This document shows, in pieces, positions 1-64,000 of a stretch of DNA of 64,000 bases; position 1 is the first letter of the stretch, and the number at the start of each line of letters is the position of its first letter. The stretch covers positions 186,001 through 250,000 of the IMG/VR virus record IMGVR_UViG_3300037502_003770; one strand, written 5' to 3'. The notes beneath the pieces were generated by a model. That model was not told where the DNA came from, made no database searches, and saw nothing but the letters and a program-made list of their open reading frames with translations. Both the position numbers and the translations under genes were made by a program.

Positions 1-408
1 ACAATTTTACCTGATATATTTTATCAAATACAAAAAGGTTTAGAACCAACAGATAAAAATATTTTAAGACCTATATTTCATGGTTATAGTAAACATAAAT
101 GGTTTAAAGCTTTATATGGTTATAGTGCAAATATACAAAAAGCTTTAACTAGAAATTCATTTAAAAAAATATATTATGAACAGTTTTTACAACCTAATTT
201 AGATAAAATAACTCTTTCTCAAGAATTTAAATCTAATTTAGAAAAATATTATTTAAGTGAAGAATACTCATTTATGGAAGTATCAAAAATAAGAATAAAA
301 GAAAATGATGTATGGAAAAAAGTAGATAATGACGAACCATATTCATTTAGTGAATTTAGTTATATAGATTATATAGAAGAATGGAAGAAATTGCAAATAA
401 AAAATTAA
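1..408 (+). CDS. Hypothetical protein, 5'-truncated by the window edge
   Basis: Frame 1 is open from base 1 (TILPDIFYQ...) to TAA at 406-408, overlapping the terminase start; not in the ORF track because it lacks a start in the window. Confidence 0.65.
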   Translation, partial: TILPDIFYQIQKGLEPTDKNILRPIFHGYSKHKWFKALYGYSANIQKALTRNSFKKIYYEQFLQPNLDKITLSQEFKSNLEKYYLSEEYSFMEVSKIRIKENDVWKKVDNDEPYSFSEFSYIDYIEEWKKLQIKN

Positions 409-2123
409 CAAAAGCTCAGATTACTGAAGAATTTATAAAAATTTCTTTGGATATAGAATATTTCGCTTTAAATTATTGTAAAGTAAAAGATAAAGCTAAA
501 GGTGTTATAGGTCCTTTTAAAGTTATGCCTACACAAAAAAAGGTTTTAAAAGCTTATATGGAAAATGATTATGTAGGTGTTTTAAAATATAGGCAAGGAG
601 GTATTACAACAGTAACTATTTTATATGTGTGTTGGTTAATTTGTACTCAAAATGATTTAAAAATTGCTATTGTTGCTGATAAACTTAAATTATCAATAAC
701 AGATATTGTAATGCCAATACATAATATGTTAATGGATTTACCAGAGTGGCTTAGACCCACTTTATCAATCGATAGACAAGAGTTAAAACAATATAGTAAT
801 GGATGTGTGCTAAAAGCAGTTGCAGCTTCTAAAGACGGTTTAAGAGGTATGTCTCCTGATTATTTAATAATTGATGAAGCAGCTTATTTACAATATGGTG
901 AAGCATTTTGGACATCAGCATCAGGTACATTATCTGTCGCAGGGAAATGTATTATGATTTCAACACCTAATGGTCAAGACCCTGTTTATTTTGCTCAATA
1001 TGAAGCATCAAGAATAGGTGAAAGCGGATTTCATTTTGTGGAAATTAAATGGTATGAAGATATAAGATTTAATAAAGGGTTAGTTTGGAAACAAGGTAAT
1101 GAAATTATGGTTGAAGGTGAGGAAGCATTAGATGAAACAAAATTTAATGAATATATACAACTAGGTTATAAAGCTTCTTCTCCTTGGTATGTTACTATGT
1201 GTAAAACTTATTTTGGTGATAAAAAACGTATTGCTCAAGAAATTGAAAATAGTTTTATTGGTTCAGGTGGTGCAATGATACATGATGAAGATTTAATTAG
1301 ACATGAAAGAATTGCAAAAACTTTTCCATTTAGAGAATTAAATAGAGAACCGAATTTATGGATTTTTGAAGACCCTATTCCAACAGAAGATTATGTATTA
1401 TCAGCTGACGTTGCATCTGGAGGAGAAGATTATTCAACTTTTCAGATAGTTAGAATAGATAAAGTTTCAGGAAAATTAATTCAAGTTGCAGAATATCAAA
1501 ATAAAGTAAAAAATGATGTTTTAGCTCCAACTGTTTTTGAATTTGGTAGATTATATAATTTTGCTTATCTTGTTGTCGATGTTACAGGTTCACATGGTTT
1601 ACCTTTAGTTGAAAGATTAATAGAATTAAAATATCCTAACCTTCATTATAGTGATTATTCAACATCAGCTATTTCTGAAAGAATAGAAGGTTTAGAAAGT
1701 TTTGATGGTAAAAAACCTGGTTTTATTGTAGGGGGTGGTCAAATTAGACAATTAATATTGGCTAAATTTGAAGAAATGGTAAGACTTGATACTTTACAAA
1801 TTAGGTCAGTTAGATTAATTTCAGAAATGAAAACATTTGTATGGATGCCTTCAAAAAATAGATATGACCACACAAGAACTAAACACGATGACTTATTATT
1901 TGCTATGGCAATAGCTTGTTATGTTGTTGAATATTCTATTATTAAAAGTAAAAATAATAAAGAAGGTGTTAAAAATATGTTGGATAGTTGGACTTTTGTT
2001 AGACAAGACGATATATATAGTAATAAGTGGATGAATCAAGATTCTTTTAATGAACAAAATATTAAAAAAGGAATTGATAGTGGTAGAAATAATAATTTAC
2101 CTGACCCATTCTTCTTTTTATAA
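381..2123 (+). CDS. terL: Terminase large subunit (T4 gp17-like)
   Basis: Walker A-like VLKYRQGGITT, Walker B YLIIDEAA, coupling motif ISTPNG, RNase H-like nuclease motifs SADVASG and HDDLLFA. Confidence 0.95.
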   Translation: MEEIANKKLTKAQITEEFIKISLDIEYFALNYCKVKDKAKGVIGPFKVMPTQKKVLKAYMENDYVGVLKYRQGGITTVTILYVCWLICTQNDLKIAIVADKLKLSITDIVMPIHNMLMDLPEWLRPTLSIDRQELKQYSNGCVLKAVAASKDGLRGMSPDYLIIDEAAYLQYGEAFWTSASGTLSVAGKCIMISTPNGQDPVYFAQYEASRIGESGFHFVEIKWYEDIRFNKGLVWKQGNEIMVEGEEALDETKFNEYIQLGYKASSPWYVTMCKTYFGDKKRIAQEIENSFIGSGGAMIHDEDLIRHERIAKTFPFRELNREPNLWIFEDPIPTEDYVLSADVASGGEDYSTFQIVRIDKVSGKLIQVAEYQNKVKNDVLAPTVFEFGRLYNFAYLVVDVTGSHGLPLVERLIELKYPNLHYSDYSTSAISERIEGLESFDGKKPGFIVGGGQIRQLILAKFEEMVRLDTLQIRSVRLISEMKTFVWMPSKNRYDHTRTKHDDLLFAMAIACYVVEYSIIKSKNNKEGVKNMLDSWTFVRQDDIYSNKWMNQDSFNEQNIKKGIDSGRNNNLPDPFFFL

Positions 2124-2130
2124 ATAATTT

Positions 2131-2137
2131 CTATTTA
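2131..2137 (+). promoter_or_regulatory. CTATTTA putative late promoter
   Basis: Exact heptamer 19 nt before ATG 2157; same motif recurs upstream of most virion genes. Confidence 0.6.
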
Positions 2138-2156
2138 AAAGAAAGAAGAATTTTTA

Positions 2157-3188
2157 ATGAAAAATTACGATAAGTTAAGTGATAATGAACATAAAATAGA
2201 TTTAATTTCTTTAAATGAATTTTTACTTGAGAAAGGAGATTCTTTTTTAAATAGAATAATTGAAACTCAAACAATAAAAAGAGAAGAAATTACAAAGGAA
2301 TTTTTTCAAGATAGATATGTATGGATATTTAAAGGAATTAAAGACCGTAGTGATTTTAATGGTGAAGATTTTCCATCAGAATGGTATACAGAAGGTATTA
2401 TAAATGGAATTATAAGAAGATTTGTTGATTATACTGAGTATGGTAGAATTAGTGAACATAAATTTTTATTATGTTTAAATTCAAAAATTCAAAATTATTA
2501 TTCTCTTTGCGAAAAAGCAGTTGATGATAATCCATTTAATATAGTATTAGTTGCTGAACGTGCTATTGATTATTCTCTTTGCGAAAAAGCAGTTAATGGA
2601 TATCCTAATGTTATAATAAGCATTATACCCGAAAAATTTAAAACATATTCATTATGGGAACTAGCTATTAGTAAAAATGGTTATTTATTAAAGGAAATAC
2701 CAAAAAATTTAATTGATTATTCTCTTTGTGAAAAAGCTATTAAAAATGATGTTGAAGCTTTACAGTTTGTACCAAAAAATATTGAGAATTATTATGATTT
2801 AGTAAAATTAACTTTTGAAAAGTCGAGTTATATAGTTGAAGCAGACTGGTTTCCAAAAGAATATATTTTGAAATTAATAAATGATGAGGATTACCCAAGT
2901 CGTAAAGAATATTTAACAAAACAATACTATTTAAAAGAAAATAACAACATGACAAAAAAAGATTTATTAATCGAGTTCATAAAAAAAGAAATAGCTAGAG
3001 TTTTAACCGAAGCAAAAAAATCAAAGAAAAAAGTTGGTCCCACAGGAAAAAAACTTATTAAAAGAAAAGATGGTTCTTATTCAGAAGAAGGTCTTTACGA
3101 TAATATCCGCAAAAACAAAGGTTCAGGAAAGAAACCAACCGCACAAATGAAAGCTCAAGAAAAGAAAATTAAAAAAGCAGAAAAATAA
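2157..3188 (+). CDS. DUF4116-like repeat protein (paralog family), in-frame fused to a basic C-terminal module
   Basis: N-cap IDLISLNEFLLEKGD, ~24-aa repeats IDYSLCEKAV...[IV]P, C-cap WFPKEYI; C-terminal 79 aa start at an internal ATG (2949). Confidence 0.75.
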   Translation: MKNYDKLSDNEHKIDLISLNEFLLEKGDSFLNRIIETQTIKREEITKEFFQDRYVWIFKGIKDRSDFNGEDFPSEWYTEGIINGIIRRFVDYTEYGRISEHKFLLCLNSKIQNYYSLCEKAVDDNPFNIVLVAERAIDYSLCEKAVNGYPNVIISIIPEKFKTYSLWELAISKNGYLLKEIPKNLIDYSLCEKAIKNDVEALQFVPKNIENYYDLVKLTFEKSSYIVEADWFPKEYILKLINDEDYPSRKEYLTKQYYLKENNNMTKKDLLIEFIKKEIARVLTEAKKSKKKVGPTGKKLIKRKDGSYSEEGLYDNIRKNKGSGKKPTAQMKAQEKKIKKAEK

Positions 3189-3189
3189 T

Positions 3190-3414
3190 ATGAAAAAATT
3201 ATTAGATATTTTATTTATTGGAAATATTGTATTAACATTAAAAAGAAATGTTAAACTTGGTATACCAAAAATTTCTTTATGGTTTATACTACCTTTAATA
3301 TTAATAGGATTATTTACTGTTGGAGTTGTATTTTCAGCTAGAATAATCCTATCTATTATATCATTAAGTGTATTTGTTTTTGGTTTATTTTATAATATTC
3401 GTTATATAAAATAA
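3190..3414 (+). CDS. Small membrane protein (two predicted TM segments)
   Basis: Hydrophobic stretches ISLWFILPLILIGLFTVGVVF and IILSIISLSVFVFGLFY; starts immediately after the upstream stop. Confidence 0.55.
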   Translation: MKKLLDILFIGNIVLTLKRNVKLGIPKISLWFILPLILIGLFTVGVVFSARIILSIISLSVFVFGLFYNIRYIK

Positions 3415-3415
3415 A

Positions 3416-3610
3416 TTACATCCATAAAGATTTACGATTCCAAAGATTTTTAAATAATCGAACCAAAGATGAGTTGACAATATTTTCAAACTCATCTTTG
3501 GTTTTTTTAGTCCCTATTTGTTTAGAAACTTCATCTTCAATCATTTTTTTATATGTATCTTTTATTTCAGATTTAATTTTATCTAACTCTTTTTTTGATA
3601 ATTCTGCCAT
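3416..3610 (-). CDS. Hypothetical protein downstream of portal
   Basis: Start overlaps the portal stop (TAATG at 3608-3612); charged helical 64-aa product. Confidence 0.65.
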   Translation of the reverse strand: MAELSKKELDKIKSEIKDTYKKMIEDEVSKQIGTKKTKDEFENIVNSSLVRLFKNLWNRKSLWM

Positions 3611-6015
3611 TATGTTATTCTTTTATTTAAAGTTTCATTTATTTTAAGTTTATTTAATTCTCTGAAAAAGATTTCATTCAAATTTTGGTTTTTATCTTCA
3701 GGTTCATTTTCTTGATTAGGAAGATTGTTTTGGTCAGGACCACCTAAACCTAAATCACCACCTCCGCCAGCAGGATTATTTAAATCAGGTGTACCACCTA
3801 AACCTAAATCACCGCCTCCAGTATCACCAAAACCTCCTGCACCACCGAAATCACCTCCAAGAGAAGCGCCTCCACCGAAGCCACCACCTCCACCAAAATC
3901 ACCCATACCCATATCACCGCCTTGTGGTTGTTGACCTTGAGTTTGGGTACTTGGTTTAATATCAAAACCAGCATTTTGGTATTTAATATATTTATCCATT
4001 AATTTAGATGATTTAATTAACATTGGTGCAGACTTTACTTCTTCACCTATTTTAGATTCAATAAATTGGTCCAAAATATCATCTAAAATATCTTCTTCCG
4101 ACATACCAAGTATTTCTTTTTTAGCTTTTGTTGTTGACATTGGCGCTAAACCATTAGCCCCTTGTTGTGTTGCTGAATTATATGCTGTTAATTTTTCATT
4201 CATATTAGCAATTTTCAACATTTCAGCTTGAGATGATGGGTTTTGCATTGTAATTGTAAAATTATCAATATTTTCTAAGAAATCCCCTCCCTTCAAAAAA
4301 AGATGTATAATTGCAATTTTATTTAATTCTGAAATTAAAGATTGTTGTATTCTATTAATTTTTCTTGCAAACCTTATGTCTAATATAGAAAGGTTTGTTC
4401 CACCCTTTTCCATAGAACCATCCGATGAAAACGCAAGAAATATTTTAGGAATACCTAAACCTGTAAATAATAAATCCCTGAAGTAAGAAACATCCATGAT
4501 TGCATCAAGATTTGAGTTTTGTGTAAATATTCCACAAGATAGTAAAAAGTTATGATAATCATGTTCTTCTTCATTACCATCGATTGTAAGTGTACCAGTA
4601 TCAATTTTATAATCTAAATCCTCAACTGAAATAACAGAAATATTTATTTCTTTATTAAAACTCCATAATGATTCATTAACTTCTAAATCTTTAGCTTCTT
4701 TAATACCATTAAATTTAGTTGGGAATTTATGGTCAGGTGTAGTAATAATTGTTTCACTATTATCTAAAGTAATTTTTACTACATCAGTATTTTTTCTTGT
4801 TACAGCAGCATTAGTAATTTTACCTGGTACTATTTCACCAGTTTCAGGATTAATACTATAAGTCCATAATTGTTTAGTTTTATCAGAATTAAATTCATCT
4901 ATAATTTCAGATAACATTAAACTTCTACCATCTAATAAATCTATTTTAGTATCTAAAGCTAGACAAGCACCAGGAAGAGTTTCTATTGGAGATGAAGCGT
5001 TATCACTTCTTGTTGGAATAAAAATATCTTCATCATTTGTTGCAACGTGATACTTCCAGTTATAATCACCAGTTTTAGGGTCAATTAATGGTTTTTTCTT
5101 TACTTTATTTGCAACCATTTGAACATAAGAACCTATATCTTCTGTAGGAATATTTCCAACATTTACTTTATAAATCCTTCTTTCAGCGGCTCTAGTAATT
5201 CTATATACTAACATAGAATCTTCCATCATACTAAGTATTCTCCAAATTCTTCTTACTTTATCTAAAACAGACATACCATAAGGCATCCTTCTATCATCAC
5301 CAAGTAATCTAAAGTGTGCTATTTGCCAGTGAGTAAATTGACTACTATCAATACCACCTTCAGTCATTTTATTTCTAAAATAAATATTAATATCTTCATT
5401 ACCATTACTATCTCTTTTAGTTTCTTCAACTCTTTCAATATTAATATTTGGTAATTGTTTTGCACCTGTTACACCTTCTTTATCATTTAAATTTAAATAA
5501 ACAAAATTATCGCCATATTTACACATGTTTCTTGCCCAGAATTGCAATGTAGTATTAACATCCAATACTTTATAAAAAAGATATTCTAATTCTTGTTTAA
5601 CTCTTTTATTATCAGAATAAATATTAATTACTTTACCATTATCGCCAATAGTTGTAGCTTCTTCTGATAATAAATCTAATGCAGAACCAATTATAGGATA
5701 TGATTCCATTAATTCAAAATCATAATATTGCATAATTCTATTAGATTCATAAGCTAATGAATTATTTCTATCTACTTTAATTAAGCTTTTATATTGATTA
5801 TCAAAAAATACACTTTGTTGATATGTTTTAACTTTTAATTCTAATTCTTCTTTTGTTTTAGCAATTATTTTATCTTTATCAACATCTACTTCATTTTGGT
5901 TTATTTTATTACCATTAATATCTTCTATATTTTTATTAACATATGAGGTACTACTAATGTTAGTAGGAAAAAGTAAATCACCTAATCTGTTAAATATCGT
6001 CTTGTTATTAGCCAT
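3610..6015 (-). CDS. Portal protein (T4 gp20-like), intein-containing, Gly-rich C-terminal tail
   Basis: gp20-like motifs QIAHFRLLGD, PYGMSVL, EDSMLVYRITRAAERRIYKVNVGN, EDIFIP, IETLPGA, GIPKIFL, DIRFARKINRIQ. Confidence 0.93.
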   Translation of the reverse strand: MANNKTIFNRLGDLLFPTNISSTSYVNKNIEDINGNKINQNEVDVDKDKIIAKTKEELELKVKTYQQSVFFDNQYKSLIKVDRNNSLAYESNRIMQYYDFELMESYPIIGSALDLLSEEATTIGDNGKVINIYSDNKRVKQELEYLFYKVLDVNTTLQFWARNMCKYGDNFVYLNLNDKEGVTGAKQLPNINIERVEETKRDSNGNEDINIYFRNKMTEGGIDSSQFTHWQIAHFRLLGDDRRMPYGMSVLDKVRRIWRILSMMEDSMLVYRITRAAERRIYKVNVGNIPTEDIGSYVQMVANKVKKKPLIDPKTGDYNWKYHVATNDEDIFIPTRSDNASSPIETLPGACLALDTKIDLLDGRSLMLSEIIDEFNSDKTKQLWTYSINPETGEIVPGKITNAAVTRKNTDVVKITLDNSETIITTPDHKFPTKFNGIKEAKDLEVNESLWSFNKEINISVISVEDLDYKIDTGTLTIDGNEEEHDYHNFLLSCGIFTQNSNLDAIMDVSYFRDLLFTGLGIPKIFLAFSSDGSMEKGGTNLSILDIRFARKINRIQQSLISELNKIAIIHLFLKGGDFLENIDNFTITMQNPSSQAEMLKIANMNEKLTAYNSATQQGANGLAPMSTTKAKKEILGMSEEDILDDILDQFIESKIGEEVKSAPMLIKSSKLMDKYIKYQNAGFDIKPSTQTQGQQPQGGDMGMGDFGGGGGFGGGASLGGDFGGAGGFGDTGGGDLGLGGTPDLNNPAGGGGDLGLGGPDQNNLPNQENEPEDKNQNLNEIFFRELNKLKINETLNKRIT
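4516..4965 (-). mobile_element. Mini-intein (150 aa, no homing endonuclease) in portal
   Basis: Begins CLALDTKI (Cys1, aa 351), block B TTPDHKF, block F/G HNFLLSCGIFTQN followed by Ser+1; inserted at LPGA|SNL. Confidence 0.92.
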
Positions 6016-6049
6016 AAATTTTTTATTATCAAATAATACTTATATTATA

Positions 6050-6056
6050 TAAATAG
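6050..6056 (-). promoter_or_regulatory. CTATTTA putative late promoter for portal
   Basis: TAAATAG on + strand, 34 nt upstream of the portal ATG; divergent copy at 6101-6107 serves ORF 6127. Confidence 0.6.
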
Positions 6057-6126
6057 TATTGTTAAAAATAACTATCTTTTTCTTAAATAGTAATTTCTTA
6101 CTATTTAGTAAAAACATTATTCTATA

Positions 6127-7398
6127 ATGAAATTTATTTATATAAAGAAAGAATTATCACCAAAAATATTTAATAACCAAAAAAATGTTAAAGCTATTAT
6201 AAGAAAGAAACTTATTGATTTAGCATATATGTATTTGAGAAACTATAATTTAAAAGATATAAAGGTTTTAGATATTAGAATGGTTGGTAGTTTATGTAAT
6301 TATAACTATAACGCTTCATCTGATTTAGATTTACATATAACAGTTGATTATAGTAAAATTTCTGATAATAAAGAGTTTGTTCTTGAATATTGTAAGACTT
6401 TAAGGAAGAATTGGTCTCAAAATAATAGAATTAAAATATACGGATTTCCTGTTGAAATCTTTATTGAAGATAAAAGTGTACCAATGAATGATAAAGGTGT
6501 ATATTCTTTATTAAAAAATAAATGGTTAAATGAACCAAAAAAAGTTTCAAGAGAAAAAATTAATTTAGATGATATAAAATCTTTATATATAAAATATAAA
6601 AGAACAATTAGAGATTTACTTAAAAGTGATGATATTAATGAATATAATAAATTTTCCGATGAATTAGGTTCTTTTAGAAAAAAAGGGTTATCTTCAGAAA
6701 AAGGTGAATATTCTGATGAAAATATTGTTTTTAAGTTATTAAGAAAATATAAAAAATTAGATTTAGTTACAAATAGAAAGAATAATCTTTTAAGAAGAAA
6801 ATATACTCTTAAAGAAGGTATTTTTAAAAAAGTAAAAAAACATTTAAAAGAAAGTGTTGTTTCATTAAATGGAAAATATAACTTAAAAAATATTACTAAA
6901 ATAAATACAAAAAATAATATAGATTTAGATTCTTTAAATAATTTTTTACTTGGGGAAGGTGATGATTTTTTAAATTTTTTATTAATGGTAAATGATTATA
7001 AAAAAAGGGATTATTCAAATAATAAAATACAAGAATATTATTTACGTGAAGCTTATTTTAAACCTTTACACCATACGTATCCTGAAGAATTATGGATGTA
7101 TTATTCATTTTGTGAAAGAGGTGTATCTATAAATGGTATGTGTTTAAAATATATACCTGAACAATTAAAAGATTATAATTTATGTAAAAAAGCTATTATT
7201 TCAGCACCTTTTGCATTAAATTATACACCTAAAACAATTGAAAATTATTATGAATTAGTAAAAATTGTTATGAGAGATTTAATTAAATTTAAAATGTACC
7301 GTAGAAGTATTATGTATAATTACGGTATAAGTGATGAATATATACCTCAATTAAAAAAAGATTTTCCTGAATATTTTAATCATGAAGATTATTCTTAA
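6127..7398 (+). CDS. Pol-beta-superfamily nucleotidyltransferase fused to a DUF4116-like repeat module
   Basis: MVGSLCNYNYNASSDLDLHI (GS...DxD) and third acidic residue in PVEIFIED; C-terminal third has IDLDSLNNFLLGEGD cap, KDYNLCKKAI repeats and EYIPQLKKDFP cap. Confidence 0.8.
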   Translation: MKFIYIKKELSPKIFNNQKNVKAIIRKKLIDLAYMYLRNYNLKDIKVLDIRMVGSLCNYNYNASSDLDLHITVDYSKISDNKEFVLEYCKTLRKNWSQNNRIKIYGFPVEIFIEDKSVPMNDKGVYSLLKNKWLNEPKKVSREKINLDDIKSLYIKYKRTIRDLLKSDDINEYNKFSDELGSFRKKGLSSEKGEYSDENIVFKLLRKYKKLDLVTNRKNNLLRRKYTLKEGIFKKVKKHLKESVVSLNGKYNLKNITKINTKNNIDLDSLNNFLLGEGDDFLNFLLMVNDYKKRDYSNNKIQEYYLREAYFKPLHHTYPEELWMYYSFCERGVSINGMCLKYIPEQLKDYNLCKKAIISAPFALNYTPKTIENYYELVKIVMRDLIKFKMYRRSIMYNYGISDEYIPQLKKDFPEYFNHEDYS

Positions 7399-7426
7399 AT
7401 AAAACTATTTAAATTAAAAGAATTAT

Positions 7427-8329
7427 ATGTCATTAGGTACAACTGGTATAGTAAAATCATCTACTGTAGATGTAAAAGATATTGAAATATTATATAGTTA
7501 TTCAGTTGATAGAACTGATAGTAATACAGTATTTACTAAAGTAGCGGATAGTTCTTCTTTTATAAGTAACATTTTTAGTCAAGATATAACAACTGAAAAA
7601 ATTCAAGGGTTATATCAATTAAAATTATCAAAAGATATTTTTAATAAAGTAGGAATTTATAATATATTAATTAGACCTAAGCAAATAAAACTCCCTATTT
7701 TAGATATAGGTATATTATCAGCTTTACCAAATGTAAAGGGTATAATTATTGATACAAATAATGAATTATTTATTAATGATGCTGAAAAATTATTATCAGG
7801 AGCTTTAACAGGTTATAGAATTGAATATATAAATACAGATAATTCTATTCAGTCAAATTTATTTAGAACGGTAACTTATTCTAATAGATGTGAACCTATT
7901 ATACAGAATCTACCTAATACAACAAATAAATCTGTTTCTTATAGATTAAATGATAATAGTGGATTACTTTTTTTAACAGTAACACCTTCTGTTAGTTCAT
8001 CTATTAAACCAAATTCAGAAATATTTATAGGTACACCAAATCAAAATATTATATTATCAAATACATTTTTTGACCCTTTATTTATTGAAATAGAGTTAAC
8101 AGAATATGATTTAGATACACTTGCTTTAGCTTTCTATGGTGAACAAACAAGAAGTACTCAAGACGGTGTAGTTACATATTATGATAAAGATAGAAATATT
8201 TATAAACAATTTACATTGTTTGAAATTAAAGATGAAAATAATACACCTTTATATGAAGTAAAAGAAGTTATTACTGATATAGATGAATCTAAATCATATG
8301 AAGCTATAACAAATGATATTATTAGGTAA
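7427..8329 (+). CDS. Hypothetical protein, probably virion-associated
   Basis: 300-aa ORF with CTATTTA at 7405-7411; beta-rich composition; no catalytic motif recognised. Confidence 0.7.
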   Translation: MSLGTTGIVKSSTVDVKDIEILYSYSVDRTDSNTVFTKVADSSSFISNIFSQDITTEKIQGLYQLKLSKDIFNKVGIYNILIRPKQIKLPILDIGILSALPNVKGIIIDTNNELFINDAEKLLSGALTGYRIEYINTDNSIQSNLFRTVTYSNRCEPIIQNLPNTTNKSVSYRLNDNSGLLFLTVTPSVSSSIKPNSEIFIGTPNQNIILSNTFFDPLFIEIELTEYDLDTLALAFYGEQTRSTQDGVVTYYDKDRNIYKQFTLFEIKDENNTPLYEVKEVITDIDESKSYEAITNDIIR

Positions 8330-9093
8330 TGAATAAATTACAAGAAAAAAGTGATGCACATAAAATAGATTTAGAATTGTTAAATAACTTCTTACTTGAG
8401 AAAGGGGATAATATGTTAGAGATGTTATTAATACGAAAATATATAATTCCTTTAGATTTAAAAAAAATAAAAATATATCTATCAATAGATGGTTGGTTAT
8501 TACAAGATATACCAGAAAAACATAAGACATATGAATTATGCAAAATAGCAGTCACTAAAACAGGAAATGCTATTTTGCACGTTCCTGAAAATTTAATAGA
8601 TTATAATCTTTGTGAAATAGCGGTTTTACAAAATGGGCGTTCATTAGATTACGTGCCTTATAAATTTAAAGATTATAATCTTTGTGAGAAAGCTGTTTCT
8701 AATTATGGTCATGCTATACAATATGTACCAAAAGAATTAATTGACTATTTTCTTTGTGAGAAAGCGGTTTCTACTCATGGTCAATCTTTAATGTATATTC
8801 CTAAAAAATTTATTGATTATCCGCTTTGTGAGAAAGCGGTTTCTAATGATGGTTGGGCTTTTCAACATGTACCAGAAAAATTTATAGATTACTCTTTAGT
8901 GAAATCTACTTATCAATATAGTATAGAAGCAATAAAACAAAACTGGTTTCCAAAGGAATATATACCTCAGTTAATAAAAGACTTCCCTGAACATAGAGAA
9001 TTTTTAGAAAACAGTTTACTTCAAGAATATATTTCCAAAGAAGTAAGAAAATTATTAAAAGAAACACTATTTACTAAAAAGAAATTATTATAA
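8329..9093 (+). CDS. DUF4116-like repeat protein (paralog family)
   Basis: N-cap IDLELLNNFLLEKGD, five clear 24-aa repeats (e.g. IDYPLCEKAVSNDGWAFQHVPEKF), C-cap WFPKEYIPQLIKDFP...EYISKEVRKLLKE. Confidence 0.8.
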   Translation: MNKLQEKSDAHKIDLELLNNFLLEKGDNMLEMLLIRKYIIPLDLKKIKIYLSIDGWLLQDIPEKHKTYELCKIAVTKTGNAILHVPENLIDYNLCEIAVLQNGRSLDYVPYKFKDYNLCEKAVSNYGHAIQYVPKELIDYFLCEKAVSTHGQSLMYIPKKFIDYPLCEKAVSNDGWAFQHVPEKFIDYSLVKSTYQYSIEAIKQNWFPKEYIPQLIKDFPEHREFLENSLLQEYISKEVRKLLKETLFTKKKLL

Positions 9094-9887
9094 TGGACAA
9101 AAATAAACTAATAGAACTGGTACAACAAATATATGGTTATTCAAAAATCATTGGTGAATCATTAAAAAACATTGGCGATGATGTAAGTAATTTACCTATT
9201 GATTTGGAGAATGATTTAAATTCTATTGTTTATCAATTAAAAGATTATAAAGAACAAATAGTAAAAAATCTATATGGTAGTAAATTAAATGAACTAGCAA
9301 AAAAGAAAAAAACTACCACACCTGTAGAAAAAGGTCCAGATATTGTAACAAAAGATAGACAACAAAATAAAGAAAGAACTAAACCTGTTCCTTTAACAGA
9401 TGAACAACTTAAAAAATATAAAATAGAGCTACAAAAATTTATTAACCAAAATACAAACGATATTGCTTCTTTAAAAGATATTTTTGATGATATATTTCTT
9501 ATATATGAAAGATACTCTAGTACAGAAAGTGATAAAATAGAAAATAATATTGATTTAAAAATAAACTATGTTAATCAGTTATTAACTTTAACAAATAATG
9601 CTATTGATATAATAAAAAGTTTAAAAAGTAAAAATAATGTATGTTTTTATTTATTCATGTATGATATATTAACTGATTCTTCAAATGATGATTCAACCTT
9701 TAAATTTAATGAATTTCTTTTCGCAATAAAATCTTTCTATAATAATTTAATTGCTCAAGATTTTTTTGAAAATAATAGAAAAATATATTCTGAATATAAA
9801 ATAATAAACTATAACGATTTCTTAGTTGCTCTTGAAAATTCTATTAATAGATTTGCAAACTTTAATGATTTAGATAATCGTTTTTAA
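9093..9887 (+). CDS. Hypothetical protein
   Basis: 264-aa helical ORF; CTATTTA at 9067-9073 inside the upstream gene's 3' end. Confidence 0.7.
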   Translation: MDKNKLIELVQQIYGYSKIIGESLKNIGDDVSNLPIDLENDLNSIVYQLKDYKEQIVKNLYGSKLNELAKKKKTTTPVEKGPDIVTKDRQQNKERTKPVPLTDEQLKKYKIELQKFINQNTNDIASLKDIFDDIFLIYERYSSTESDKIENNIDLKINYVNQLLTLTNNAIDIIKSLKSKNNVCFYLFMYDILTDSSNDDSTFKFNEFLFAIKSFYNNLIAQDFFENNRKIYSEYKIINYNDFLVALENSINRFANFNDLDNRF

Positions 9888-9914
9888 CAACTTTTCATTA
9901 ATAGTATGATATTT

Positions 9915-11117
9915 CTATCTTTTTGGTGTTAAAACCAATGGATTTACTACAAAACCCTCTACCCCATTTGTAAATACATTTGGGATTGCCTTTCTTAATA
10001 TATTATAAGAACCGTTAACATCAGCGTTTATTAACTTTCCTTCTTTTCCTTTTATTTTATATAATCCTCTACTTTTTCTATAACCACTAAAAGAATATTC
10101 TTCTTTACAATTTGGTTTGTATGTTGGTATATAATCTAAATTTAAAAAAGAAGCTTTACTGGTATAACTTTCTTCTTGAAGGATTACATCTATACCTTCC
10201 ATTTTACATTTATATTTTAACATTTCAATAAATGTATTATGCGGTATAAATTGAAAATTTTGATTACTTACTTTACCCATACTTGTGTCTTGTTTCCAAT
10301 TACAATTTTTACCTATAATTAATAGATAAACATTATTATTAACTAAATGATTCACTAGTAATTTACTACTTTTATGTAAATAATCTTTTATTTTATTGTT
10401 TCTTTTATTTGTTAATTTAATAGATTTTTTAGTTGTTTTATTTCCTATTAATTTACTTTTAGATTTATTATAATATTGATTTATAGATTTTAATGGTTTA
10501 CCGTTTATTATTATTGGTTTATATTCTTTTTTATTATATGTTATTGTTGCTAAATTATTTATACCAAGGTCTATTGACGCTATTAAATCTGATTTTATAT
10601 TATTTTTTTCTTTTTTTTCATAAACAACTTCTATTACATAATATTTATTTTTCGGTATTATACGAACTTCTTTTATTAATTTCCAATCTTTGATTTTAGT
10701 TTTTATTTTAATTTCACTTTTTGATAGTTTTATTAAACCAGTTTTTTTAAATTCTCTATATTCTAAAGCTTGAATACAGTACTTTACCATAAATCTTCCA
10801 TTTTTTTTATTTAAATATTTAGGTATTTTATTTTTAACATCTTTATTTTTAAGTAATTTAAAAAAAGATTTAAAATTTTTGTCTAATATTTTTATAACTT
10901 TACATGAAACTTTTGCTGGTAAACTCTTATATTCGTCTGTATTTTTTAATAAATGATAGTTTTTAAGTTCATTTAAATATTTATTATTTTCAAAAAAATA
11001 TTGTCTTATATTATATAAACCTTGATTATATAAATTTTTAGATAAAAAACATAGATTATCACATGTATTATAGTATTTATTATTTTCTTTAATTACATGT
11101 TGTTCTACTAGTATCAT
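9915..11117 (-). CDS. tnpB: TnpB RNA-guided nuclease, rearranged-RuvC type
   Basis: RuvC-I SIDLGINN, RuvC-II position has IIGKN (Gly for Glu), alternative Glu in QEESYTS ~46 aa later, RuvC-III INADVNGSYNI; no CxxC zinc finger; no tnpA nearby. Confidence 0.9.
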   Translation of the reverse strand: MILVEQHVIKENNKYYNTCDNLCFLSKNLYNQGLYNIRQYFFENNKYLNELKNYHLLKNTDEYKSLPAKVSCKVIKILDKNFKSFFKLLKNKDVKNKIPKYLNKKNGRFMVKYCIQALEYREFKKTGLIKLSKSEIKIKTKIKDWKLIKEVRIIPKNKYYVIEVVYEKKEKNNIKSDLIASIDLGINNLATITYNKKEYKPIIINGKPLKSINQYYNKSKSKLIGNKTTKKSIKLTNKRNNKIKDYLHKSSKLLVNHLVNNNVYLLIIGKNCNWKQDTSMGKVSNQNFQFIPHNTFIEMLKYKCKMEGIDVILQEESYTSKASFLNLDYIPTYKPNCKEEYSFSGYRKSRGLYKIKGKEGKLINADVNGSYNILRKAIPNVFTNGVEGFVVNPLVLTPKR

Positions 11118-11126
11118 TTATTAATA

Positions 11127-11174
11127 TTTTTATATTATTAAATAGTGTATTATTACTATTTAATAATATAAAAA
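11127..11174. repeat. Perfect 20-bp inverted repeat with 8-nt loop containing two opposed CTATTTA motifs
   Basis: 11127-11146 pairs base-for-base with 11155-11174. Confidence 0.9.
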
Positions 11175-11201
11175 ATATACTAGGACTGTTTATGTACGGT
11201 T

Positions 11202-11230
11202 AAAACGATTTCTTTTTAAGGAATCGTTTT
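11202..11230. terminator. Hairpin, possible intrinsic terminator
   Basis: AAAACGATT ... AATCGTTTT stem followed by a T-rich run. Confidence 0.45.
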
Positions 11231-11266
11231 CTTTTTAAAAATTATCTATTTAAATAAAAGAATTAT

Positions 11267-12058
11267 ATGTTAAATAATTTACAAGAAAAAAGTGATTTAA
11301 AACAAATAGATTTAGAATCTTTAAATAATTTTTTGCTTGAGAAAGGGGATAGTTTTTGTGATACTTTACTTCAAATAAAATCATATAAAAAAATTGATTA
11401 TTCATCAGATAATATACAAAAATATTATTATACATTAAAATTTAAGGATGTTAATTCTTTTCCAAAACAATTATGGTATCATGATTCTTTTTGTGAAAAA
11501 ATGTTGGGTAGAGACAGCGGAAATATAAAACTTATACCTAAAACTTCAAATAATTATTATAATTTTTGTAAAATGGCTGTTACTCATAATCCATTTAATA
11601 TAAAACATATTGATTCAGAGTTTATTGATTATAATCTTTGTAAGATTGCAGTATCAAATATTTATACAACTTTAAATTTAATACCAAAAAAATTTATTGA
11701 TTATAATCTTTGTAAGATTGCAGTATCAAATAATTATAGTAATTTACAGTATGTACCTAAAAATATTGAAAATTACTACCTTATTTGTTTATTAGCTGTA
11801 TATAAAAAGGGTTCAGCTTTAGAATTTGTCCCCAAAAATATAGATAAATATTACACAATATTAAAATTAGCTTTTGAAACTTATAGATATATAATTATAC
11901 AAGATTGGTTCCCAAAAGAATATATACCTCGATTAATAAAAGACTTTCCTGAAGATAAAGAATTTCTTGAGCGATATATTCTTAAAGAATATATTTCCAA
12001 AGAAGTAAAGAAATTTTTAAAAGAATACCTATTTAAAGAAAAATTATATGTTAAATAA
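11267..12058 (+). CDS. DUF4116-like repeat protein (paralog family)
   Basis: N-cap IDLESLNNFLLEKGD, repeats IDYNLCKIAVSN, C-cap WFPKEYIPRLIKDFP...LKEYISKEVKKFLKE; CTATTTA at 11246-11252. Confidence 0.8.
   Translation: MLNNLQEKSDLKQIDLESLNNFLLEKGDSFCDTLLQIKSYKKIDYSSDNIQKYYYTLKFKDVNSFPKQLWYHDSFCEKMLGRDSGNIKLIPKTSNNYYNFCKMAVTHNPFNIKHIDSEFIDYNLCKIAVSNIYTTLNLIPKKFIDYNLCKIAVSNNYSNLQYVPKNIENYYLICLLAVYKKGSALEFVPKNIDKYYTILKLAFETYRYIIIQDWFPKEYIPRLIKDFPEDKEFLERYILKEYISKEVKKFLKEYLFKEKLYVK
11621..11732 (+). repeat. Exact 40-bp direct repeat, period 72 bp
   Basis: tttattgattataatctttgtaagattgcagtatcaaata at 11621-11660 and 11693-11732. Confidence 0.9.
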
Positions 12059-12659
12059 TTTTGACAAACTATCTAATAATAATCATAATATTGATTTAAT
12101 CTCTTTAAATAAATTCTTACTTGAAAAAGGTGATAATTTTTTAGAAAATCTTATTGATAATAATAAATTTATAAAAAAAGAAGATATAACAAAAGAGTTT
12201 TTTCAAAAGAAATATCGAACAATATTTGATGGTATATTTAGTGTTGATGATAGTTTTTCTTTCACAGGAGAAGATTTTCCTGTTGAGTATTATAATGAAA
12301 AAATAATAAAAAATCTTGTTGAAGAATATAATAAGTTTGGTAAATATTTATTATTTTTAAATTCAAAATTAGATATATATTTTCAATTAGCTAAATATAC
12401 TATTACAACTAAGGCTTCTTGGATGTTAATATACATACCTAAAACAATAGAAAATTATTATTCTTTAGTAAAACTTGCATTTGAAAAAGATAATAATATA
12501 ATTAGAGAAGAATGGTTCCCAAAAGAATACATTCCTAAATTAATAAATGATTACCCTCAAAATACTGATTTTTTAAAGAAATATTTACTTAAAGAATATA
12601 TTTCCAAAGAAGTAAGAAAATTTTTAAAAGAATACTATTTAAATAAAAATAAACAATAA
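12048..12659 (+). CDS. DUF4116-like family paralog with few repeats
   Basis: IDLISLNKFLLEKGD and WFPKEYIPKLINDYP...LKEYISKEVRKFLKE caps; N-half closely resembles ORF 2157; CTATTTA at 12029-12035. Confidence 0.8.
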   Translation: MLNNFDKLSNNNHNIDLISLNKFLLEKGDNFLENLIDNNKFIKKEDITKEFFQKKYRTIFDGIFSVDDSFSFTGEDFPVEYYNEKIIKNLVEEYNKFGKYLLFLNSKLDIYFQLAKYTITTKASWMLIYIPKTIENYYSLVKLAFEKDNNIIREEWFPKEYIPKLINDYPQNTDFLKKYLLKEYISKEVRKFLKEYYLNKNKQ

Positions 12660-12673
12660 CAAAATATAATAAT

Positions 12674-13777
12674 ATGAAAAAATTATTAACAGAAGCAACA
12701 TTCAAACGATTAATAAAGACTTTTATTAATGAAGATATTAGTAAAGTTAAAAATGGTAAATTACTAAACTGGATTAAAACATTTAATCAAAAAGCTAACA
12801 CTAATTATGATGAAAATGAATTAGCAAATATTGTAATTGAATTTTCAGAACTTCAAGGTAAGGGCGGTTTAAAAATAAATAATACACCTGTTGATATTTT
12901 ATCTGTTAGAACTGATGAACAATTAAAACAAGTTATTGATGCTCTTCAAGCTGTTAGAAAAAAACAAGAATTAAAAAATCAAATTAAAGGTATGTCTGGT
13001 CAAAGAAGAACTACTACCCTTAAATTTAATGGTAGTTTTAAAGGTTTACCTAGTAAAGAAAAATTTCAATTGTTAAAACAGTATTGTGAAAAACCTTCTG
13101 ATTTATTTCCTGATAAAAAATATGTACCAATTCCAACTAACGAATTTAAATATATTGAAGATGCTTTCCAAACAAATGCTGATAGAGGTGCTTTAACAGC
13201 TTATGCTGTTTGGTATGTATTAATTTGTTTTAAAGGTTATAAAAGAGCTGAAGATGCTTCTATTATTAAAAAATTTATTGATATTTATAATGAATATAAA
13301 GCTCAATATCCTTTAGAAATTACAAAGATAAATACAAAACAAGAATTTGATGAATTTTATAATATTTCAGCAAAAATAAATAGTGAAAAATCTTCTGGTA
13401 ATATTTCAACATCTGGTTATGTTACTGAAATGGTTTCAAAATATCCTCAATTTTATAAAGGAGATTTTAGTGACCAAAAATACGGTCAAACATATGTTTA
13501 TTTTCAATTACCAAAAATAACAAAAGACCAAGTACAAGAATATGTTCCAGTTTTTAGAGATTTAGGTATGTGGACAACTTGGTGTGTGTCTGCTGGCTGG
13601 GATGATGAAGGTAAAACCGCAAGTGCAGATAATGTTGAGCGTTACGCCACTCAAGATATATTCAGTATTTTAATAAATAAAGCCGACCCAAAAAATTCTG
13701 TTAATGGTAAATTTGCTCTTAATTCTGCTGATAAAGATTTAAGAAATATTTCAGACCAAGGTGTTTTTGGTGGTTAA
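12674..13777 (+). CDS. Hypothetical protein, possible head-packaged protein
   Basis: N-terminus MKKLLTEATFKRLIKTFINED with [LI]xE motifs; CTATTTA at 12635-12641. Confidence 0.7.
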   Translation: MKKLLTEATFKRLIKTFINEDISKVKNGKLLNWIKTFNQKANTNYDENELANIVIEFSELQGKGGLKINNTPVDILSVRTDEQLKQVIDALQAVRKKQELKNQIKGMSGQRRTTTLKFNGSFKGLPSKEKFQLLKQYCEKPSDLFPDKKYVPIPTNEFKYIEDAFQTNADRGALTAYAVWYVLICFKGYKRAEDASIIKKFIDIYNEYKAQYPLEITKINTKQEFDEFYNISAKINSEKSSGNISTSGYVTEMVSKYPQFYKGDFSDQKYGQTYVYFQLPKITKDQVQEYVPVFRDLGMWTTWCVSAGWDDEGKTASADNVERYATQDIFSILINKADPKNSVNGKFALNSADKDLRNISDQGVFGG

Positions 13778-13811
13778 TAACTTTTTATTAATTATCTTTC
13801 TTTTTAAAATT

Positions 13812-13841
13812 GACTTCCTTTAATAAGGAGGTCTTTTTTTT
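13812..13841 (+). terminator. Intrinsic terminator
   Basis: GACTTCCTT-TAAT-AAGGAGGTC stem (one G-U) followed by T8. Confidence 0.75.
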
Positions 13842-13850
13842 GAAAGAATA

Positions 13851-13857
13851 CTATTTA
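13851..13857 (+). promoter_or_regulatory. CTATTTA putative late promoter for prohead protease
   Basis: 16 nt before ATG 13874, directly after a terminator. Confidence 0.65.
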
Positions 13858-13873
13858 AAATAAAAATAATATA

Positions 13874-14542
13874 ATGAGAAAATTAACATTATTAGAAGCG
13901 AATCAAGAAGGTTATGGATTATTAAAAGAATCTGATGCTGGTATTGTAGAAATAGAAAGAAATCAACACTTAATAAAAGAAAATTATAAGGACATGTTTT
14001 CTGATAATGGTAGTATATTTGTTAATTGTATTTTACAAAAAGCTGATACTCAAAATAGAAATGGTAGGATTTATCCAAAAAATATATTAGAAAAAGAAGT
14101 AAATAATTATATAAAATTAGTTAAAGAAAGAGCTTCACTTGGTGAAACCGACCACCCTGATACTGCTGTAGTTTCTTTAAATGACCCATCTCATTTAATA
14201 ACAAAAGTTTGGTGGGAAGGAAATACATTATTAGGGACATTAGAATTAATAACATCACCAGCATATATAGAAAGAAGAGATATTCAAGTTAAGGGTGATA
14301 TGATTGCAAATTTATTAAGTAAAGAAATTAAATTAGGCATTTCTTCAAGAGGTTTAGGTTCAGTAAAAAAAGTAAATGGTGCAAATATAGTACAAAGTGA
14401 TTTTGAATTAGTTTGTTTTGATATAGTATCATCACCATCAACTCCTGGTGCTTATTTATATCAAGAAACTATTAAACTTAATGAACAAGTAAATAAAATT
14501 AATAATAGTTTAAATAATAAATTAAAAAACTTTTTATCATAA
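13874..14542 (+). CDS. Prohead core protease (T4 gp21-like)
   Basis: QKADTQNRNGRIYP, LGETDHP (catalytic His), GISSRGLGS (catalytic Ser), FDIVSSPSTPGAY. Confidence 0.93.
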   Translation: MRKLTLLEANQEGYGLLKESDAGIVEIERNQHLIKENYKDMFSDNGSIFVNCILQKADTQNRNGRIYPKNILEKEVNNYIKLVKERASLGETDHPDTAVVSLNDPSHLITKVWWEGNTLLGTLELITSPAYIERRDIQVKGDMIANLLSKEIKLGISSRGLGSVKKVNGANIVQSDFELVCFDIVSSPSTPGAYLYQETIKLNEQVNKINNSLNNKLKNFLS

Positions 14543-14545
14543 AAA

Positions 14546-15730
14546 ATGATTACAATAAAAAGACTTAGTGAAGTAGAAAATTATAAAAAAGAAATAAGTA
14601 TTTTTTTATTAAAAGAAGAATCACCTGTTGTTGGGGATAAAAGACTTACAGGTAATGCAATATTACAATTTATAAAACCAATATATGATGCAAATAATTC
14701 TATTGTTTTATTAGATAATGAAAAAATAGTTGGTTGTTTAATAGGTGCAAAAGGTAATCAAACTTCACTTAAATCATATGGTTTAGATAATCAATTTAAT
14801 GTAGAAAATGAATTAAAAAATAATACTTTTATTGATTTTTTATATTTTTATATTGAAAAAGAATACAGAAAAGATAGGAATGATTATAAAATGTGTTTAT
14901 ACGCTTTTAATAATATTGTTAAAGGGAAATATAAATATATTACTATTGGTGTCGTTGATTCTATTAATACACATAATTATTGGCAGAAATTTTTTAAATT
15001 TAAATTATTATTTGATTTAGGTGGTGCAAAATATTATTACTTAGATACAGATACAATTTTAAAAGAATTTAAAATTCATAATAAAAATATTCTTTTAGAA
15101 AATAAAATTAGAACTTTAGTAAAAGAGTATATTAACCCTTATATGTTAAAGTCAAAATATCTTTCTCCTAAAGATGAAGATAAACCTTATCAAATAACAG
15201 ATAAAGAAAGAAATATTATTTCTAAATGGAGTGAACGTTCTTATAATAGAAATGGTATTAATGTTAGTTTTTATAATATTAATAAAGAAACTTTAAATTT
15301 AAATATTAGTAAAATTCCTATTTCTGCAAAAATTATTAAAGATAATAATACAAAAACAATGCAGTTTGCTGTTACTTATTCTTGTATTATTAATAATGAA
15401 AAAGAAGCTTTAATTACAGTAAGAAGTACAACTAAAAAAAGATTTAATGATAAAACAAAAATAACTTTTGTTTTATATGATAATTTTTTACTTACACCTA
15501 ATCCTGAATTAATTTTAATAAGTAAACCATATAGTAAATCAGGTAATAGTCGTCATAAATCTGATTTAATTAGTTTAATTAAAAATACAAGGGATTATTT
15601 ATCTAAAAGAATTAATAATATGTTAGAAAAGGGTAAATTATTACAACACCCTTTTACTAAAGAAGGAATTGATTTAGATGAATTTGATGATTTTTTTAAT
15701 ATAGACCTTTCAAATTACCATATTTCTTAA
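14546..15730 (+). CDS. Hypothetical protein with GNAT-like N-terminal domain
   Basis: KIVGCLIG...FLYFYIEKEYRK...NTHNYWQKF resembles the GNAT strand/motif A/motif B order; divergent. Confidence 0.5.
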   Translation: MITIKRLSEVENYKKEISIFLLKEESPVVGDKRLTGNAILQFIKPIYDANNSIVLLDNEKIVGCLIGAKGNQTSLKSYGLDNQFNVENELKNNTFIDFLYFYIEKEYRKDRNDYKMCLYAFNNIVKGKYKYITIGVVDSINTHNYWQKFFKFKLLFDLGGAKYYYLDTDTILKEFKIHNKNILLENKIRTLVKEYINPYMLKSKYLSPKDEDKPYQITDKERNIISKWSERSYNRNGINVSFYNINKETLNLNISKIPISAKIIKDNNTKTMQFAVTYSCIINNEKEALITVRSTTKKRFNDKTKITFVLYDNFLLTPNPELILISKPYSKSGNSRHKSDLISLIKNTRDYLSKRINNMLEKGKLLQHPFTKEGIDLDEFDDFFNIDLSNYHIS

Positions 15731-15759
15731 AATAAATACTATTTATAAATAAAATAAAA

Positions 15760-17208
15760 ATGAGCAAAAGTAAAATTATTAAAGATTCTATTATTGAAAT
15801 AGAAAATATTAAAGAAGAAGCTAAATTATTAGCTAAAGAAGAAATTTTAAACGAAGTTCAAGAATCAATAGAACAACGTACTAAACAATTATTTGAAGAA
15901 AAATTGAAAGCACTAGAAGAAAGTGAAGAACTTGATGAAGAATTTACTACTAGTGAAATAAATATAAATGAAGAAGATTGTGGTTGCGATGATAAAGATG
16001 AAAAACCACTTGAAGAAAAAATAAATAAAGAAAAAACAGATTTAAAAAATAAAATGAAAAAAAATAAACTAAATTTGAAAGAAGAAGAAATTTCTTTAGA
16101 TGAAATGTTTCATGATGATATGAATGAAGGTGAAAATGATGATATTGATATCGAAGCATTGCACCAAAGTGGTGAAATAAGTGATGAAGCTTATAATTTA
16201 TGGAAACAAACTTACGGTGATAAAAACAACAATAATAATATGCAAGAAATTGACGAAACTTGGGATGAAAATAGTCTAATGGAATTTTTAAACGAATTAG
16301 ATATGGAAGATGAAACCGAAGAAATGCCTTCTGATGAAGAAGATATGGAGGGTGATGTTGAAAATATTGAAGGAGAAGAATTACCATCAGAAGATGAATT
16401 AGATAATGAAGAAATACCTTCTGATGAAGAAGATATGGAAATGGATGATGAAGAATTTGATTTTGATGATATTGAATTTGATATTGAAGACGATATGGAA
16501 GGTGAAGATTTCTCTGATGAAGATATGGAAATGGGTGATGAAGAATTTGATTTTGATGAAGAAGAAGATGAACTTGAAGATATGGATTCAGAAGATATGA
16601 ATTTTGATTCAGAAGAAGAAGATTTAGAAGATATGGATAATATCGAAGGTGAAGATGAATTTGAAGAAATAGATGATTTGGAAGAAGCTTTAGCTTATCC
16701 TCATCAATTACATAAAAATGTGGGTGGTAAGAGCTTTCCACAAAGAGACGGTGCACCAGAAAGACGTTCTAATATGAACGAAGATATTAAGAGACTTAAA
16801 AAGTTAGTGGAATCTGTTGTAAATGAAAATAAGACCTTGAAATCTAAGGTACAAAAAACTGAGGCTCTTGAAGCTTTATTACAAGAAACAAAAAATAAAT
16901 TGTATGATACAATGGTATTAGCACAAAAAACTGTTTATGCGAATAAAGTTTTATTTGAAAATACTCTTACTAATGATGAAAAAGCTGAAGTAATGAAAGC
17001 TTTTAGTAAGGCTGGCTCTAAAGATGAAATTGTTTCATTAAATGAAAGTTTTAATTCTAAATTTAATGGTACTAAAAGAACACTTAATACTAGCATAAGT
17101 AAAGTAATTTCTACAAGTAAAGGTGTTTTAAAAGAACATACTATTAGTGATGAAGATTCAAATACTAGTCGTATGAAAAACCTAATAAATTACAAACCAA
17201 AAAAATAA
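15760..17208 (+). CDS. Prohead scaffolding/core protein
   Basis: Between protease and capsid genes; coiled-coil ends, long D/E-rich centre with repeats PSDEEDME and DEEFDFD; CTATTTA at 15739-15745. Confidence 0.8.
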   Translation: MSKSKIIKDSIIEIENIKEEAKLLAKEEILNEVQESIEQRTKQLFEEKLKALEESEELDEEFTTSEININEEDCGCDDKDEKPLEEKINKEKTDLKNKMKKNKLNLKEEEISLDEMFHDDMNEGENDDIDIEALHQSGEISDEAYNLWKQTYGDKNNNNNMQEIDETWDENSLMEFLNELDMEDETEEMPSDEEDMEGDVENIEGEELPSEDELDNEEIPSDEEDMEMDDEEFDFDDIEFDIEDDMEGEDFSDEDMEMGDEEFDFDEEEDELEDMDSEDMNFDSEEEDLEDMDNIEGEDEFEEIDDLEEALAYPHQLHKNVGGKSFPQRDGAPERRSNMNEDIKRLKKLVESVVNENKTLKSKVQKTEALEALLQETKNKLYDTMVLAQKTVYANKVLFENTLTNDEKAEVMKAFSKAGSKDEIVSLNESFNSKFNGTKRTLNTSISKVISTSKGVLKEHTISDEDSNTSRMKNLINYKPKK

Positions 17209-17251
17209 ATTAAAATTTTAGTAAATTATTGGAAAATTAAAAAATAATTTA

Positions 17252-17258
17252 CTATTTA
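17252..17258 (+). promoter_or_regulatory. CTATTTA putative late promoter for major capsid protein
   Basis: 25 nt before ATG 17284. Confidence 0.65.
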
Positions 17259-17283
17259 AAATAAAAATTAATAAAATTAAAAT

Positions 17284-19053
17284 ATGGAAACATTATTAAA
17301 TTCAGGTCTGGTTGGTAACATTGGACTTAAAAATTTACAAGAAAACCGCAAACTAATCGTTGAGCGTTGGGAACAAACTGAAATGCTTGATGGTCTTTCA
17401 GGTTCAGCAAAAGAAAATATTGCACAGTTATTTGAAAACCAAGCAAGTTATATGTTGAACGAATCAACTGTATCTGATAGTTCTGGTTCTTTTGAGACAG
17501 TTGCTTTCCCTATTGTTCGTAGGGTATTCCAAAAATTACTTGCAAATGAAATTGTATCAATTCAAGCTATGTCAGCCCCAATTGGTAGATTGTATTTCTT
17601 TAATCCAAAAGTTTCTGTTAGAAATGTTAATGGTAATATTCAAAGTCATACTTCTATGGATGGTGGTTATTCAAATGCTGCTACTAATTATATTGTTGAT
17701 GCTGCTACTGGTAGAAAAACGCTTGTTGCTGGTACTGATAACTTTAACAAAACTGGTGGTACTCAATATAGTTCAACTTCACTTTACGATTCATTCTATT
17801 CTACTGAATATAACGATGAAGGTACTGCTTTATTTGATTTAACAAGAGGTAAAATTTTTGTTCAAAACATTGTAGCCGTTCCAAGAAATAGTGTATTTAC
17901 TAATGGTGTAACAGAAAAATATCAAGTTAAATTAACTGGTTTTAGTTCAACTAGAGATGGTAGATTAGTAGGTCCTGTTGGTACTGTTGCTGATACAGAA
18001 GAATTCTTATCAAGCTTAAAAGTTACTTGTAATCAAAACTTATTTAATGGTCCAAGTTCAATTGCTTTCGCAAGTGGTACTACTTTGGATTTTAGAACTT
18101 TGGCTCAAGCTTACGGTAAGCCACTTGTTAAAAATGGTACTATTGAATTAGAAATTGATGTAACTGGTCCGTCTTTGACTTCAGGTTTATTTATTCCTTT
18201 GACCGCAGCTACAGGTACAACCGCAGCTTCAGGTGGTGGTACTCCAGTATTTAGTGCTTCATATTCAGTTTATTCTGATTTAGAAGAAGATAGCGAAATG
18301 GCAGAAGTAACTTTTGATTTAGATTTCGTAACTGTTGATGTAACTTCTCGTAAATTGAGAACTTCATTTACTCCTGAAATTCAGCAAGATGCAGCTGCTT
18401 TCCACAACATTGATGTTGAAGCTGAATTGACTGCAATGCTTTCTGAAACTATTTCAGCTGAAATTGATAGGGAAATTTTACGTGATTTGCGTAAAGGTGC
18501 AGCTTGGTCTACTTCATGGGATTATGCAGGTTATAGAAAATTAGTTGCAGCTGGTAGTGCAGTTGGTATTACTCAAAAAGATTATAATCAAGAATTAATT
18601 ACTAAAGTAAATGAACTTTCTTCTTTGATTATGAAAACAACTCTTAGAGGTGGTGCTAATTTCGTAGTAGTTTCTCCTGAAATCGCTGCTGTATTAAATA
18701 ACTTAGAATATTTCCACGTAACTGATGCTTCTCCAGAAGAAACTAAGTTCTCTATGGGTATCGAGAAAATTGGTTCAATTCAAGGTCGTTATACTGTTTA
18801 TGTAGATATGTATGCTCCAGCAGGTAAAATGTTGGTGGGACATAAGGGTGAAGGCATCTTCCACGCCGGGTTCGTATATGCGCCGTTTGTGCCATTATTA
18901 CTTTTCCCTGGTGTTACTAACCCTAACAACTTCTCAAAAGTATTAGGAATTATGACTAGATACGCTAAGAAAATGGTAAATAACCGTTTCTACGGTGTAG
19001 TAAACGTAAAAGGTTTAAATTATACACCAGTTTCAGAATTCTTAGGTGCTTAA
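17284..19053 (+). CDS. Major capsid protein (T4 gp23-like) with large insertion domain
   Basis: AFPIVRRVF, IVSIQAMSAPIG, RKLRTSFTPEIQQD, EIDREILRDL, GANFVVVSPE, GFVYAP.VP, GIMTRYA; probable maturation site MLNE|S. Confidence 0.96.
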   Translation: METLLNSGLVGNIGLKNLQENRKLIVERWEQTEMLDGLSGSAKENIAQLFENQASYMLNESTVSDSSGSFETVAFPIVRRVFQKLLANEIVSIQAMSAPIGRLYFFNPKVSVRNVNGNIQSHTSMDGGYSNAATNYIVDAATGRKTLVAGTDNFNKTGGTQYSSTSLYDSFYSTEYNDEGTALFDLTRGKIFVQNIVAVPRNSVFTNGVTEKYQVKLTGFSSTRDGRLVGPVGTVADTEEFLSSLKVTCNQNLFNGPSSIAFASGTTLDFRTLAQAYGKPLVKNGTIELEIDVTGPSLTSGLFIPLTAATGTTAASGGGTPVFSASYSVYSDLEEDSEMAEVTFDLDFVTVDVTSRKLRTSFTPEIQQDAAAFHNIDVEAELTAMLSETISAEIDREILRDLRKGAAWSTSWDYAGYRKLVAAGSAVGITQKDYNQELITKVNELSSLIMKTTLRGGANFVVVSPEIAAVLNNLEYFHVTDASPEETKFSMGIEKIGSIQGRYTVYVDMYAPAGKMLVGHKGEGIFHAGFVYAPFVPLLLFPGVTNPNNFSKVLGIMTRYAKKMVNNRFYGVVNVKGLNYTPVSEFLGA

Positions 19054-19078
19054 TCTATTAAAATAGGTTATTAAAACA

Positions 19079-19104
19079 AAAGGGTACTTTTTTAAGTACC
19101 CTTT
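19079..19104. terminator. Bidirectional terminator between convergent capsid and nuclease genes
   Basis: AAAGGGTACTT-TTTT-AAGTACCCTTT stem-loop. Confidence 0.75.
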
Positions 19105-20615
19105 GTTCTTTTATAGATAAGTGTTTCAAATTTTTCTTTATTTTTTTCAAAATCGTTTTTAAAAGTAAAAATTTGTTTACTATAAGTTTTATTTAAAAAT
19201 TTACATTGATTATTTACTTTACTATATGTAAATTTTGTTAATTTAGAAGCTTCAGTCATAGACCTATATTCTGCAATAATTTCTTTTGTCTCTAAATCAT
19301 ATAAATAAACAGGCATACTTTCACCGCTTAATAATTTACTTTCTTTTATTTTATTAATAGTTTCTTCATCTCTTTTTTTACCTTCCCAAAATTTAGGTGA
19401 ATTTTCTGATAACCATTTCTTTTGTTCTTCTGTTTTTGGTCTACCTAAAACTTTAGCTGCTTCACCACGTTTTACTCTTTTATCAACATGTTCTTTAGTT
19501 TGTTTTCTACCTAAACCAGCTTTAGACATCTTTTGTCTTGTTTCTTCTGAAATAATTTTATTTCTACCACCTAAATCAATATTATAACCTATGTTTCTAT
19601 CAGTAGAATTATATTCTTTTATATAAAAGATTTCTTTTTCATTTAGTTCATTAATATCATGAGTTTCGTAAATAACGTCAAATTTAAAGTTATCAAATCC
19701 ATATTTAATAATTGCATTTTTTAAATGCTCATTACATTTTAATCTTTTATAACATGTTATTCTATGTCTTAATAAACGATAAGTTTGTCCAATATAAATT
19801 TTACCATTAATTAAATTTGTTATTTTATAAATAAGACCAGGATTTCTTAAATTAAACCTTTCTATAATATCTTCTTTTTTAGGATAAGGTTTAATCATAT
19901 GTTTAATTTTCTCATAAAAATTTTTATTTTCATATTTATTACCTATAAAATAAAAATATCTACTTTTACGAAGTTGTGTATTAAATTTAGCGTTAGGGTA
20001 AACTTTCAATACATTTTCAACTGAACTAGAACCAATCTTTTTTCTTATAGTTTTTTCTGAATAAGCTTTCCCATCTATTATAATTTTCATTCTTTTTTTC
20101 TCATTACCATACTTGTCATAATTCCCTTCCATAAGACCTACATAATACCAATTGCATGATTGATAGATTATACCTATTTCACCAGCAAGAGCGTCTGTTG
20201 TGGCTGTAATGACCTTATAATCGGTGTTTTTCTTTAACAATTTACAAACTTTTGAAATAAAGAAAGATGCTGTATTAATAGGTGTCCAATGAAGACAAAC
20301 TCCTCTTGAAAGGAGGATTATTTTTTCAAAGAAATCATATTTTTTCCAATGGTCTTTATTTGCGGAATACTCATGAGAAAAAACAAGCACACCTCCAAGG
20401 TATTCAATATTATCAATATTAAAAAATATACCAAAATAGTATATATTATAAGGTGCTAAAGCTTTAAGGTATTCATATTCTTTAACAATATTTTCAGCTT
20501 CTAAACGAGTTATTTCTTTAATAACCGTATTTTTCAAAGAAGCTTTATTTTTATCAAAAGGAAGTATTTCTTCTAATTCTTTTTCTTTTCTAATTAGATA
20601 CTGATGGCAATCCAT
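19092..20615 (-). CDS. Fusion: Mom-like (GNAT-fold) DNA modification domain + GIY-YIG endonuclease with NUMOD3/IENR1-like DNA-binding tail
   Basis: aa 1-245: LSRGVCLHWTPINTASFFIS, TDALAGEIGIIYQSCNWYYVG, KSRYFYFIG...KPYPK (Mom-like); from aa 260: LIYKITNLINGKIYIGQT, LNEKEIFYI, GYN; ISEETRQKMSKA; PVYLYDL...YRSMTEAS. Confidence 0.85.
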   Translation of the reverse strand: MDCHQYLIRKEKELEEILPFDKNKASLKNTVIKEITRLEAENIVKEYEYLKALAPYNIYYFGIFFNIDNIEYLGGVLVFSHEYSANKDHWKKYDFFEKIILLSRGVCLHWTPINTASFFISKVCKLLKKNTDYKVITATTDALAGEIGIIYQSCNWYYVGLMEGNYDKYGNEKKRMKIIIDGKAYSEKTIRKKIGSSSVENVLKVYPNAKFNTQLRKSRYFYFIGNKYENKNFYEKIKHMIKPYPKKEDIIERFNLRNPGLIYKITNLINGKIYIGQTYRLLRHRITCYKRLKCNEHLKNAIIKYGFDNFKFDVIYETHDINELNEKEIFYIKEYNSTDRNIGYNIDLGGRNKIISEETRQKMSKAGLGRKQTKEHVDKRVKRGEAAKVLGRPKTEEQKKWLSENSPKFWEGKKRDEETINKIKESKLLSGESMPVYLYDLETKEIIAEYRSMTEASKLTKFTYSKVNNQCKFLNKTYSKQIFTFKNDFEKNKEKFETLIYKRTKGT

Positions 20616-20679
20616 ATATTTTTATTACAATTTATTTTATATTTAAACGGATTTATACTATTAAAACTGTCTTTTTTTG

Positions 20680-21414
20680 TTAAATTTTATTTGTATATTT
20701 AAGAATTTTTTCTATTAGGTCTTTTCTATATTGTATAGGATATACTTTTACATTACCATCATTTAATAAATGAAAAATACTTAATTTATCAATAGATACT
20801 TTTTCATTAAGTTCGGTCATATAAGCATAGATACTTAATTGCAGGGTATAAATACTTATTTCACAAGAAGGAAGTATTTCTAAGGGAGAAAGCATTGTTT
20901 GATTATAGTTATTATCTATTCTTAATTGTTTATTAGTTTTCCAATCTAGGATAGATACTTTATTATTCTTTTTATATACTTTAATATCGGCAGTACCAGC
21001 TAAACCAATATCTTTATTATGAATTTTTGATTCAGCTAGTACAAGTTCGCATCTTTCTTTAAGTTTTAAATTTTCTAAAAAATCAATATACTTTTGCATA
21101 ATATCTTTTTCAATAAAAGGATTTTCTTCAAAGGAATAAGAATCTTTTATAAGATATTCTTCTAATGTATTATGAATTAAAGTACCTTTATCTGTTGATT
21201 TTTTATTTTCTATTTTCCATTGATTTAATATTTCTTCTTTAGAAAGGTTAGTATATTTAGGGTTAGTTTTAGAATAAGCACATTTAGTTGACCAATAATC
21301 TTCATCAAAAGGTGTTTCAAATTGGTGAATAAAATTAGTTACTCTTTCATAGAGATTTCCTTCTTTATCTTGATACTTATTTAGTGTTTCATTTAAGAAT
21401 AGTTCGTTATTCAT
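20680..21414 (-). CDS. PD-(D/E)XK family exonuclease
   Basis: KGTLIH, AES, LAGTADI, ILDWKT, LQLSIY motifs in canonical order. Confidence 0.88.
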   Translation of the reverse strand: MNNELFLNETLNKYQDKEGNLYERVTNFIHQFETPFDEDYWSTKCAYSKTNPKYTNLSKEEILNQWKIENKKSTDKGTLIHNTLEEYLIKDSYSFEENPFIEKDIMQKYIDFLENLKLKERCELVLAESKIHNKDIGLAGTADIKVYKKNNKVSILDWKTNKQLRIDNNYNQTMLSPLEILPSCEISIYTLQLSIYAYMTELNEKVSIDKLSIFHLLNDGNVKVYPIQYRKDLIEKILKYTNKI

Positions 21415-21436
21415 TTAAGATAGATATTTATAAAAG

Positions 21437-21470
21437 AAAAACCATCTTTTTATTAGGAAAGATGGTTTTT
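21437..21470. terminator. Intrinsic terminator downstream of endolysin
   Basis: AAAAACCATCTTT ... AAAGATGGTTTTT stem. Confidence 0.7.
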
Positions 21471-21489
21471 TTAAAGAAGTTAATTTTAA

Positions 21490-22038
21490 TTAAAGTTTAA
21501 CATAAGTTGTACCAGAGATAAATTCTCTTTTATTTCTTTTTTCATTTAATTGAGATACTGTATGACCAAATGTTTTTTCAAAGTGTGGCGCATCTTTAAA
21601 TGATTTCCAATCTCCGCCCCATATCCAGTTATATTTTTTAAATACTTCAACAACTTCCATCCAATCAGGTTTTTTATCATTATCAAAATCTTTTCTCATA
21701 TCCCAAGATACTTCTTTATTATCAATTAATAAACAGAAATCTAAAGCAAGACCAAAGTTATGAATTGATTGCCATTCTCTAGCTCTTGTAACAACTTTAT
21801 TTTGAGCTGCGGTAATTGGTCCCATATTAGCAGCTTTTCTTAAAGAATTAACAGTTGTTAAATTTTGTCTTCCTTGAGCAAATAAGGCTCTTTGCTCAGC
21901 TTCGGTTCTTAGAGTATAAGTAAATCTTACTTCAGCTCTACCTGTTAATTTAGTACATATTTCTTTATATATTGTTTCAACTTCTTGTCTAACAGAAGGG
22001 TGAAGGGTTTGTATTCTTTGTAGAGTTATACTGTCCAT
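21490..22038 (-). CDS. Endolysin, M15 family L-Ala-D-Glu peptidase
   Basis: RTEAEQRALFAQGR, SIHNFGLALDF, WGGDW, DAPHFE; CTATTTA at 22057-22063 (minus). Confidence 0.92.
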   Translation of the reverse strand: MDSITLQRIQTLHPSVRQEVETIYKEICTKLTGRAEVRFTYTLRTEAEQRALFAQGRQNLTTVNSLRKAANMGPITAAQNKVVTRAREWQSIHNFGLALDFCLLIDNKEVSWDMRKDFDNDKKPDWMEVVEVFKKYNWIWGGDWKSFKDAPHFEKTFGHTVSQLNEKRNKREFISGTTYVKL

Positions 22039-22343
22039 AATAAAAATCTTTTATTATAAATAGTATTTATTACTAATTCAATTAATAATCTTATTTTAAA
22101 TTTAGATGTTTTTGGTATATCTCTGTAAGATACAGGTATTTTCTTATTTTTTATGATATAAAGTGTTAAATAATAATAAAACTTATAATTATAATATTTT
22201 TTATTTTGTATAAAGAAATAATATTCTGATGGTAGTAGACATTTTTTATTAGTATAAATATCTTTTAATTTTATATTAAAATATAAATAACATCTTTTAT
22301 TCTCAAGATAAATAAAGTTATCATTAAATAGAATTATATACAT
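22026..22343 (-). CDS. Small paralog-array protein
   Basis: N-terminus MYIILFNDNFIYLE shared with four neighbours. Confidence 0.65.
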   Translation of the reverse strand: MYIILFNDNFIYLENKRCYLYFNIKLKDIYTNKKCLLPSEYYFFIQNKKYYNYKFYYYLTLYIIKNKKIPVSYRDIPKTSKFKIRLLIELVINTIYNKRFLLWTV

Positions 22344-22364
22344 AAGTTTAATTAATATATTAAA

Positions 22365-22781
22365 TTACCAACGCTTACATAATTTATATTCTTCTATAAT
22401 TCTTTGTTTTAAATCAGAAGGTACAAAATTAATAAGGTCCTCATGAAATGGATAGTTGTCAAAATTAATTTTACAAATTTCATAATCTATGAAAGAATCG
22501 GGAACAAAATCAATACAAAAAATAGAATTTTTTACTAGTGTTTTATAAAAAATACGATTAATTTTAGTAGTATTAAATTGTAACATTGAAAAACTTATTG
22601 CTGAAATAATATAGTTATCTGATTTTGATAATGTTGTAAGCGTATTAAAATACATTGAAATAAAGTTTTTACAAACATTTATATTATCTATAATTTTTGT
22701 TCCGACTGGAAGGTTGAGTCTATCAAAATCAAAATATGTTTCCACATAAAAGAAATTATCATTAAATATATTTATTCTCAT
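22365..22781 (-). CDS. Small paralog-array protein
   Basis: MRINIFNDNFFYVE; C-terminal FVPDSFIDYEICK resembles a DUF4116-like repeat. Confidence 0.65.
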   Translation of the reverse strand: MRINIFNDNFFYVETYFDFDRLNLPVGTKIIDNINVCKNFISMYFNTLTTLSKSDNYIISAISFSMLQFNTTKINRIFYKTLVKNSIFCIDFVPDSFIDYEICKINFDNYPFHEDLINFVPSDLKQRIIEEYKLCKRW

Positions 22782-22993
22782 AAAATTAGATTTTGGTTAA
22801 AATAATATTGATATTTAATACGTGAAAGTTCTTTAAAACTATAAATACTAACAAGTCTTAATTTACTTTTTAAATCAAAGTTACAATAAAAACAAAAATC
22901 ATTAATTTTTAATTCTGTTGATAATGTAGCACCATATGAAGTTAACCATTCATTATAATAACGATTATTTTTAATTTGTATTGTTATTTTCAT
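22778..22993 (-). CDS. Hypothetical small protein
   Basis: Tightly packed in same-strand array; MKITI start. Confidence 0.5.
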   Translation of the reverse strand: MKITIQIKNNRYYNEWLTSYGATLSTELKINDFCFYCNFDLKSKLRLVSIYSFKELSRIKYQYYFNQNLIL

Positions 22994-22999
22994 TATTTG

Positions 23000-23206
23000 T
23001 TAAATAGGTTTATAATATTCATTAACAATAAAAATTTTATTAAAATAAGAATAAATATGTTCACAAATACCTGATTTATCATTAAAACTGGATAATGTAA
23101 TTGCAACAATATTCATTAAAAGTAAATTTGAAACCATACTTTTAGATGTTATATAATAATTCTCTCTATAACGAGAATTTACGTATAATTTAATATATAT
23201 TTCCAT
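23000..23206 (-). CDS. Hypothetical small protein
   Basis: MEIYI start shared with 23219-23410. Confidence 0.5.
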   Translation of the reverse strand: MEIYIKLYVNSRYRENYYITSKSMVSNLLLMNIVAITLSSFNDKSGICEHIYSYFNKIFIVNEYYKPI

Positions 23207-23218
23207 AATAAAAAGTCA

Positions 23219-23410
23219 TTAAATATAAAAATTATAAAAAGTAATTATAAACCTTTCATACGTATAATTTGTAAAAGTATTATTTATTCTTATAAATTGT
23301 TCTCCAATTAATTTTTTGTTAGATGAATATAATAAGTAACTAAAATTATTATTTCTTTTATCATATATTTCATTATAAGTTGTTATATTATTATTAATGT
23401 ATATTTCCAT
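23219..23410 (-). CDS. Hypothetical small protein
   Basis: MEIYI start; overlaps upstream stop. Confidence 0.5.
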   Translation of the reverse strand: MEIYINNNITTYNEIYDKRNNNFSYLLYSSNKKLIGEQFIRINNTFTNYTYERFIITFYNFYI

Positions 23411-23804
23411 AATTTGTTAATTTATTAAATAAATCTTCAGTATATAGATAATCTATATCATATTCTTTTTTTAATCTACGTCTAAGTCCCTTTGATAATT
23501 TTCTTAAATCAAAACCAAATCTTATCATATTATTATCATGTCTAACTTTTTCTTTAAAAAGTTCATATTTAAATTTAGATATTCTAGGTATATATTGAAG
23601 CATAATAAAATAACTATTTTTTATAATAAATGAAACAGCATAAAAGTAAATATTTTTATTACAATAATCTTTATTTGGTATAAAGTTTGCAACAAAATTA
23701 CCATTATAATTTTTATTATAAAATATATATCTATTAAAGTAATAATAGTTATTTAAGTTACTTTCAATATAAATATAGTTATCATCAAAAAGTATTATTT
23801 TCAT
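23394..23804 (-). CDS. Small paralog-array protein
   Basis: MKIILFDDNYIYIE; YIPRISKFKYEL. Confidence 0.65.
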   Translation of the reverse strand: MKIILFDDNYIYIESNLNNYYYFNRYIFYNKNYNGNFVANFIPNKDYCNKNIYFYAVSFIIKNSYFIMLQYIPRISKFKYELFKEKVRHDNNMIRFGFDLRKLSKGLRRRLKKEYDIDYLYTEDLFNKLTNYGNIH

Positions 23805-24311
23805 TTATATATGAATTTTATTTTCTAAATAATATGTATTGTCGTATGTACGATGTGTGAATATGTGAGTGTCTTTATGATTTTTTTCTATTTCATCTTT
23901 TACTAAGTAAAGTAGTTTTCTATTAATATATCTTACTTTTGTTCTAGTAGAATGATTAAAAACATCTTTATTTAAAAGACAAGCTATTACAGATAGTTCT
24001 AATTTATATATAGAATTATTAGGTATATGATTTACATAAAAACAATAATATCTTTTACTTTCAAAAACACTTATAGCTATTTTTTTATATAATTTATGGT
24101 TACATAAATCTTTATTTTCTAAAAAAACATAATCATAAAAACAATCTTTATTATTTCTTAATTTATCATCGTCATAATGAAAAAAACTATAATAATATTG
24201 AAGTGAATTTATATTACAAAATATATAACTTGTTCGTTTATTATCTTCAGTTATATGAAAATATTTATTTTCAATATAAATAATATTTTCGTTAAAAATG
24301 ATTATTCCCAT
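23805..24311 (-). CDS. Small paralog-array protein
   Basis: MGIIIFNENIIYIE; HIPNNSIYKLEL. Confidence 0.65.
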   Translation of the reverse strand: MGIIIFNENIIYIENKYFHITEDNKRTSYIFCNINSLQYYYSFFHYDDDKLRNNKDCFYDYVFLENKDLCNHKLYKKIAISVFESKRYYCFYVNHIPNNSIYKLELSVIACLLNKDVFNHSTRTKVRYINRKLLYLVKDEIEKNHKDTHIFTHRTYDNTYYLENKIHI

Positions 24312-24709
24312 ATATTTAATTTATATAAATCAGTTTTATATTTAACATTATATTCTTTTTTTAATTGTCTTATTAAACTAATAGAAATATAATCTAATAT
24401 TAGTTTATCTTTAAGAAAACAATATTTTACTAAATCATATTTATATTTATAAAATTCTGGAATATGATTGATAAAAGGAATATGATAATCAAGAAAGATT
24501 TTACATAAATTAAAAAAGAATTTATATTTCCAAAAATATATAGTTTTTAAAATTTTAGGTATATTGTAGTTATAAGTTTGTAAAGAGTTGTATAAATTTT
24601 TATCTTTACTAAGAACTGTATAGATATTAAAATATAAATTGTTAATATAATTATTATGTAAACCATCTTCTACATAAAGAAAATTATCTGTAATAATTTC
24701 TATTTTCAT
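24302..24709 (-). CDS. Small paralog-array protein
   Basis: MKIEIITDNFLYVE; HIPEFYKYKYDL. Confidence 0.65.
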   Translation of the reverse strand: MKIEIITDNFLYVEDGLHNNYINNLYFNIYTVLSKDKNLYNSLQTYNYNIPKILKTIYFWKYKFFFNLCKIFLDYHIPFINHIPEFYKYKYDLVKYCFLKDKLILDYISISLIRQLKKEYNVKYKTDLYKLNIWE

Positions 24710-25924
24710 TTAAAAACCTATTTTATTTTTTGATTTAGTAGGTATTTGAATATCATTCAAATCTTGATAATTAAATATATCTGAAAGGGCTGTCGCTTCT
24801 GTAAATTCTACATCATTTAATTTAAGTTCTTTTGCTACTTTATTTGCATATTCGGGTGTAAGTTTTTTAAATTCGTGTTGAATTTTTAATCTACCTGGTC
24901 TAGTAATAGCATCATCAATATTTTTAATATCAGTATTAAAAGTTAAAATAAATTTACAATTAACTACATCAGAAAGCATACCATCACCCATATTTAATAT
25001 TAAAGAAGTAGCGTTACCTGAATGATTTTCTTCTCTTGGTTTTATGATTTCTTCAGCATCTTCTACAATTATAATAGAATTAGCACATTCAGTAATAATA
25101 TAATGTAAACAAGAAGGGTCAGATAAATAAGGAACAAAATCTTTTGTTATTAAGAAAAAGTTTTTATTTATTAAAGAAGTTAAATATCTTAGGTAAGATG
25201 TTTTACCAGTACCTTTGTGCCCATGAATTAAATATAAACCACTATTATTATCTGATAAAGATTTAACTATCTTTTTGTGTTTATCGTTAAATCCTTCACC
25301 ATAATAAGTATTAAGATTTATTTTTAATCTTTTAATAGGGAATTTTCTACTATAAAAACCATTTTGCCCTTTAAGAATAAGATTTATTTTAGATTGTTTT
25401 CTTTTTGAAGAAGATTTATTCATTAAATCTTCAAAATATTTTATTAAAGTAAGATACTCTTCTTGTGAAAAGTTGTATAAATAAACTTCTTGATATTTAC
25501 GAATAATCTCTTTTTTATCATCCAAAGATATAGCGATTTCTAAAACTTTGTTAGGTCTTTCTTTACTATAGATATATCTTTTGATTTCTACATCATCTTC
25601 ATCTTCTGCATGTTCATCTTCGTATTCTTGTATAATTGAGGAAGGAGGTGAGATATTCTTACTATCTTTAATTTCAATATAACCAAAACTAGTATTCATT
25701 ATATCAGACATATTGAATTTTTCTGAAAGAAATTTCAAAAAATCTTTTAATTCTAAAGTAGGGATATCAGGTATATAAATCCTGTACCCTGAAAAGAATT
25801 CAGGGTCAGGATTTGAAAGACTATTTTTAATTACTAAATCATGGATAATACTAAAATGAGCATTAGTATGTGATAAATCATAACTTTTTTTAAGTATTTC
25901 ACTATTAATTTTATCTGTATTCAT
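24710..25924 (-). CDS. AAA+ ATPase
   Basis: Walker A GHKGTGKT, Walker B IIIVEDAE, second region of homology TFNTDIKNIDDAITRPGR. Confidence 0.92.
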   Translation of the reverse strand: MNTDKINSEILKKSYDLSHTNAHFSIIHDLVIKNSLSNPDPEFFSGYRIYIPDIPTLELKDFLKFLSEKFNMSDIMNTSFGYIEIKDSKNISPPSSIIQEYEDEHAEDEDDVEIKRYIYSKERPNKVLEIAISLDDKKEIIRKYQEVYLYNFSQEEYLTLIKYFEDLMNKSSSKRKQSKINLILKGQNGFYSRKFPIKRLKINLNTYYGEGFNDKHKKIVKSLSDNNSGLYLIHGHKGTGKTSYLRYLTSLINKNFFLITKDFVPYLSDPSCLHYIITECANSIIIVEDAEEIIKPREENHSGNATSLILNMGDGMLSDVVNCKFILTFNTDIKNIDDAITRPGRLKIQHEFKKLTPEYANKVAKELKLNDVEFTEATALSDIFNYQDLNDIQIPTKSKNKIGF

Positions 25925-25933
25925 ATTGTTTTA

Positions 25934-26167
25934 TTATTTAAGAAGTTCTAATATTTCTCTATATCTTTCCATTTTTTGTAATTCAAATATACTCATTTCT
26001 GAATCTAAAATATAAAATACTTTTATTAATAGTTCACTTTGTAATATATCTTTTTCTTTTCGTAGCCTTTCTTTCTCACTTATTACGCTACTAGCATCAC
26101 GAAATGAATCACAATAATTGATTGGTTTACCTTCATCACATGATATTTTTTTAAAATTGTTTTCCAT
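25934..26167 (-). CDS. Hypothetical protein
   Basis: 77-aa ORF filling the gap between pnkp and the ATPase. Confidence 0.6.
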   Translation of the reverse strand: MENNFKKISCDEGKPINYCDSFRDASSVISEKERLRKEKDILQSELLIKVFYILDSEMSIFELQKMERYREILELLK

Positions 26168-26172
26168 ATTTA

Positions 26173-28893
26173 TTATAATCTTGGGTCAATTTGTGATTCT
26201 TCTTTTAATTTTAAATGTAACTTACACATAAGGTTAAAATAATCTTTATTATCTATGTTTAAATCAGAGTATTTAATATCTAATAAACTTTTACTTAAAG
26301 AAAATTCTTCTATTGAAGTTCTAAGTTTTTTATTTATTGATTTTTTATTAAGTAATTTATTGTATTTAAATTCACTTAAATAATCATGACCATAAACAAT
26401 AGTTAGATAATTTTTATTTCTACATTTTAGATATGGAGCTATATTGTTATTATAGACATATTCAGGTTTAATTACAACACCTTCCATATTCTGATTTTGT
26501 GTAAGTATATTATAGAAGTTATTAATATTTGTTAATAAATCATTTTCATTATTAGTAATATTTTCTCCTTCAATAAACGCTTCACAAGTATTAGTATTTA
26601 AATCTGCAATAAGATATGTTTTTTGTTTTAAAACATTTGTAAAAATATCTATATTACTTTCAGAACTACTAATCATATTTTTTTCTTCTCCATTATTATA
26701 AACTATTTTTAAAATAGAGAATGGTTCAATAGTAGTTTCAACTTCTTTAGAATAAATATCTAATTGATTTTTATAATTTTGAAGTAAAGATTTATTTTCA
26801 TCAAGAGATAAATGTTGTTTATAATAATTTCTATAATTAGAATAAGTGTTGTTTATGTTATTACCTAATAAATCAGATAATTCTTTTTTATTACGGTCTT
26901 TACTGATAGTATTATAATCTACTGAATTAAAACTATCTTTTATTGAAGAGAATATTTTTTCAAATCCTGTTTTTTCTAAGAAAGTATTTTCTTCTTTAAT
27001 AACATTATAGTACTTATCAAAATTATTATCAATTAAACCATCACTTAATAAAGACCAAGGCAATAATTCACCATCTCCAATTATTAAGTTAATATTATTT
27101 TGTTTAAAATAATCTTCAGTAAAAATAGTATATAATTTAGAATAAACATTACTTAAATCTTTATTTTTAATAATAAAACCATTTCTACTAGTACAATAGT
27201 TTTTATCAGAGTTTTCAGGATTAAATAAATAGAAATTACATCTTGAACCCATATATTTAGGTTGTAGAATTAATTTATTAATATTTTTATTTCTAAAATA
27301 TTCAATACCTTCTTGTAATGATTCTATATCATTATCTAATTTATTAGTAGGAGACATTGTTCCACTAATAAAGTTTACTTTATTTAGATTAATAAGTCTT
27401 TTAATCTTATTTAAATCTTTAGAATCGATATATTCTGTATTAACATAATTACCTACTTCTTTAATTAAACTAAATAAAATTTCATTTTTATTTTCGTAAT
27501 TAGAATCTACCCAATTTATTAAAGGTTTAAAGCTTTTAAAAAGACTTATTGAAGATAATCTTTTACCATAAACAGAGCCAGTATCAATAAAAATTCTATT
27601 TTTATTAAGAGAAACCTCATAAAAATTAATATGTCCATTAATTACTTTAATAAACGAGTGTTCAGACGTTTTAAAGATAGGTGATAGTAATTCATTAATT
27701 AAATTATTAGTCGCCTCATAATCGATTTCTGTATCGTTTACGTAGATTTTCTTAGGATATCTGAAACCACCTTTAACTTGATTACTTATTGAAGTATTAT
27801 CTACCTTTAAAAGATACTTATTTTCACAAGGAGCGTGATTTAAAATAAAATAATCATTATATAAGAAAGGATAACAAATAGTATCAATAATTTCAAAGAA
27901 TTTATTTCTACATTCCTCATCAGATTGTAAATAAGGAATAGAACTAAATTTTTCTAAAACATCTTTTTCAGTATTATTAATTTCACCTTTTAAATATTTA
28001 TATACAAAATTTTCATGATTACCTAAAGTAATTTTAATATTATCTTTGTTTAAATATATAAAGTCAACTATTTCTTTAGTATTAAAACCTTTATCTACAA
28101 AATCACCTATTAAAACAATATTAGATTTTATTTCTTTACTAAAAGCTTCTTTAATTAAAGGTTGAATGATATTATTTTCATCTATTATAAACCCATTTTT
28201 TAGAATAAGTCTTTTTAATGAATCCACATCCTCATGCACATCACCAATAACAACATATTCTTCATCATTACTTAATTTATAAGTTTGATATTTATCATAA
28301 TCATCTATTACTATTTCAATATTTTGAAAACTTTCTAATGATTTTACTTTAAAAATAGAACCATATTTAGATTTACTTATATTTGTAGAAAGTTCTTTCT
28401 TTAATTTAAGAACATGGTCTGAAGTAGTTCTATTAGCTCTTTTTCTATGTTCTTCTGGATAATTACTTATATTAGAAAAATAATCATTTCTATTATTGTA
28501 ATCAAAAACAACTAATTTAAGATTATAATTATATTCTTTACAATAAGAAACAATACTTTCTCTAAAACGAGGGTCAATTGCGGTAGAATTAATAATTACT
28601 AAATCAGCATTATTTGGAAAAGAAAGAGTATTTTTTAATTTATCAAATAATAAATTAAATGGTTTACTTCCCATAGTAAGATATGTTTCATTAAATTTAT
28701 CATATTCATGTAAACTACCTAAAATTTCATTTCTAATATTATCAGTAGATAATACGTGTACATTTTTAAATTCTGGGTATTTTTCTTTTATTTGAGGAAG
28801 TAATACATTATTAGTAAAATAATCTTTTCCACAAGAAGAAGGTCCAACATACATTAATACTGTATGATATTTAAGATTAAGAATATTTTTCAT
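26173..28893 (-). CDS. pnkp: Polynucleotide kinase-phosphatase-ligase (bacterial Pnkp type)
   Basis: N-terminal P-loop GPSSCGK; metallophosphoesterase GDVHE, GDFVDKG, GNHE, GH, DTG; ligase motifs QPKYMGSR, DGELLPW, EGVVIKP, KCR; ends IDPRL. Confidence 0.9.
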   Translation of the reverse strand: MKNILNLKYHTVLMYVGPSSCGKDYFTNNVLLPQIKEKYPEFKNVHVLSTDNIRNEILGSLHEYDKFNETYLTMGSKPFNLLFDKLKNTLSFPNNADLVIINSTAIDPRFRESIVSYCKEYNYNLKLVVFDYNNRNDYFSNISNYPEEHRKRANRTTSDHVLKLKKELSTNISKSKYGSIFKVKSLESFQNIEIVIDDYDKYQTYKLSNDEEYVVIGDVHEDVDSLKRLILKNGFIIDENNIIQPLIKEAFSKEIKSNIVLIGDFVDKGFNTKEIVDFIYLNKDNIKITLGNHENFVYKYLKGEINNTEKDVLEKFSSIPYLQSDEECRNKFFEIIDTICYPFLYNDYFILNHAPCENKYLLKVDNTSISNQVKGGFRYPKKIYVNDTEIDYEATNNLINELLSPIFKTSEHSFIKVINGHINFYEVSLNKNRIFIDTGSVYGKRLSSISLFKSFKPLINWVDSNYENKNEILFSLIKEVGNYVNTEYIDSKDLNKIKRLINLNKVNFISGTMSPTNKLDNDIESLQEGIEYFRNKNINKLILQPKYMGSRCNFYLFNPENSDKNYCTSRNGFIIKNKDLSNVYSKLYTIFTEDYFKQNNINLIIGDGELLPWSLLSDGLIDNNFDKYYNVIKEENTFLEKTGFEKIFSSIKDSFNSVDYNTISKDRNKKELSDLLGNNINNTYSNYRNYYKQHLSLDENKSLLQNYKNQLDIYSKEVETTIEPFSILKIVYNNGEEKNMISSSESNIDIFTNVLKQKTYLIADLNTNTCEAFIEGENITNNENDLLTNINNFYNILTQNQNMEGVVIKPEYVYNNNIAPYLKCRNKNYLTIVYGHDYLSEFKYNKLLNKKSINKKLRTSIEEFSLSKSLLDIKYSDLNIDNKDYFNLMCKLHLKLKEESQIDPRL

Positions 28894-30206
28894 TATTTTT
28901 TTGTAATTAAAGCTACTTGCGTTGGTTGAATATTGTTTACTGTATCACCACAATAAGATATTTCTATATTGTATAAATTATTATCTATAATGTTAGATAA
29001 AAATGATTGAAATTCGATTTCATTAAATTCAAATTTATGGTCATGATGTCTACTATCAACATTATCATCAAATATATAAAATTGATTAAATGATTGATTA
29101 GGTGTTGTAATAACAAATTTATCAAAATTAATATTATCTACAACTTGTTTAATTAAATATTTAGCATCATCTATTTCTAAATGTTCTATAACTTCTGTTA
29201 AAAGAACATCCATTTTATTATTAGAAAATTCATTTTCTGTATAAATTTCAAGAAATTCTGAAATATCATTAAATAAGTAAACATAATCTTCTAGTTCTTT
29301 TTTTCTAATAGTATGTTTTAAATCTTCTATTATTTCAGAATCTTTATCAATAGAATAAATAACAAATTCTTTATTATCATTCTTTAATTGTTTACCATAT
29401 CTTGTTGAATAAAAGCCTTCACCACAACCTAAATCAATAAGTGATTTATCTAAAGTAATTATTTTACTAATATGGTTATATCTTTGAATATGTGTATCTC
29501 CTATTGAAAAATCATATTTATTAGTAGAAGATTCATCTAATATCTTTTTAAAATTAACGAATTTATTACTTGAACTAGATAAGAAATTCTTTTTATAAAG
29601 GTATCTTATAAAATAAGGAGAATCAATACTTACAATAAGTTTAAGATATTTTTCAACTAACTTATCATCAAAATAAATATCTTCTTTATTAATTAAAGTA
29701 GAAAAGATTGTAAATACTGTAGTAACAGATAATAAATATGTTAATGATTTATTTGTTGTAATAGTTACATTATAAATATCTTTACCTATTAAAGTAAAGT
29801 CAATTTTACTATTAGAAAAATACTTATTAAAAATAAGAAAATAGTCTTGGTAATCTAATTCATAACAGCTAAAAGTTATTGAATGTTGATAAATATCATC
29901 AATATCTTTTACGTTTTGTTTTCTTAAACTATCAGAAAGATATTCATTAATTAATGAATTATAACAAAAAGATGAACAATATTTATTAACAGATAAATAT
30001 TCAAAATCGGGATTACTTTTATCTTTAAAAGATATAGTATCAGGACTATCGGTAAAAAATATATTATACTGTGTATTTAAACCTTCAGTATAATATGCAA
30101 AAGAAAAACCTTCTCTAATAGATTTAATTAACGGTAAAGAAGAAGGGTTTTTATTTATTAAAAAAGATAACTCAGGGTTTGTTGAGTTTAATTGAAGAAA
30201 AGCCAT
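28893..30206 (-). CDS. hen1: 3'-terminal RNA ribose 2'-O-methyltransferase Hen1
   Basis: N-terminal LSFLINKNP (Hen1 ligase-activating domain), DLGCGEG, TEVIEHL, TTPN..FN, RHHDHKFEF; stop overlaps pnkp start (TAATG). Confidence 0.9.
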   Translation of the reverse strand: MAFLQLNSTNPELSFLINKNPSSLPLIKSIREGFSFAYYTEGLNTQYNIFFTDSPDTISFKDKSNPDFEYLSVNKYCSSFCYNSLINEYLSDSLRKQNVKDIDDIYQHSITFSCYELDYQDYFLIFNKYFSNSKIDFTLIGKDIYNVTITTNKSLTYLLSVTTVFTIFSTLINKEDIYFDDKLVEKYLKLIVSIDSPYFIRYLYKKNFLSSSSNKFVNFKKILDESSTNKYDFSIGDTHIQRYNHISKIITLDKSLIDLGCGEGFYSTRYGKQLKNDNKEFVIYSIDKDSEIIEDLKHTIRKKELEDYVYLFNDISEFLEIYTENEFSNNKMDVLLTEVIEHLEIDDAKYLIKQVVDNINFDKFVITTPNQSFNQFYIFDDNVDSRHHDHKFEFNEIEFQSFLSNIIDNNLYNIEISYCGDTVNNIQPTQVALITKK

Positions 30207-30260
30207 ATTTATATGTTTAATTTTAAACGATATAAATATTACTTTTAAACTTCATATATG

Positions 30261-30387
30261 TTAAATATTTAATGAATTAATTCTTTCATTTGAAAAATCA
30301 AAATAAGATTTAACTATTTCTGTACCTAAAAAATTTCTATTTAGTTTTTTTGATACATAACAAGTAGTACCTGTACCTGAAAATGGG
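30261..30387 (-). pseudogene. 3' fragment of DNA methyltransferase split by tnpB element
   Basis: Minus-strand translation PFSGTGTTCYVSKKLNRNFLGTEIVKSYFDFSNERINSLNI* (motif I FxGxG); rejoins in frame with 31849-32456. Confidence 0.9.
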
Positions 30388-31848
30388 TTAGAAACTGTTA
30401 ATTATTTTATATTCTTCTATTATACTTTATATCACTTTATCTTAATAAAAATAATTTTATTTTACTATTTATATTAAAATACTACCACTCTTTAAAATAT
30501 ATGTATTCTATTAAAGTAAGACTTTATTTAAATAAACAACAACAAGAAAAATTAGAAACAATTTTTGATGCTTGCCGTTTTACTTATAATAAAGCCCTTT
30601 CTCATAAAATAAATACTTATACTAATAGTAAAAAATCTTTATCAAAAAATGATATTTCTAAATATTATCATGGTTTTTTAAGAAAAGAATTTTCTTTTTT
30701 AAAAGATGTTAATACTAAAGTGGTTAAACAAAGTTTAAGAGATTTAGATAAAGCTTTTAAAAACTTTTTTAAAAATAATAAAGGATTTCCTAAATTTAAA
30801 AGTAAGAGAGAAAAAGAAAAGAAATGTAGATTTCCTAATGATGCTATTTCTAAGGAATTTTTATCAGAAGGGAAGTATTTAAATTTTATAAAAGGTTTAT
30901 ATAAAGTAAGGTTTAGATGTTCTAAAGAGTATTTAGAAATATTACAATCTATTAAAAGAGATGATGATATAGAAAATATAACTGTTACTAAGAAAAGAAG
31001 TGGTATTTATGAAGCTTCTATTTGTTTAAATAAATCTAAACCAAAAGGAAAGAAGTTAAAAGAGACTGATTCTATTATAGGAATAGATTTAGGTATTAAA
31101 GAATTATTAGTCCTTTCTGATGGAACTGTACATAAAAATAATAAATATTATTTAAAATCAGAAAAGAAATTAAAGAAATTACAAAGGAAGCTTTCTAAAA
31201 GTATAGAATGTTTTAAAGAGAGTAAGAACCCTAAGAGTAAATATTTTACTAAGAATAAAGGTAAAAATTTAGAAAAGAACAGATTAAAAGTAGCAAGACT
31301 TAATGAAAAGATAACAAACCAAAAAGATACTTATATTCATGAAATAACTTCTAAAATTATAAACGAAAACCAAGTTATAGTAATGGAAGATTTGAATGTA
31401 AGCGGTATGTTAAAAAATCATAAGTTAGCAAGGTCAATTCAAAATGTTTCTTTTTCTGAAATAAAGAGACAATTACAATATAAATCGTCTTTTTATGGAA
31501 GAGAATTTATTTTAATAGATAGGTTCTTTCCTTCAAGTAAGACTTGTTCTTGCTGTGGAAATAAGAAGAAAGATTTAAAATTAAGTGACCGAGTATATAA
31601 ATGTAATAATCCTTCATGCGGAATAGAAATCGATAGAGATTTAAATGCAGCGATAAACATTCGCAACGAAGGTATAAGAATAATGAATAACAGAAATGTT
31701 ATTTCAAAAAGTAGGGGTCCGTTGCTCCGAACATAACGCTTGTGGACTATCCTCTATCGGGGTTATAATTGCAATATATTATAATTAGATATGATAGGTT
31801 GAAACAAGAAAACGGTATTATATGAAAGTATAATATTTATTATAACGG
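30388..31848 (+). mobile_element. Non-autonomous IS607-like tnpB element (1461 bp)
   Basis: Left flank ends TGGG, right end ends GG; removal restores TTTGACCCATTT (F-D-P-F) on minus; 11-bp subterminal inverted match tattatacttt (30418-30428) / aaagtataata (31825-31835); no tnpA. Confidence 0.85.
30501..31736 (+). CDS. tnpB: TnpB RNA-guided nuclease, canonical RuvC
   Basis: N-terminal HTH (KVRLYLNKQQ...CRFTYN), GIDLG, VMEDL, CSCCG...CNNPSCG zinc finger, DRDLNAAINI; CTATTTA at 30465-30471. Confidence 0.95.
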   Translation: MYSIKVRLYLNKQQQEKLETIFDACRFTYNKALSHKINTYTNSKKSLSKNDISKYYHGFLRKEFSFLKDVNTKVVKQSLRDLDKAFKNFFKNNKGFPKFKSKREKEKKCRFPNDAISKEFLSEGKYLNFIKGLYKVRFRCSKEYLEILQSIKRDDDIENITVTKKRSGIYEASICLNKSKPKGKKLKETDSIIGIDLGIKELLVLSDGTVHKNNKYYLKSEKKLKKLQRKLSKSIECFKESKNPKSKYFTKNKGKNLEKNRLKVARLNEKITNQKDTYIHEITSKIINENQVIVMEDLNVSGMLKNHKLARSIQNVSFSEIKRQLQYKSSFYGREFILIDRFFPSSKTCSCCGNKKKDLKLSDRVYKCNNPSCGIEIDRDLNAAINIRNEGIRIMNNRNVISKSRGPLLRT

Positions 31849-31868
31849 TCAAAAATTAAATCACCTTC
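31711..31868 (+). ncRNA. Putative omegaRNA (scaffold to 31848 plus flank-derived guide)
   Basis: GC-richer structured stretch overlapping the tnpB 3' end (gtaggggtccgttgctccgaacataacgcttgtggac...gaaacaagaa) up to the element's right end; boundaries inferred. Confidence 0.5.
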
Positions 31869-32456
31869 ATTAGAAAAATTTGTTATAATCTTTTCAACTA
31901 ATTCTTCTGGAAAAACGGCTGAATGTTCTTTAAGAACTTTTTTTCCTCTATTAATTTTCCAAGTATCTGATAATTCACCTCTTTTAAAATTAACTTTATC
32001 AAATTGTCTACTTATTGAATTACTAGAATCAAATATTAAAATTAACTCGCTTTGTCTATTTAAAACACCTGGTAACATAGATGGTTGACCATGCCCTTTA
32101 TCCCAAACAATAATATCTTTTAATTGTTCAGCAAATTCACCTATAAGTTTAAAAAATGCTCTTTTAGAACCTGTAACTATTTGAATATTATAAAATATAA
32201 TTTTACTAGTTCTTAATAATTCAGTTAAAATTGATTTATGTAATTCATAAAAATCATCTATAGGTAAATCATCATTAAAACCAACATATTTTGTAGAAAA
32301 ACCCTTTTCTTTATAACTTCTTTTAACATATTTATCACCTCTAATACGAAGATTCATATTATAAGGTGGGGATGTTATAACTACATCAATTTCTTTGTCT
32401 TGTATTTCTTTTAATATATCTAAACAATTTTGATTATATATTTTATTAATTTCCAT
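31849..32456 (-). pseudogene. 5' fragment of beta-class N4C/N6A DNA methyltransferase (ORF track 31818-32456)
   Basis: Motif IV VITSPPYN near the N-terminus, HSAVFPEELV, then GDLIFD| truncated just before motif I by the insertion. Confidence 0.9.
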
Positions 32457-32482
32457 AAGAATAATATTTTATATTCTTACTT

Positions 32483-32893
32483 TTAAATTTCATATATGTT
32501 AATATCAGGTTTTGTTCTTGTAAACATTTTTCTTAATCTACCAGCCATCGCATTTGCCTCATCTTCTATTGGTCCACCAATATCAGGTATTTCATTATAT
32601 TTATCTAATTCACCTGTTTCATCTTGCATTTGATGAGTTAATTCATGTGCAATAGTTGTTAAAATATCACTAAAACCTCTACCTTCATATCTAACATATG
32701 TTTTATATTGTGAAGGTGTATAACCTCCAGTAGACATCTGTTTTACGTAATCTTGTTTCTTAGGTAAAAATGTTATTTCACTATCTTTTTTTAAAGAAAG
32801 TTCTTCAAAACAAAATTTAATAAATTCTTCAAATAACTCTTTTTTAAATGAATCAACTTCTAAAGACTTGTGATATTTTATTGTAATTTTCAT
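32483..32893 (-). CDS. Putative zincin-like metallopeptidase
   Basis: TIAHELTHQMQ (HExxH) and downstream EDEAN. Confidence 0.65.
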   Translation of the reverse strand: MKITIKYHKSLEVDSFKKELFEEFIKFCFEELSLKKDSEITFLPKKQDYVKQMSTGGYTPSQYKTYVRYEGRGFSDILTTIAHELTHQMQDETGELDKYNEIPDIGGPIEDEANAMAGRLRKMFTRTKPDINIYEI

Positions 32894-32906
32894 ATTAATA
32901 AATAGT

Positions 32907-33221
32907 TTATATTTTAAAAATCTTCATATTAATAAATGAGTTTATTCCAATAGAAAAAATAATATAAAAGAAACTTATTTTAAAGAATAATAAATTTACT
33001 AAAGTAAAGAATATTAGATTAAACCAAAAACCAAAACAAATAGGACATAAACCTAAAGGTTTAACTAATTTAGGATATTTAGTTTCTAATTGTAATAAAA
33101 TTTTATAATACCAATCAAATATATTTCCATCATTAAAACAAAAATCAATGAAGTAAATATAACAACTAGATATAAAACTAATAAAAATAACTATAAAAAT
33201 ATTAAATAATATTATTTCCAT
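32907..33221 (-). CDS. Membrane protein with CxxC
   Basis: Hydrophobic segments flanking LGLCPICFGFW. Confidence 0.6.
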   Translation of the reverse strand: MEIILFNIFIVIFISFISSCYIYFIDFCFNDGNIFDWYYKILLQLETKYPKLVKPLGLCPICFGFWFNLIFFTLVNLLFFKISFFYIIFSIGINSFINMKIFKI

Positions 33222-33291
33222 AATAATTATCTTTTTGGTTTAGTAGAACCACAGTTACATGGTTTTTTTGAAAATAATTTTTCCATAAGAA

Positions 33292-33780
33292 TTAAGCGTT
33301 TATTATATTAAAGTAATTTTGAATATCATCAGAAGAATTTATTAATGATATATTATGTATTATATTAAAAACTGATATTGGTGAAGTATCTATTTCTATT
33401 TTTTCTATTGTTTTTTTTTCTAAGAAATATTCATTTTCTAAGAAAATATCACTAATATTTTCACTATTTATATTAGATGAATTATATTCATAAATAGTTC
33501 CATTATAGTTAATAATATTTTCTGAATAATAGATATTATTTATAGTATAATTAATATCACCTGTTGATTCATTATAAAATGTTATACCTTCAATATCAGT
33601 TGATATAGCATCATAATATTTTATTAATTGAATTAATTTGCTTTGAAAGGTAATACCTGTTATAGTATTTTGATTTATATAATTAATATCTGAAACAAGA
33701 GATTCGTCTAAAGGATTGTATTCTCCTAGAAATTCTATTGTTTTCTTTAAGTGAATGGTTTTATATAAATCCTTTTCCAT
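33292..33780 (-). CDS. Hypothetical protein
   Basis: 162-aa ORF; CTATTTA (minus) at 33803-33809. Confidence 0.65.
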   Translation of the reverse strand: MEKDLYKTIHLKKTIEFLGEYNPLDESLVSDINYINQNTITGITFQSKLIQLIKYYDAISTDIEGITFYNESTGDINYTINNIYYSENIINYNGTIYEYNSSNINSENISDIFLENEYFLEKKTIEKIEIDTSPISVFNIIHNISLINSSDDIQNYFNIINA

Positions 33781-33846
33781 TAAATAATTAACTTATTTCT
33801 AATAAATAGATTTTTTTTACTATTTATAATAAAATATTTTATTAAT

Positions 33847-34029
33847 ATGATTAATAAAGAACAAAAAGATAAAATGAAGTTTTTATTGAATCTTAAAACT
33901 TTAGGTAAGACTGATGATTATTCAACAATTAAATCTAAAGAAGAAAAAGAAAAGGAAACTCATATTAATGAAGCTAGAGAGCTAATTAATAGTCAATTAG
34001 AATTATTAAATTTAATATCAAAAAATTAA
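33847..34029 (+). CDS. Hypothetical small protein
   Basis: CTATTTA at 33820-33826, divergent from 33803-33809. Confidence 0.6.
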   Translation: MINKEQKDKMKFLLNLKTLGKTDDYSTIKSKEEKEKETHINEARELINSQLELLNLISKN

Positions 34030-34036
34030 AAAAAAA

Positions 34037-34258
34037 ATGGCAAAATCGCAAGTAAAAAAAATTGGTGAAGAAGTTAGACCAAGTATGGAAGCTAGAAATG
34101 AATATCAAGATTCATTTGAATATAATAGTTCATCACCTAATATAATCTCACCTATCGGTAAAGATACTATTGGTAATGCTGATGATATTAAAGCTAGAAC
34201 ATCACAATTAGCTAGAAATAAATATAATACTGGTACAGAGTATTCCGTAGAAGACTAA
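34037..34258 (+). CDS. Hypothetical small protein
   Basis: Co-oriented, tightly spaced 73-aa ORF. Confidence 0.65.
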   Translation: MAKSQVKKIGEEVRPSMEARNEYQDSFEYNSSSPNIISPIGKDTIGNADDIKARTSQLARNKYNTGTEYSVED

Positions 34259-34264
34259 TATTAA

Positions 34265-34798
34265 ATGAAAAAAAATACTTTAAATGAAGTAATCTATAAA
34301 CAAATAATAAAGGAGCTTTTATTAGAAGCTACTCAGGAATATATTATTAAAATGATAAAATCCGCAATTAAAAGTAGAAGAATATGGATTATTGATTATA
34401 AAGGTGAGAAAAAAATTGGTGCTGATGGTAAAGCTACTTGGAAAGTGTTACCAGGAAAAAGATATGTTGAAATTTACGCTTTAGGTACAATTAAAAATAG
34501 TAAAGAAGGTAAACTAGCTGTTAGAGCTTGGATAAGACCAGTATCAGTTAGTAGAACACCAAGAGGTTATGATACACAGGGTCAAAATACTGGTGAATAT
34601 CATCCTGATAAATTAAAACACAGACCAGGTTGGAGACTTTTTAGAGTAGATAGAATTATATCTATAACACCAACTATTCAATATTCAGAAGGATTCCCAC
34701 CTAAGTATAATCCTAATGATAAACAATTAAATATAATAATGTCAATGGATAAAAATTACACAGTAAATTATCCAATGAAACAAAAAAATAAATTATAA
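34265..34798 (+). CDS. WYL-like domain protein
   Basis: IWIIDYKG...GKRYVEIYALG...LAVRAW...GWRLFRVDRI pattern. Confidence 0.6.
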   Translation: MKKNTLNEVIYKQIIKELLLEATQEYIIKMIKSAIKSRRIWIIDYKGEKKIGADGKATWKVLPGKRYVEIYALGTIKNSKEGKLAVRAWIRPVSVSRTPRGYDTQGQNTGEYHPDKLKHRPGWRLFRVDRIISITPTIQYSEGFPPKYNPNDKQLNIIMSMDKNYTVNYPMKQKNKL

Positions 34799-34816
34799 TA
34801 AAAAAAATAAATTTTT

Positions 34817-35614
34817 ATGGAAGAAAATTATAATGATAATATATCAAAAGAAGCTTTGCCAGCTGTTGATATGAGTAAACTTTTTAAAAAAATACCAGGA
34901 ATTGCAAAGGCAAAAGAAATTACGGCTACAGCTGAATTAATTAACCCAACTAAAACTTCAATAAATGAAGCTGTTTTTACTAAAACAGAATATGTTGATG
35001 AAACTACTACTGATAATAGTTATGATGAATATTATGAAAGAGGTTTTGACCCAATGAGTGAATATAAAAGAAGATTTTCAACTCAAACAGAAAGACAACC
35101 ATCTAAATTTAATACACAATCTAAAGGTGATATAGCAAAATCAAAAGATATTAATGAAAGTAAAAATTTACTCGAAACAATGAGAGCTAATGGTGGGTTA
35201 AAGGGTATTTTAGAAAATACATCAGTACAACCAAAACATAATGAAATACCTGTTGACCCAAGAATTGCAAAACTTATTGCTCAAGGTAAATTTACTGAAG
35301 CTAAAAAATTAAATGAAGAATTATTAAATAATGTTAGTAAAATAACTGTTAATAAAACTAATACAAAAAAGAGAGAAGATATTTTAAATGAAATTAAATC
35401 TTCTCAAAAAAATATTCCTTCTGTTAGTAAAAGTGTTTTAAGTGAAGCTGAAATTAAAAATATAGTATTAAAAACTGTAGTAAATGATGTTTTTGATAAT
35501 AAAAAAATTGATAAAATTATAACTGAAAAAGTAGAAAAACTTTTTGAGAATAAAATAAATGAAATGGTAAATCGAAAACTATCAATAGCTTTAAAAAAGA
35601 TACTAAGTAAATAA
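34817..35614 (+). CDS. Hypothetical protein
   Basis: 265-aa charged ORF with many [LI]xE motifs. Confidence 0.7.
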   Translation: MEENYNDNISKEALPAVDMSKLFKKIPGIAKAKEITATAELINPTKTSINEAVFTKTEYVDETTTDNSYDEYYERGFDPMSEYKRRFSTQTERQPSKFNTQSKGDIAKSKDINESKNLLETMRANGGLKGILENTSVQPKHNEIPVDPRIAKLIAQGKFTEAKKLNEELLNNVSKITVNKTNTKKREDILNEIKSSQKNIPSVSKSVLSEAEIKNIVLKTVVNDVFDNKKIDKIITEKVEKLFENKINEMVNRKLSIALKKILSK

Positions 35615-35616
35615 AG

Positions 35617-35646
35617 AAAAACTCCTGATATTATTCAGGAGTTTTT
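35617..35646. terminator. Bidirectional terminator
   Basis: AAAAACTCCTGA ... TCAGGAGTTTTT between convergent genes. Confidence 0.8.
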
Positions 35647-35649
35647 ATT

Positions 35650-36138
35650 TTAGTAGTTTAATTCGCAAAAATCAGGTTGTATTGTTAATTTAAGTTTTTG
35701 TAAAGCATCAGAATCATAACTTTGATTACCAAAATCTGCACTAGTAATCATACATTGATACATTGTCCATTTTTGTACACCTACACCTGTAGGGTCTAAA
35801 GAAATTAATTGTAAATTCTTTTTATAACCAGCAGCGTAACCCATTCTACCTGTTAAACTTTCAGCATGTAATCTTACCCATTCCATAAGTTTTTGTGAAG
35901 CTGAAGGTCCAATTGTATCAATAAATTCTATATCAAAAGATGACCAAGTATACTGACCAGCTACATAGAACTTTGTATTTTGATACGGTACTTCTACTGA
36001 ATTAATTGTTATATTAGGTTTTTTTGTCATCTGAACTAGCCACGATTCAATATTTAATTCAGATGGGAATAACAACTCAAACCTATTTTCTCTTAAAAGT
36101 TCCGATTGTATCGGAGTTGGTCTTAATAATGTAGCCAT
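35650..36138 (-). CDS. Tail tube protein (T4 gp19-like)
   Basis: NRFELLFP, WVRLHAESLTGRMGYAAGYKKN, LDPTG, KWT; directly downstream of sheath; CTATTTA (minus) at 36171-36177. Confidence 0.88.
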   Translation of the reverse strand: MATLLRPTPIQSELLRENRFELLFPSELNIESWLVQMTKKPNITINSVEVPYQNTKFYVAGQYTWSSFDIEFIDTIGPSASQKLMEWVRLHAESLTGRMGYAAGYKKNLQLISLDPTGVGVQKWTMYQCMITSADFGNQSYDSDALQKLKLTIQPDFCELNY

Positions 36139-36191
36139 ATTTTTATAATTTTATTTGTTTTTATTTATTATAAATAGTATATAAATAAAAA

Positions 36192-36217
36192 AACCGTAAG
36201 AATTTAATCTTACGGTT
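36192..36217 (-). terminator. Intrinsic terminator after tail sheath
   Basis: AACCGTAAGA ... TCTTACGGTT stem with T-run on the minus strand. Confidence 0.7.
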
Positions 36218-36238
36218 AAAAATAATTTATTTATTTTA

Positions 36239-39200
36239 TTAAGCTTCGGTAAAACTTACTGAATTATCAGAAGGTGTTAATATAAAATCAATACCAATTT
36301 CTTCTAAAGCTGATGTAGGTGTTAATTTAATTTGGAAAAATAACTGACCTCTATCAATAGTTTCAGGAGTATTATTTGGTGAATATACTACACTAAATCT
36401 TCTTAAACCTCTATCTCTTTTAATTTGTTCAAAAATAGGGTTTACTTTATCTAAGAATTGTTGACCTGCAACTTCATCATTTTGTTCAAATAGTAATGTT
36501 CTACTAATTTCTTTTACTACTTGTTTTGCGTATAACATTAAACGTCTTACGTTAATTTTATTCAATAATGAATTATCGCTAACTGGACCTCTTAAAGTTC
36601 TTTGACCAAAAATATCTAAACCAACATTTGTAAATTTAGCAATCGGGTTAATTCTACCTTGTTGTAAAATATCTCTATCAGCTTCGGTAAATGTTTTTCT
36701 AACATTAATACCTTGAGTAAGTAGACCTCTAGTTAAACCAGCAGGAGCAAACCAAGGAGCATTAGTTTTATCAGTTAAAGCAATTACTCTAGCAACTTCA
36801 CCTGTAGGTGGAATATAGATATTAGTTTTAGTTAATGAATCAACTATTTTAATCCAAGAATAATATGTAGCACCATAAGAAGTATTAATACTAGTACTAT
36901 CTAATAAACCAACAATTTCATTAGCTAAATTAGGTGAACTTGGTAAATCAGGAGCATCAATTAAATATAAACAATCTTGTCTTTCATTTTCAATCATAGA
37001 AATAACTTCACTAACTAAAGATTCATTATCACTAAAATTAACGCCTGGAGTCATTAATATATTAATTAAAGAAGCTTCTGAATTAGCATACTCTCTATAA
37101 CCCAATAAATAAGCATAATAATCAGAAGTACTAAAACCATTAACAGCACCTACTTTAAATAAATCAGTATTTGTTCTATTACTTCTATAAATATCCCAAC
37201 CATCAAAACCACCATAAGATAATACGGTAAATTTACGAGCAGCTTTATTTGAATATGTGCCAGATAAAACATCAGTTGAATTTCTAATCGCACCAGTACC
37301 TACTGTAAAAGTAGTTGTAGTTACACCTGTAGCATTTACATCTAAGTGGAAGCCATTAGTAGTAGCAATTGATTGTGAACTATTTGTTACACCAATATAT
37401 TTTAAAATATCAGAATCAACATTTTTTGAAGTGAATGTACTTGTATTAAAAGCTTTTTCTGAAATACCTAAATATGTTCTGTTAATATTATCGCTTGTAG
37501 AATAAGATGTTTTATACAACATATCTAAAGGTAATAGTGTTGAATCAATGTTAGAATAATTTCTTATTTTATAACCTTCAAAACCACAAGGATAAGAAGT
37601 TTGACTAAAATTAACTGGTAAAACAATATAAACATATTTAGAAACAATATCATACATTGTAGAATTTAAATCATTTTCTAAAACACAACCTATTTTCTTA
37701 CCAATGAAATTGTTAACACTTTCATTCATTGTACATTTAGAGAATTGTTCTAAAATAACAGGGTTTTCATCAGTATCATTAAAATCACGAATTACAACAT
37801 CAAATTCACCTGTAGATGGTTCAATATTTGTAATAGATATTTTAATTTCTTTATTAGCTGCATCACCATCAGAAATGTTTACAAATTTAAATAACCTTTT
37901 AACAGTATTTCCTTGTAATTCACTTACAACAAAAGGAGTTTCAGGTGTTTTATATTGTGTATTAAAATCTTTAAATTGATTATTATCAAGTAAAGTTAAT
38001 TTACTAGGAACATCTAAATAAAAAGTATTATTCTCAATAGATTTTCTAATATAATTAGTATATACATTTTCAAGAATTAATTTTTTATTAGAAGAAAGCG
38101 ATTTACTTAAAACTTTTTCAATATAATTAGATTTACTAGGGTCTAAACTACATACATAAGTTTCAGTACCAAAAGAACCATTAGCTGTTAAAGTAAAATC
38201 ACCAAATGCTTTATTTGTTGAATTACTAATTGTTACGGTATTAACATCAAAAATTAAGTTATTAGCTGAATAAGAAGCATTACTTCTTAAAGTCGCTACA
38301 ACTTTATATTTGGCAGGTGTAATAATAGCAGCTCTTGAATATAATACATTATATTCTTGTAAATCACCAATCTTTAAATTATTTACTAAAGAACCTAAAT
38401 TCTTAAAGTTATAACTTCTCTTAACCGTAACATTATTTACATAAGTTGATGAGTCTGAATAACCACTATCTGAAATAGTAAATGCGCTTGAAATTAGATT
38501 AGTACTTAAATTTAAACCATCACTCGGAATTGATAAAATACCAGTATTATTATCGTAAATAAATGATTTACCAGTAAATGAAGTAACAGTATCAGTAAAC
38601 TGACTAGTAGTTACAGCACTAATATTATTAAGAGTATTAACAATATATACTACTGTTGGTTTATTAGTTTGACTACTATAATAATTTACGCTATTATAAT
38701 TATTATTTAATGGGTCTTGATAACCCATAAAAATATCATTACTAGGATAAAATGAATTTAAAGTTGTGGAACTATATCCAATACTGTTATTATAAACCAC
38801 TATTTTACTTGTAGTTGTATCAATATTAATATTAGAACTTGTTACACCTGTAATTCTAGTTATAAATTCTGATACTGGGAAATAGTTTGTATTATCAAAA
38901 AAACCAGTCCTAAATATATCAAAACTATTAATACTAGGTATATAAGCAAGTAAAAAAGTGGGTTGAATAGTAACAGTAGTAGATGTTAAAGTTACCGCTG
39001 ATATATTAGTAAATGAAGTTGAACTATTAAATGTTCTAGTGGTTGCTGTATAATCTAAAGTTGAACTTACAACATCAGTTACATTATTAAAAATAAATTG
39101 TTTTCCTAATGCAGTAAATTTAGTTTTAGGTGAATTAATAGTAAATGAACCATCACTAACAGCAGGTGATACATTACTACCTGAATTAACACTATTAAAA

Positions 39201-39676
39201 TTAATATTAGAATAAGTAGTAGAATCTATTACTAATTCATTACTAGTATTTAAAGTAAATTGTTTTGATAAAGATACGACATCTTGAGCATCAATATTAG
39301 TTGTAGAACTCATAGTAGGTGTTGAATCAACCCCAGTTGGAATAGATAATGTCCATACTTTACCAGCATTATAACCACTCAAACCTAATACTCTAGTAAT
39401 ATATAATTGATTACCTTCTTCTAAATATTGGTCAGCATAGTATTGACCCAAATATTTTAAATTATTACCTATTTTTTCAGGTGTAGTCTGACCAAAAACA
39501 GAAGTTTTTTCTGTTTGATTTTTTAAAAAGATTCTTTCAAACGCAGGTCCTTTAGGAAATTCACCTACAATAGCTGCGGTAGTTACACCAAGCTGTTCAA
39601 CTCTATTAGCTGTTAAATCGGTTTCCCTTATTTTAACGCCTGGCGATTGAAAATTAAATTCATTATTTGTTGCCAT
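36239..39676 (-). CDS. Tail sheath protein (T4 gp18-like) with large S/T/N-rich insertion
   Basis: SPGVKIRETD, APWFAPAGLTRG, RINPI, GQRTL, INVRRL, LLFEQND; CTATTTA (minus) at 39695-39701. Confidence 0.93.
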   Translation of the reverse strand: MATNNEFNFQSPGVKIRETDLTANRVEQLGVTTAAIVGEFPKGPAFERIFLKNQTEKTSVFGQTTPEKIGNNLKYLGQYYADQYLEEGNQLYITRVLGLSGYNAGKVWTLSIPTGVDSTPTMSSTTNIDAQDVVSLSKQFTLNTSNELVIDSTTYSNINFNSVNSGSNVSPAVSDGSFTINSPKTKFTALGKQFIFNNVTDVVSSTLDYTATTRTFNSSTSFTNISAVTLTSTTVTIQPTFLLAYIPSINSFDIFRTGFFDNTNYFPVSEFITRITGVTSSNINIDTTTSKIVVYNNSIGYSSTTLNSFYPSNDIFMGYQDPLNNNYNSVNYYSSQTNKPTVVYIVNTLNNISAVTTSQFTDTVTSFTGKSFIYDNNTGILSIPSDGLNLSTNLISSAFTISDSGYSDSSTYVNNVTVKRSYNFKNLGSLVNNLKIGDLQEYNVLYSRAAIITPAKYKVVATLRSNASYSANNLIFDVNTVTISNSTNKAFGDFTLTANGSFGTETYVCSLDPSKSNYIEKVLSKSLSSNKKLILENVYTNYIRKSIENNTFYLDVPSKLTLLDNNQFKDFNTQYKTPETPFVVSELQGNTVKRLFKFVNISDGDAANKEIKISITNIEPSTGEFDVVIRDFNDTDENPVILEQFSKCTMNESVNNFIGKKIGCVLENDLNSTMYDIVSKYVYIVLPVNFSQTSYPCGFEGYKIRNYSNIDSTLLPLDMLYKTSYSTSDNINRTYLGISEKAFNTSTFTSKNVDSDILKYIGVTNSSQSIATTNGFHLDVNATGVTTTTFTVGTGAIRNSTDVLSGTYSNKAARKFTVLSYGGFDGWDIYRSNRTNTDLFKVGAVNGFSTSDYYAYLLGYREYANSEASLINILMTPGVNFSDNESLVSEVISMIENERQDCLYLIDAPDLPSSPNLANEIVGLLDSTSINTSYGATYYSWIKIVDSLTKTNIYIPPTGEVARVIALTDKTNAPWFAPAGLTRGLLTQGINVRKTFTEADRDILQQGRINPIAKFTNVGLDIFGQRTLRGPVSDNSLLNKINVRRLMLYAKQVVKEISRTLLFEQNDEVAGQQFLDKVNPIFEQIKRDRGLRRFSVVYSPNNTPETIDRGQLFFQIKLTPTSALEEIGIDFILTPSDNSVSFTEA

Positions 39677-39815
39677 TATTTATAATTTTTATTATAAATA
39701 GTAAAACAAACTCAGCTTTTCTGAAAAAAATAAAAAACCACAAGATAAAATCTTATGGTTTTAATAACTAATAAACATTATGAGTAAAATAATATTTACA
39801 AAAATAAATATTAAA

Positions 39816-40460
39816 TTATGAGAACTGAGTTAAATTAGGTGGTGAATAACTTTTACTTTTGATTACTTTACCGTATTCATTTTTCAAAGCTTTACCATTT
39901 TCTAATTTACTCATATTTGAGCGATGAACTTCTTCAAAGGCTTCATTAAATTGTGGGAATAATTTAGTACCTAAATCATATATTTCTAAAATAAATTTAT
40001 TTAATACATAAAAAAGTTCTTTTGAAGATTTTTTCTCATTAATACTTAATTTAGTATCATTATTCATATACGTAATTAGATTATTATATATTATATCTAA
40101 ATATTTATAATTAGAATAAATATAAATTTCACTTAATTTTTTATCATCTAATGATAAGGATTGATTTAAGTAAAGAGGTTTATATCCAAAAGAAGCTAAT
40201 GTACCTAAAGAAACATAAATTAAATCAAGTAAAGCGTCTAGTTCTTCAGTTCTTGTTTCAGAAGAAATTAATTCATCAAATTCTTCTTTTATTAAAGAAG
40301 TTCTCAATTGAAGAGTTTCTCTATCTATTTCAGATAGAGTTTTTTGTGTAGTATTTACTTCTTGGTCGCAAGCTTGCATAAAAGCAACTACACTATCGTA
40401 CATTGAATTTATTGTATTGTGAGTTTCTTGTTCAAATTCAAATCTATATTTTGTATTCAT
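39816..40460 (-). CDS. MazG-like/PRA-PH-like nucleotide pyrophosphohydrolase
   Basis: LIKEEFDEL, ELDALLDLIYV, FEEVHRSNMSK, GKVIK..Y.PPNL. Confidence 0.85.
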   Translation of the reverse strand: MNTKYRFEFEQETHNTINSMYDSVVAFMQACDQEVNTTQKTLSEIDRETLQLRTSLIKEEFDELISSETRTEELDALLDLIYVSLGTLASFGYKPLYLNQSLSLDDKKLSEIYIYSNYKYLDIIYNNLITYMNNDTKLSINEKKSSKELFYVLNKFILEIYDLGTKLFPQFNEAFEEVHRSNMSKLENGKALKNEYGKVIKSKSYSPPNLTQFS

Positions 40461-40463
40461 AAA

Positions 40464-40739
40464 TTATATTAAGTTTAAAAGTTTTTTTATTTTATAAAGT
40501 AATGTTTTTTTAATTTTATTTTCTTCTTGTTCTTTTATTATTATTTCTTTAATAATATCAGGTTTTTGTATAATAAGTTTTTTTGCAAAAGTAGATTTAT
40601 ATTTATCAATATTTTCATCTATTTTTTCAATATTATCTTCATAATTAATATACTCCATATCGGTAGTAATATTTAATTCATTAATAGCTTCAACTATTTC
40701 ATCATCAATTTCTACAATTTTTTTATTAGTTTTATTCAT
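40464..40739 (-). CDS. Hypothetical protein
   Basis: Same-strand packed ORF. Confidence 0.6.
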   Translation of the reverse strand: MNKTNKKIVEIDDEIVEAINELNITTDMEYINYEDNIEKIDENIDKYKSTFAKKLIIQKPDIIKEIIIKEQEENKIKKTLLYKIKKLLNLI

Positions 40740-41061
40740 ATTCTAAATTTATATCGGTTTCTATTTTATCTAAAAGGTCTTTCATATCTTCTATTTCTTT
40801 TAGAATTGATTTTGAATCATCAATATTATTTTCTTCTAATGAAAATTGATTAATTACAACTAATTGATTATTATTCAACCAATTTTTTTCTATTATAGAA
40901 TCTATTTCATTAATGTTAATATTTTTTGATACATAATAATCATATATATCATTATATAAATACACAGGTTTATTATACTTACCTGCTGTTGTCGTTAATT
41001 GTTTAATCATAATATTATATAAAAGAGTTCTCAAACATTTTATAAAGTGATAAAAAATCAA
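40732..41061 (-). CDS. Hypothetical protein (true start may be internal)
   Basis: Same-strand packed ORF overlapping neighbours. Confidence 0.5.
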   Translation of the reverse strand: MIFYHFIKCLRTLLYNIMIKQLTTTAGKYNKPVYLYNDIYDYYVSKNININEIDSIIEKNWLNNNQLVVINQFSLEENNIDDSKSILKEIEDMKDLLDKIETDINLEYE

Positions 41062-41473
41062 GTAAAATTACTTCATCTTTTTCTTTAAAAAATGAAAAAT
41101 AATAGATAAAAACCGTTACATCGTTATAGTAAGAAGGTTTATTATCAAAGAAATTAACCAAATAATAATTATATAAGTAATTGTATAATTCTTTTGTTGG
41201 CTCAAATTTAATATTTACTAAAAGTAAATCGTTTTTGGTTTTATTTAAACACCATTTAAAATGTCCCTCAATATCATTATCATTTTTTAAATAATCTGGA
41301 CCAAAAAATGTATTATGTAAATAATATAATAATTTTGTAACTACATCTTTATAAAGATTGCAATTGTATAAGTTGATATTATTTTTAATATAAAGGTCAA
41401 GGAGTTTATTCTCTTTACTACCTTGACCCCTACTTACTATATTATCATTTTTATTCATATTTTCTTTTATCAT
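41015..41473 (-). CDS. Hypothetical protein
   Basis: 152-aa ORF. Confidence 0.55.
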   Translation of the reverse strand: MIKENMNKNDNIVSRGQGSKENKLLDLYIKNNINLYNCNLYKDVVTKLLYYLHNTFFGPDYLKNDNDIEGHFKWCLNKTKNDLLLVNIKFEPTKELYNYLYNYYLVNFFDNKPSYYNDVTVFIYYFSFFKEKDEVILLDFLSLYKMFENSFI

Positions 41474-41533
41474 TTAAATATATATAGTTTATGTATTTAT
41501 ATACTTTAAAAGAAAATATTATTAAAGTATATG

Positions 41534-43495
41534 TTATTTTATTTTTTTATTAATAGTTTTTTTACTATCATATTTATCGTAGTTATGGTTAACTAGTTGT
41601 TTAAACTTACTACTACTTTCTTTTAATAGTGTTAAATTTTTATTATCTTTTTCGTAATAAATTTTACCTGTTTCTTGATTATAAAAATATTGATTATCAA
41701 AATTAACTTTAGTATCTTCATTTATTGGTGTTACTAATTCTAATTTAATAAACTCATCTTTATTAATAAATTTATTTTGTCTAATATTATCTTTACTTTC
41801 AGTAATAAATTCTTTTTGTTTAATATCATTTATAAAATAAAAGGTAATTAATTCAGAAGATTCATCTAATTTAGGTTTAGGTAAATTAGTATTCATTCTT
41901 CCTGGAGGTGTATTTGGTTGATTTAAACGTTTTTTCTCATCACGTCTTTTTTTACCTTGATTATATAAATCATCACCCATATATTTTTTACTATTCTTTT
42001 CCCATTCTTTATTAGGATATGTAGGTTCTAAGTCTTCAAGACCTCTATGTACAACTTCTAAATATTCTTTATTATTATCAGTATTATCAATTGCTTTTCT
42101 TAAAACATTTAATTTTTTACTATCTTTATCATAATCATGTTCAAATTCTATACTTTCAGTAGAACCTGATTTTCTATTAATCATTTTTTGTACACCTTTA
42201 TTTAAATCTTTAAAATAAGTCTTACTATTCTTTGAATTTTCTTTATTGATTTTATCTATGTTTTTAAGAAAAGGATGTTTAGTTTCTTCATTCATATATA
42301 AAGAATTAATTTCACTCATTAAAGATTCAGCATCTAAAATTTGTTTATCAATATCTGATGTATTATCAGAAAACTTACCATTTTCAATACCTGTATAAAT
42401 ATCATTAATTTCATCATCTGAACAATAAACTAAGTCTGTTTCAGAATATTCATCTGAATTTGATAAAATAAAATTTATTTTACCTTTTCTACTTTCAATA
42501 TGATGTTCATCTATATTATTTGAATAATTTTCATTTAAAAAATTATCAACTTCATTAATATTAGAAATATCTATATTTTTAAAGTATTTTTCTTGTATTT
42601 GTTTTCTACTAACGATACTCATATCTTTATTTATTTGTTTACTTTTTATTTTATCTACTATTTTATTTTTTGGGTCAAACATATCTTGACCTTTACTTAA
42701 ATTAAATACACCCCTCATTAAAGGAAATCCACTACCACCAAAAACAGAAGCAGTTGTTGTAGTTTCGGTTAATTCATTAGAAGAATTTATTTTTTCATAA
42801 AAATAATTTTCATCAATTTCTCTAATTAATTTAAATCCTAATTTTTCTAAAACTTTTTTATAAATATTGTGTTTTTTATCTGTTGAACTGTATGATAAAT
42901 TCTTAATATTTTCTTTTTTAATAGTATAATTTAATACGTCAATAATAAATTTAAATACTTTATATTGTTCAAATTTATTAGTCTCGTTTGGACTATCATT
43001 ATAATAAAATTTAAATGTTAGTGTATTTTTATTAATTTTTAATTTTATTTGATAATCATCTATTACTATATCTTTCTCTATAGTACCATATTCATTTTCT
43101 CTATTATTATAATTATATTGTGATATTATCTCATCATTAATTGAACCGTAATCTTTTGTAGGGTCCATTATTTCTTTAAGAGAAGAAGTTTTTTTATTTC
43201 TTTCTTTCTCTTGGTCAACAATATTTTTTATCGAAATATATAATTGAAAAATATCAGGATTATTCTTAACATATTTGTTATATAATATAGTATTAATTAC
43301 TTCATTCCAATGATAACCATATAGCGCAGCAGAAGTTCTAACCAAATGTTCATACTTAGCTTTAATTTGAGGAACATATTCTAATAGAGTTTCCATAGAT
43401 AAAAGATTAAACAATTTATCTTTTTTCAAAGACTTTTTCTTTTTCTTCTTAACTCTAAGTATTTGAGTAGATATTGGTATATTACTATAAGACAT
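41534..43495 (-). CDS. Hypothetical multi-module protein, possibly head-associated
   Basis: 653 aa; CTATTTA (minus) at 43520-43526; NELTETTTTAS and several [LI]xE motifs. Confidence 0.7.
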   Translation of the reverse strand: MSYSNIPISTQILRVKKKKKKSLKKDKLFNLLSMETLLEYVPQIKAKYEHLVRTSAALYGYHWNEVINTILYNKYVKNNPDIFQLYISIKNIVDQEKERNKKTSSLKEIMDPTKDYGSINDEIISQYNYNNRENEYGTIEKDIVIDDYQIKLKINKNTLTFKFYYNDSPNETNKFEQYKVFKFIIDVLNYTIKKENIKNLSYSSTDKKHNIYKKVLEKLGFKLIREIDENYFYEKINSSNELTETTTTASVFGGSGFPLMRGVFNLSKGQDMFDPKNKIVDKIKSKQINKDMSIVSRKQIQEKYFKNIDISNINEVDNFLNENYSNNIDEHHIESRKGKINFILSNSDEYSETDLVYCSDDEINDIYTGIENGKFSDNTSDIDKQILDAESLMSEINSLYMNEETKHPFLKNIDKINKENSKNSKTYFKDLNKGVQKMINRKSGSTESIEFEHDYDKDSKKLNVLRKAIDNTDNNKEYLEVVHRGLEDLEPTYPNKEWEKNSKKYMGDDLYNQGKKRRDEKKRLNQPNTPPGRMNTNLPKPKLDESSELITFYFINDIKQKEFITESKDNIRQNKFINKDEFIKLELVTPINEDTKVNFDNQYFYNQETGKIYYEKDNKNLTLLKESSSKFKQLVNHNYDKYDSKKTINKKIK

Positions 43496-43528
43496 TATTT
43501 ATATAAGTAAATTTAAATATAAATAGTA

Positions 43529-43552
43529 AAACCGTAAAATATTTTACGGTTT
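43529..43552. terminator. Perfect 24-bp palindrome, probable terminator
   Basis: aaaccgtaaaatattttacggttt; stem resembles the hairpin at 36192. Confidence 0.65.
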
Positions 43553-43575
43553 ATAATAAAATCAAATAATTTTTA

Positions 43576-44913
43576 TTAATCATATGAATGACAAGTAGAT
43601 TTATTTTTATCACATATATCTAATTTGGAACTTAATTTAGTATATTTTGGTTTTTGTTCACTATTAGTTTTATTTTTTGCAATAACTCTCATTTTATTTC
43701 TATCTTGCGAAACTTGTACCCATTTATGATATGAACCATCTTTAATAATAAAACCATTTATTTCAATAGGTTCACTTTGCCCCATAGAATTAGATTTATA
43801 TTTTAGAGGTATATTACTTTTTTGTAATTTTTGAATATACCAATCTAAATAACCATCTTTATTTCTTTTAGAAACCCATCTATGAGTTGGATTATTTTTA
43901 CTATATACTGTATCGCCTTCATTATTGGGTTCATAATTTGGGAATCCATTTTCGATTTTATCTTTTGTTATAAACGTTGTATCTGAATTTTTACTAATAC
44001 TAGGTGCTACAGATGATTGATTAAAACCACCATAACTCTGTGCATTAGCCTGATTATTCATACCTAATAAAGAAGATGCTGCTAATGCAGTACCAGCTAA
44101 AGCTGATTTCCATCCTTCATTAAGTTCTTCTTTTTTAAAGTAAATTTCTATTAATTTTTCAAGTTTATCTAACTGAGAAGAATCACTATTTTCAAAAAGA
44201 TGATTAATTTTTTTAGAAATACTTTCTTTCTTTTTAGATTTAATTACTTCTTCTTTTAAGATAGATTTTACCTCTCTTTCAATAAATTCGTTTAGTGATA
44301 TTTTTTTCATAATTTGTTTTTCGTATATTAATTGTTCTAATTTTTCATAATTTATATTTAAAGCATCTAATGCAATTTGTACTTCTTTTAAACATTCTTT
44401 TCTACCACCACCAAAAAGTATTACATTATTAACAGACATATCATTAATAAAATCCATCAACTCAGGTATATGAATATAACCACGTTCACTACTTAAAAAA
44501 TCAATTATTTCTTCACTTGTTAAATCATTTTCTTTTTTAAATTGATTCCATTTTGATTTATTTAAATCACGTGCATCATTAATAGTATTTTTGTACATAA
44601 ATCTAACTAAAGCAATAATATCGCTATGGTCAATATTACTATCCATACAGTCACGAAAAAAAGCATACCCTTTATCATAAAATTTAATACTTTCAAGACA
44701 CTCTTCATCAGCACCTTTTTCATATAACCAATGAATATATTCTGATTCAGTTTCAAAACCCATAGAATCACCATTATAAAATAATACTATTTTATTAGTG
44801 GAATAATTTTTATTTAAAAAATTAATAAAATTTCTAATCATTTCTCTCCCAATATATTGTTCATATGCTGGTTGTATATCAATGGAGAAAATAACTCTAT
44901 TATTGTAATTCAT
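43576..44913 (-). CDS. Isochorismatase/cysteine-hydrolase-like domain plus C-terminal module with hydrophobic leader
   Basis: IFSIDIQP...ILFGGGRKECL..V..AL pattern; linker LNEFIEREVKSILKEE; LNE-GWKSALAGTALAASSLLG; CTATTTA (minus) at 44928-44934. Confidence 0.55.
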   Translation of the reverse strand: MNYNNRVIFSIDIQPAYEQYIGREMIRNFINFLNKNYSTNKIVLFYNGDSMGFETESEYIHWLYEKGADEECLESIKFYDKGYAFFRDCMDSNIDHSDIIALVRFMYKNTINDARDLNKSKWNQFKKENDLTSEEIIDFLSSERGYIHIPELMDFINDMSVNNVILFGGGRKECLKEVQIALDALNINYEKLEQLIYEKQIMKKISLNEFIEREVKSILKEEVIKSKKKESISKKINHLFENSDSSQLDKLEKLIEIYFKKEELNEGWKSALAGTALAASSLLGMNNQANAQSYGGFNQSSVAPSISKNSDTTFITKDKIENGFPNYEPNNEGDTVYSKNNPTHRWVSKRNKDGYLDWYIQKLQKSNIPLKYKSNSMGQSEPIEINGFIIKDGSYHKWVQVSQDRNKMRVIAKNKTNSEQKPKYTKLSSKLDICDKNKSTCHSYD

Positions 44914-44948
44914 TTTATATTTTATATTAAATAGAAAAAGTCGTAATT

Positions 44949-45200
44949 TTATTTACGACTTTCATCAATCTTTTTCTGCATTTTATCTATTTTTTCAATT
45001 TCTAAATCCATATAATATTGTTTATATGGAACACCCATTGTTTTAATATCTTGATAACTATATCCACATTCACTTACTAAAAAATGTATTTGTTTGTGAA
45101 GAAGTTCTTTATATTCATACGTATTATATGGGGAATAAACGACCTCCAAAGTTAATGGGACTAAAAAAGCTTTCTCCTGTGGATGGACTAACAAACTCAT
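44949..45200 (-). CDS. Small ORF overlapping the gp26-like gene; candidate frameshift extension
   Basis: Overlaps 45124-45894 by 77 nt in the +1 frame; protein-like part LHKQIHFLV...YSYQDIKTM begins near the upstream stop. Confidence 0.55.
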   Translation of the reverse strand: MSLLVHPQEKAFLVPLTLEVVYSPYNTYEYKELLHKQIHFLVSECGYSYQDIKTMGVPYKQYYMDLEIEKIDKMQKKIDESRK

Positions 45201-45894
45201 AGTTGTAGTCTACCCCAGGTGTTACCTCGTTAATATATTGTTGTAATTCAAGACTATCAGAAGGTTTCATAGTTCTAACAAAATTTAATATATATAATTT
45301 ATCCCTATTACCATTAATTTCCATTATAGAATTAGTATAAAATTCAGTAATAAAATTTTTAACACCACCTCTTAAAGCAGCATTACTTTCAGATTTTTTT
45401 CTAACTTGATTAAACTCATTTCCTGAAAGTAATCTAAATTTAATAGTATCTTTTTTTGAAGGTAAAATAAAAGTAAATTCGTTTTTTTCATCAGGGACTA
45501 CAGTTAATTCTTTAAATTTTAAATTAAATAAATCAACTTTTGTATTAAAAGCTTTTCTTTCAGGGTCAAAAATATCAATAACATTAACATCAAAAATGTT
45601 TCCATATCCACTACAACGTAAATGTATTAATAACCAATCTTTATCACCATTAATTAATTCATCAACGTTAATATCTTTATCAATTATTTTTTTCTTTAAT
45701 AAAACATCAAATGCTTTATCTGAACGAACCAAAGATTCTGTTGTTAATATATCTTCATCTTCAGTAACTAAATCAGATATATGTACTTCACTTTTTTTAT
45801 GTGAATATAGTAAACCTTTGCTTGGTATTTGAACTAAATCACTATTAATTTTAAATTCATTATTGGTATTACCTAAAAATGTATTATTTTCCAT
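45124..45894 (-). CDS. T4 gp26-like baseplate hub/tail assembly chaperone
   Basis: VQIPSKGLLY, LVTEDEDIL, GDKDWLLIHLR, YG; CTATTTA (minus) at 45917-45923. Confidence 0.7.
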   Translation of the reverse strand: MENNTFLGNTNNEFKINSDLVQIPSKGLLYSHKKSEVHISDLVTEDEDILTTESLVRSDKAFDVLLKKKIIDKDINVDELINGDKDWLLIHLRCSGYGNIFDVNVIDIFDPERKAFNTKVDLFNLKFKELTVVPDEKNEFTFILPSKKDTIKFRLLSGNEFNQVRKKSESNAALRGGVKNFITEFYTNSIMEINGNRDKLYILNFVRTMKPSDSLELQQYINEVTPGVDYNYEFVSPSTGESFFSPINFGGRLFPI

Positions 45895-45967
45895 ATGTAA
45901 AAAGATTATTTTATTTTAAATAGTTCAAAATAAAAGAATAAATCTATTTATATAAAAATATATTTAG

Positions 45968-48301
45968 ATGTCAAGGATTACATATATAAAATTAAATGAA
46001 GATGTTAGACAGTTTCCTAATACAGAAGCGGTTTTTTCAGGAAGTTCATCTTTTATTCAAGGAATTAAAGTTAAAAATATTGAAATTGACCCAACATTAA
46101 ATCCTACTTATGGAGATGGTTTATATTTTGATGGTGTTAAATTTATATCTTCTCCAATGACTTCGTATCAAGATGAAATTGTAAATGGTATGAATGTTAC
46201 AGTTGACGATGATAATGCTTTAATTTTAAATATATCAGCTGGAGCATTTAAATTAAAAGGTATAAATTACCCTTTTACTGGTCAATCAGTTACTTTAAAT
46301 ACTGGTGATACAATAAATCCGAGATTTGATATTATATATGTAAATTCAGCTTCAACAATAAATATTTTACAAGGGACACCTTCTCCTTCACCTGCTTTAC
46401 CAACTTTAAGTAATGATTTTTTGGAAGTATCAATCATATTTATTACACCAGGTTATTTTTCAGGTTCAACTGGTACTACTATTGTAAATAATAATCAAAA
46501 CGCTGTAATTGGTGTCCCTGAAGATGGTACTTATTCTGATGGTTTGTTTACTGATTTTACACCAGCTACACCGATAGGAATTCCAATAGATAGATTTAAT
46601 GAAGTTTTGTTAGCTTTAGCACCTTCGCCAGCGCCAAATTTATATGAATTAAATACTGTAACATCACATCCAAGTGCTAGATTATCTTTTGGTACAAGTA
46701 AACCAATATCAGGATATAGTAATGTTACAGGTGTAACATCTTTATCACCAGTAGATGTAAATGGTGATTTTATTAATTCTGGTTATAGAAAAGGTGTATT
46801 TAGAAATTCACCTTCAAATATAATTTTTAATTTAAATGATATTGTAACACAAACAAGTGGATATAGTGGTAAATCTTTTAATGAAGGTAATTTAGGTATA
46901 TTAAATTTATATTTAAATGGTTTAATTATTAATACTTTAAATTTAACACTAAATACAGGTGCGACAAGTAATTCACAAAATAATACAACTATAAGTGCTT
47001 CAAGTGTAACTAATATTAAATCTAATACTGGTGCTGATTTTAAATTATTTAAATATAGAACAGGTACAGTTACTTTAAATCGTGATTCTTGGCAAAATGG
47101 TTATAATTATTGTAAAGTAGAACATGTAATAGATAATATAGTAAGGTCAACAAATTTTGTAGATTTTATTCATGACCACACATCTATATCAGATAATAAT
47201 TTAGTTGTAAGTAATACTTCTTTAACAAGAAATTCTTTACTTGGAGAAAGATATTTATCTGGTATAAAATATAATACTGGTGCAACATTTACTTATGATT
47301 GTACGATTGGTAATTATTATAAAAATGTTTATCCTGCAAGTAGTGTAACCGATGCTTTTAGATTTAATTTAACTAATGTATCTACTTTAAATTCTTCGAT
47401 AGTATTAAGTGGAACAGGTTTAACTTCTTCAATTACAGGTAATAGTACAAATATTATTTCAGCACAAACAATTACTACTGATAGTAATAGTCATTTAGCT
47501 AATGTAAGATTAATTGGAAATTATAGAACTTTACCAACAGCTACTTTACTTGGAAGTGGTACTAGTTTAAGTATGAGTATTAGTACTAATCACCCATTAA
47601 AAAATAATTTGTCTAATAGTAATCCACTTTCATTAAATAATTTTCTTATATTTAACCCTTCGTTAGTAAATACTAATAGTACAGAATATTTTTCTGATGA
47701 AAGTTATAGATTAATTAATAGAGATTATACAGATAATGGAATAAATTATTCTACAATAACAGGAAGTTCATTTTTTGATAGTACTTTATCTATTATAACA
47801 GGTACTAACCAAACGAATAATTTATTATGTTATAATAATAGATTATATTATCCAAAAAATTCTGATATTCCAAATAACGGTGATTTTAATAATAGTAATT
47901 TAGTTAATAGTGAATTTTCTTTAAATCCAGATTATTCTTCACAAACAGCTGATTCTGTATATTATAGAATATTTAAAAAAACAACACCTGCTTCAGTAAG
48001 TAATTTTACTTTTCAAATAAGTGGTGTTAATAGTACAGCTTCTAATAATGGAAGTATTTCTAATAATATAATAGCTCTTGAGTGCGTTATAATTAAAACT
48101 ACAGGTGTAAGAACTCAGGTATTAAATTTAAGTACTACAAATACAGGTGGTTATAGTATAGTAGGTACTTTTTCATTTAATAATATAAACACTTTTTCAT
48201 TAGGTAGTGATAATATAAATGAAAATGATATTTTAGTATTTAGATTAGGAGCAACACAAAATTGGACTGGGTATGTTTCTATGATTAATTTTAATTTATA
48301 A
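45968..48301 (+). CDS. Virion structural protein (tail/fibre-associated, S/T/N/G-rich)
   Basis: 777 aa beta-rich; CTATTTA at 45944-45950; no enzyme motif. Confidence 0.65.
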   Translation: MSRITYIKLNEDVRQFPNTEAVFSGSSSFIQGIKVKNIEIDPTLNPTYGDGLYFDGVKFISSPMTSYQDEIVNGMNVTVDDDNALILNISAGAFKLKGINYPFTGQSVTLNTGDTINPRFDIIYVNSASTINILQGTPSPSPALPTLSNDFLEVSIIFITPGYFSGSTGTTIVNNNQNAVIGVPEDGTYSDGLFTDFTPATPIGIPIDRFNEVLLALAPSPAPNLYELNTVTSHPSARLSFGTSKPISGYSNVTGVTSLSPVDVNGDFINSGYRKGVFRNSPSNIIFNLNDIVTQTSGYSGKSFNEGNLGILNLYLNGLIINTLNLTLNTGATSNSQNNTTISASSVTNIKSNTGADFKLFKYRTGTVTLNRDSWQNGYNYCKVEHVIDNIVRSTNFVDFIHDHTSISDNNLVVSNTSLTRNSLLGERYLSGIKYNTGATFTYDCTIGNYYKNVYPASSVTDAFRFNLTNVSTLNSSIVLSGTGLTSSITGNSTNIISAQTITTDSNSHLANVRLIGNYRTLPTATLLGSGTSLSMSISTNHPLKNNLSNSNPLSLNNFLIFNPSLVNTNSTEYFSDESYRLINRDYTDNGINYSTITGSSFFDSTLSIITGTNQTNNLLCYNNRLYYPKNSDIPNNGDFNNSNLVNSEFSLNPDYSSQTADSVYYRIFKKTTPASVSNFTFQISGVNSTASNNGSISNNIIALECVIIKTTGVRTQVLNLSTTNTGGYSIVGTFSFNNINTFSLGSDNINENDILVFRLGATQNWTGYVSMINFNL

Positions 48302-48332
48302 TTAGTACTATTTATATTTAAAATATATAATA

Positions 48333-50276
48333 ATGGCATTATCAGGTAATACTAAAGCGGAAATAGGTTTTAAAAAGGCTGTTGGTGTAGCTAATACACA
48401 ATATTCTAATACTGTTGCTAGAGCGTTTAATGAAGAATCTATAAAAACAGCACCTTCTTTGAGTAGTTTTACTATTTTTGGTGAAGAAATTAATCAAAAC
48501 ATATTAAATGGTTATTCAGGTGATACTAATAGTAATGTAGGTATAGGTCTTTATTATACTGATAATGTAGTTGAGAAATTAAGACTTCCTTTAGATATAG
48601 ATACTTCTACAAATATAGGTTTAGGTCAATCACAAGCATATTACGCAAAATTACCTTCTTCTTATAGTGGAATTACTTCTTTTAGTGGAGGTACATTACT
48701 AAAAGATACATTAGGTAAATTACAAATTGTTCCACCTTTATTTGGGAATGGTTATGATTATTTATTATTAGATACACAAGCAAATGTTATACCAAAACTA
48801 TCATCTATTGATTGGTATTTAGACCCTTATAATGGTGTTTTATTTATACAATCACCACCACAAAATTTTGATTCAAATAATTTAAGACCAGGTTTTATAG
48901 AATGTTTTATTTATGCTGGTAAAATGTTAAATGAAGTAAGTCCGACAGGTTCTACAGGTGGAAACGCTTTTATTAGTAATGAATCATATAATCCTACAAC
49001 ATGGTCAGGAGATACTATATCAGGTGCTACAAGACAAGCTTTATATAATATTATAAGAACTACTTTAACAGGTTCTAGTGGGGGTGGAAACGCTTTTATT
49101 AGTAATGAATCATATAATCCTACAACATGGTCAGGAGATACTATATCAGGTGCTACAAGACAAGCTTTATATAATAAAATTAATTTAGATAATAATAATT
49201 TTATTAATTTTACAGCGAGTACAAATAGTAGGTTTAATGAAATTAATACATATACTAGTAATACTCAAACTTTATTAAATAATATTCAAACAAATAATAT
49301 TACTGGAAGTACAAATACAAACAGTAATATAAGTATTTTATCAGGTAAAACAAATAATAATTTAATATTTAGAACATTTACTGGTTTTTCAGGTATAAAT
49401 TTAAATATTGGTCCATTAAATGAAACGATTCAAATATCACCTGATTATGGTACTGGAAGTACTCAAATAGCTAGAGGAAATCATACTCACAGACCTATAG
49501 ATTTAGACTACCCAGTATTTAGTCAACCAGTTGTAAGTGGTACATCTATAGATTTTAATAATGAAGTTACAACTATTCAATTAGCTTCTAATCAAGAAAT
49601 TACTATAACAGGTTTTACAAATTTTAAACCAGGTAAATCAACTTTAATTTATGTATCTGGTCAACCTATAACTGAAACAAGTTTGAATTACTATTCAATG
49701 ATAGGTGATAGTATTTATTATGGTTACTACGTTGGTGATGTTAACATAGCTGGTAATCACCCAACATTTACACTAACATTCACAAATAATACTGTAAATA
49801 ATACAATAATAGGACAAGGAAATGTTTTAAAAGTTTTAAATAGTAATAATTTAGGTAATAGTGTAATTAATTTAACTGTAACAACACTTATGACTTCAAA
49901 TCAAGTTTCTACTATAACTGTTACAGCTAATACATCAGGTTTAGCTACAGCTAATGTTATACCTTTAATAAATACTAGCGGATTTACTAATTTTAATACT
50001 TTAAATATTATTAATAATAGATTAATTTATACAAACCAATCAATTTATAGAATAATTTCTGTTACAGATTTAGAATACAGATTTAGAGTTAATAATAGTA
50101 TATCTACATTACCATTGATTAATAATATAATATACAACACAAATAATATATTATTTAATATACCATCGTTAAATTTAATTGTTGATGGTGAATATATTAA
50201 TGGTAGTAATTCACTTATACAAATTACATGTATTAATAATAATACTTTTTTAATATCATATAGAAATAATATATAA
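48333..50276 (+). CDS. Virion structural protein, fibre-like
   Basis: 647 aa; CTATTTA at 48308-48314; internal 31-aa duplication. Confidence 0.65.
   Translation: MALSGNTKAEIGFKKAVGVANTQYSNTVARAFNEESIKTAPSLSSFTIFGEEINQNILNGYSGDTNSNVGIGLYYTDNVVEKLRLPLDIDTSTNIGLGQSQAYYAKLPSSYSGITSFSGGTLLKDTLGKLQIVPPLFGNGYDYLLLDTQANVIPKLSSIDWYLDPYNGVLFIQSPPQNFDSNNLRPGFIECFIYAGKMLNEVSPTGSTGGNAFISNESYNPTTWSGDTISGATRQALYNIIRTTLTGSSGGGNAFISNESYNPTTWSGDTISGATRQALYNKINLDNNNFINFTASTNSRFNEINTYTSNTQTLLNNIQTNNITGSTNTNSNISILSGKTNNNLIFRTFTGFSGINLNIGPLNETIQISPDYGTGSTQIARGNHTHRPIDLDYPVFSQPVVSGTSIDFNNEVTTIQLASNQEITITGFTNFKPGKSTLIYVSGQPITETSLNYYSMIGDSIYYGYYVGDVNIAGNHPTFTLTFTNNTVNNTIIGQGNVLKVLNSNNLGNSVINLTVTTLMTSNQVSTITVTANTSGLATANVIPLINTSGFTNFNTLNIINNRLIYTNQSIYRIISVTDLEYRFRVNNSISTLPLINNIIYNTNNILFNIPSLNLIVDGEYINGSNSLIQITCINNNTFLISYRNNI
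48957..49176 (+). repeat. Exact 94-bp direct repeat, period 126 bp
   Basis: 48957-49050 identical to 49083-49176 (GGNAFISNESYNPTTWSGDTISGATRQALYN twice). Confidence 0.95.
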
Positions 50277-50278
50277 TT

Positions 50279-53200
50279 ATGAATGAAATTATTAAAAATA
50301 ATGATAACATATATATGTATCCATTAAACGGTAACAATAGTTATTTTTTATTAAATAAAACTGAAAAAACTATAAAACCTATAACAAATACTAGTAATTT
50401 TAATAACGAATTTAATCTATTAAATTTTTGGTTTCAATTTGATGTAAATAATTTTAATACTGAACAAACTATTATATCTTTATCGGGTGAAATTAATAGT
50501 GCTTCTGGTTTAAGGATTTATAAAGATACTGATAATATTATTAAAGTAAGAGTATCAACAGATTTGGGTGGTGGTCAAACATATATTAAAGTGAATAATT
50601 TAATTACCGCAACATTTAATAAATTATATTGTATAATATTACATAGGGATACTGTTGGTTATAAAATTGTAATAATGTATGATAATATTATTTATAATAC
50701 TTCAGTTTTTAGACAAACTATTATAAATAATAATAATATAAGATTTGATAATACTAATAGTAACATAAATAATACAAGTAATTTTTTATCATTTAATATC
50801 TTTACTAGATATATATTTGGTTCAAATATAGGTGGTATTACTAATATTTTTAATGAAAATAGCCCAAATATCTCTAATAATATACCAGGGGTAAGTAATT
50901 TTATTGTTAATCACTCAATAAATTTATTATCCCAAACTACTAATATGGTAGGTTTTATAAGTAATATTAATTTCATTAAATTATATTACAATAATAATAT
51001 TACAATAGATAATAAAACATTATTTAATGAAATATATAATATACTCTATAATAATAATATACCTAAAAAACTTAATAATATTAATAAATATAATTTAGGT
51101 AAATTAGAGTTTGATTTTGATAAAAATATTAAAATTAATGAAAATTTATTTATACATAAACAAAACATTGATGTAATAAATGTTAATCGTGAACAAGGTA
51201 CTTTAGATTATAACACATATATAAATAGAAATAAATATTTTGGTACAATAAATAACACTTCGATTGATAAAAGACCTATGTATTTTTATGATACTAATCC
51301 AGATGCAAATTTAAGTAATTATATATATCCTGAAATGGGTAATATAGTAATAAATAATTTATTAACTGGTTCAACATCAACTATTAGTAATTTTAATATA
51401 AAAGATAAAGATAATAATACTTTATTACATAATAATATAAATAATATTACAATTAATAATTCAAATATTACAGACTCGACTATTAGTGGTTCCGTTTATA
51501 ATTTTATAATTAGAAATATACCAGCAAATAACTCATTATGGAAATTAGATTATACATTTATACCGTTAGATAATAATAGAGTTTCACCAAATTTTTGGTT
51601 TAACAATGCAAGATTATCTGATTTTGTATTTGAACATACTAATCAATTAGGTAAGTTAAATATACAATATTTATCATTAAGTAATAATAATTTCGCTTCT
51701 ACATCTAAAACTACAATAAAAACACTTTTTCATGAAAAAAATAATATTACATTTGATAATTTATATATTAATAATAGTATAATAAGATTTGATGAAAATA
51801 TTAATTCAAGTTACAGTATTAATACAGCTAATATTAATTTAAATAATAATTTAAGAAATTCAACAGGTACATATTCTTTTAATAATAACCATTTAACACC
51901 TATAGGTAATAGTGCTTTTACTGTAAATTTTAGTGGTAATTGTACTAATTTTTATTGGGAAAATAATAATTTAACTAAAATAGAAGGTCAAGGTGTTGTT
52001 GATTTAAATTTTGTTTTTACACCAGTAACACAAAAACAATTAGGTTTATTTAATGTTAATAACTCAAATATAAGAAGTTTAACATTAACATCTACAAGAA
52101 GTGATTCAACATTAATTAATAATTCAACAACTAACGGATTTAATATATCTAATAACTTATATAATACAGGTTTTACTGAATTTTTTAATACATTATCTTT
52201 AAATAATTTCAATAATTTAGACCAGTTAAATATTAGTAATTCAGGTTTATATGGTTCTTTTGATTGGAATAATTACAGTATTAGGCAAAGATTTGGTAAT
52301 TTTAATAATGCTAATAGTACATTAAATTTTGGTTTAAATACATTCCATAGATTTATATCTTTACCATCAGCTAGAACACTAAATTTTACTACAACAAATG
52401 ATTATAGTTTAAATAATTTTAAATTAGAAACTTCTCAAATAGATTCAAGAAATTATACTGGTACTACATTATCTTTTTCAAGTAATAGTTGTACTTTTTT
52501 AAATGTTGATGATAATGATATTAAAGAAAGAATCACATTTTCAAGTAATGTAAATAATTTAAGTATAAATAATCCTGATTCAAATGTATTATCTTTTACT
52601 GGTTCACCTAAATATACATATCAATTAGAATTTAATCAACCAAATTTATTAAATTTAACTACATTAGATTTATCACCAAAATTTCCTACAAATCCAATTT
52701 ATAATACATGTTATTTTAATGGTAATTTAATATTTAATAATTCATTATATTCAACAAGTTATAATATTAATACTTCAAATGTTGGTTATAATCAATACTT
52801 CTTATCAGGAAATACGTTTTTACAAAATACTGTTGGTTTAATTATACCTCAAAATATTACAGGTAATAGTATTAATTTTATTGGTTCAACTGGAATACAT
52901 TTGAATAATTTAACAGGAAATACCACTTTAATATTAAATTCTTCTAATTCAAATTTAACTGGTATTACATTTCAAACAGCTGGTACTTGTACTATTACTT
53001 CGTTTAATATATCTAATACACCTATATTAAATTTAAATATACCTAGTAATAATAGAATATCTTCAGGTGTATTTAACGCAGTAAATTTACCATATATTAA
53101 TTCAAATACTGGTTATACATTTCCTTTGGGTGATATTATACAATCACTTACAATAAATATAGGTTCAACAATTCAAACATCTACATTTGTATTAAATAAT

Positions 53201-53581
53201 TCTTCACAATTACAAAATGTTTTTAGCGGTAATACTTATTATTTAAATCAACAAATGGAACCTATACAAGTATTAAACCATTTAGAAAAAATATATAATA
53301 ATGGTGTACCTTATACTGGTACTGGTTGGCAATTTGGTACTAGTACAGTACAAACATCAGTAAAAACATTAAATATTAATACATTTAAAATAACCAATAA
53401 AGCTTTATCATCAATACCAACTGGTTTTACATTTAATGGTTCAGATGGTACGTTTACTACACCTAATTCACCAGCTAATATATTAACTAGGATTGGCGAG
53501 CTTCGTTATGTTTTAACAACACAAAGAGCGTCAGGTGGTACATCTACAAATTTAAGATATAGATGGTTTATAAATTTATAA
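50279..53581 (+). CDS. Large Asn-rich virion protein with LRR/beta-solenoid-like segments; candidate receptor-binding protein
   Basis: 1100 aa; recurring LxL/IxxNx[LI] segments (LSLSNNNF, FYWENNNL, LNISNSGL, FNISNTPI). Confidence 0.55.
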   Translation: MNEIIKNNDNIYMYPLNGNNSYFLLNKTEKTIKPITNTSNFNNEFNLLNFWFQFDVNNFNTEQTIISLSGEINSASGLRIYKDTDNIIKVRVSTDLGGGQTYIKVNNLITATFNKLYCIILHRDTVGYKIVIMYDNIIYNTSVFRQTIINNNNIRFDNTNSNINNTSNFLSFNIFTRYIFGSNIGGITNIFNENSPNISNNIPGVSNFIVNHSINLLSQTTNMVGFISNINFIKLYYNNNITIDNKTLFNEIYNILYNNNIPKKLNNINKYNLGKLEFDFDKNIKINENLFIHKQNIDVINVNREQGTLDYNTYINRNKYFGTINNTSIDKRPMYFYDTNPDANLSNYIYPEMGNIVINNLLTGSTSTISNFNIKDKDNNTLLHNNINNITINNSNITDSTISGSVYNFIIRNIPANNSLWKLDYTFIPLDNNRVSPNFWFNNARLSDFVFEHTNQLGKLNIQYLSLSNNNFASTSKTTIKTLFHEKNNITFDNLYINNSIIRFDENINSSYSINTANINLNNNLRNSTGTYSFNNNHLTPIGNSAFTVNFSGNCTNFYWENNNLTKIEGQGVVDLNFVFTPVTQKQLGLFNVNNSNIRSLTLTSTRSDSTLINNSTTNGFNISNNLYNTGFTEFFNTLSLNNFNNLDQLNISNSGLYGSFDWNNYSIRQRFGNFNNANSTLNFGLNTFHRFISLPSARTLNFTTTNDYSLNNFKLETSQIDSRNYTGTTLSFSSNSCTFLNVDDNDIKERITFSSNVNNLSINNPDSNVLSFTGSPKYTYQLEFNQPNLLNLTTLDLSPKFPTNPIYNTCYFNGNLIFNNSLYSTSYNINTSNVGYNQYFLSGNTFLQNTVGLIIPQNITGNSINFIGSTGIHLNNLTGNTTLILNSSNSNLTGITFQTAGTCTITSFNISNTPILNLNIPSNNRISSGVFNAVNLPYINSNTGYTFPLGDIIQSLTINIGSTIQTSTFVLNNSSQLQNVFSGNTYYLNQQMEPIQVLNHLEKIYNNGVPYTGTGWQFGTSTVQTSVKTLNINTFKITNKALSSIPTGFTFNGSDGTFTTPNSPANILTRIGELRYVLTTQRASGGTSTNLRYRWFINL

Positions 53582-53610
53582 TACTATTTATAAATATAAT
53601 TCTAAATAAA

Positions 53611-54015
53611 ATGAAATTAAAAAAATATAAAAGGTTAGATAAAACATCTAAAATAGAAGAAGGTTTGATAGACCCTGAAACATTTTCTTATAATAGAAGT
53701 AGTGTTCCATCAGACGGAACTGCCGAAATTAAATCTATTAAGACAACTGATGATTTAGCAAATATGACTAAGCAAGGACCTGATTTATATTTTAATTATT
53801 ATGGTACAAATGCTATGGGTTCGAGAGCTATCTTCTTTGAAGAAGAGGATTTAGTAAATGAAGAATTAATAGATAAAGATGATAATATTGATGAAGAAAT
53901 GTTAAAACTAATAGATAAAATTGGTGATTATTTAGAAACATACGAAGGTAATAAAAAACAAAAATTAAATAAGATATTAAAAAATATATCAAATAAAATA
54001 AAAGAAACTTTATGA
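53611..54015 (+). CDS. Hypothetical protein (start revised from 53563)
   Basis: CTATTTA at 53584-53590 sits 20 nt before ATG 53611, favouring that start. Confidence 0.65.
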   Translation: MKLKKYKRLDKTSKIEEGLIDPETFSYNRSSVPSDGTAEIKSIKTTDDLANMTKQGPDLYFNYYGTNAMGSRAIFFEEEDLVNEELIDKDDNIDEEMLKLIDKIGDYLETYEGNKKQKLNKILKNISNKIKETL

Positions 54016-54404
54016 TAAACAAAGAAATTTTAATAGAAATTAATAATGATTATAAAATCAAATTCTATAATAAAAGTAATGAATTAAATAAATATTTAAG
54101 GAATAACTATATTTATGATGTAAAATTATTTTCTTTAAATGAGAGTACTAATATTTTTGATTTAAAAAAATATTTAAAAAAATATAATATAAATTATAAA
54201 TTTGATTTTACTAAAAATACTGTTATTTTATTAAACCCAGATAATGATGGTTTATATTTAATAATTAATAGATTTAAAAATGAAATTACTAATTATTTTA
54301 AATACGATTTTAAATTAGGTTTAGAAGAAAAAACAAAAGAAACAATACTAGAAAATCATGTCAAACTCAAATTTATATCAAAATCTATCTTTAAAAATTC
54401 CTAG
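54012..54404 (+). CDS. Hypothetical protein
   Basis: ATGA overlap with upstream gene. Confidence 0.6.
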   Translation: MINKEILIEINNDYKIKFYNKSNELNKYLRNNYIYDVKLFSLNESTNIFDLKKYLKKYNINYKFDFTKNTVILLNPDNDGLYLIINRFKNEITNYFKYDFKLGLEEKTKETILENHVKLKFISKSIFKNS

Positions 54405-55179
54405 TAATATATTAGGTTATATTGAAAAAATAAAAGAAAATAATCCTAATCATAACGGTATTAAGAGAGCTAATTATTTATTAGATAATAAAGAATTATC
54501 ATATAGTAATGCTAAAAGAATAAAAAATTATTTTGATAGTTATAATAACTCTGAAGATAAAGATGAGATTACATATAATTTGTATGGTGGTGATTTAATG
54601 AAAAATTTTTTAAATCATAATTTAAAAATTAATAGAAAAAATGATAATACTATAAAAAATGTTAAAGGTTTGGTAGATAATAATTCACATAGAAAAAGAA
54701 AACCTGTTGATTCAAAAGTAAAAATAAATAATAATTTTAAGAAAAATGATTTTATTAGGGATTTAAAACCTAAAACAAATCTTTTTGAAAATGATAATTT
54801 ATATGAAAATTCATCTACAATTGTAGTAATTAGAAATACTGAAGGTAAAATACTTTTTTTAAGAAGAGCTGATGATGATTATTGGATGAAATCTCATTGG
54901 GGTTATCCTGGTGGAATGATTGATGAGGGTGAAACACCTATTCAGGCGGCTATTAGAGAAACTTATGAAGAAGCTGGTTTAGTTGTTTCTGATATTAAAT
55001 TTGTAACAGAATTATCATCAAATGGAACAAAACTTTATATTTTTAAAGGAACTACTGAAAATGAAAATGTTAAAATTTCACATGAACATTCAGAATATAA
55101 ATGGATTTCTATTGAAGAAATAAATAATTTAGATAAGAAAACACCTAATATCGAAAGAATAGCTATTCTAACTAGATAA
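54358..55179 (+). CDS. Nudix hydrolase with N-terminal extension
   Basis: Nudix box GGMIDEGETPIQAAIRETYEEAGL, WGYPGG, SHEHSEYKW. Confidence 0.9.
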   Translation: MSNSNLYQNLSLKIPSNILGYIEKIKENNPNHNGIKRANYLLDNKELSYSNAKRIKNYFDSYNNSEDKDEITYNLYGGDLMKNFLNHNLKINRKNDNTIKNVKGLVDNNSHRKRKPVDSKVKINNNFKKNDFIRDLKPKTNLFENDNLYENSSTIVVIRNTEGKILFLRRADDDYWMKSHWGYPGGMIDEGETPIQAAIRETYEEAGLVVSDIKFVTELSSNGTKLYIFKGTTENENVKISHEHSEYKWISIEEINNLDKKTPNIERIAILTR

Positions 55180-58100
55180 AAGGTGTCTTTATTAAAAATG
55201 TATTTGAGTAACTATATGTGGTTGCTGTTGTATTAAAACTACTTAGGTAGTTTTTTTCTATTTTAACTCTATATAAATATTGTTCACCTAAAGTAAGTGG
55301 TGTATTATTAAAATTAATAGAATCGCTAAAATTATTCAAATTATTTACTGGAATTGTTCTAGTTAATGAATATAAAGTACTACCTGTTAAAGTGGTATTA
55401 TTTTTATTATAAAATTCATGGGTATAATTTACAACATATTTATTAGAATAACTTTCATTAATATTAAAATTAAATGTAAAAGGATTTGAAGGTATATTTA
55501 CGTTTGTAAAACTATCATTAACAGTAAATATTCTATATGTAATAGAAAAATTACTATTAAGAGTTGGTATAAAATTCAATAAAATTCTATTACTAGATAA
55601 ATTATAATCTGAATTATTAGATAAAGTCAAACCATTATAAGATATAATAACATCATCATTTCCAAATATTGTATTATTTAATAAAAGAATATATTTTTCT
55701 AGTGTATTATCAAATATTATATTACTTGATACACCTGTATAAAATATATTTTCAGTAACAAAATTATTACTATTACCGTTAGTTAAATAACTTATATTTA
55801 AAACATCTTGATTAGGTATAAGAGTTTTAAATAAAATTTTATAATTGGTGTTTTGATAATCTACATTAGCGATACTAGTATCTTTAACATATTCAAAATC
55901 TTTCGCATATGTTAGACCATTTATATTAACAATAATATCACCAACAGGAATAAAACTTAAAGTAAAACTAGTTGTATTAATATTAATGGGAATAACTTCA
56001 TTATATAAAGTACTGTTACTATTTACAGATTGCGTTTGATTATCAAAATCTAAAATAGCTCTACTAGGGTTTACGGTTGTAATTAAATAATAATCTAAAT
56101 TATCTTCATATACTACAGGAGCGGATATACTATTGGTAATATTACTTCCAGTAAATTGTAAATTTTTATTGTAATAAAGTTCTTTATTCTTATAAAATTC
56201 ATTATTAAAGTATATATTTTCATAGAAATTTTCATATGTATTAAACGGTGTTATTCTTGTAATAGTATTAGATGACGGTTGATTAATAAAATATGTATAT
56301 TTTTGTTTTATTAAAAATTCATTATCTAATAATTCATAATTATTTGTAATATTGATTCCTGTATTACCAGTAATATATAAATTATTAGTAATTGTAGGTG
56401 TAGTATTAAATGAATTAGTTTGTTCGTTAAACTTATAATATAATAAATCTAATTTAGTATTGTTATAATTATTACCACTAAAATTGAAATATAATACAGG
56501 GTTAGGATTAACAGATAAATTATGAATATAATTATTATTTGTAACAGCAGATTTAGTTATACCAGTGAACATAAAATTATATCTATTAAATATATTATTA
56601 TTAAAATTAATATTTTTATATGTATTTTTTAAAGTAAAATTACTTTTATTAAAAGAATCATTATCTAAACTAGGTGTATCTTTATCAAAAGAATCACCTT
56701 CAAAAGATAGAATTGGTATTTCTTGAATAATCTCTTTTTCATAAGATGAATCTATTGTGATAATATTTATATCATCAGAAATTTCAATAGGTTGAATATT
56801 TAAAAATTCACTACCATCATCGATGCCATGTTTATATTGAAACTTTTGTTGAGTAAAGATTGTATTTTTTATAATAGTTCCTTTACTTACTATAGTAGTG
56901 GGTGATATAAATCTTTTCACTAGGTTTTCCCATTTAAGATTTATTTTATTTATAAAGGATAATATATTTTCGTAAGTATATTTATTACCATTATCATTAT
57001 TTAAATAATCTTCATATACTTTATATAAACTAGGATAATGTTCACCTGTTTCAGAATAAATTACTTTTCTATTCTTAACAGATATATTTTTATTTAAAAC
57101 ATCTTTCAAATACTGATTAAATGTTATACCAGTAGAATTTACTTTATAAACATCATTTTCAATTAAATTAGCAATATTATAAAAAATATCAACTTCTTTT
57201 GTATTAATAACAGCTTTACTTTCTTTTTGATAAAAAGTATTATTTGTTAAAGAACTAAATGTTACTGAAGATAAATTATAAACCCAAGATTTTTTATTAT
57301 CAATAGTTTTATTTATTTTAAAACCTATATTTTTATGATTTTCAAAATATAATTCAGGGTTAACATAATCATATTGTTGAAAATAAAATTCTTGGTTATC
57401 TCTTGGAAATAACGGATAATTTTCATTATCTATAATAGGTTCACCAAAAGGAGATATTTGTTGTTCTGTTAAATCATTGATATTAACTAATTTATCTGTT
57501 AGATAAACATATTCATTTAATTGTAATAAAGCTTCTGGCGCACCAATAAAATTAAATAAACCTTTAATTACATTAGATGTACCCTTATATTTTAAAAACC
57601 AATTAGTATTGATAATTAATCTTCTCCAAAATTCTATATTTATTTCAGAAGTAGTTTTTTGAGTATTATCATTTAAATCAAAATCAAATAAATTATTAAT
57701 TATAACATCATCATCTAAAATACTTTCATATTCCCATCCTAATTCAGTTGCTAAATTTTTAACAAGTAAATCTGGGATATTTTCTATTTTATCATAAGAA
57801 ACATTTTTAATATAGGTTAAAGAATCTATAAATACTTTTACATCATCTACTAATCTACCATATGTATTTAATAATTTCTTTATTACACTATTATTAGTTC
57901 TATCAAATAATAATATGTTTTCAGGTACTAATAATCTTAAAATTAAATTACTTTTTAAATCATCATAAATTTTTGCGATAGATAATAAATTATTAACATA
58001 ATCAGTAAATCTAATACCATCAATATCAATATTATATCCATCACTTGTTAACCATATAAAATCTTTAAAAATAAATTCATAATCATTTAAATCTTCATTA

Positions 58101-58924
58101 AAGATAGGTACTTCAAAAGTAGATAAATACTTTGGTGATGTTTCTAATGATAATAAATGTTTTTCTAAAGAAGAAAAAACTCTATTATATATTTCATAAA
58201 ATTTATTATCAGTTAATTTAATATGAAATGATAAACTAACAGTTTTAAAACTAGGATTATTAAATAAATTACCTTCTACCGAAATATTTACATATCCACC
58301 TTGTTTATTATTAGTAATACCAGTAAAGTCTTTTAATTTATACGTCTGATTATTTAATAGTACTTCATAATTTTTATAATTTACAGTAATATCTCTTTCA
58401 TCTAAAAAGTCTGATTTGTTACTATAAATATTTATATTAAAATTATTAACAATATAATAAGAAGGTATTCTAAAAGAAGTAATATTATTTTGTGAATCAT
58501 ATATAATATCAAAAATATTATTAATAATGTTTTCTTCAAATACATTACTAATATAGAGTGAACCTGGAAATTTATTTATACAATTATTAATTGCTGTTCT
58601 AAAACTTTCATGTAATGAAGAAAAATATGAATAATTAGATAATTTTCTTTTATCGTTATTAATAGTTATTTTTTGAGTAAAAAGATTTATATTTTTAACC
58701 TCAGAAATATTATTAATATTAAAATCTAATAAAGATACAAATTTATCATCATCATTTGATTGAGATAACCTATATTTGTTTTCATCAAAATTTCTTGTTA
58801 TATTTGTTGTTACCTTAAATGTACCTAAATCAAATACTGTACTAGAAAATGGTGAATTAAATAAATTACCATTCGGTTGTTTATCAACAATATTTTTACC
58901 ACCTATCGATACAAATTTTTTCAC
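55172..58924 (-). CDS. Large baseplate/tail structural protein (GTG start)
   Basis: 1250 aa; WFLKYKGT...LFNFIGAP...LNEY wedge-like segment; CTATTTA (minus) at 58945-58951. Confidence 0.6.
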   Translation of the reverse strand: MKKFVSIGGKNIVDKQPNGNLFNSPFSSTVFDLGTFKVTTNITRNFDENKYRLSQSNDDDKFVSLLDFNINNISEVKNINLFTQKITINNDKRKLSNYSYFSSLHESFRTAINNCINKFPGSLYISNVFEENIINNIFDIIYDSQNNITSFRIPSYYIVNNFNINIYSNKSDFLDERDITVNYKNYEVLLNNQTYKLKDFTGITNNKQGGYVNISVEGNLFNNPSFKTVSLSFHIKLTDNKFYEIYNRVFSSLEKHLLSLETSPKYLSTFEVPIFNEDLNDYEFIFKDFIWLTSDGYNIDIDGIRFTDYVNNLLSIAKIYDDLKSNLILRLLVPENILLFDRTNNSVIKKLLNTYGRLVDDVKVFIDSLTYIKNVSYDKIENIPDLLVKNLATELGWEYESILDDDVIINNLFDFDLNDNTQKTTSEINIEFWRRLIINTNWFLKYKGTSNVIKGLFNFIGAPEALLQLNEYVYLTDKLVNINDLTEQQISPFGEPIIDNENYPLFPRDNQEFYFQQYDYVNPELYFENHKNIGFKINKTIDNKKSWVYNLSSVTFSSLTNNTFYQKESKAVINTKEVDIFYNIANLIENDVYKVNSTGITFNQYLKDVLNKNISVKNRKVIYSETGEHYPSLYKVYEDYLNNDNGNKYTYENILSFINKINLKWENLVKRFISPTTIVSKGTIIKNTIFTQQKFQYKHGIDDGSEFLNIQPIEISDDINIITIDSSYEKEIIQEIPILSFEGDSFDKDTPSLDNDSFNKSNFTLKNTYKNINFNNNIFNRYNFMFTGITKSAVTNNNYIHNLSVNPNPVLYFNFSGNNYNNTKLDLLYYKFNEQTNSFNTTPTITNNLYITGNTGINITNNYELLDNEFLIKQKYTYFINQPSSNTITRITPFNTYENFYENIYFNNEFYKNKELYYNKNLQFTGSNITNSISAPVVYEDNLDYYLITTVNPSRAILDFDNQTQSVNSNSTLYNEVIPININTTSFTLSFIPVGDIIVNINGLTYAKDFEYVKDTSIANVDYQNTNYKILFKTLIPNQDVLNISYLTNGNSNNFVTENIFYTGVSSNIIFDNTLEKYILLLNNTIFGNDDVIISYNGLTLSNNSDYNLSSNRILLNFIPTLNSNFSITYRIFTVNDSFTNVNIPSNPFTFNFNINESYSNKYVVNYTHEFYNKNNTTLTGSTLYSLTRTIPVNNLNNFSDSINFNNTPLTLGEQYLYRVKIEKNYLSSFNTTATTYSYSNTFLIKTPFI

Positions 58925-58952
58925 TTAGTAAATCCTATTTTTAGTAAATAGA

Positions 58953-59444
58953 TTATATAATTTTTTTAATTATTAGATTTAAAAAAGAATTTACATTTGA
59001 AGTAAGACCTTTAAAGAAATAAATCATATTATTAGTTTGTTTATAATTACCTTTTAAATTATAACCTGTAATATTTCTGTTATTAAAGTAAAGTAATTTA
59101 TTAGTATCTTCTGTATTTTTAAAAATTTCAACTATATCCTCTTTATCTACTTCAATAAAATCGGTTTTATAATTTTCACCATTAGCTAAAAATTTGGTAT
59201 TAACAAAACCACCACCTAAAGGTCTATCATTATCTTTTAAACGTTCACCAAAAGTAAAATGGTCGCATACTCTATTTCTTCTATCTTTTCTTTTTGTCCT
59301 ATATAAAAATTGAGGGAAATATAAAGTAAAATTTAACCAAGCGTTACTAATACCGTTACTATTAATAACAACAGTATCTTCATTAGTAATTAATATTCGT
59401 AAATTATCTATTACTGAAGGTATTGGATTGAGTGGGTTAGACAT
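58953..59444 (-). CDS. Hypothetical virion protein
   Basis: Starts 1 nt after the upstream stop. Confidence 0.6.
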   Translation of the reverse strand: MSNPLNPIPSVIDNLRILITNEDTVVINSNGISNAWLNFTLYFPQFLYRTKRKDRRNRVCDHFTFGERLKDNDRPLGGGFVNTKFLANGENYKTDFIEVDKEDIVEIFKNTEDTNKLLYFNNRNITGYNLKGNYKQTNNMIYFFKGLTSNVNSFLNLIIKKII

Positions 59445-59445
59445 A

Positions 59446-61830
59446 TTATTCTAAAGTTAAAGTAGGGTCTATGTAGAAAGTAATTTGGGTTTGTTCAATA
59501 AGTATATTATTGGTGATAGGATTTGTACTTGTATTAGTCATTCTATAACCGTAATGATAGGCTGTTCGTTTTATATTATCAAGTTCAGTTGAACCTGTAA
59601 TAGTTGAAATTCTATTAGGAAGATTAGTATTTTTATCACTTCTACCTATATCTCTATATTGTCTAAAAGTTGTTTTATAATTATTCAAAACAGTATTACT
59701 GGTAAGCGTATAATTCGTACTATAAAGACTTTCTAAGCTATCCAAATAAATTCCATAGTAATTACTACCATCTAAAGCCAGAGTATTTAAATAATCGTTG
59801 TAAGGGTTATTTTCAGTATTAGTTCTGTTTAATATAGTAAAATCTCTTCTATTATAAATTAATTGGTCAATACAAATAAAAACTAAACTATAAAAATTTG
59901 CATAAGCGTTTACTAAATTTAAAGTATTATCAATTACAGGAGTTGGTAAATTCTCATTTGGTAAAATACCATCAGGGTCAAAATTATTTTCAATAACATA
60001 ATCATAACCTAATATAATTTCTTTATTAGAAATTGAAGAATTAACATTTAAAATTAAACCTGTATTAGTATTAAAATTTGTATTACTATCGTTTTTTACT
60101 GGTATATGACAAGCTACACTATATATTTTATTATTTTTAAAAATACTATGTTGTGCAATCCATTTTTTTACATTATTTTCATTACCATTTTCTTTATTAT
60201 TATAATCAAAAGATTGAGGAATTTTTAATTTGATGGTTCCAACTCTGTCTTGTGTTCTTGGATTAGGTAAATCGGTATTTGGTTCAACTATCATATACCC
60301 CCTAAATTCAGAAAATATACCAGTATCATCAGAACTTTCTATTATATTACCTTCTTCATCTGTAATAACTTTTTTTCTATTAGATAAACCTATAACAATA
60401 AAACGACCACTTTCATCTAAAACTAAATAATCTTTATTTTCTTTTAAAAGAGTAATATCATCATCAATATTTAAATTATCAGTAAAACTAGTATTACCTA
60501 ATCTAAATTGTTCTAAAGTATTTTCATCTAAATCAGTAGACATAGATAATACATTTATTTTTAAATTAGTATCTCTATGAGTTTCAATATTTAATTTATT
60601 AGTAAAACCATCATTAGGAGCAGAATCTAACGCATCTTCCATTGAACATTTATTAGTTCTACCATGATTTATAATATCATAGACATTTAAATCATATTTA
60701 TCACCATCTAAATCACAATAATCATTTTTTGTTTTAAATTTAAAAAAAGGTATAATGTTTTTTATTTTAAGACCAAAATAAAACCCAAATCTAAATCTTT
60801 TAAAATCTATTCTATAATCTAATGTTATTACACCATCATCGTCTCTTATATTTCTATCAGCTAACGAACCAACACCCCTACTTATACATAAATTTCTTAA
60901 TCCATAATGAAATCTAAAACCTATTCTATCACCCCAATAATTATCTTTACCCATCATAATAGTTGAACCGAAAATAGTAAAATATGGTTTAATATTTTCC
61001 GTAAGAAAAATATCTTTTCTTGAAATACCTATTTCATTTAAATCAGTATCTTGTGTCCATAAAGGTTGTATATTTACAGAAAGATTCTGACTTATAATAT
61101 TAGGCATTTTTTCAAGTTCATTTTGTTTTATTAAAGAAGAACCGTTTTCAGAAAAAAGATTTTCATTCATACCATTAATTCTTGACATAATTAAAGGATG
61201 TGTTGAAAATTGACCAATATCAGTTAAATCTAAATCATAATGTAATATATAATTACCAATAGGAACACCAAATAACATAAAATCACCTGATTCATTAGTT
61301 ACAGTAGTATATTTTAAATATTTATCGAATACATATAAATAACTTTCATTTGAAAGTAATTCTTCTTTAACAGGTAAAGAACCTACAGGGGTTTTAGGTT
61401 TAAATCCAATACCATAATCGTTATTAAGAAAACCAGTATGTTTATTATATGTTGAATTTTTAGGTAATAAATTATATCTTTTACCAGTAAAATCTTTATC
61501 GTAAACAGTTTCAAAAGGGTAATTAGAAATTGCTTCAATAATTTTAATATTATCAATATTAGTTGAATCTATATTTTTATCATCTTCATCTAAAGGTATA
61601 AATAATGATATTTTTACATTAGGAATACCTGTACCACCATTCGCTAAAACTCTACCAACTAAACAACCATAATCAGATGTAAAAATTCTATAAATATCAG
61701 ATTGTGATATTTTTAAAGAAAGAATATTTAGATAATTAAACGTATTTTTTAAATGTACTTTTATATATTGTTCATTATCAGATACTTTTGTCCTAATTCT
61801 TATATCATCAGTTGTTATGTTGTTTTTCAT
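59446..61830 (-). CDS. Large virion structural protein
   Basis: 794 aa; YGCLVGRV..NGGTGIPNVKISLF and TNESGDFMLFGVPIG resemble a carboxypeptidase-regulatory/prealbumin-like beta domain. Confidence 0.6.
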   Translation of the reverse strand: MKNNITTDDIRIRTKVSDNEQYIKVHLKNTFNYLNILSLKISQSDIYRIFTSDYGCLVGRVLANGGTGIPNVKISLFIPLDEDDKNIDSTNIDNIKIIEAISNYPFETVYDKDFTGKRYNLLPKNSTYNKHTGFLNNDYGIGFKPKTPVGSLPVKEELLSNESYLYVFDKYLKYTTVTNESGDFMLFGVPIGNYILHYDLDLTDIGQFSTHPLIMSRINGMNENLFSENGSSLIKQNELEKMPNIISQNLSVNIQPLWTQDTDLNEIGISRKDIFLTENIKPYFTIFGSTIMMGKDNYWGDRIGFRFHYGLRNLCISRGVGSLADRNIRDDDGVITLDYRIDFKRFRFGFYFGLKIKNIIPFFKFKTKNDYCDLDGDKYDLNVYDIINHGRTNKCSMEDALDSAPNDGFTNKLNIETHRDTNLKINVLSMSTDLDENTLEQFRLGNTSFTDNLNIDDDITLLKENKDYLVLDESGRFIVIGLSNRKKVITDEEGNIIESSDDTGIFSEFRGYMIVEPNTDLPNPRTQDRVGTIKLKIPQSFDYNNKENGNENNVKKWIAQHSIFKNNKIYSVACHIPVKNDSNTNFNTNTGLILNVNSSISNKEIILGYDYVIENNFDPDGILPNENLPTPVIDNTLNLVNAYANFYSLVFICIDQLIYNRRDFTILNRTNTENNPYNDYLNTLALDGSNYYGIYLDSLESLYSTNYTLTSNTVLNNYKTTFRQYRDIGRSDKNTNLPNRISTITGSTELDNIKRTAYHYGYRMTNTSTNPITNNILIEQTQITFYIDPTLTLE

Positions 61831-61862
61831 AAAAAATCTATTTATTTATATATTAAAAGAAA

Positions 61863-63290
61863 ATGGATATTCAATCTCAGTTTATATTAAATAGATTTAA
61901 AAATAAAAATTCAATAGATAAGGATTTTAATTTAAATGGTTATTTAAAAAATACAACAGCATCATTAAATGATGTTGATATGAATACTATTATAAATCTT
62001 AATGATTTTTTTAATAAGAAAAGAAATCTTACTTTAGATTATAAAATATATGGTACATTAAATAATTCAGAAAATTTTCTTTATAATAAAAAAATTAACC
62101 CTTCTAGTATAAGTGATTTCTTAAAAGATACTGATTTTTTTTATGATGAAGATAATTTAGAAAATTCAAATTATGATATTTATAATCAATTTAATTATTA
62201 TATCGTATATCCAAGTAATTATAAATTGGTAGATTCAGATAATAATTATTTTCAAGTGCAATATAAAAAATTATCAGTTAATAATGATTTTAAAATACTA
62301 GATTGTTCATATTCTAATGATATTTACAATGGTAAAATATATAATTATATTATAAATAATGATATTAATATAAAAGATAAATATACTTATTTAGAAAAAT
62401 ATGAAAAAGAAATACCATTAACTGATTTATATTTATATATCGAACCAAAAAATTATACTTCTTTTAATGAAAGAGTTTTTAAAAATTATAATACTTATAA
62501 TAAAAGTTTTTCAGCTTTAACAACAGGATTTAATAATGTTACATCTATTACAACTACATTACTTAATATAATTAAACCATCAAATTTTAGTATATCAGAA
62601 TTTAAAACATTTTATGAGAAAAAATTATTAACATTTTTTAACTTATTTAATTTAGAATTAAATGATATTAATTTTCAAATATTAAAAGAGTTTTTAATAA
62701 ATTATATAGATACATCTGATAATAGATTTTTTGATAAGTCATTATTTTATAAAGAAAATGACGTTTTAAATGGAGAAGTTTATTTTTTTAATGAAGATGA
62801 TTATAGTTTTTCATTAGTTCAAGAACAATATTATTCAATAAAAAATAAAATACAAGATGATTTAATTAATGAAAATAAATATACAGCTTACACTTATAAT
62901 ATAGTAAATAATAAAGTAGAAACTGAATTTGAATTTAAATATAAACCATTTTATCCAATAAATATTAGGAAGTTTTCAAATTATCTTGAAACAATTTATA
63001 TATCAGGAATTAATAATACAATTATACCTGATTATAGTATTAAAAATGAAACATATTATCTATGGAGAGATTTATTGGATATTGGTTTTATTGAACAAGA
63101 TGAAAATGATACTAACGGTGTAGATTACCCTTTTATAAATCAAAAACATTATTTATATAATAATATAAATATACAAGTACTACCTGATTTGTCAGATAGA
63201 AATACAATAATTTTATTTAAAGATTTACTTAGTAATAAAACTATTACAAAAGAAATTAATGAACTTAACATAGGTAATTTTATATGTTAA
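61863..63290 (+). CDS. Hypothetical virion protein
   Basis: 475 aa; CTATTTA at 61838-61844. Confidence 0.65.
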   Translation: MDIQSQFILNRFKNKNSIDKDFNLNGYLKNTTASLNDVDMNTIINLNDFFNKKRNLTLDYKIYGTLNNSENFLYNKKINPSSISDFLKDTDFFYDEDNLENSNYDIYNQFNYYIVYPSNYKLVDSDNNYFQVQYKKLSVNNDFKILDCSYSNDIYNGKIYNYIINNDINIKDKYTYLEKYEKEIPLTDLYLYIEPKNYTSFNERVFKNYNTYNKSFSALTTGFNNVTSITTTLLNIIKPSNFSISEFKTFYEKKLLTFFNLFNLELNDINFQILKEFLINYIDTSDNRFFDKSLFYKENDVLNGEVYFFNEDDYSFSLVQEQYYSIKNKIQDDLINENKYTAYTYNIVNNKVETEFEFKYKPFYPINIRKFSNYLETIYISGINNTIIPDYSIKNETYYLWRDLLDIGFIEQDENDTNGVDYPFINQKHYLYNNINIQVLPDLSDRNTIILFKDLLSNKTITKEINELNIGNFIC

Positions 63291-64000
63291 AATTAAAAGA
63301 TAAAAATAAAGTAATTAACTTTACATTAACTAAAAAAAATGAAAAAGTATCTTCTAAAGAAGATTATAATTCTTATATAAATAAAGTTTCAGAAGAAAAT
63401 ATTATATTTCCAAAAGATGAAGAAATTACATTATTTTATCCTGAAGATAATTTTAATATTATACCATTTTATAAAACAAACAATAGTGATTTTTTATCAT
63501 TTAATACATACACTTCAATATTATATAATGAAAATGAATTAAAATATATTAATGATAATTTAAAGACTTCATATTATATTTTTTCAATATATGATAATTA
63601 TGATAGTAATAACCAAAAATTATTAAATCAATTTAAAATTAATGCTGGTGAGAAAGGTACGTATAATATTGTTAATCAACTTATAACTCCTAGATTAAAA
63701 TATTTTAATAATCAAGGTTTAACTAAATCTTTTAATGTTTTACCTATACCAATAGATAAACTGAAAAATAACACTATTTATTTAAAAATAGTGTTTTTTA
63801 ATTCAAAAAATGGTTTGTTTACTTATTTCAATAATAGTAGTCAAATTTTAACAACTGAGGAAAAAAATTATATAACAACAATAATTAATCCTATAAATAA
63901 AACCTATACTTTTAATAGTAACACTATTGAAATTACCCAATCTTCTATTAAAGATAGTTTTATTTATGAAAATAATAAATTAAATACCAATAAGAATACT
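63284..64000 (+). CDS. Hypothetical protein, 3'-truncated by the window edge
   Basis: ATG at 63284 overlapping upstream stop; the portions translated (start and last ~220 nt) are open and in the same frame (MLKLKDKNK...YLKIVFFNSKNG...). Confidence 0.65.
   Translation, partial: MLKLKDKNKVINFTLTKKNEKVSSKEDYNSYINKVSEENIIFPKDEEITLFYPEDNFNIIPFYKTNNSDFLSFNTYTSILYNENELKYINDNLKTSYYIFSIYDNYDSNNQKLLNQFKINAGEKGTYNIVNQLITPRLKYFNNQGLTKSFNVLPIPIDKLKNNTIYLKIVFFNSKNGLFTYFNNSSQILTTEEKNYITTIINPINKTYTFNSNTIEITQSSIKDSFIYENNKLNTNKNT

Follow-up and report, generated by a model that had tools for sequence, protein, structure and literature searches.

The window analyzed here, a stretch of 64,000 nucleotides, belongs to the 312,694-bp genome of an uncultivated T4-like jumbo phage with a GC content of 22%. 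Five ORFs of the window encode members of one protein family, interleaved with the terminase, portal, protease, and major head protein genes (Table 1). All five carry both an N-terminal cap (N-cap, IDLxxLNxFLLxxGD), which starts at residue 13-15 of the family proteins, and a C-terminal cap (C-cap, (WFPK)EYIPxLIxD(F/Y)P), which is followed by a conserved tail helix, LLKEYISKEVRKLLKE. Between the caps lie repeat units with a period of strictly 24 aa.

Table 1. Family genes, CTATTTA motifs, and neighboring elements in the window.
Feature	Position	Strand	Details
CTATTTA promoter-like motif	2131-2137	+	26 nt upstream of w2157
w2157, 343 aa	2157-3188	+	N-cap 2196-2240; four units and cap unit 2493-2858; C-cap 2847-2897
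CTATTTA internal to w2157	2927-2933	+	Encodes KQYYL; 255 nt ahead of the stop codon; an in-frame ATG (2952) follows after 25 nt
CTATTTA motif	6101-6107	+	Upstream of w6127
w6127, 423 aa	6127-7398	+	Tail-like linker 6781-6852; N-cap 6919-6963; two units 7096-7239; C-cap 7330-7368
CTATTTA motif	7405-7411	+	6 nt past the w6127 stop, 22 nt before a 300-aa gene (7427-8329)
w8329, 254 aa	8329-9093	+	Start overlaps the stop of the 300-aa gene (TAATG); N-cap 8365-8409; five regular units 8524-8883; C-cap 8944-8988; tail 9016-9063
CTATTTA embedded in w8329	9067-9073	+	Encodes KETLF; would serve a 264-aa gene from 9093
TnpB-type (IS200/605-like) element	9900-11181	-	Between the 264-aa gene and w11267; phrog_506, 2.4e-35
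Terminator-like hairpin, then CTATTTA	11202-11230, 11246-11252	+	Upstream of w11267
w11267, 263 aa	11267-12058	+	N-cap 11306-11350; four to five units 11552-11917; C-cap 11906-11950
CTATTTA embedded in w11267	12029-12035	+	Encodes KEYLF; would serve w12048
w12048, 203 aa	12048-12659	+	N-cap 12090-12134; one unit and cap unit 12375-12524; C-cap 12513-12557; tail 12585-12632
CTATTTA embedded in w12048	12635-12641	+	Encodes KEYYL; would serve a 367-aa gene at 12674
Terminator-like hairpin, then CTATTTA	13812-13833, 13851-13857	+	Before the prohead protease gene
Prohead protease gene	13874-14542		phrog_207, 8.2e-48; ortholog in relatives annotated Peptidase_S77

In the 52 units of the whole genome, positions Y2, C5, A8, V9, L16, V19, and P20 were near-fixed, each unit has one conserved Cys, and the entropy of positions 3, 10, 11, 14, 15, and 17 was 2.5-3.75 bits. 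Four of the five ORFs matched Pfam DUF4116 (PF13475) above the curated gathering cut-off of 24.9 bits (w2157, 36.4; w6127, 34.1; w8329, 93.3; w11267, 44.0 bits). The w12048 protein gave no Pfam DUF4116 match, and its single unit was recognized by an HMM built from the family's units and by a regular expression. The Pfam scan of the long family proteins and their neighbors returned nothing beyond DUF4116. We know of no function for any DUF4116 protein. The N-terminal 230 aa of w6127 matched phrog_36119 and, weakly, Pol-beta-type nucleotidyltransferases; against PDB sequences, this domain had only a weak adenylyltransferase match (E 0.09).

An earlier note on this DNA had described the caps common to the five ORFs, about one to five 24-aa units resembling DUF4116, variable residues after the AV pair, and interleaving with head genes. 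Each of these points was recovered, with positions 10 and 11 among the high-entropy sites. The exact 40-bp repeat it reported within the w11267 units was also found, at 11621 and 11693, and this unit pair is not identical in the relatives. However, the note counted five members, and the genome holds at least 15 family genes, including some that are located away from the head module (genome positions 6-10 kb and 156-182 kb). Some members are multi-module proteins of 500-1659 aa, in which the N-cap recurs.

The heptamer CTATTTA occurs 45 times in the window versus 47.3 +/- 6.8 times in shuffles, a chance level that rules out over-representation. Its placement was then compared with gene starts: 61 of the 132 genomic copies (46%) lie 10-45 nt upstream of a same-strand gene start versus 2-11% for control heptamers (binomial p ~5e-61, the expectation being the fraction of positions that fall in these zones), and the distance to the start peaks at 20-29 nt. 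The extended consensus is tA-CTATTTA-wAwwAAA. The motif precedes the portal, protease, major head protein, tail sheath, and baseplate hub genes, and from this standing before structural genes we infer that it acts as a late promoter. Sigma-70 promoters were rejected as a candidate, as 104 consensus sites compared with 112 +/- 11 in shuffles are what chance gives. The Rfam scan of window positions 1-20000 resulted in no match.

Ten of the 15 family genes have the motif embedded in their last codons, compared with 5 of 416 other genes (Fisher p 1.6e-13). It is read in all three frames (YYL, LF, and AIY), and in the tail before it the codons vary synonymously and the amino acids stay the same. 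The earlier note had located CTATTTA near the 3' end of four window members with the peptides given in Table 1, and this was confirmed; the w2157 copy is internal, and from the ATG that follows it w2157 has a very basic 78-aa extension. The note's wording of a promoter built into the C-cap needs correction, since the motif stands in the tail after the C-cap, about 17-20 codons past it and beyond the conserved tail helix.

AlphaFold2 predicted an alpha-solenoid with two helices per unit (pLDDT 89.5), in agreement with the helical-repeat fold proposed previously; the confidence for the N-cap region was below that of the solenoid (pLDDT 56-80). An alpha-solenoid was likewise predicted for DUF4116 in a modelling paper (PMC8078820). 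DUF4116 models of giant viruses and phages in BFVD matched at E 3e-9 to 1e-5, and Atlas DUF4116 clusters matched at TM 0.56-0.72. Foldseek against PDB gave nothing at E <= 0.001, and VIA-align against 48,161 chains returned generic solenoids only (PPR, ankyrin, and armadillo-like; best Z 5.2). The search with the C-cap and tail resulted in only 32 matches among 1.84 billion representative proteins, and the family appears to be lineage-restricted. No capped family was confirmed in IMG/VR, metagenome contigs, or genome contigs; w8329 had no tblastn match in GenBank phages, and an Atlas search with the w12048 segment that comprises N-cap and linker gave nothing usable.

The relatives compared with the window have backbones 96-98% identical, and, because they are metagenome contigs, some of the differences could be assembly chimeras across repeats; two of them, L001 and L002, originate from separate samples, however, and agree with each other. 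The w2157 gene is a chimera: its first 21 codons and upstream DNA match a 207-aa gene of L002, the rest matches the 335-aa gene of L002, and the informative sites switch inside the stretch coding for the N-cap. In w6127, the identity to L002 drops from ~95% to paralog level at ~6790-6820, within the tail-like linker, and the L002 counterpart continues with a different module of about five units (468 aa). The w8329 gene is missing from L001 and L002, whose spacer is identical to its last 46 nt; the left junction of this indel lies at a stop codon with microhomology only, at neither promoter nor cap. In L010, this slot is occupied by a 325-aa member whose caps are homologous but whose central array differs, and in a fourth contig by a 535-aa member; it thus contains 0, 254, 325, or 535 aa across genomes. 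A further slot, before the protease gene, is empty in the window and holds a family cassette of 211 aa (L003) or 169 aa in relatives. The 211-aa cassette of L003, P0003, is flanked by a 13-nt promoter direct repeat, AATACTATTTAAA, which is single-copy in the window and in L002; the window copy precedes the protease gene. As a result, this gene retains its motif with or without the cassette, which supports the previous suggestion that the embedded promoter-like motif spares downstream genes.

Additionally, 3-8 units were found at one locus among relatives, and lengths of 226, 253, 255, and 292 aa at one locus. Repeat number and sequence are therefore not invariant across close relatives, and the chimera, module swap, cassette gain and loss, array replacement, and unit-number change agree with the expanding, shuffling family that the note had proposed. 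The sequencing-run data are DNA contigs that break or cross-join at family genes and were therefore not used for repeat counts.

The dN/dS values of the family ranged from 0.22 to 1.34 versus 0.02-0.13 for neighboring backbone genes, with 1.34 (Nd 21.5, Sd 3.5) for w11267 against its L002 ortholog. Both dN and dS are raised in w2157, possibly because a diverged allele was imported and not because selection acted in place. Across relatives that differ at 45-60% of residues, every copy retains an open frame, the scaffold residues, and the caps. Mutagenesis by a diversity-generating retroelement (DGR) was rejected because the 312,694-bp genome has no reverse transcriptase (no RVT_1 match, with controls matched).

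From the observed anatomy, motif placement, rearrangements, raised non-synonymous divergence, and predicted fold, we consider it probable that the family genes are recombining cassettes, bounded by late promoters, that encode variable binding proteins. A cassette begins with the CTATTTA promoter-like motif, a short leader, and the N-cap, continues with 1-8 DUF4116 units, each a helix-turn-helix whose turn positions are hypervariable, and ends with a degenerate last unit and WFPKEYIPxLIxDFP, the terminal helix, and the next CTATTTA inside the ORF. The conserved DNA of the N-cap, of the C-cap and tail, and of the promoter and leader would provide the homology for recombination, which would delete, insert, fuse, and exchange cassettes and replace or homogenize unit arrays, the downstream gene retaining a promoter in every cassette state. 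Near-identical phages differ in their copies between head genes, as would follow if the caps and the embedded motif act as cut-and-paste borders. The products would most likely be variable alpha-solenoid binders made alongside virion proteins, and would bind something under diversifying selection.

This arrangement is a variant of two kinds already known, PeSL-like shuffling and DUF4116 expansions. In T4-type phages, promoter-early stem-loop (PeSL) cassettes consist of non-essential ORFs flanked by short conserved promoter-containing repeats, whose recombination explains insertions, deletions, and replacements between phages otherwise ~96% identical (Arbiol et al. 2010, PMC2839356; PMC4122927). 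Similarly, the P0003 cassette lies between promoter repeats of which the empty site in relatives has a single copy, and two motifs of the window directly follow terminator-like hairpins, although such a hairpin is absent from motifs embedded in family ORFs. However, PeSLs are sigma-70-like early promoters in intergenic, hyperplastic regions, whereas CTATTTA stands before structural genes and within the coding tails of a single protein family, and the slots lie within the head-morphogenesis cluster. The coding caps are also extra crossover sites here, other events using caps or microhomology. DUF4116 proteins are expanded in Klosneuvirus, other Mimiviridae, Marseilleviridae, and some phages (Agrobacterium phage Atu_ph07); they share the 24-residue unit, the predicted alpha-solenoid, and several copies per large viral genome, but the N-cap, C-cap, and tail were found only in the 32 matching representative proteins mentioned above. 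Ankyrin, TPR, and LRR effector families likewise combine a conserved scaffold and capping units with hypervariable surface positions and a unit number that varies; the unit here, however, is shorter, has a conserved Cys, and reached no better PDB Z than that of the generic solenoids.

The cassettes would give a concrete sequence-level case of a hypervariable family kept in an essential, packed cluster without breaking the expression of its neighbors. The regulatory signal of the next gene would be part of a cassette's coding tail, and the protein ends would double as recombination sites. The PeSL idea, framed for early promoters in intergenic DNA, would thereby be widened to a late-type motif that lies within coding sequence, and DUF4116 solenoids, abundant in giant viruses, would be marked as fast-evolving interaction modules.

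As to the role of the proteins, they could be late cytoplasmic, non-virion adaptors or decoys that bind host or defense factors while virions are assembled and the cell lyses; some would carry a fused enzyme, as with the nucleotidyltransferase-like part of w6127. The solenoid fold with variable turn positions and the fusions to other domains (P0027 and P0032) are consistent with this, and giant-virus DUF4116 proteins are fused to F-box and kinase domains, as expected of adaptors. However, nothing distinguishes these adaptors from packaged proteins, and the invariant N-cap and tail helix are left without explanation, so we hold this account to be possible, though on the unlikely side.

Packaging of the proteins as capsid-targeted internal or ejection proteins is a more doubtful proposal. 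The N-cap would be a propeptide cut by a gp21-type protease after (L/I)-x-E (FLLE|KGD), and the solenoids would be packed with the DNA and delivered into the host as anti-defense binders, a more specific form of the suggestion in the earlier note that the proteins are packaged and injected as anti-host effectors. In T4, gp21 cuts after L/I-X-E, and short N-terminal targeting sequences load diverse proteins (PMC9026906). The closest systems also include T4 IPI-III, with their capsid targeting sequence, and the cleaved head and ejection paralogs of phiKZ-like and SPN3US-like phages (PMC9026906), which resemble the family in being diverse, fast-evolving, and produced late (as we suppose for the family) with a common short N-terminal element; the genome has a gp21-type protease, and giant phages have paralog families. 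The family genes lie where T4 has its prohead core genes, between the portal and S77 protease genes, and have CTATTTA in common with structural genes. In ten of 13 N-caps, [LI][LI]E stands at the same position, the N-cap is modelled less confidently than the solenoid and is repeated internally in multi-module proteins, and the fast evolution fits an arms race. However, L/I-x-E comprises only three residues and occurs by chance ~3 times per protein in this proteome, the Glu is missing in three N-caps (LLD, LIS, and LLG-E), the N-cap is not at the very N-terminus as in T4 IPs, and some family genes are located away from the head module. Moreover, fold and sequence are unrelated to the T4 and giant-phage proteins, the resemblance consisting of position and a three-residue motif. 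The fuller version is quite unlikely: head-cluster slots would hold swappable late-promoter cassettes, the S77 protease would cut off the N-cap, which would act as a capsid-targeting propeptide, and the injected anti-defense binders would form a population-level arsenal.

Hoc-like decoration or adhesion at the capsid surface, with the conserved ends anchored to the shell and the variable solenoid facing outward, fits the head-module position, the late-type motif, and the conserved termini around a variable middle. We regard it as improbable, since 15 or more different paralogs would have to share the same sites in competition, each unit has a conserved Cys, the proteins show neither an Ig-like fold nor another fold known from decoration proteins, and some members are long multi-module proteins. 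Largely neutral or selfish cassettes, spreading via recombination-prone promoter and cap repeats and encoding proteins with no selected role individually, would account for the w11267 dN/dS near 1, the frequent loss with no visible effect on neighbor genes, and the TnpB element inserted in the same slot, but are improbable given the frames, scaffold, and caps kept despite the residue differences, the tail conserved at the protein level with synonymous change, and the fact that no pseudogenes were seen among the family copies examined.

The TnpB-type element itself is no family member, but it marks the same variable slot. It is missing from L001, L002, and L010 with a clean junction. Judging from the DNA contigs of sequencing runs, one other run lacks it and another contains it; in run X2, a contig joins 9894 to 11181.

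The five ORFs that the earlier note had described were all present in the window (w2157, w6127, w8329, w11267, and w12048, named by start position). All five share an N-cap, IDLxxLNxFLLxxGD, near the module start and a C-cap, (WFPK)EYIPxLIxD(F/Y)P, near the module end. The units keep a strict period of 24 residues, with one to five per protein, and the noted resemblance to DUF4116 held, as four of the five ORFs passed the curated Pfam threshold. However, the family is not restricted to five members: cap HMMs together with Pfam DUF4116 gave at least 15 genes genome-wide. Ten of these map beyond the window, at genome 6.4-10.5 kb and 156.8-182.2 kb, and include some two-module proteins, with two modules each in the genes at genome 156837 and 158949. 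N-caps occur four times in a 1659-aa protein, at residues 6, 274, 536, and 1486, with a single clear C-cap, a layout suggestive of fusion among several cassettes (family genes with flanking promoter-leaders). The C-cap itself starts as a degenerate unit (NYYxLVKLAFE). Among 52 units detected in the genome, Y2, C5, A8, V9, L16, V19, and P20 are near-fixed, and positions 3, 10, 11, 14, 15, and 17 are variable (entropy of 2.5-3.75 bits). The exact 40-bp repeat of w11267 was confirmed at 11621 and 11693; its two units differ from each other in relatives, which indicates that the window copy was homogenised.

Coordinates of the features discussed (window positions unless marked genome; L005 is a stretch of the same phage genome)
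Feature	Coordinates	Strand	Length (aa)
w2157	2157-3188	+	
CTATTTA and extension of w2157	2927-3188	+	78 (extension)
Portal gene	3610-6015	-	801
27-nt repeats in portal gene	3739-3924		
w6127	6127-7398	+	
w8329	8329-9093	+	
TnpB element	9900-11181		
TnpB-type gene	9915-11117	-	
w11267	11267-12058	+	
w12048	12048-12659	+	
Major head protein	17284-19053	+	589
Mom-like/homing-endonuclease ORF	19092-20615	-	
Possible degenerate relative	22365-22781	-	138
TnpB-type gene	30501-31736	+	
DUF4116-like ORFs	genome 62-66 kb		
Putative TnpB-type genes	genome 69747-71057, 76259-77566, 86891-88204	-	435-437
Three small ORFs	genome 102005-104457		174, 160, 188
Protein with tail-helix motifs	genome 160506-161165 (L005:4506-5165)	-	219
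Multi-N-cap protein	genome 161237-166216 (L005:5237-10216)		1659

The CTATTTA motif was confirmed at 2927, 9067, 12029, and 12635, although not in the C-cap, where it had been placed: a conserved helix, LLKEYISKEVRKLLKE (the tail), comes after the C-cap, and the motif directly follows it. Copies in the window are at chance level (45 observed versus 47.3 +/- 6.8); the signal is placement, not number. A same-strand predicted start follows at 10-45 nt for 61 of the 132 genomic copies, and at 20-29 nt for 43 of these, compared with 2-11% in the same zone for seven control heptamers. The genes concerned include those of the portal, protease, major head protein, tail sheath, and baseplate hub. The motif, with the extended consensus tA-CTATTTA-wAwwAAA, is a putative late promoter. 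Of these 61 sites, 46 are intergenic and 15 fall inside the upstream ORF, ten of these in family genes, so that 10/15 family genes embed the motif versus 5/416 other genes (p 1.6e-13). It stands at a variable offset after the last tail codon (GAA), hence in all three frames, read as YYL, LF, or AIY, and the tail amino acids are kept while third codon positions vary (identity 0.80 against 0.88). Thus, it is the protein sequence that is conserved in the tail and the DNA sequence in the motif. Nearly all outside relatives share the ending EYYLK... or xLF..., and a more distant contig has DNA that runs GAATACTATTTAAAAGAAAAATAATG into the next gene.

The w2157 ORF contains CTATTTA and then an in-frame ATG (2952), after which comes a lysine-rich extension, almost invariant between relatives, that might additionally be produced as a small basic protein of its own. 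Additionally, a 138-aa ORF resembles DUF4116 and the C-cap weakly (E 6e-3 and 7e-4) and may represent a degenerate relative of the family, three small ORFs match the C-cap profile without an N-cap, and further DUF4116-like ORFs have no caps. One 219-aa protein without DUF4116 units carries the tail-helix motif LLKEYIQKQVKSLLKE at its N- and C-terminus; P0032, a family-related protein from another contig, likewise begins with this motif.

We compared the window with collinear contigs of related phages: L001/L003, which form one contig from JGI, and L002, from an ENA sample, with backbone DNA 96-98% identical. All relatives compared are metagenome contigs, and the sequencing runs provided only contigs, breaking at repeats. 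Neighbouring proteins are 96-100% identical (dS 0.08-0.12, dN/dS 0.02-0.13). Two family genes (207 and 335 aa) follow the terminase gene in the relatives, compared with one, w2157, in the window. All informative sites of w2157 upstream of the N-cap match the first relative gene, all downstream match the second, and the switch falls within the identical stretch AAAATAGATTTAATTTCTTTAAAT; judged by these sites, w2157 is the apparent product of unequal crossover in the N-cap. Over the N-terminal domain of w6127, identity to the relative is ~95%; from ~6790-6820, where a linker with homology to the family tail lies, it is down to paralog level. The w8329 gene is missing in L001 and L002, where the spacer equals its last 46 nt and still reads RKLLKETLF..., which argues for deletion there. 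The same slot holds a 325-aa member in L010, another related contig, homologous to w8329 on the N-cap (92%) and C-cap (87%) sides with an unrelated array between, and a 535-aa member in a fourth contig. The slot between a 367-aa gene and the protease gene holds a 211-aa member in L003 and a 169-aa member in another contig, and is empty in the window and L002; a direct repeat, AATACTATTTAAA, borders the L003 cassette, and a single copy of it persists in the window. Repeat number varies between relatives: at genome 170,198 members measure 226, 253, 255, or 292 aa, with an inserted block of ~1.6 units separating two alleles 88% identical, and the w6127 module has two units versus ~five in the relative's different module. 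Family dN/dS was 1.34 for w11267, 0.50 for w2157 (dN 0.16), and 0.22 for w12048; the w2157 changes are concentrated after AV.

The unit of change is most likely a cassette with promoter-leader sequence at both ends and conserved coding ends. T4-type phages recombine efficiently, and homologous recombination at any conserved stretch would delete, insert, fuse, or exchange cassettes or arrays. The downstream gene would never be orphaned because the right-hand border of the cassette is itself the putative promoter. The fusions support this reading: the w2157 ORF runs on past motif and leader to the ATG of the small basic protein, and in w6127 a tail-bearing gene continues into a family gene in which the old start region can still be made out. 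Among described systems, the nearest is that of the PeSL cassettes of T4-type phages (PMC2839356). The present family differs in promoter class and in having the motif inside coding sequence, and its cassettes are restricted to one protein family and sited within the head cluster.

The helical-repeat prediction was upheld by AlphaFold2, which modelled w8329 as a regular alpha-solenoid (pLDDT 89.5), with one 10-residue and one 6-residue helix per unit and a long terminal helix; w12048 reached 82 overall, with only 56-65 in the N-cap region. Solved structures gave no good match to the modelled fold, whereas DUF4116 proteins predicted from Klosneuvirus, from other giant viruses, and from some phages matched clearly. 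The variable positions are located where the first helix ends, in the turn, and where the second helix begins; by helical geometry they would line one solenoid edge. The family proteins resemble variable binders produced alongside virion proteins. That they also enter the virion as packaged effectors seems unlikely. Packaging would be favoured by the location of family genes between those of the portal and protease, by the S77 protease, by the [LI][LI]E motif conserved in most N-caps, and by the T4 precedent for targeting peptides (PMC9026906). Against it, that motif is too short to count for much and is not in every N-cap, and numerous members of the family are encoded away from the head cluster.

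Of 1.84 billion representative proteins, no more than 32 matched the profile of C-cap and tail, and pattern scans of three contig collections confirmed no capped member. Caps and tail are therefore restricted to a small clade of phages, unlike the DUF4116 unit, which is widespread. The window covers bases 186,001-250,000 of the record, a 312,694-bp virus genome (CheckV completeness estimate 96%, G+C 22%) with a T4-like large terminase. T4-type PHROGs match the portal, gp21-type prohead protease, and major head protein, and the tail sheath and baseplate hub genes are located beyond the head genes. Nearly all of the DNA is present in one subsurface metagenome run, and parts in aquatic, freshwater, and wastewater runs.

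The portal gene is intein-interrupted, with same-length orthologs 99% identical and annotated Portal_T4 + Intein_splicing + Portal_T4; its product ends in a Gly-rich tail from imperfect 27-nt repeats. The PHROG match of the major head protein covers residues 319-564 only, leaving the N-terminal ~300 aa without a match, and the ORF directly after it joins a Mom-like DNA modification domain (phrog_1384) to a homing-endonuclease domain (phrog_314). The TnpB element in the region of the variable slots is an extra difference from relatives, three of which lack its gene. Both TnpB-type transposase genes of the window (phrog_506) have CTATTTA upstream, as structural genes have, and three genes elsewhere, putatively of the same type, share identical 49-nt upstream sequences with CTATTTA before each.

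What the first reader, a model, noticed from the sequence alone, without database searches (positions are those of the whole stretch)
2949..55179. Recurrent amphipathic [LI]xxEVxxxLxE / [LI]xE signature suggests an arsenal of capsid-packaged enzymes
Seen: MCP MLNE|S; EFIKKEIARVLTE (2949); EYISKEVRKLLKE (8329, 11267, 12048); LLTEATFKRLIKTFINE (12674); LLENKIRTLVKE (14546); LNEVIYKQIIKELLLE (34265); LNEFIEREVKSILKEE (43576). The motif sits at termini or between unrelated domains (nucleotidyltransferase, GNAT-like, WYL-like, hydrolase-like). Known: T4 internal proteins and Alt carry capsid-targeting leaders removed by gp21 at [ILV]-x-E and are injected with the DNA. Inference: this helix is a portable capsid-targeting/cleavage tag that recruits diverse effector domains.
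Basis: inference. Interest (0 to 1): 0.6.

Follow-up and report, generated by a model that had tools for sequence, protein, structure and literature searches.

The report
Boundary peptide of jumbo-phage head-protein family

Summary
All cited strings exist, but they are not one motif. Five of them (genes at 2157, 8329, 11267, 12048 and 43576) are copies of a discrete 15-residue module, L-x-E-[YFH]-I-x-K-[EQ]-V-[KR]-K-L-L-K-E. It occurs 15 times in 14 proteins of the 312.7-kb genome, with HMM scores of at least 22 against noise below 6. The sites at 12674, 14546 and 34265 are not members.

Plain [LI]xE is 1.18 times the shuffle expectation in late and in non-late ORFs alike, so it carries no signal.

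The module closes cassettes of a late-promoter-driven multigene family (DUF4116 solenoids with a second conserved N-terminal module) interleaved with terminase, portal, S77 prohead protease and gp23-like capsid genes. It also flanks an ADP-ribosyltransferase-like domain on both sides. A shortened form separates all seven cassettes of a 1,659-residue protein.

Conservation is at the protein level. The short tails after the module instead encode the next gene's CTATTTA promoter.

Best reading (confidence about 0.45): a T4 CTS/Alt-like propeptide and boundary element cut by the prohead protease. No proteomic, RNA or docking evidence exists. Most carriers are repeat proteins, not enzymes.

Verdict: partly supported; a new variant of a known kind.

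The parts
2157..3188 (+). Family gene (343 aa): N-module 2196-2240, DUF4116 repeat, 15-mer module 2967-3011 (LIEFIKKEIARVLTE), then a 58-residue lysine-rich tail. An internal CTATTTA at 2927-2933 and an in-frame ATG at 2946 lie just upstream of the module.
6127..7398 (+). Family gene (423 aa): N-terminal domain with a weak nucleotidyltransferase hit, internal N-module 6919-6963 (here FLLGEGD, no Glu), DUF4116 repeat. No 15-mer.
8329..9093 (+). Family gene (254 aa): N-module 8365-8409, four DUF4116 repeats, 15-mer 9019-9063. The tail ..ETLFT.. encodes CTATTTA (9067-9073), the promoter motif of the next gene, 9093-9887.
11267..12058 (+). Family gene (263 aa): N-module 11306-11350, DUF4116 repeats, 15-mer 11981-12025. 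The tail ..EYLFK.. encodes CTATTTA (12029-12035) for gene 12048. AF2 model pLDDT 88: an alpha-solenoid with the 15-mer inside a long terminal helix (aa 228-261).
12048..12659 (+). Minimal family gene (203 aa): N-module 12090-12134, 15-mer 12588-12632. The tail ..EYYLN.. encodes CTATTTA (12635-12641) for gene 12674.
43576..44913 (-). 445-aa late gene in the tail/baseplate region. Aa 1-200 form an isochorismatase-like domain that stands alone (about 200-230 aa) in other phages. The 15-mer module is at aa 207-221 (nt 44251-44295), exactly at the domain boundary. Aa 225-445 are an unknown domain.
13874..14542 (+). Prohead protease, Peptidase_S77 (T4 gp21 family): the presumed enzyme acting on L-x-E sites. 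Its own N-terminus carries LLE-8 and LLKE-19, conserved in relative L006.
15760..17208 (+). Scaffold-like protein (482 aa): coiled-coil ends, extremely acidic centre, 19 [LI]xE sites against 13 expected. A candidate docking partner (gp22 analogue, by position and composition only).
17284..19053 (+). gp23-like major capsid protein. A candidate propeptide cleavage site LNE|S lies at aa 58-60 (nt 17455-17463), identical in relative L006. The 60-residue length is comparable with T4's 65-residue gp23 propeptide.
   Evidence: PMC9026906
12674..13777 (+). 367-aa late gene directly upstream of the protease. Its N-terminus MKKLLTE..FINE has two [LI]xE 13 residues apart and is conserved in L006 and L007. 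It is NOT a copy of the 15-mer; a possible separate T4-CTS-like leader, unproven.
34265..34798 (+). 177-aa ORF with an N-terminal double [LI]xE (LNE-8, LLE-21). Not a copy of the module, no late-promoter motif of its own, no family assignment.
14546..15730 (+). 394-aa ORF after the protease. An N-terminal LLKE-24 exists but is not conserved in the L006 orthologue.

Best explanation
The recurrent signature is a discrete peptide module. Its long form is L-x-E-[YFH]-I-x-K-[EQ]-V-[KR]-K-L-L-K-E. Its short form is [LF]-[QN]-E-S-K-S-L-L-K-E. It marks the boundaries of protein cassettes in a late-expressed multigene family of a 312.7-kb, 22% GC, T4-like jumbo phage.

Shown:
- A standard cassette is a conserved N-terminal module (KIDLxSLNxFLLEKGD), then DUF4116 alpha-solenoid repeats, then the 15-mer.
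- The same 15-mer also brackets an ADP-ribosyltransferase-like domain and follows an isochorismatase-like domain.
- The short form separates all seven cassettes of a 1,659-residue protein.
- The family is interleaved with the terminase, portal, S77 protease, scaffold and capsid genes.
- Its genes lie in transcription units driven by the structural genes' promoter motif.
- Conservation of the module is at the protein level.

Inferred: the amphipathic helix tethers these proteins to the prohead core. The gp21-family protease then cuts after one or both invariant L-x-E triplets. That would release mature cassettes inside the capsid for ejection with the DNA, as for the T4 CTS-bearing internal proteins and for Alt, which is trimmed at both ends. 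The loose [LI]xE pattern elsewhere is a by-product of a Leu/Ile/Glu/Lys-rich proteome.
For: Discreteness and recurrence
- 15 copies in 14 proteins, HMM scores 22-30, no other real hit at or above 6 bits. The strict regex gives 12 hits against 0.36 expected.
- 13 further copies occur in the syntenic relatives L006 and L007.

Protein-level selection
- Third codon positions are the least conserved (0.65 against 0.78 and 0.83). Synonymous codon sharing is 0.72, in the range that genome codon usage gives (0.3-0.83 per residue).
- Both modules are 73.5% identical between paralogues; the rest of the proteins is 33.6%.

Late and head context
- CTATTTA lies 20-30 nt upstream of the ATG for MCP, protease, portal, sheath, tube and 12 family genes. 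The other four family genes are immediately downstream in such units.
- Peptidase_S77 scores E 1e-27 and Gp23 E 1e-67.
- The relatives keep the same gene order, but the family slots change size: 423/452/626, 254/535/791, 263/308/444 and 203/391/494 aa.

Portability and boundary position
- Module positions in all carriers.
- P0037 (genome 160506-161165) has the module at aa 6-20 and 194-208 around an ART fold. Foldseek gives Tpt1 7yw4 at E 9e-5 and DarT at probability 0.9-0.98.
- In 43576-44913 the module follows a domain that stands alone elsewhere.
- Six constant 10-mers separate the seven cassettes of the 1,659-aa protein. Three of them directly precede ART-like domains.
- L007 has a 791-aa protein made of three fused cassettes with ..LLKE|N.. 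and ..LLKE|S.. junctions.

L-x-E as the constant feature
- Every HMM-detected copy has E3 and E15, while position 8 varies (E/Q/K). The short form deletes five residues yet keeps both triplets.
- LLKE occurs 41 times against 6.6 expected.
- Outside the family, 7 of 21 LLKE end at residues 15-30 against 1.6 expected. These include the protease itself.

Comparative evidence
- In other phage contigs, unrelated neighbouring proteins share a genome-specific N-terminal leader ending in L-x-E. L004 has MKY[LI]K.F..FL.E on four proteins, and one leader ends ..FEQFIAE like T4's. L008 has M[KR]LT.LLTE on ART-like paralogues and on a different ART-PolyVal-like protein.

Literature
- T4's 10-residue CTS suffices for packaging, and gp21 cuts after [LI]-x-E (PMC9026906).
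- Alt is cut at ITE-6 and LTE-619 (PMC5694885).
Against: - There is no direct evidence of packaging or cleavage. The genome comes from a subsurface metagenome with no RNA runs and no virion proteome. The protease-tail docking job gave no answer.
- The T4 CTS is N-terminal and about 10 residues long. This module is C-terminal in 10 of 15 copies and longer.
- In the AF2 model the module continues the last helix of the solenoid (aa 228-261), so it could simply be structural.
- The whole peptide is conserved, not only L-x-E, as expected of a binding or packing helix.
- In the ART-like family (2,849 clusters) the L-x-E-G-[IL]-S-[DP]-[IV]-[VL]-Y-H signature is kept in internal copies too. It also occurs in jumbo phages of other lineages whose proteases may have other specificities, so that L-x-E may be intrinsic to the domain.
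- The Glu of the N-module (FLLE|KGD) is replaced by D, S, K, R or G in about 30% of copies.
- Most carriers have no recognisable enzymatic domain.
Confidence: 0.45

Rival explanations
1. Structural or oligomerisation helix only. The 15-mer and the N-module are capping or association helices of a rapidly duplicating DUF4116 family, spread to a few other domains by gene fusion. They let family members pack or associate, possibly as an internal body or outside the capsid altogether. They are neither targeting signals nor protease substrates.
For: The AF2 model places the 15-mer in a long helix continuous with the last repeat, with pLDDT falling only gradually from 96 to 52. The hydrophobic and the charged faces are both conserved. 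Most copies sit in paralogues. The N-module Glu is not invariant. L-x-E-G in the ART-like family is kept in internal copies and in other phage lineages.
Against: The module occurs N-terminal to an unrelated ART fold and after an isochorismatase-like domain. The 10-residue short form keeps both L-x-E triplets while losing five helix residues, and it recurs at every cassette junction of a 1,659-aa protein. A capping helix would not be expected at both ends of, or between, unrelated folds.
Confidence: 0.3
2. Processing separators without a targeting role. The L-x-E pairs are protease sites that split multi-cassette precursors and trim termini, while incorporation into the prohead is mediated by something else, for example the N-module or the DUF4116 solenoid.
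For: Separators sit at every junction of the fused proteins. The N-module is equally conserved (73.5%) and N-terminal like T4's CTS. T4 work separates targeting residues from processing residues within the CTS (PMC9026906).
Against: The ART-like protein P0037 and 43576-44913 carry the 15-mer but have no N-module or DUF4116 repeat, so some other signal would still be needed for them.
Confidence: 0.12
3. DNA-level element. The conserved 3' ends of family genes are promoter-bearing cassettes or recombination sites, and the peptide conservation is a by-product.
For: The tails directly after the module (YYLK, YLFK, TLFT, AIYK) are the CTATTTA promoter motif of the next gene, read in three different frames.
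Against: This holds only for the tails. Within the 45 nt of the module, third codon positions vary most and codon sharing is in the range of genome codon usage. The module also occurs where no promoter follows: the N-terminus of P0037, and inside 6449-7915, 43576-44913 and 2157-3188. Sequences upstream of CTATTTA at MCP, sheath and tube show no similarity to the module's DNA.
Confidence: 0.04
4. Compositional coincidence. In a proteome with 20% Leu+Ile, 7% Glu and 10% Lys, amphipathic helices with [LI]xE arise everywhere, and the reader strung unrelated ones together.
For: This holds for the generic signature. [LI]xE is expected about once per 72 residues. The 1.18x excess is the same in late and non-late ORFs. 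N-terminal [LI]xE is not enriched in late ORFs (Fisher p 0.39-0.6). The sites in 12674, 14546 and 34265 do not match the module HMM. About half of the N-terminal double sites belong to small non-late helical paralogues.
Against: It cannot explain the 15-mer (12 against 0.36 expected; HMM gap from 22 bits down to below 6) or the six identical separators.
Confidence: 0.05

Closest known systems
T4 capsid targeting sequence (CTS) of internal proteins IPI-III, and gp21 processing of Alt
   Same: A gp21-family (S77) protease is encoded next to the genes. A short peptide shared by otherwise unrelated late proteins ends in [LI]-x-E. An ADP-ribosyltransferase-like cargo is flanked by the peptide at both termini, as Alt is cut at ITE-6 and LTE-619. 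The cargo loci are hypervariable between relatives.
   Different: The module is 15 residues (10 in the short form) with two L-x-E triplets. It is mostly C-terminal or between domains rather than N-terminal. The main cargo is a DUF4116 repeat family, not small basic proteins. Multi-cassette precursors of up to 1,659 aa have no T4 counterpart. Nothing has been shown experimentally.
Propeptide-bearing paralogous ejection and inner-body proteins of phiKZ-like jumbo phages (phiKZ, 201phi2-1, SPN3US)
   Same: Jumbo phages with many paralogous head-internal proteins whose propeptides are removed after Glu by a T4-related prohead protease. Propeptides can contain several cleavage motifs, and C-terminal autocleavage of the protease is documented (PMC5694885).
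   Different: Their motif is S/A/G-x-E or A-x-E rather than L-x-E. There is no sequence relationship to this family, and the capsid lineage differs (this phage has a gp23-type MCP).
Encapsulin cargo-loading peptides
   Same: A short, mostly C-terminal peptide appended to diverse cargo that docks on the inside of an HK97-fold shell (from general knowledge).
   Different: Those peptides are not cleaved, there is no protease or scaffold, and the sequences differ. This is an analogy only and was not tested here.
Pfam DUF4116 repeat proteins
   Same: The family bodies hit PF13475 above its gathering score. The predicted fold is an alpha-solenoid.
   Different: Pfam describes no function. The conserved N-module and the 15-mer are additions specific to this phage group: tblastn found no match among 50,697 phage records.

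Membership tests
T4-type CTS / gp21-processed head-internal proteins | Phage encodes a gp21-family (Peptidase_S77) prohead protease and a gp23-type capsid | tested here: met
   PF03420 E 1.2e-27 for 13874-14542; PF07068 E 1.5e-67 for 17284-19053; PHROG head maturation protease E 8e-48
T4-type CTS / gp21-processed head-internal proteins | Short N-terminal leader (about 10 aa) shared by unrelated proteins and ending in [LI]-x-E | tested here: inconclusive
   The module is shared by unrelated domains and ends in L-K-E. It is N-terminal only in P0037 (aa 6-20), and possibly after the internal ATG at 2946. Ten of 15 copies are C-terminal and three internal.
T4-type CTS / gp21-processed head-internal proteins | Late expression together with head-morphogenesis genes | tested here: met
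   The same CTATTTA motif lies 20-30 nt upstream, as for MCP, protease, portal, sheath and tube. The genes are interleaved with terminase, portal and protease. 'Late' is inferred from this association, not measured.
T4-type CTS / gp21-processed head-internal proteins | Proteolytic removal of the leader after Glu, and presence of the mature protein in virions | not testable with these tools
   No proteome and no RNA runs. The complex prediction gave no answer.
DUF4116 (PF13475) | Pfam profile match above the gathering score | tested here: met
   93.3, 44.0, 36.4 and 34.1 bits against a cut-off of 24.9 for 8329, 11267, 2157 and 6127. ORF 12048-12659 is below detection but aligns as a paralogue.
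ADP-ribosyltransferase fold (Tpt1/KptA-DarT-like), for P0037 and three domains of the 1,659-aa protein (outside the window) | ART fold with a conserved aromatic-His, S-x-[ST] and acidic catalytic motif | tested here: inconclusive
   The AF2 model has pLDDT of only 66. Foldseek gives Tpt1 7yw4 at E 9e-5 (TM 0.36/0.62) and DarT at probability 0.9-0.98. Y27 (of the V-Y-H motif), S64, E124, E126, D127 and R128 are invariant in the alignment; the His itself is Arg in two homologues. There is no Pfam or PHROG hit. Activity is untested.
   MTPAP-like_central scores 20.2 bits against a cut-off of 27. There is no PDB sequence match.
   No Pfam family at E up to 0.01 and no PDB match at E up to 1 for 14546-15730 and 34265-34798.

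The most novel reading that the evidence does not exclude
The phage loads its capsid with a combinatorial set of cassettes: DUF4116 solenoids, up to four ART-like domains, and other domains. Some would be made as polyproteins of up to seven cassettes. The prohead protease would cut them apart inside the head at a constant bipartite L-x-E...L-L-K-E separator that also serves as the docking tag. This would extend the T4 CTS principle to C-terminal and inter-domain tags and to polyprotein processing of ejected effectors.
Probability: 0.25. Interest if true: 0.75.

Novelty: new variant of a known kind. Interest (0 to 1): 0.5.

Why it matters
If the module is a capsid-loading and processing tag, it would show that the T4 CTS principle extends beyond N-terminal leaders. 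The tag could sit at either end of a cargo or between cargos. A jumbo phage could package polyprotein precursors that are cut into many ejected units, including several ADP-ribosyltransferase-like proteins. That would give a sequence handle for predicting ejected proteins in uncultivated T4-like jumbo phages. It would also offer a new tag for loading foreign proteins into phage heads.

The negative part matters as well. In AT-rich phage proteomes, [LI]xE counts alone carry no information and should not be used to call gp21 substrates.

Tried and rejected
- **Generic motif enrichment.** [LI]xE, [LI]xE[AGS] and hydrophobic-[LI]xE were compared between late and other ORFs. Enrichment was the same, so the generic motif was rejected as a signal.
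- **Phage records.** A tblastn of a family member against 50,697 phage records found no match.
- **Profile searches.** PHROG, Pfam and PDB-sequence searches of 7427, 9093, 12674, 14546, 15760, 34265, 34817 and 41534, and of neighbours at genome positions 166-186 kb, found nothing usable.
- **Complex prediction.** Protease plus the C-terminal 46 residues of 12048-12659 gave score 0.00. The tool's verdict was 'no answer', so it counts neither for nor against binding.
- **Fold search of the DUF4116 model.** Against the PDB it returned only generic helical-repeat hits with E above 0.3.
- **C-terminal domain of 43576-44913.** Atlas search found no usable relative.
- **L004 as a T4-like phage.** I tried to confirm this by searching its record; the record is not held. 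What kind of virus L004 is remains open.
- **Sequencing runs.** The source is a subsurface metagenome. There are partial holders in aquatic and freshwater metagenomes and no RNA run.
- **DNA-level explanation of the module.** Rejected on codon evidence, but accepted for the tails after the module.
- **N-terminal double [LI]xE.** 15 ORFs against 3.2 expected by shuffle. This is suggestive, but it was chosen after seeing the data and is inflated by a family of small non-late helical proteins, so it is not used as proof.

Full report
**Context**

The window is bases 186,001-250,000 of a single 312,694-bp contig with 22.3% G+C. The contig was recovered from a subsurface metagenome. Its proteome is dominated by Ile, Lys, Asn, Leu and Glu.

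The window carries a T4-type virion module:
- large terminase, 381-2123
- portal with an intein, 3610-6015(-)
- Peptidase_S77 prohead protease, 13874-14542
- gp23-like major capsid protein, 17284-19053
- sheath, tube and a baseplate protein

It also carries RNA-repair genes (Pnkp and Hen1), Mom, TnpB and other genes. The capsid protein is at most 41% identical to any deposited phage. Its best match is a 484-kb uncultured phage.

**Checking the observation**

All quoted strings are present, but they do not form one class.

Genome-wide, [LI]xE occurs 1,582 times against 1,322 in shuffles. The 1.18-fold excess is identical in ORFs with the late-promoter motif and in all other ORFs. N-terminal [LI]xE is no more frequent in late ORFs.

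The strict pattern [LI]..EV...L.E behaves differently: 12 hits against 0.36 expected. A profile of the 15-residue core finds exactly 15 copies in 14 proteins, with scores of 22-30. Real proteins give no further hit at or above the lowest cut-off tried, 6 bits. Reversed and shuffled decoys give essentially none: one reversed hit of 10 to under 12 bits.

Five of the carriers lie in the window: 2157, 8329, 11267, 12048 and 43576.

**What the module belongs to**

The four C-terminal copies in the window are paralogues. They share three things:
- a second conserved element near the N-terminus (KIDLxSLNxFLLEKGD)
- DUF4116 repeats (Pfam, above threshold)
- the 15-mer a few residues before the stop codon

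Gene 6127-7398 carries the N-module and a DUF4116 repeat behind an unrelated N-terminal domain.

Genome-wide there are 16 genes with one or both modules, plus one DUF4116-only gene. Together they make about 7,200 residues, roughly 7% of the genome. Most lie between 156 and 199 kb, around terminase, portal and protease.

Between paralogues both modules are 73.5% identical, whereas the rest of the proteins is 33.6% identical.

An AlphaFold model of 11267-12058 (pLDDT 88) is an alpha-solenoid. The 15-mer lies in a long terminal helix whose confidence decays towards the end. The PDB has no specific structural relative.

**Protein-level or DNA-level conservation**

Within the 45 nt that encode the module, third codon positions are the least conserved. 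Synonymous codon sharing is in the range that genome codon usage gives. The peptide is therefore what is selected.

The short tails after the module are different. YYLK, YLFK, TLFT and AIYK are encoded by TAC TAT TTA AA, TAC CTA TTT AAA, ACA CTA TTT ACT and GCT ATT TAT AAG. That is one DNA motif, CTATTTA, read in three frames, and it sits 19-39 nt before the next gene's ATG.

CTATTTA precedes 62 ORFs with a sharp peak 20-30 nt upstream. These include MCP, protease, portal, sheath, tube, baseplate genes, endolysin and 12 family genes. The other four family genes follow directly in such units. I take this to be the late promoter, by association only. All module carriers are therefore late genes.

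**Portability**

- The module is not confined to DUF4116 proteins. Genome ORF 160506-161165 (P0037, 219 aa) has it at residues 6-20 and again at 194-208.
- The domain between those two copies models, with only moderate confidence (pLDDT 66), as an ADP-ribosyltransferase fold. The best PDB matches are Tpt1 (E 9e-5) and DarT. It belongs to a family of 2,849 clusters that occurs in several jumbo phages, all of them unannotated.
- In 43576-44913 the module sits at residues 207-221. This is exactly where an isochorismatase-like domain ends; in other phages that domain is a free-standing protein of about 200 residues.
- The 1,659-residue protein at genome positions 161237-166216 consists of seven cassettes: four of the N-module type and three ART-like domains. 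Six nearly identical 10-mers, [LF][QN]E[SN][KN][SL]LLKE, separate them. This is a shortened module that keeps both L-x-E triplets.
- In two syntenic relatives (L006, L007) the conserved head genes are unchanged. The family slots between them vary in size (254/535/791 aa and so on) because cassettes are fused in frame through ..LLKE|N.. and ..LLKE|S.. junctions or gain ART-like domains.

**Bearing on the T4 model**

In T4 the first 10 residues of IPIII suffice for packaging, and gp21 cuts after [LI]-x-E. An Asp at P1 blocks cutting but not targeting. Related phages carry varied proteins behind CTS-like leaders (PMC9026906). Alt, an ADP-ribosyltransferase, is cut at both ITE-6 and LTE-619 (PMC5694885).

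The parallels here are:
- a gp21-family protease
- a candidate MCP site LNE-60, conserved in L006
- a peptide shared by unrelated late proteins
- two L-x-E triplets present in every copy the profile finds, while the central Glu varies
- an ART-like cargo bracketed at both ends

LLKE itself is six-fold over-represented. Outside the family it tends to end at residues 15-30, including in the protease. That test was chosen after seeing the data.

Other contigs that hold ART-like relatives show genome-specific leaders shared by unrelated neighbouring proteins:
- L004: MKY[LI]K.F..FL.E on four proteins, one of them ending ..FEQFIAE as in T4
- L008: M[KR]LT.LLTE on more than ten tandem ART-like paralogues and on a different ART-PolyVal-like protein

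**Limits**

- None of this shows packaging or cleavage. The docking job returned no answer, and there are no RNA or protein data.
- The module is mostly C-terminal, unlike T4's CTS.
- The module may simply extend the last solenoid helix.
- In the ART-like family the L-x-E-G-[IL]-S-D-[IV]-V-Y-H signature persists in internal copies and in non-T4 lineages, so that triplet may be intrinsic to the domain.
- The N-module's Glu is replaced in about 30% of copies.
- Most carriers have no recognisable catalytic domain.
- ORFs 12674-13777 and 34265-34798 do have N-terminal double [LI]xE sites, like the protease and P0037. Such sites number 15 against 3.2 expected, but about half belong to small non-late helical paralogues. 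Sequence alone cannot separate them from ordinary amphipathic helices. Only 12674 has supporting context: it is late, lies next to the protease, and its leader is conserved in the relatives.

**Verdict**

There is one real module and a noisy generic motif.

The best-supported mechanism is a boundary propeptide with two gp21-type sites that tethers late cassettes to the prohead core and is then cut. I put it at about 0.45. A purely structural or association helix is the main rival, at about 0.3.

This is a new variant of a known kind (T4 CTS and Alt; propeptide-bearing ejection proteins of jumbo phages). It is worth a proteomic or co-expression test.

Noticed in passing
window 9067-9073, 12029-12035, 12635-12641 (also genome 158345 and 158949 upstream regions): The CTATTTA late-promoter-like motif of the downstream gene is embedded in the last codons of the upstream family gene. 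It is read in three different frames (YYLK, YLFK, TLFT, AIYK), so the 'conserved' C-terminal tails are conserved as DNA, not as peptide.
   Followed up: yes
window 2927-2948: Inside ORF 2157-3188 a CTATTTA motif is followed 19 nt later by an in-frame ATG (aa 264). This could give an 80-residue, very lysine-rich protein whose N-terminus is the module (MTKKDLLIE..VLTE|AKKSKKK), reminiscent of T4's small basic internal proteins. No expression data.
   Followed up: partly
genome 161237-166216 (L001:11237-16216): A 1,659-aa protein built of seven cassettes, three of them ART-like domains, separated by six near-identical 10-mers ending in LLKE. It looks like a polyprotein.
   Followed up: partly
L008:8551-19176: A 29.5% GC phage contig with more than ten tandem paralogues (about 300 aa each) of the ART-like family. 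All start M-K-L-T-E-[IL]-L-T-E-R, and the H of the Y-H motif is replaced by R. The family has 2,849 clusters at 50% identity and no Pfam or PHROG model.
   Followed up: partly
window 3610-6015 (-): The T4-type portal protein is interrupted by an intein (Pfam Intein_splicing, aa 367-596).
   Followed up: no
window 9915-11117 (-) and 30501-31736 (+): TnpB/IS605 OrfB genes, one inserted among the family genes of the head module. Both, and further copies elsewhere in the genome, are preceded by the same CTATTTA motif as the structural genes.
   Followed up: no
window 19092-20615 (-): A Mom-family domain fused to GIY-YIG and NUMOD1 domains lies directly downstream of the capsid gene. It is conserved in relative L006.
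   Followed up: no
window 26173-30206 (-): A Pnkp (kinase-phosphatase-ligase) and Hen1 RNA-repair pair, followed by an AAA ATPase at 24710-25924.
   Followed up: no
window 22026-24709 (-): A tandem array of eight small ORFs, several starting MKI.I(F/L).DN(F/Y).Y(I/V)E. This is another paralogous family of unknown function.
   Followed up: no
genome about 132,800-147,100 (outside the window): A run of small (80-200 aa) non-late ORFs with N-termini such as MKEKLIQEI.. and, in several, C-termini ..SLLDLQFIL... Their amphipathic N-terminal helices inflate counts of N-terminal [LI]xE and show why the short motif is unspecific.
   Followed up: partly
L004:844-13985: A TARA contig (42.5% GC; HSP70, DnaJ, PhoH). 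Several unrelated neighbouring proteins share an N-terminal leader MKY[LI]K.F..FL.E, and one (ATP-grasp-like) begins MGKFKLFEQFIAE, close to T4's MKTYQEFIAE. What kind of virus the contig belongs to could not be checked.
   Followed up: partly

What the first reader, a model, noticed from the sequence alone, without database searches (positions are those of the whole stretch)
18853..18891. Short recoded patch in the capsid gene next to a free-standing endonuclease
Seen: codons GGC ATC TTC CAC GCC GGG TTC GTA TAT GCG CCG TTT GTG; 21 of 33 bases at 18861-18893 are G/C, while the rest of this gene uses GCT/GCA, GGT, CCA/CCT and GTT/GTA almost throughout. The peptide AGFVYAPFVPLLLFP also departs from the usual gp23-type GY.YAPYVP. 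It lies ~200 nt from the convergent GIY-YIG gene. Known: T4 free-standing seg/mob endonucleases cut the neighbouring conserved gene of relatives while the resident allele is protected by sequence changes. Inference: this is the immunised target site of the adjacent nuclease.
Basis: partly seen in the sequence, partly recalled or inferred. Interest (0 to 1): 0.66.

Follow-up and report, generated by a model that had tools for sequence, protein, structure and literature searches.

The report
Recoded capsid patch beside homing nuclease
A 60-base stretch of a jumbo phage's capsid gene is rewritten in rare G/C-ending codons, and comparison with relatives ties it to the neighbouring selfish nuclease gene, most likely as that enzyme's protected target site, though no cleavage has been tested.

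Summary
The patch (core 18853-18894, full extent about 18832-18905) is the most extreme cluster of G/C-ending codons in the 312-kb, 22% GC phage genome. Given the gene's own codon use, P is about 4e-8.

The neighbouring convergent gene is the genome's only complete GIY-YIG nuclease. It is a 507-aa fusion of a Mom-like domain, GIY-YIG and NUMOD1.

All five distinct close relatives carry the nuclease and keep a G/C-rich patch. The patch differs by 17-25% between genomes whose capsid genes otherwise differ by 1-2%. Most changes are synonymous, with an excess of G/C swaps.

Two same-subfamily relatives with the same peptide and the same codon bias, but no adjacent nuclease, use ordinary A/T-ending codons. 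Replacements at ultraconserved residues of the motif occur in 9 of 13 nuclease-linked capsid genes and 0 of 103 without one, with at least two independent origins.

RNA structure, a second genomic copy and a family-wide codon habit were tested and rejected.

So a link to the nuclease is well supported. "Immunised target site" is the best reading (about 0.5) but is unproven. No nuclease-free close relative exists in the databases, four carrier lineages keep the unrecoded motif, and cleavage is untested. The closest known case is T4 segD.

The parts
17284..19053 (+). Major capsid protein gene (gp23 type, 589 aa)
   Evidence: Pfam PF07068 Gp23, E = 1.5e-67. ORF listed.
18832..18905 (+). Recoded, hypervariable G/C-rich patch encoding LVGHKGEGIFHAGFVYAPFVPLLLF. 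The core is 18853-18894, and the most variable part is 18860-18899.
   Evidence: composition; P = 4e-8; genome-wide maximum. (five alleles; 17-25% divergence against 1-2% in the flanks; excess of G/C swaps).
18937..18990 (+). Second conserved capsid motif (GIMTRYAKKMVNNRFYG). It is not recoded in this window but is G/C-enriched family-wide whether or not a nuclease is present. It is the exchange boundary in the L165/L167 pair.
19079..19104 (.). Bidirectional intrinsic-terminator-like hairpin between the convergent capsid and nuclease genes. It overlaps the last codons of the nuclease ORF and is conserved in relatives.
   Evidence: 11-pair stem with T runs on both strands. Conservation.
19092..20615 (-). 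507-aa Mom-like + GIY-YIG + NUMOD1 fusion nuclease gene. It is the only complete GIY-YIG gene in the genome.
   Evidence: PHROG homing-endonuclease families, E = 1.4e-39. Intact in all five relatives.
19878..20525 (-). Mom-like (DNA-modification family) domain, aa 31-246
   Evidence: PF25680, 82-84 bits. phrog_1384. Many invariant residues across 54 homologues.
19602..19838 (-). GIY-YIG catalytic domain, aa 260-338
   Evidence: PF01541 above the curated cut-off. Y263, Y274, R285, E328 and N345 are invariant in 54 homologues.
19141..19500 (-). Fast-diverging, mosaic C-terminal DNA-binding region of the nuclease (NUMOD3-like GRPKT segment, linker, NUMOD1/HTH at 19212-19316)
   Evidence: 9-17% divergence between genomes that are 1-2.5% apart elsewhere. 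Mosaic protein variants. NUMOD1.

Best explanation
The patch is the footprint, inside an essential capsid motif, of the adjacent free-standing GIY-YIG homing nuclease. Most likely it is the resident, cleavage-resistant version of that enzyme's recognition site.

Proposed mechanism (inferred, not shown):
- The nuclease recognises a roughly 40-bp site in the conserved GHKG...G-Y-I-Y-A-P-Y-V-P segment of gp23 genes that lack it, and cuts there.
- The break is repaired from the nuclease-bearing genome, which drags the nuclease gene about 200 bp away along with it.
- A carrier genome survives only if its own copy is a poor substrate.
- GIY-YIG enzymes of the I-TevI type read long sites tolerantly through the minor groove (PMC2988022). 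A-T and T-A pairs look alike in the minor groove, so resistance needs many changes, and especially A/T-to-G/C changes. That would explain a cluster of G/C-ending codons plus a few conservative residue changes (Y>F, A>S, V>I).

Shown here: the compositional anomaly; its restriction to carriers; its DNA-level hypervariability; its place at the edge of exchange tracts that run into the nuclease's DNA-binding end; and convergent changes in other carrier lineages.

Inferred only: cleavage at this site, resistance of the resident allele, and the minor-groove rationale.
For: 1. Strength and uniqueness. P = 4e-8 within the gene, and the top window of the whole genome. The genome has one complete GIY-YIG gene, and it lies 201 nt away.

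2. Specificity.
- Across 144 distinct relatives, four-fold sites in the patch are not G/C-enriched.
- The seven strongest P1 scores among about 150 capsid genes are all GIY-YIG carriers.
- Carriers outside the clade also exceed 78 non-carriers (Mann-Whitney one-sided P = 0.006). Carriers of a different, Zn-finger type of nuclease do not.

3. Controls. L175 and L176 have the same peptide subfamily, the same four-fold GC3 (0.05-0.06) and no adjacent nuclease. They use GCT GGT TAT ATC TAC GCT CCT TAC GTT CCT, with no significant enrichment (P = 0.73 and 0.075).

4. DNA-level pressure.
- Five alleles differ mostly synonymously.
- G/C swaps make up 5 of 21 polymorphic sites in the patch against 43 of 613 elsewhere (P = 0.016).
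- L164 and L082 differ at 16 of 40 bases here but by 1.1% in the capsid body.

5. Exchange boundary. In the trio win/L164/L082, divergence rises at the patch and stays raised through the capsid 3' end into the nuclease C-terminal region.

6. Convergence. Residue variants at the ultraconserved motif occur in 9 of 13 carrier genes, 0 of 103 non-carriers and 1 of 41 undecidable genes. They arose in at least 2-3 separate branches.

7. Family habit. Mom-GIY-YIG homologues at about 50% identity sit within 2 kb downstream of gp23 in 3 of 3 blind look-ups, and also in L085 and L087.

8. The enzyme looks active. The catalytic residues are invariant and the ORF is intact in every relative.
Against: - No cleavage data exist.
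- No nuclease-free close relative exists in the collections searched, so the key with/without comparison rests on relatives at about 57% identity.
- Four carrier lineages (L169, L173/L174, L087, L086) keep the consensus motif with only weak enrichment (P = 0.02-0.15).
- The suspected covariation between patch alleles and nuclease DNA-binding variants failed once more sequences were added.
- The carrier statistics are not phylogenetically corrected, and some carriers were found through the nuclease itself.
- From memory, not read here (Sokolov et al. 2018, Virology 515:215): T4 SegD, the closest analogue, has an identical site in segD+ and segD- phages and does not home.
- The minor-groove reason for G/C is my inference.
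Confidence: 0.5

Rival explanations
1. The patch is the nuclease's actual cut site in its own genome, not an immune allele. Occasional self-cleavage and repair from co-infecting relatives, or error-prone repair, makes it a local hot spot for mutation and conversion. The G/C richness would be what the enzyme prefers, or a by-product of repair.
For: The same hot-spot and exchange-boundary data fit this reading. L082's allele looks like a short (about 40 nt) replacement tract in an otherwise near-identical gene. From memory, T4 SegD's site is the same in carriers and non-carriers.
Against: A site cut in every infection of an essential late gene should be costly. G/C is retained through G/C swaps, which suggests selection on composition rather than random repair scars. 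The same-peptide controls L175 and L176, which have no nuclease next to the capsid gene, use the A/T-coded form.
Confidence: 0.17
2. The patch is a short gene-conversion import, or a relic, from a G/C-richer relative with the same peptide (such as L169 or L170, 38-48% GC). It is kept by chance or hitch-hiking and has no role in nuclease immunity.
For: G/C-richer relatives encode the same GIFHAG.IYAPYVPLMLFP peptide with similar codons. The region is demonstrably mosaic.
Against: - The clade-specific residues (E rather than D, F rather than Y) are not those of L169 or L170.
- The nuclease gene and the rest of the capsid 3' end are as A/T-rich as the genome (GC 24.5%, GC3 0.12).
- Five diverged genomes all keep G/C at four-fold sites despite a background of 6%, with G/C swaps.
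- Independent carrier lineages changed the same motif.
Confidence: 0.12
3. The patch is a selected rare-codon cluster or an RNA element. It would be a translational pause that aids folding of the chaperonin-dependent capsid protein, or an mRNA structure.
For: G/C-ending codons are the rare ones in this genome. Any rare codon would serve, which fits the G/C swaps. Family-wide, the extreme GC3 windows of capsid genes cluster at two conserved C-terminal motifs.
Against: - The fold is no better than shuffles (z = 0.06) and the predicted structures differ between alleles.
- Four-fold sites of this motif are not enriched family-wide.
- Same-peptide controls without the nuclease lack the cluster.
- The family-wide signal is mainly at the other motif (18937-18990) and consists of C-ending two-fold codons.
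Confidence: 0.07

Closest known systems
Phage T4 segD (free-standing GIY-YIG gene between genes 23 and 24)
   Same: A GIY-YIG seg-type gene lies immediately downstream of the major capsid gene and in the opposite orientation to it (PMC2988022). It is present in some close relatives and absent in others (PMC8778798).
   Different: T4 Seg proteins are much shorter than this 507-aa fusion and have no reported Mom-like domain (from my own knowledge, not checked here). Its target was listed as unknown in 2010. From memory (Sokolov et al. 2018, not held in the library), its site is identical in segD+ and segD- phages and it does not home. Here the capsid gene carries a strongly recoded, hypervariable patch.
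T4 SegE, SegF, SegG and MobE (intronless homing by free-standing nucleases)
   Same: The nuclease gene sits between conserved genes. The listed target lies in the neighbouring conserved gene (uvsW, 56, 32, nrdB; table in PMC2988022). Flanking markers are co-converted.
   Different: For those enzymes cleavage and homing were demonstrated. Here they are inferred. No comparably dense G/C recoding of the resident allele has been described for them, as far as I know.
I-TevI / I-TevII (GIY-YIG intron endonucleases)
   Same: An N-terminal-type GIY-YIG catalytic domain is followed by a linker and NUMOD/HTH DNA-binding modules. These enzymes bind long, tolerant sites through the minor groove. The best cultured-phage hits of the C-terminal half are annotated as I-TevI-like.
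   Different: This gene is not intron-encoded, carries an extra 250-aa Mom-like domain in front, and is only 30-37% identical.
Nuclease-bounded exchange modules ('HEG islands') in ICP1 and other phages (PMC10448857)
   Same: Nuclease genes lie next to essential genes, capsid genes included, at the borders of recombinant tracts.
   Different: Those are T5orf172 and HNH families. That work does not describe recoded immunity patches (no occurrence of 'recoded' or 'synonymous').
Phage Mu Mom and Mom-like DNA-modification proteins
   Same: The N-terminal 250 aa match PF25680 and phrog_1384. The cultured-phage homologues are 25-34% identical over up to about 220 aa and are annotated Mom-like.
   Different: Here the domain is fused to a homing-type nuclease. 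Its activity and role are unknown.

Membership tests
Free-standing GIY-YIG (Seg-like) homing endonuclease | GIY-YIG catalytic domain with the conserved Tyr, Tyr, Arg, Glu and Asn | tested here: met
   PF01541 at 27-32 bits, above the 22.6 cut-off. Y263, Y274, R285, E328 and N345 are invariant in 54 homologues.
Free-standing GIY-YIG (Seg-like) homing endonuclease | C-terminal NUMOD/HTH DNA-binding modules | tested here: met
   NUMOD1 at 26.7-29.5 bits, above the cut-off. NUMOD3 is annotated in many homologues.
Free-standing GIY-YIG (Seg-like) homing endonuclease | Own ORF between conserved genes, not inside an intron or intein | tested here: met
   The ORF 19092-20615 lies between the capsid gene and a PD-(D/E)XK gene. 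The capsid ORF is uninterrupted.
Free-standing GIY-YIG (Seg-like) homing endonuclease | Patchy presence or absence among related genomes | tested here: inconclusive
   It is patchy across the wider capsid family: 13 carriers against 103 non-carriers. All five close relatives carry it. One weak contig joint that skips 19163-20682 was seen.
Free-standing GIY-YIG (Seg-like) homing endonuclease | Cleaves the nuclease-free allele of a neighbouring gene and is inherited preferentially | not testable with these tools
   This needs enzyme assays or co-infection. The only indirect support is that exchange tracts begin at the patch.
Immunised (cleavage-resistant) resident target site | Sequence changes confined to carriers, within a conserved segment near the nuclease gene | tested here: met
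   Caveats: the controls are only about 57% identical, and four carrier lineages are unrecoded.
Immunised (cleavage-resistant) resident target site | Resident allele resists cleavage while the consensus allele is cut | not testable with these tools
Mom family (PF25680) | Profile match above the curated cut-off over the whole domain | tested here: met
   82-84 bits against a 27.1 cut-off, covering profile positions 3-202 of 202.
Mom family (PF25680) | Adenine-modifying activity | not testable with these tools
   The only PDB match by sequence is very weak (8bv8, E = 0.49). Many invariant residues suggest the domain is functional.

The most novel reading that the evidence does not exclude
Mom-like + GIY-YIG fusion proteins are an undescribed class of composite homing enzymes dedicated to the 3' end of gp23 capsid genes. 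They are locked in an arms race with a hypervariable immunity patch. The pressure is strong enough to recode an ultraconserved capsid motif into G/C-ending codons, which block minor-groove reading or remove the adenines a Mom-type domain could act on. It has repeatedly forced residue replacements (Y>F, A>S, Q>A) in independent phage lineages.
Probability: 0.25. Interest if true: 0.75.

Novelty: new variant of a known kind. Interest (0 to 1): 0.55.

Why it matters
If the reading is right, a purely compositional signal would locate the target of an uncharacterised homing nuclease in an uncultured phage. That signal is a dense island of rare G/C-ending codons in an A/T-rich essential gene. It could be scanned for in metagenomes to pair nucleases with their sites.

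It would also show selfish nucleases shaping the protein sequence of one of the most conserved viral proteins.

It draws attention to a widespread but undescribed architecture: a Mom-like DNA-modification domain fused to a GIY-YIG nuclease. More than 100 sequence clusters have it, and it sits beside gp23 in every case looked up.

If the reading is wrong, the patch is still the strongest local codon anomaly in this genome and still needs an explanation.

Tried and rejected
- RNA structure. The 101-nt fold has z = 0.06 against shuffles, and the alleles fold differently.
- Ectopic donor. There is no second copy of the patch or of the capsid 3' end in the 312-kb genome.
- Family-wide codon habit. 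Relatives show only a mild excess here (+0.12, rank 70 of 579), carried by C-ending two-fold codons. Four-fold sites are not enriched.
- The stronger family-wide signal lies at 18937-18990 and is independent of nuclease presence.
- Covariation of patch allele with nuclease DNA-binding variant. Three sequences suggested it. Five sequences refuted it: L164 has L082's C-terminal variant but the G/C-type patch.
- Foreign G/C-rich cassette. The nuclease gene is 24.5% GC.
- Closer or nuclease-free relatives:
  - Phage GenBank records: best capsid match 41% identity.
  - IMG/VR and JGI metagenome scans: at most 52%.
  - A degenerate DNA pattern for the subfamily peptide in IMG/VR: 0 hits.
  - The 15-billion-protein collection holds only the two clusters already fetched.
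- Sequencing runs were available only as contigs, so they gave no allele frequencies.
- PDB sequence search of the nuclease half found nothing.
- The other G/C-rich spot in the window (3813-3873) is a Gly-rich coding stretch on the minus strand. It reflects amino-acid composition, not codon choice.
- The Sokolov et al. 2018 SegD paper is not held. What I say of it is from memory.

Full report
**Setting.** The window is bases 186001-250000 of a 312,694-bp IMG/VR virus record, estimated 96% complete and 22% GC. It is a T4-like jumbo phage from a subsurface metagenome. Gene 17284-19053 (+) is a gp23-type major capsid protein (PF07068, E = 1.5e-67). It follows a prohead protease and an acidic scaffold-like gene.

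The convergent gene 19092-20615 (-) encodes 507 aa. It has a Mom-like domain (aa 31-246, PF25680), a GIY-YIG domain (aa 260-338) and NUMOD1 (aa 434-467). PHROG homing-endonuclease families match at E = 1.4e-39. It is the only complete GIY-YIG, Mom or NUMOD1 gene in the genome. A conserved bidirectional terminator-like hairpin (19079-19104) separates the two genes.

- The quoted codons are there.
- Outside the patch the gene uses GGT/GGA for all 46 Gly codons, GTT/GTA for all 48 Val, GCT/GCA for 43 of 45 Ala, and CCA/CCT for 17 of 18 Pro.
- GGC, GGG, GCG and both GTG codons occur only in the patch.
- Ten of 13 codons end in G/C where 2.7 are expected (P = 4e-8).
- It is the most extreme 11-codon window of the whole genome.
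- The anomaly starts at about 18832 and reaches about 18905 in relatives.

**Relatives.** Cultured phages and IMG/VR hold nothing closer than 41-52% capsid identity. The large protein collection gave two close clusters (96% and 88%). Look-ups through both the capsid and the nuclease gave five distinct close genomes: L082, L164, L083=L165 and L167=L168. All carry the same fusion gene, convergent and intact.

All keep a G/C-rich patch, but no two alleles are the same:
- Variants include GCG/GCC, GGG/GGC, CCG/CCC/CCA and CTG/CTC/CTT/TTA.
- L082 has a largely A/T-type 3' half with A>S and V>I.
- The window has its own Y>F and M>L.
- Most differing codons are synonymous.
- Sites that show both G and C are 5 of 21 polymorphic sites in the patch against 43 of 613 elsewhere (P = 0.016).

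**Hot spot and exchange boundary.** Divergence within the trio window/L164/L082, by segment:

| Segment | Divergence |
|---|---|
| Capsid body, 17850-18840 | 1.1-2.2% |
| Patch, 18841-18905 | 17-25% |
| Capsid 3' end and terminator, 18906-19140 | 3-7% |
| Nuclease C-terminal DNA-binding region, 19141-19500 | 9-17% |
| Beyond 19500 | 2-5% |

- For L164 against L082, the most divergent segment of the whole 2.7 kb is 18860-18899, with 16 of 40 bases different.
- In the other pair (L165/L167), divergence begins at about 18980, at the second conserved motif, and runs through the nuclease gene.
- So the capsid 3' end is the border of exchanged nuclease-containing modules.
- This pattern has been described for other phage nucleases (PMC10448857).
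- I first thought the patch alleles covaried with the nuclease's C-terminal variants. With five sequences this failed.

**Is it specific to nuclease carriers?**
- Across 144 distinct relatives the patch shows only a mild GC3 excess (+0.12, rank 70 of 579). It comes from C-ending Tyr, Ile, His and Phe codons. Gly, Ala, Pro and Val sites are not enriched.
- When about 150 capsid genes are scored for G/C-ending enrichment at 18832-18905, the top seven are all GIY-YIG carriers: the clade plus L085. The best non-carrier reaches only P = 5.5e-3.
- The six carriers outside the clade still exceed 78 non-carriers (Mann-Whitney P = 0.006). Carriers of a different Zn-finger nuclease do not.
- The best controls are L175 and L176. 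They share the GIFHAGYIYAPYVPLMLFP peptide and the same four-fold GC3 (0.05-0.06), and have no nuclease next to the capsid gene. Their motif is written with ordinary A/T-ending codons (P = 0.73 and 0.075).
- This also shows that most of the peptide 'departure' is a subfamily trait, present in dozens of clusters.

**Residue changes in the motif.** Residue variants at the ultraconserved positions G[Y>F].Y[A>S]P[Y>F] and [Q/M>A/L] are found in:
- 9 of 13 carrier genes;
- 0 of 103 non-carriers;
- 1 of 41 genes whose flank is too short to judge.

On a capsid tree these variants fall on at least two, probably three, separate branches: the window clade, L172+L178, and L085.

**The nuclease family.**
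- More than 100 clusters share the Mom + GIY-YIG architecture.
- In three blind look-ups of homologues at about 50% identity (L172, L173, L178), and in L085 and L087, the gene lies within 2 kb downstream of gp23. In those cases it is co-directional.
- L169, a 59% capsid relative, has a shorter GIY-YIG/NUMOD3 gene in the same convergent position as the window.
- The catalytic residues, and many residues of the Mom-like part, are invariant in 54 homologues.

**Interpretation.** The data tie the patch to the nuclease at the DNA level.

I add one possible reason for the G/C bias. GIY-YIG enzymes of this type bind long sites tolerantly through the minor groove. A/T swaps are nearly invisible there, while G/C pairs are not. 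This is inference.

The main rival is that the patch is itself the cut site and a repair hot spot. A neutral import from a G/C-richer relative and a rare-codon or RNA function fit less well.

**Weaknesses.**
- There is no nuclease-free close relative.
- Four carrier lineages are unrecoded.
- The statistics are not corrected for shared ancestry.
- There is some ascertainment through the nuclease.
- There is no biochemistry.

**Comparison with known systems.** T4 segD is a GIY-YIG gene between genes 23 and 24, antisense to them, with its target unknown in 2010. It is found in the same place in other T4-like phages. So the arrangement is known. New here are the Mom-like fusion, the dense hypervariable recoding, and the convergent residue changes in the capsid motif. 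I rate it a new variant of a known kind.

Noticed in passing
window 19092-20615 (-); homologues P0121-P0213: The 'GIY-YIG gene' is a fusion with a Mom-like DNA-modification domain. More than 100 sequence clusters share this architecture, and both halves have many invariant residues. In cultured phages the N-terminal half matches genes annotated as Mom-like DNA-modification proteins over up to about 220 aa. No description of the fusion was found in the papers searched.
   Followed up: partly
L172 3297-6485; L173 5001-6458; L178 4001-5497; L087 7382-8842; L085 7505-9055: Mom/GNAT-like + GIY-YIG genes sit just downstream of gp23 in distantly related jumbo phages (3 of 3 blind look-ups). L172 has two in tandem. 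The capsid 3' flank is a nuclease landing pad.
   Followed up: partly
window 18937-18990: The motif GIMTRYAKKMVNNRFYG is where the extreme G/C-ending windows of about 50 of 170 relatives' capsid genes fall (for example ACG AGA TAC GCG AAG AAG ATG GTG), whether or not a nuclease is present. Contigs of many unrelated phages pile up at 18945-18995 at 80% likeness or more. This nucleotide-level conservation is unexplained.
   Followed up: partly
L071 5960-7684; L085 5715-7427; L087 5722-7407; L178 2362-4020: A second nuclease-like gene of about 560-575 aa lies downstream of gp23 in many relatives (ROS/MucR zinc finger plus a restriction-endonuclease-like domain; PHROG 'homing endonuclease'). Its C-terminal 200 aa resemble the N-terminal domain of the L085 GIY-YIG fusion.
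   Followed up: partly
window 17600-17800: A second divergent block lies in the capsid gene between otherwise near-identical genomes (20-27 differences and a 9-nt indel at 17635). It is probably a surface insertion loop.
   Followed up: no
window 19162-20683 (run X4): One low-depth contig joins 19162 to 20683 and so skips 1520 nt, almost exactly the nuclease ORF. Its short side is only 27 nt, at 80% likeness. It could be a nuclease-free form or an artefact of A/T-rich sequence.
   Followed up: no
L167 1242-2480; L168 534-1772: Two close relatives carry an IS605 OrfB/TnpB (Cas12f-like) gene a few genes beyond the nuclease. No ORF that long appears in the corresponding part of the window.
   Followed up: no
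L169 1-97 (gene runs off the locus): The portal gene of a 59% capsid relative carries intein-splicing domains (Portal_T4 interrupted twice by PF14890).
   Followed up: no
window 22026-24311 (-): A tandem array of small paralogous ORFs share N-termini of the type M.IILFNDNFIYxE. This is an uncharacterised multigene family.
   Followed up: no
window 3700-3940 (-): The only other equally G/C-rich spot in the window is a Gly-rich, low-complexity coding stretch (GG.GG repeats) on the minus strand. It is explained by amino-acid composition.
   Followed up: yes
window 15760-17208 (+): A 482-aa protein between the protease-region genes and the capsid gene is extremely acidic, with Asp/Glu/Met repeats. 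It is probably a scaffold or core protein. Its repeat region differs in length between relatives.
   Followed up: no
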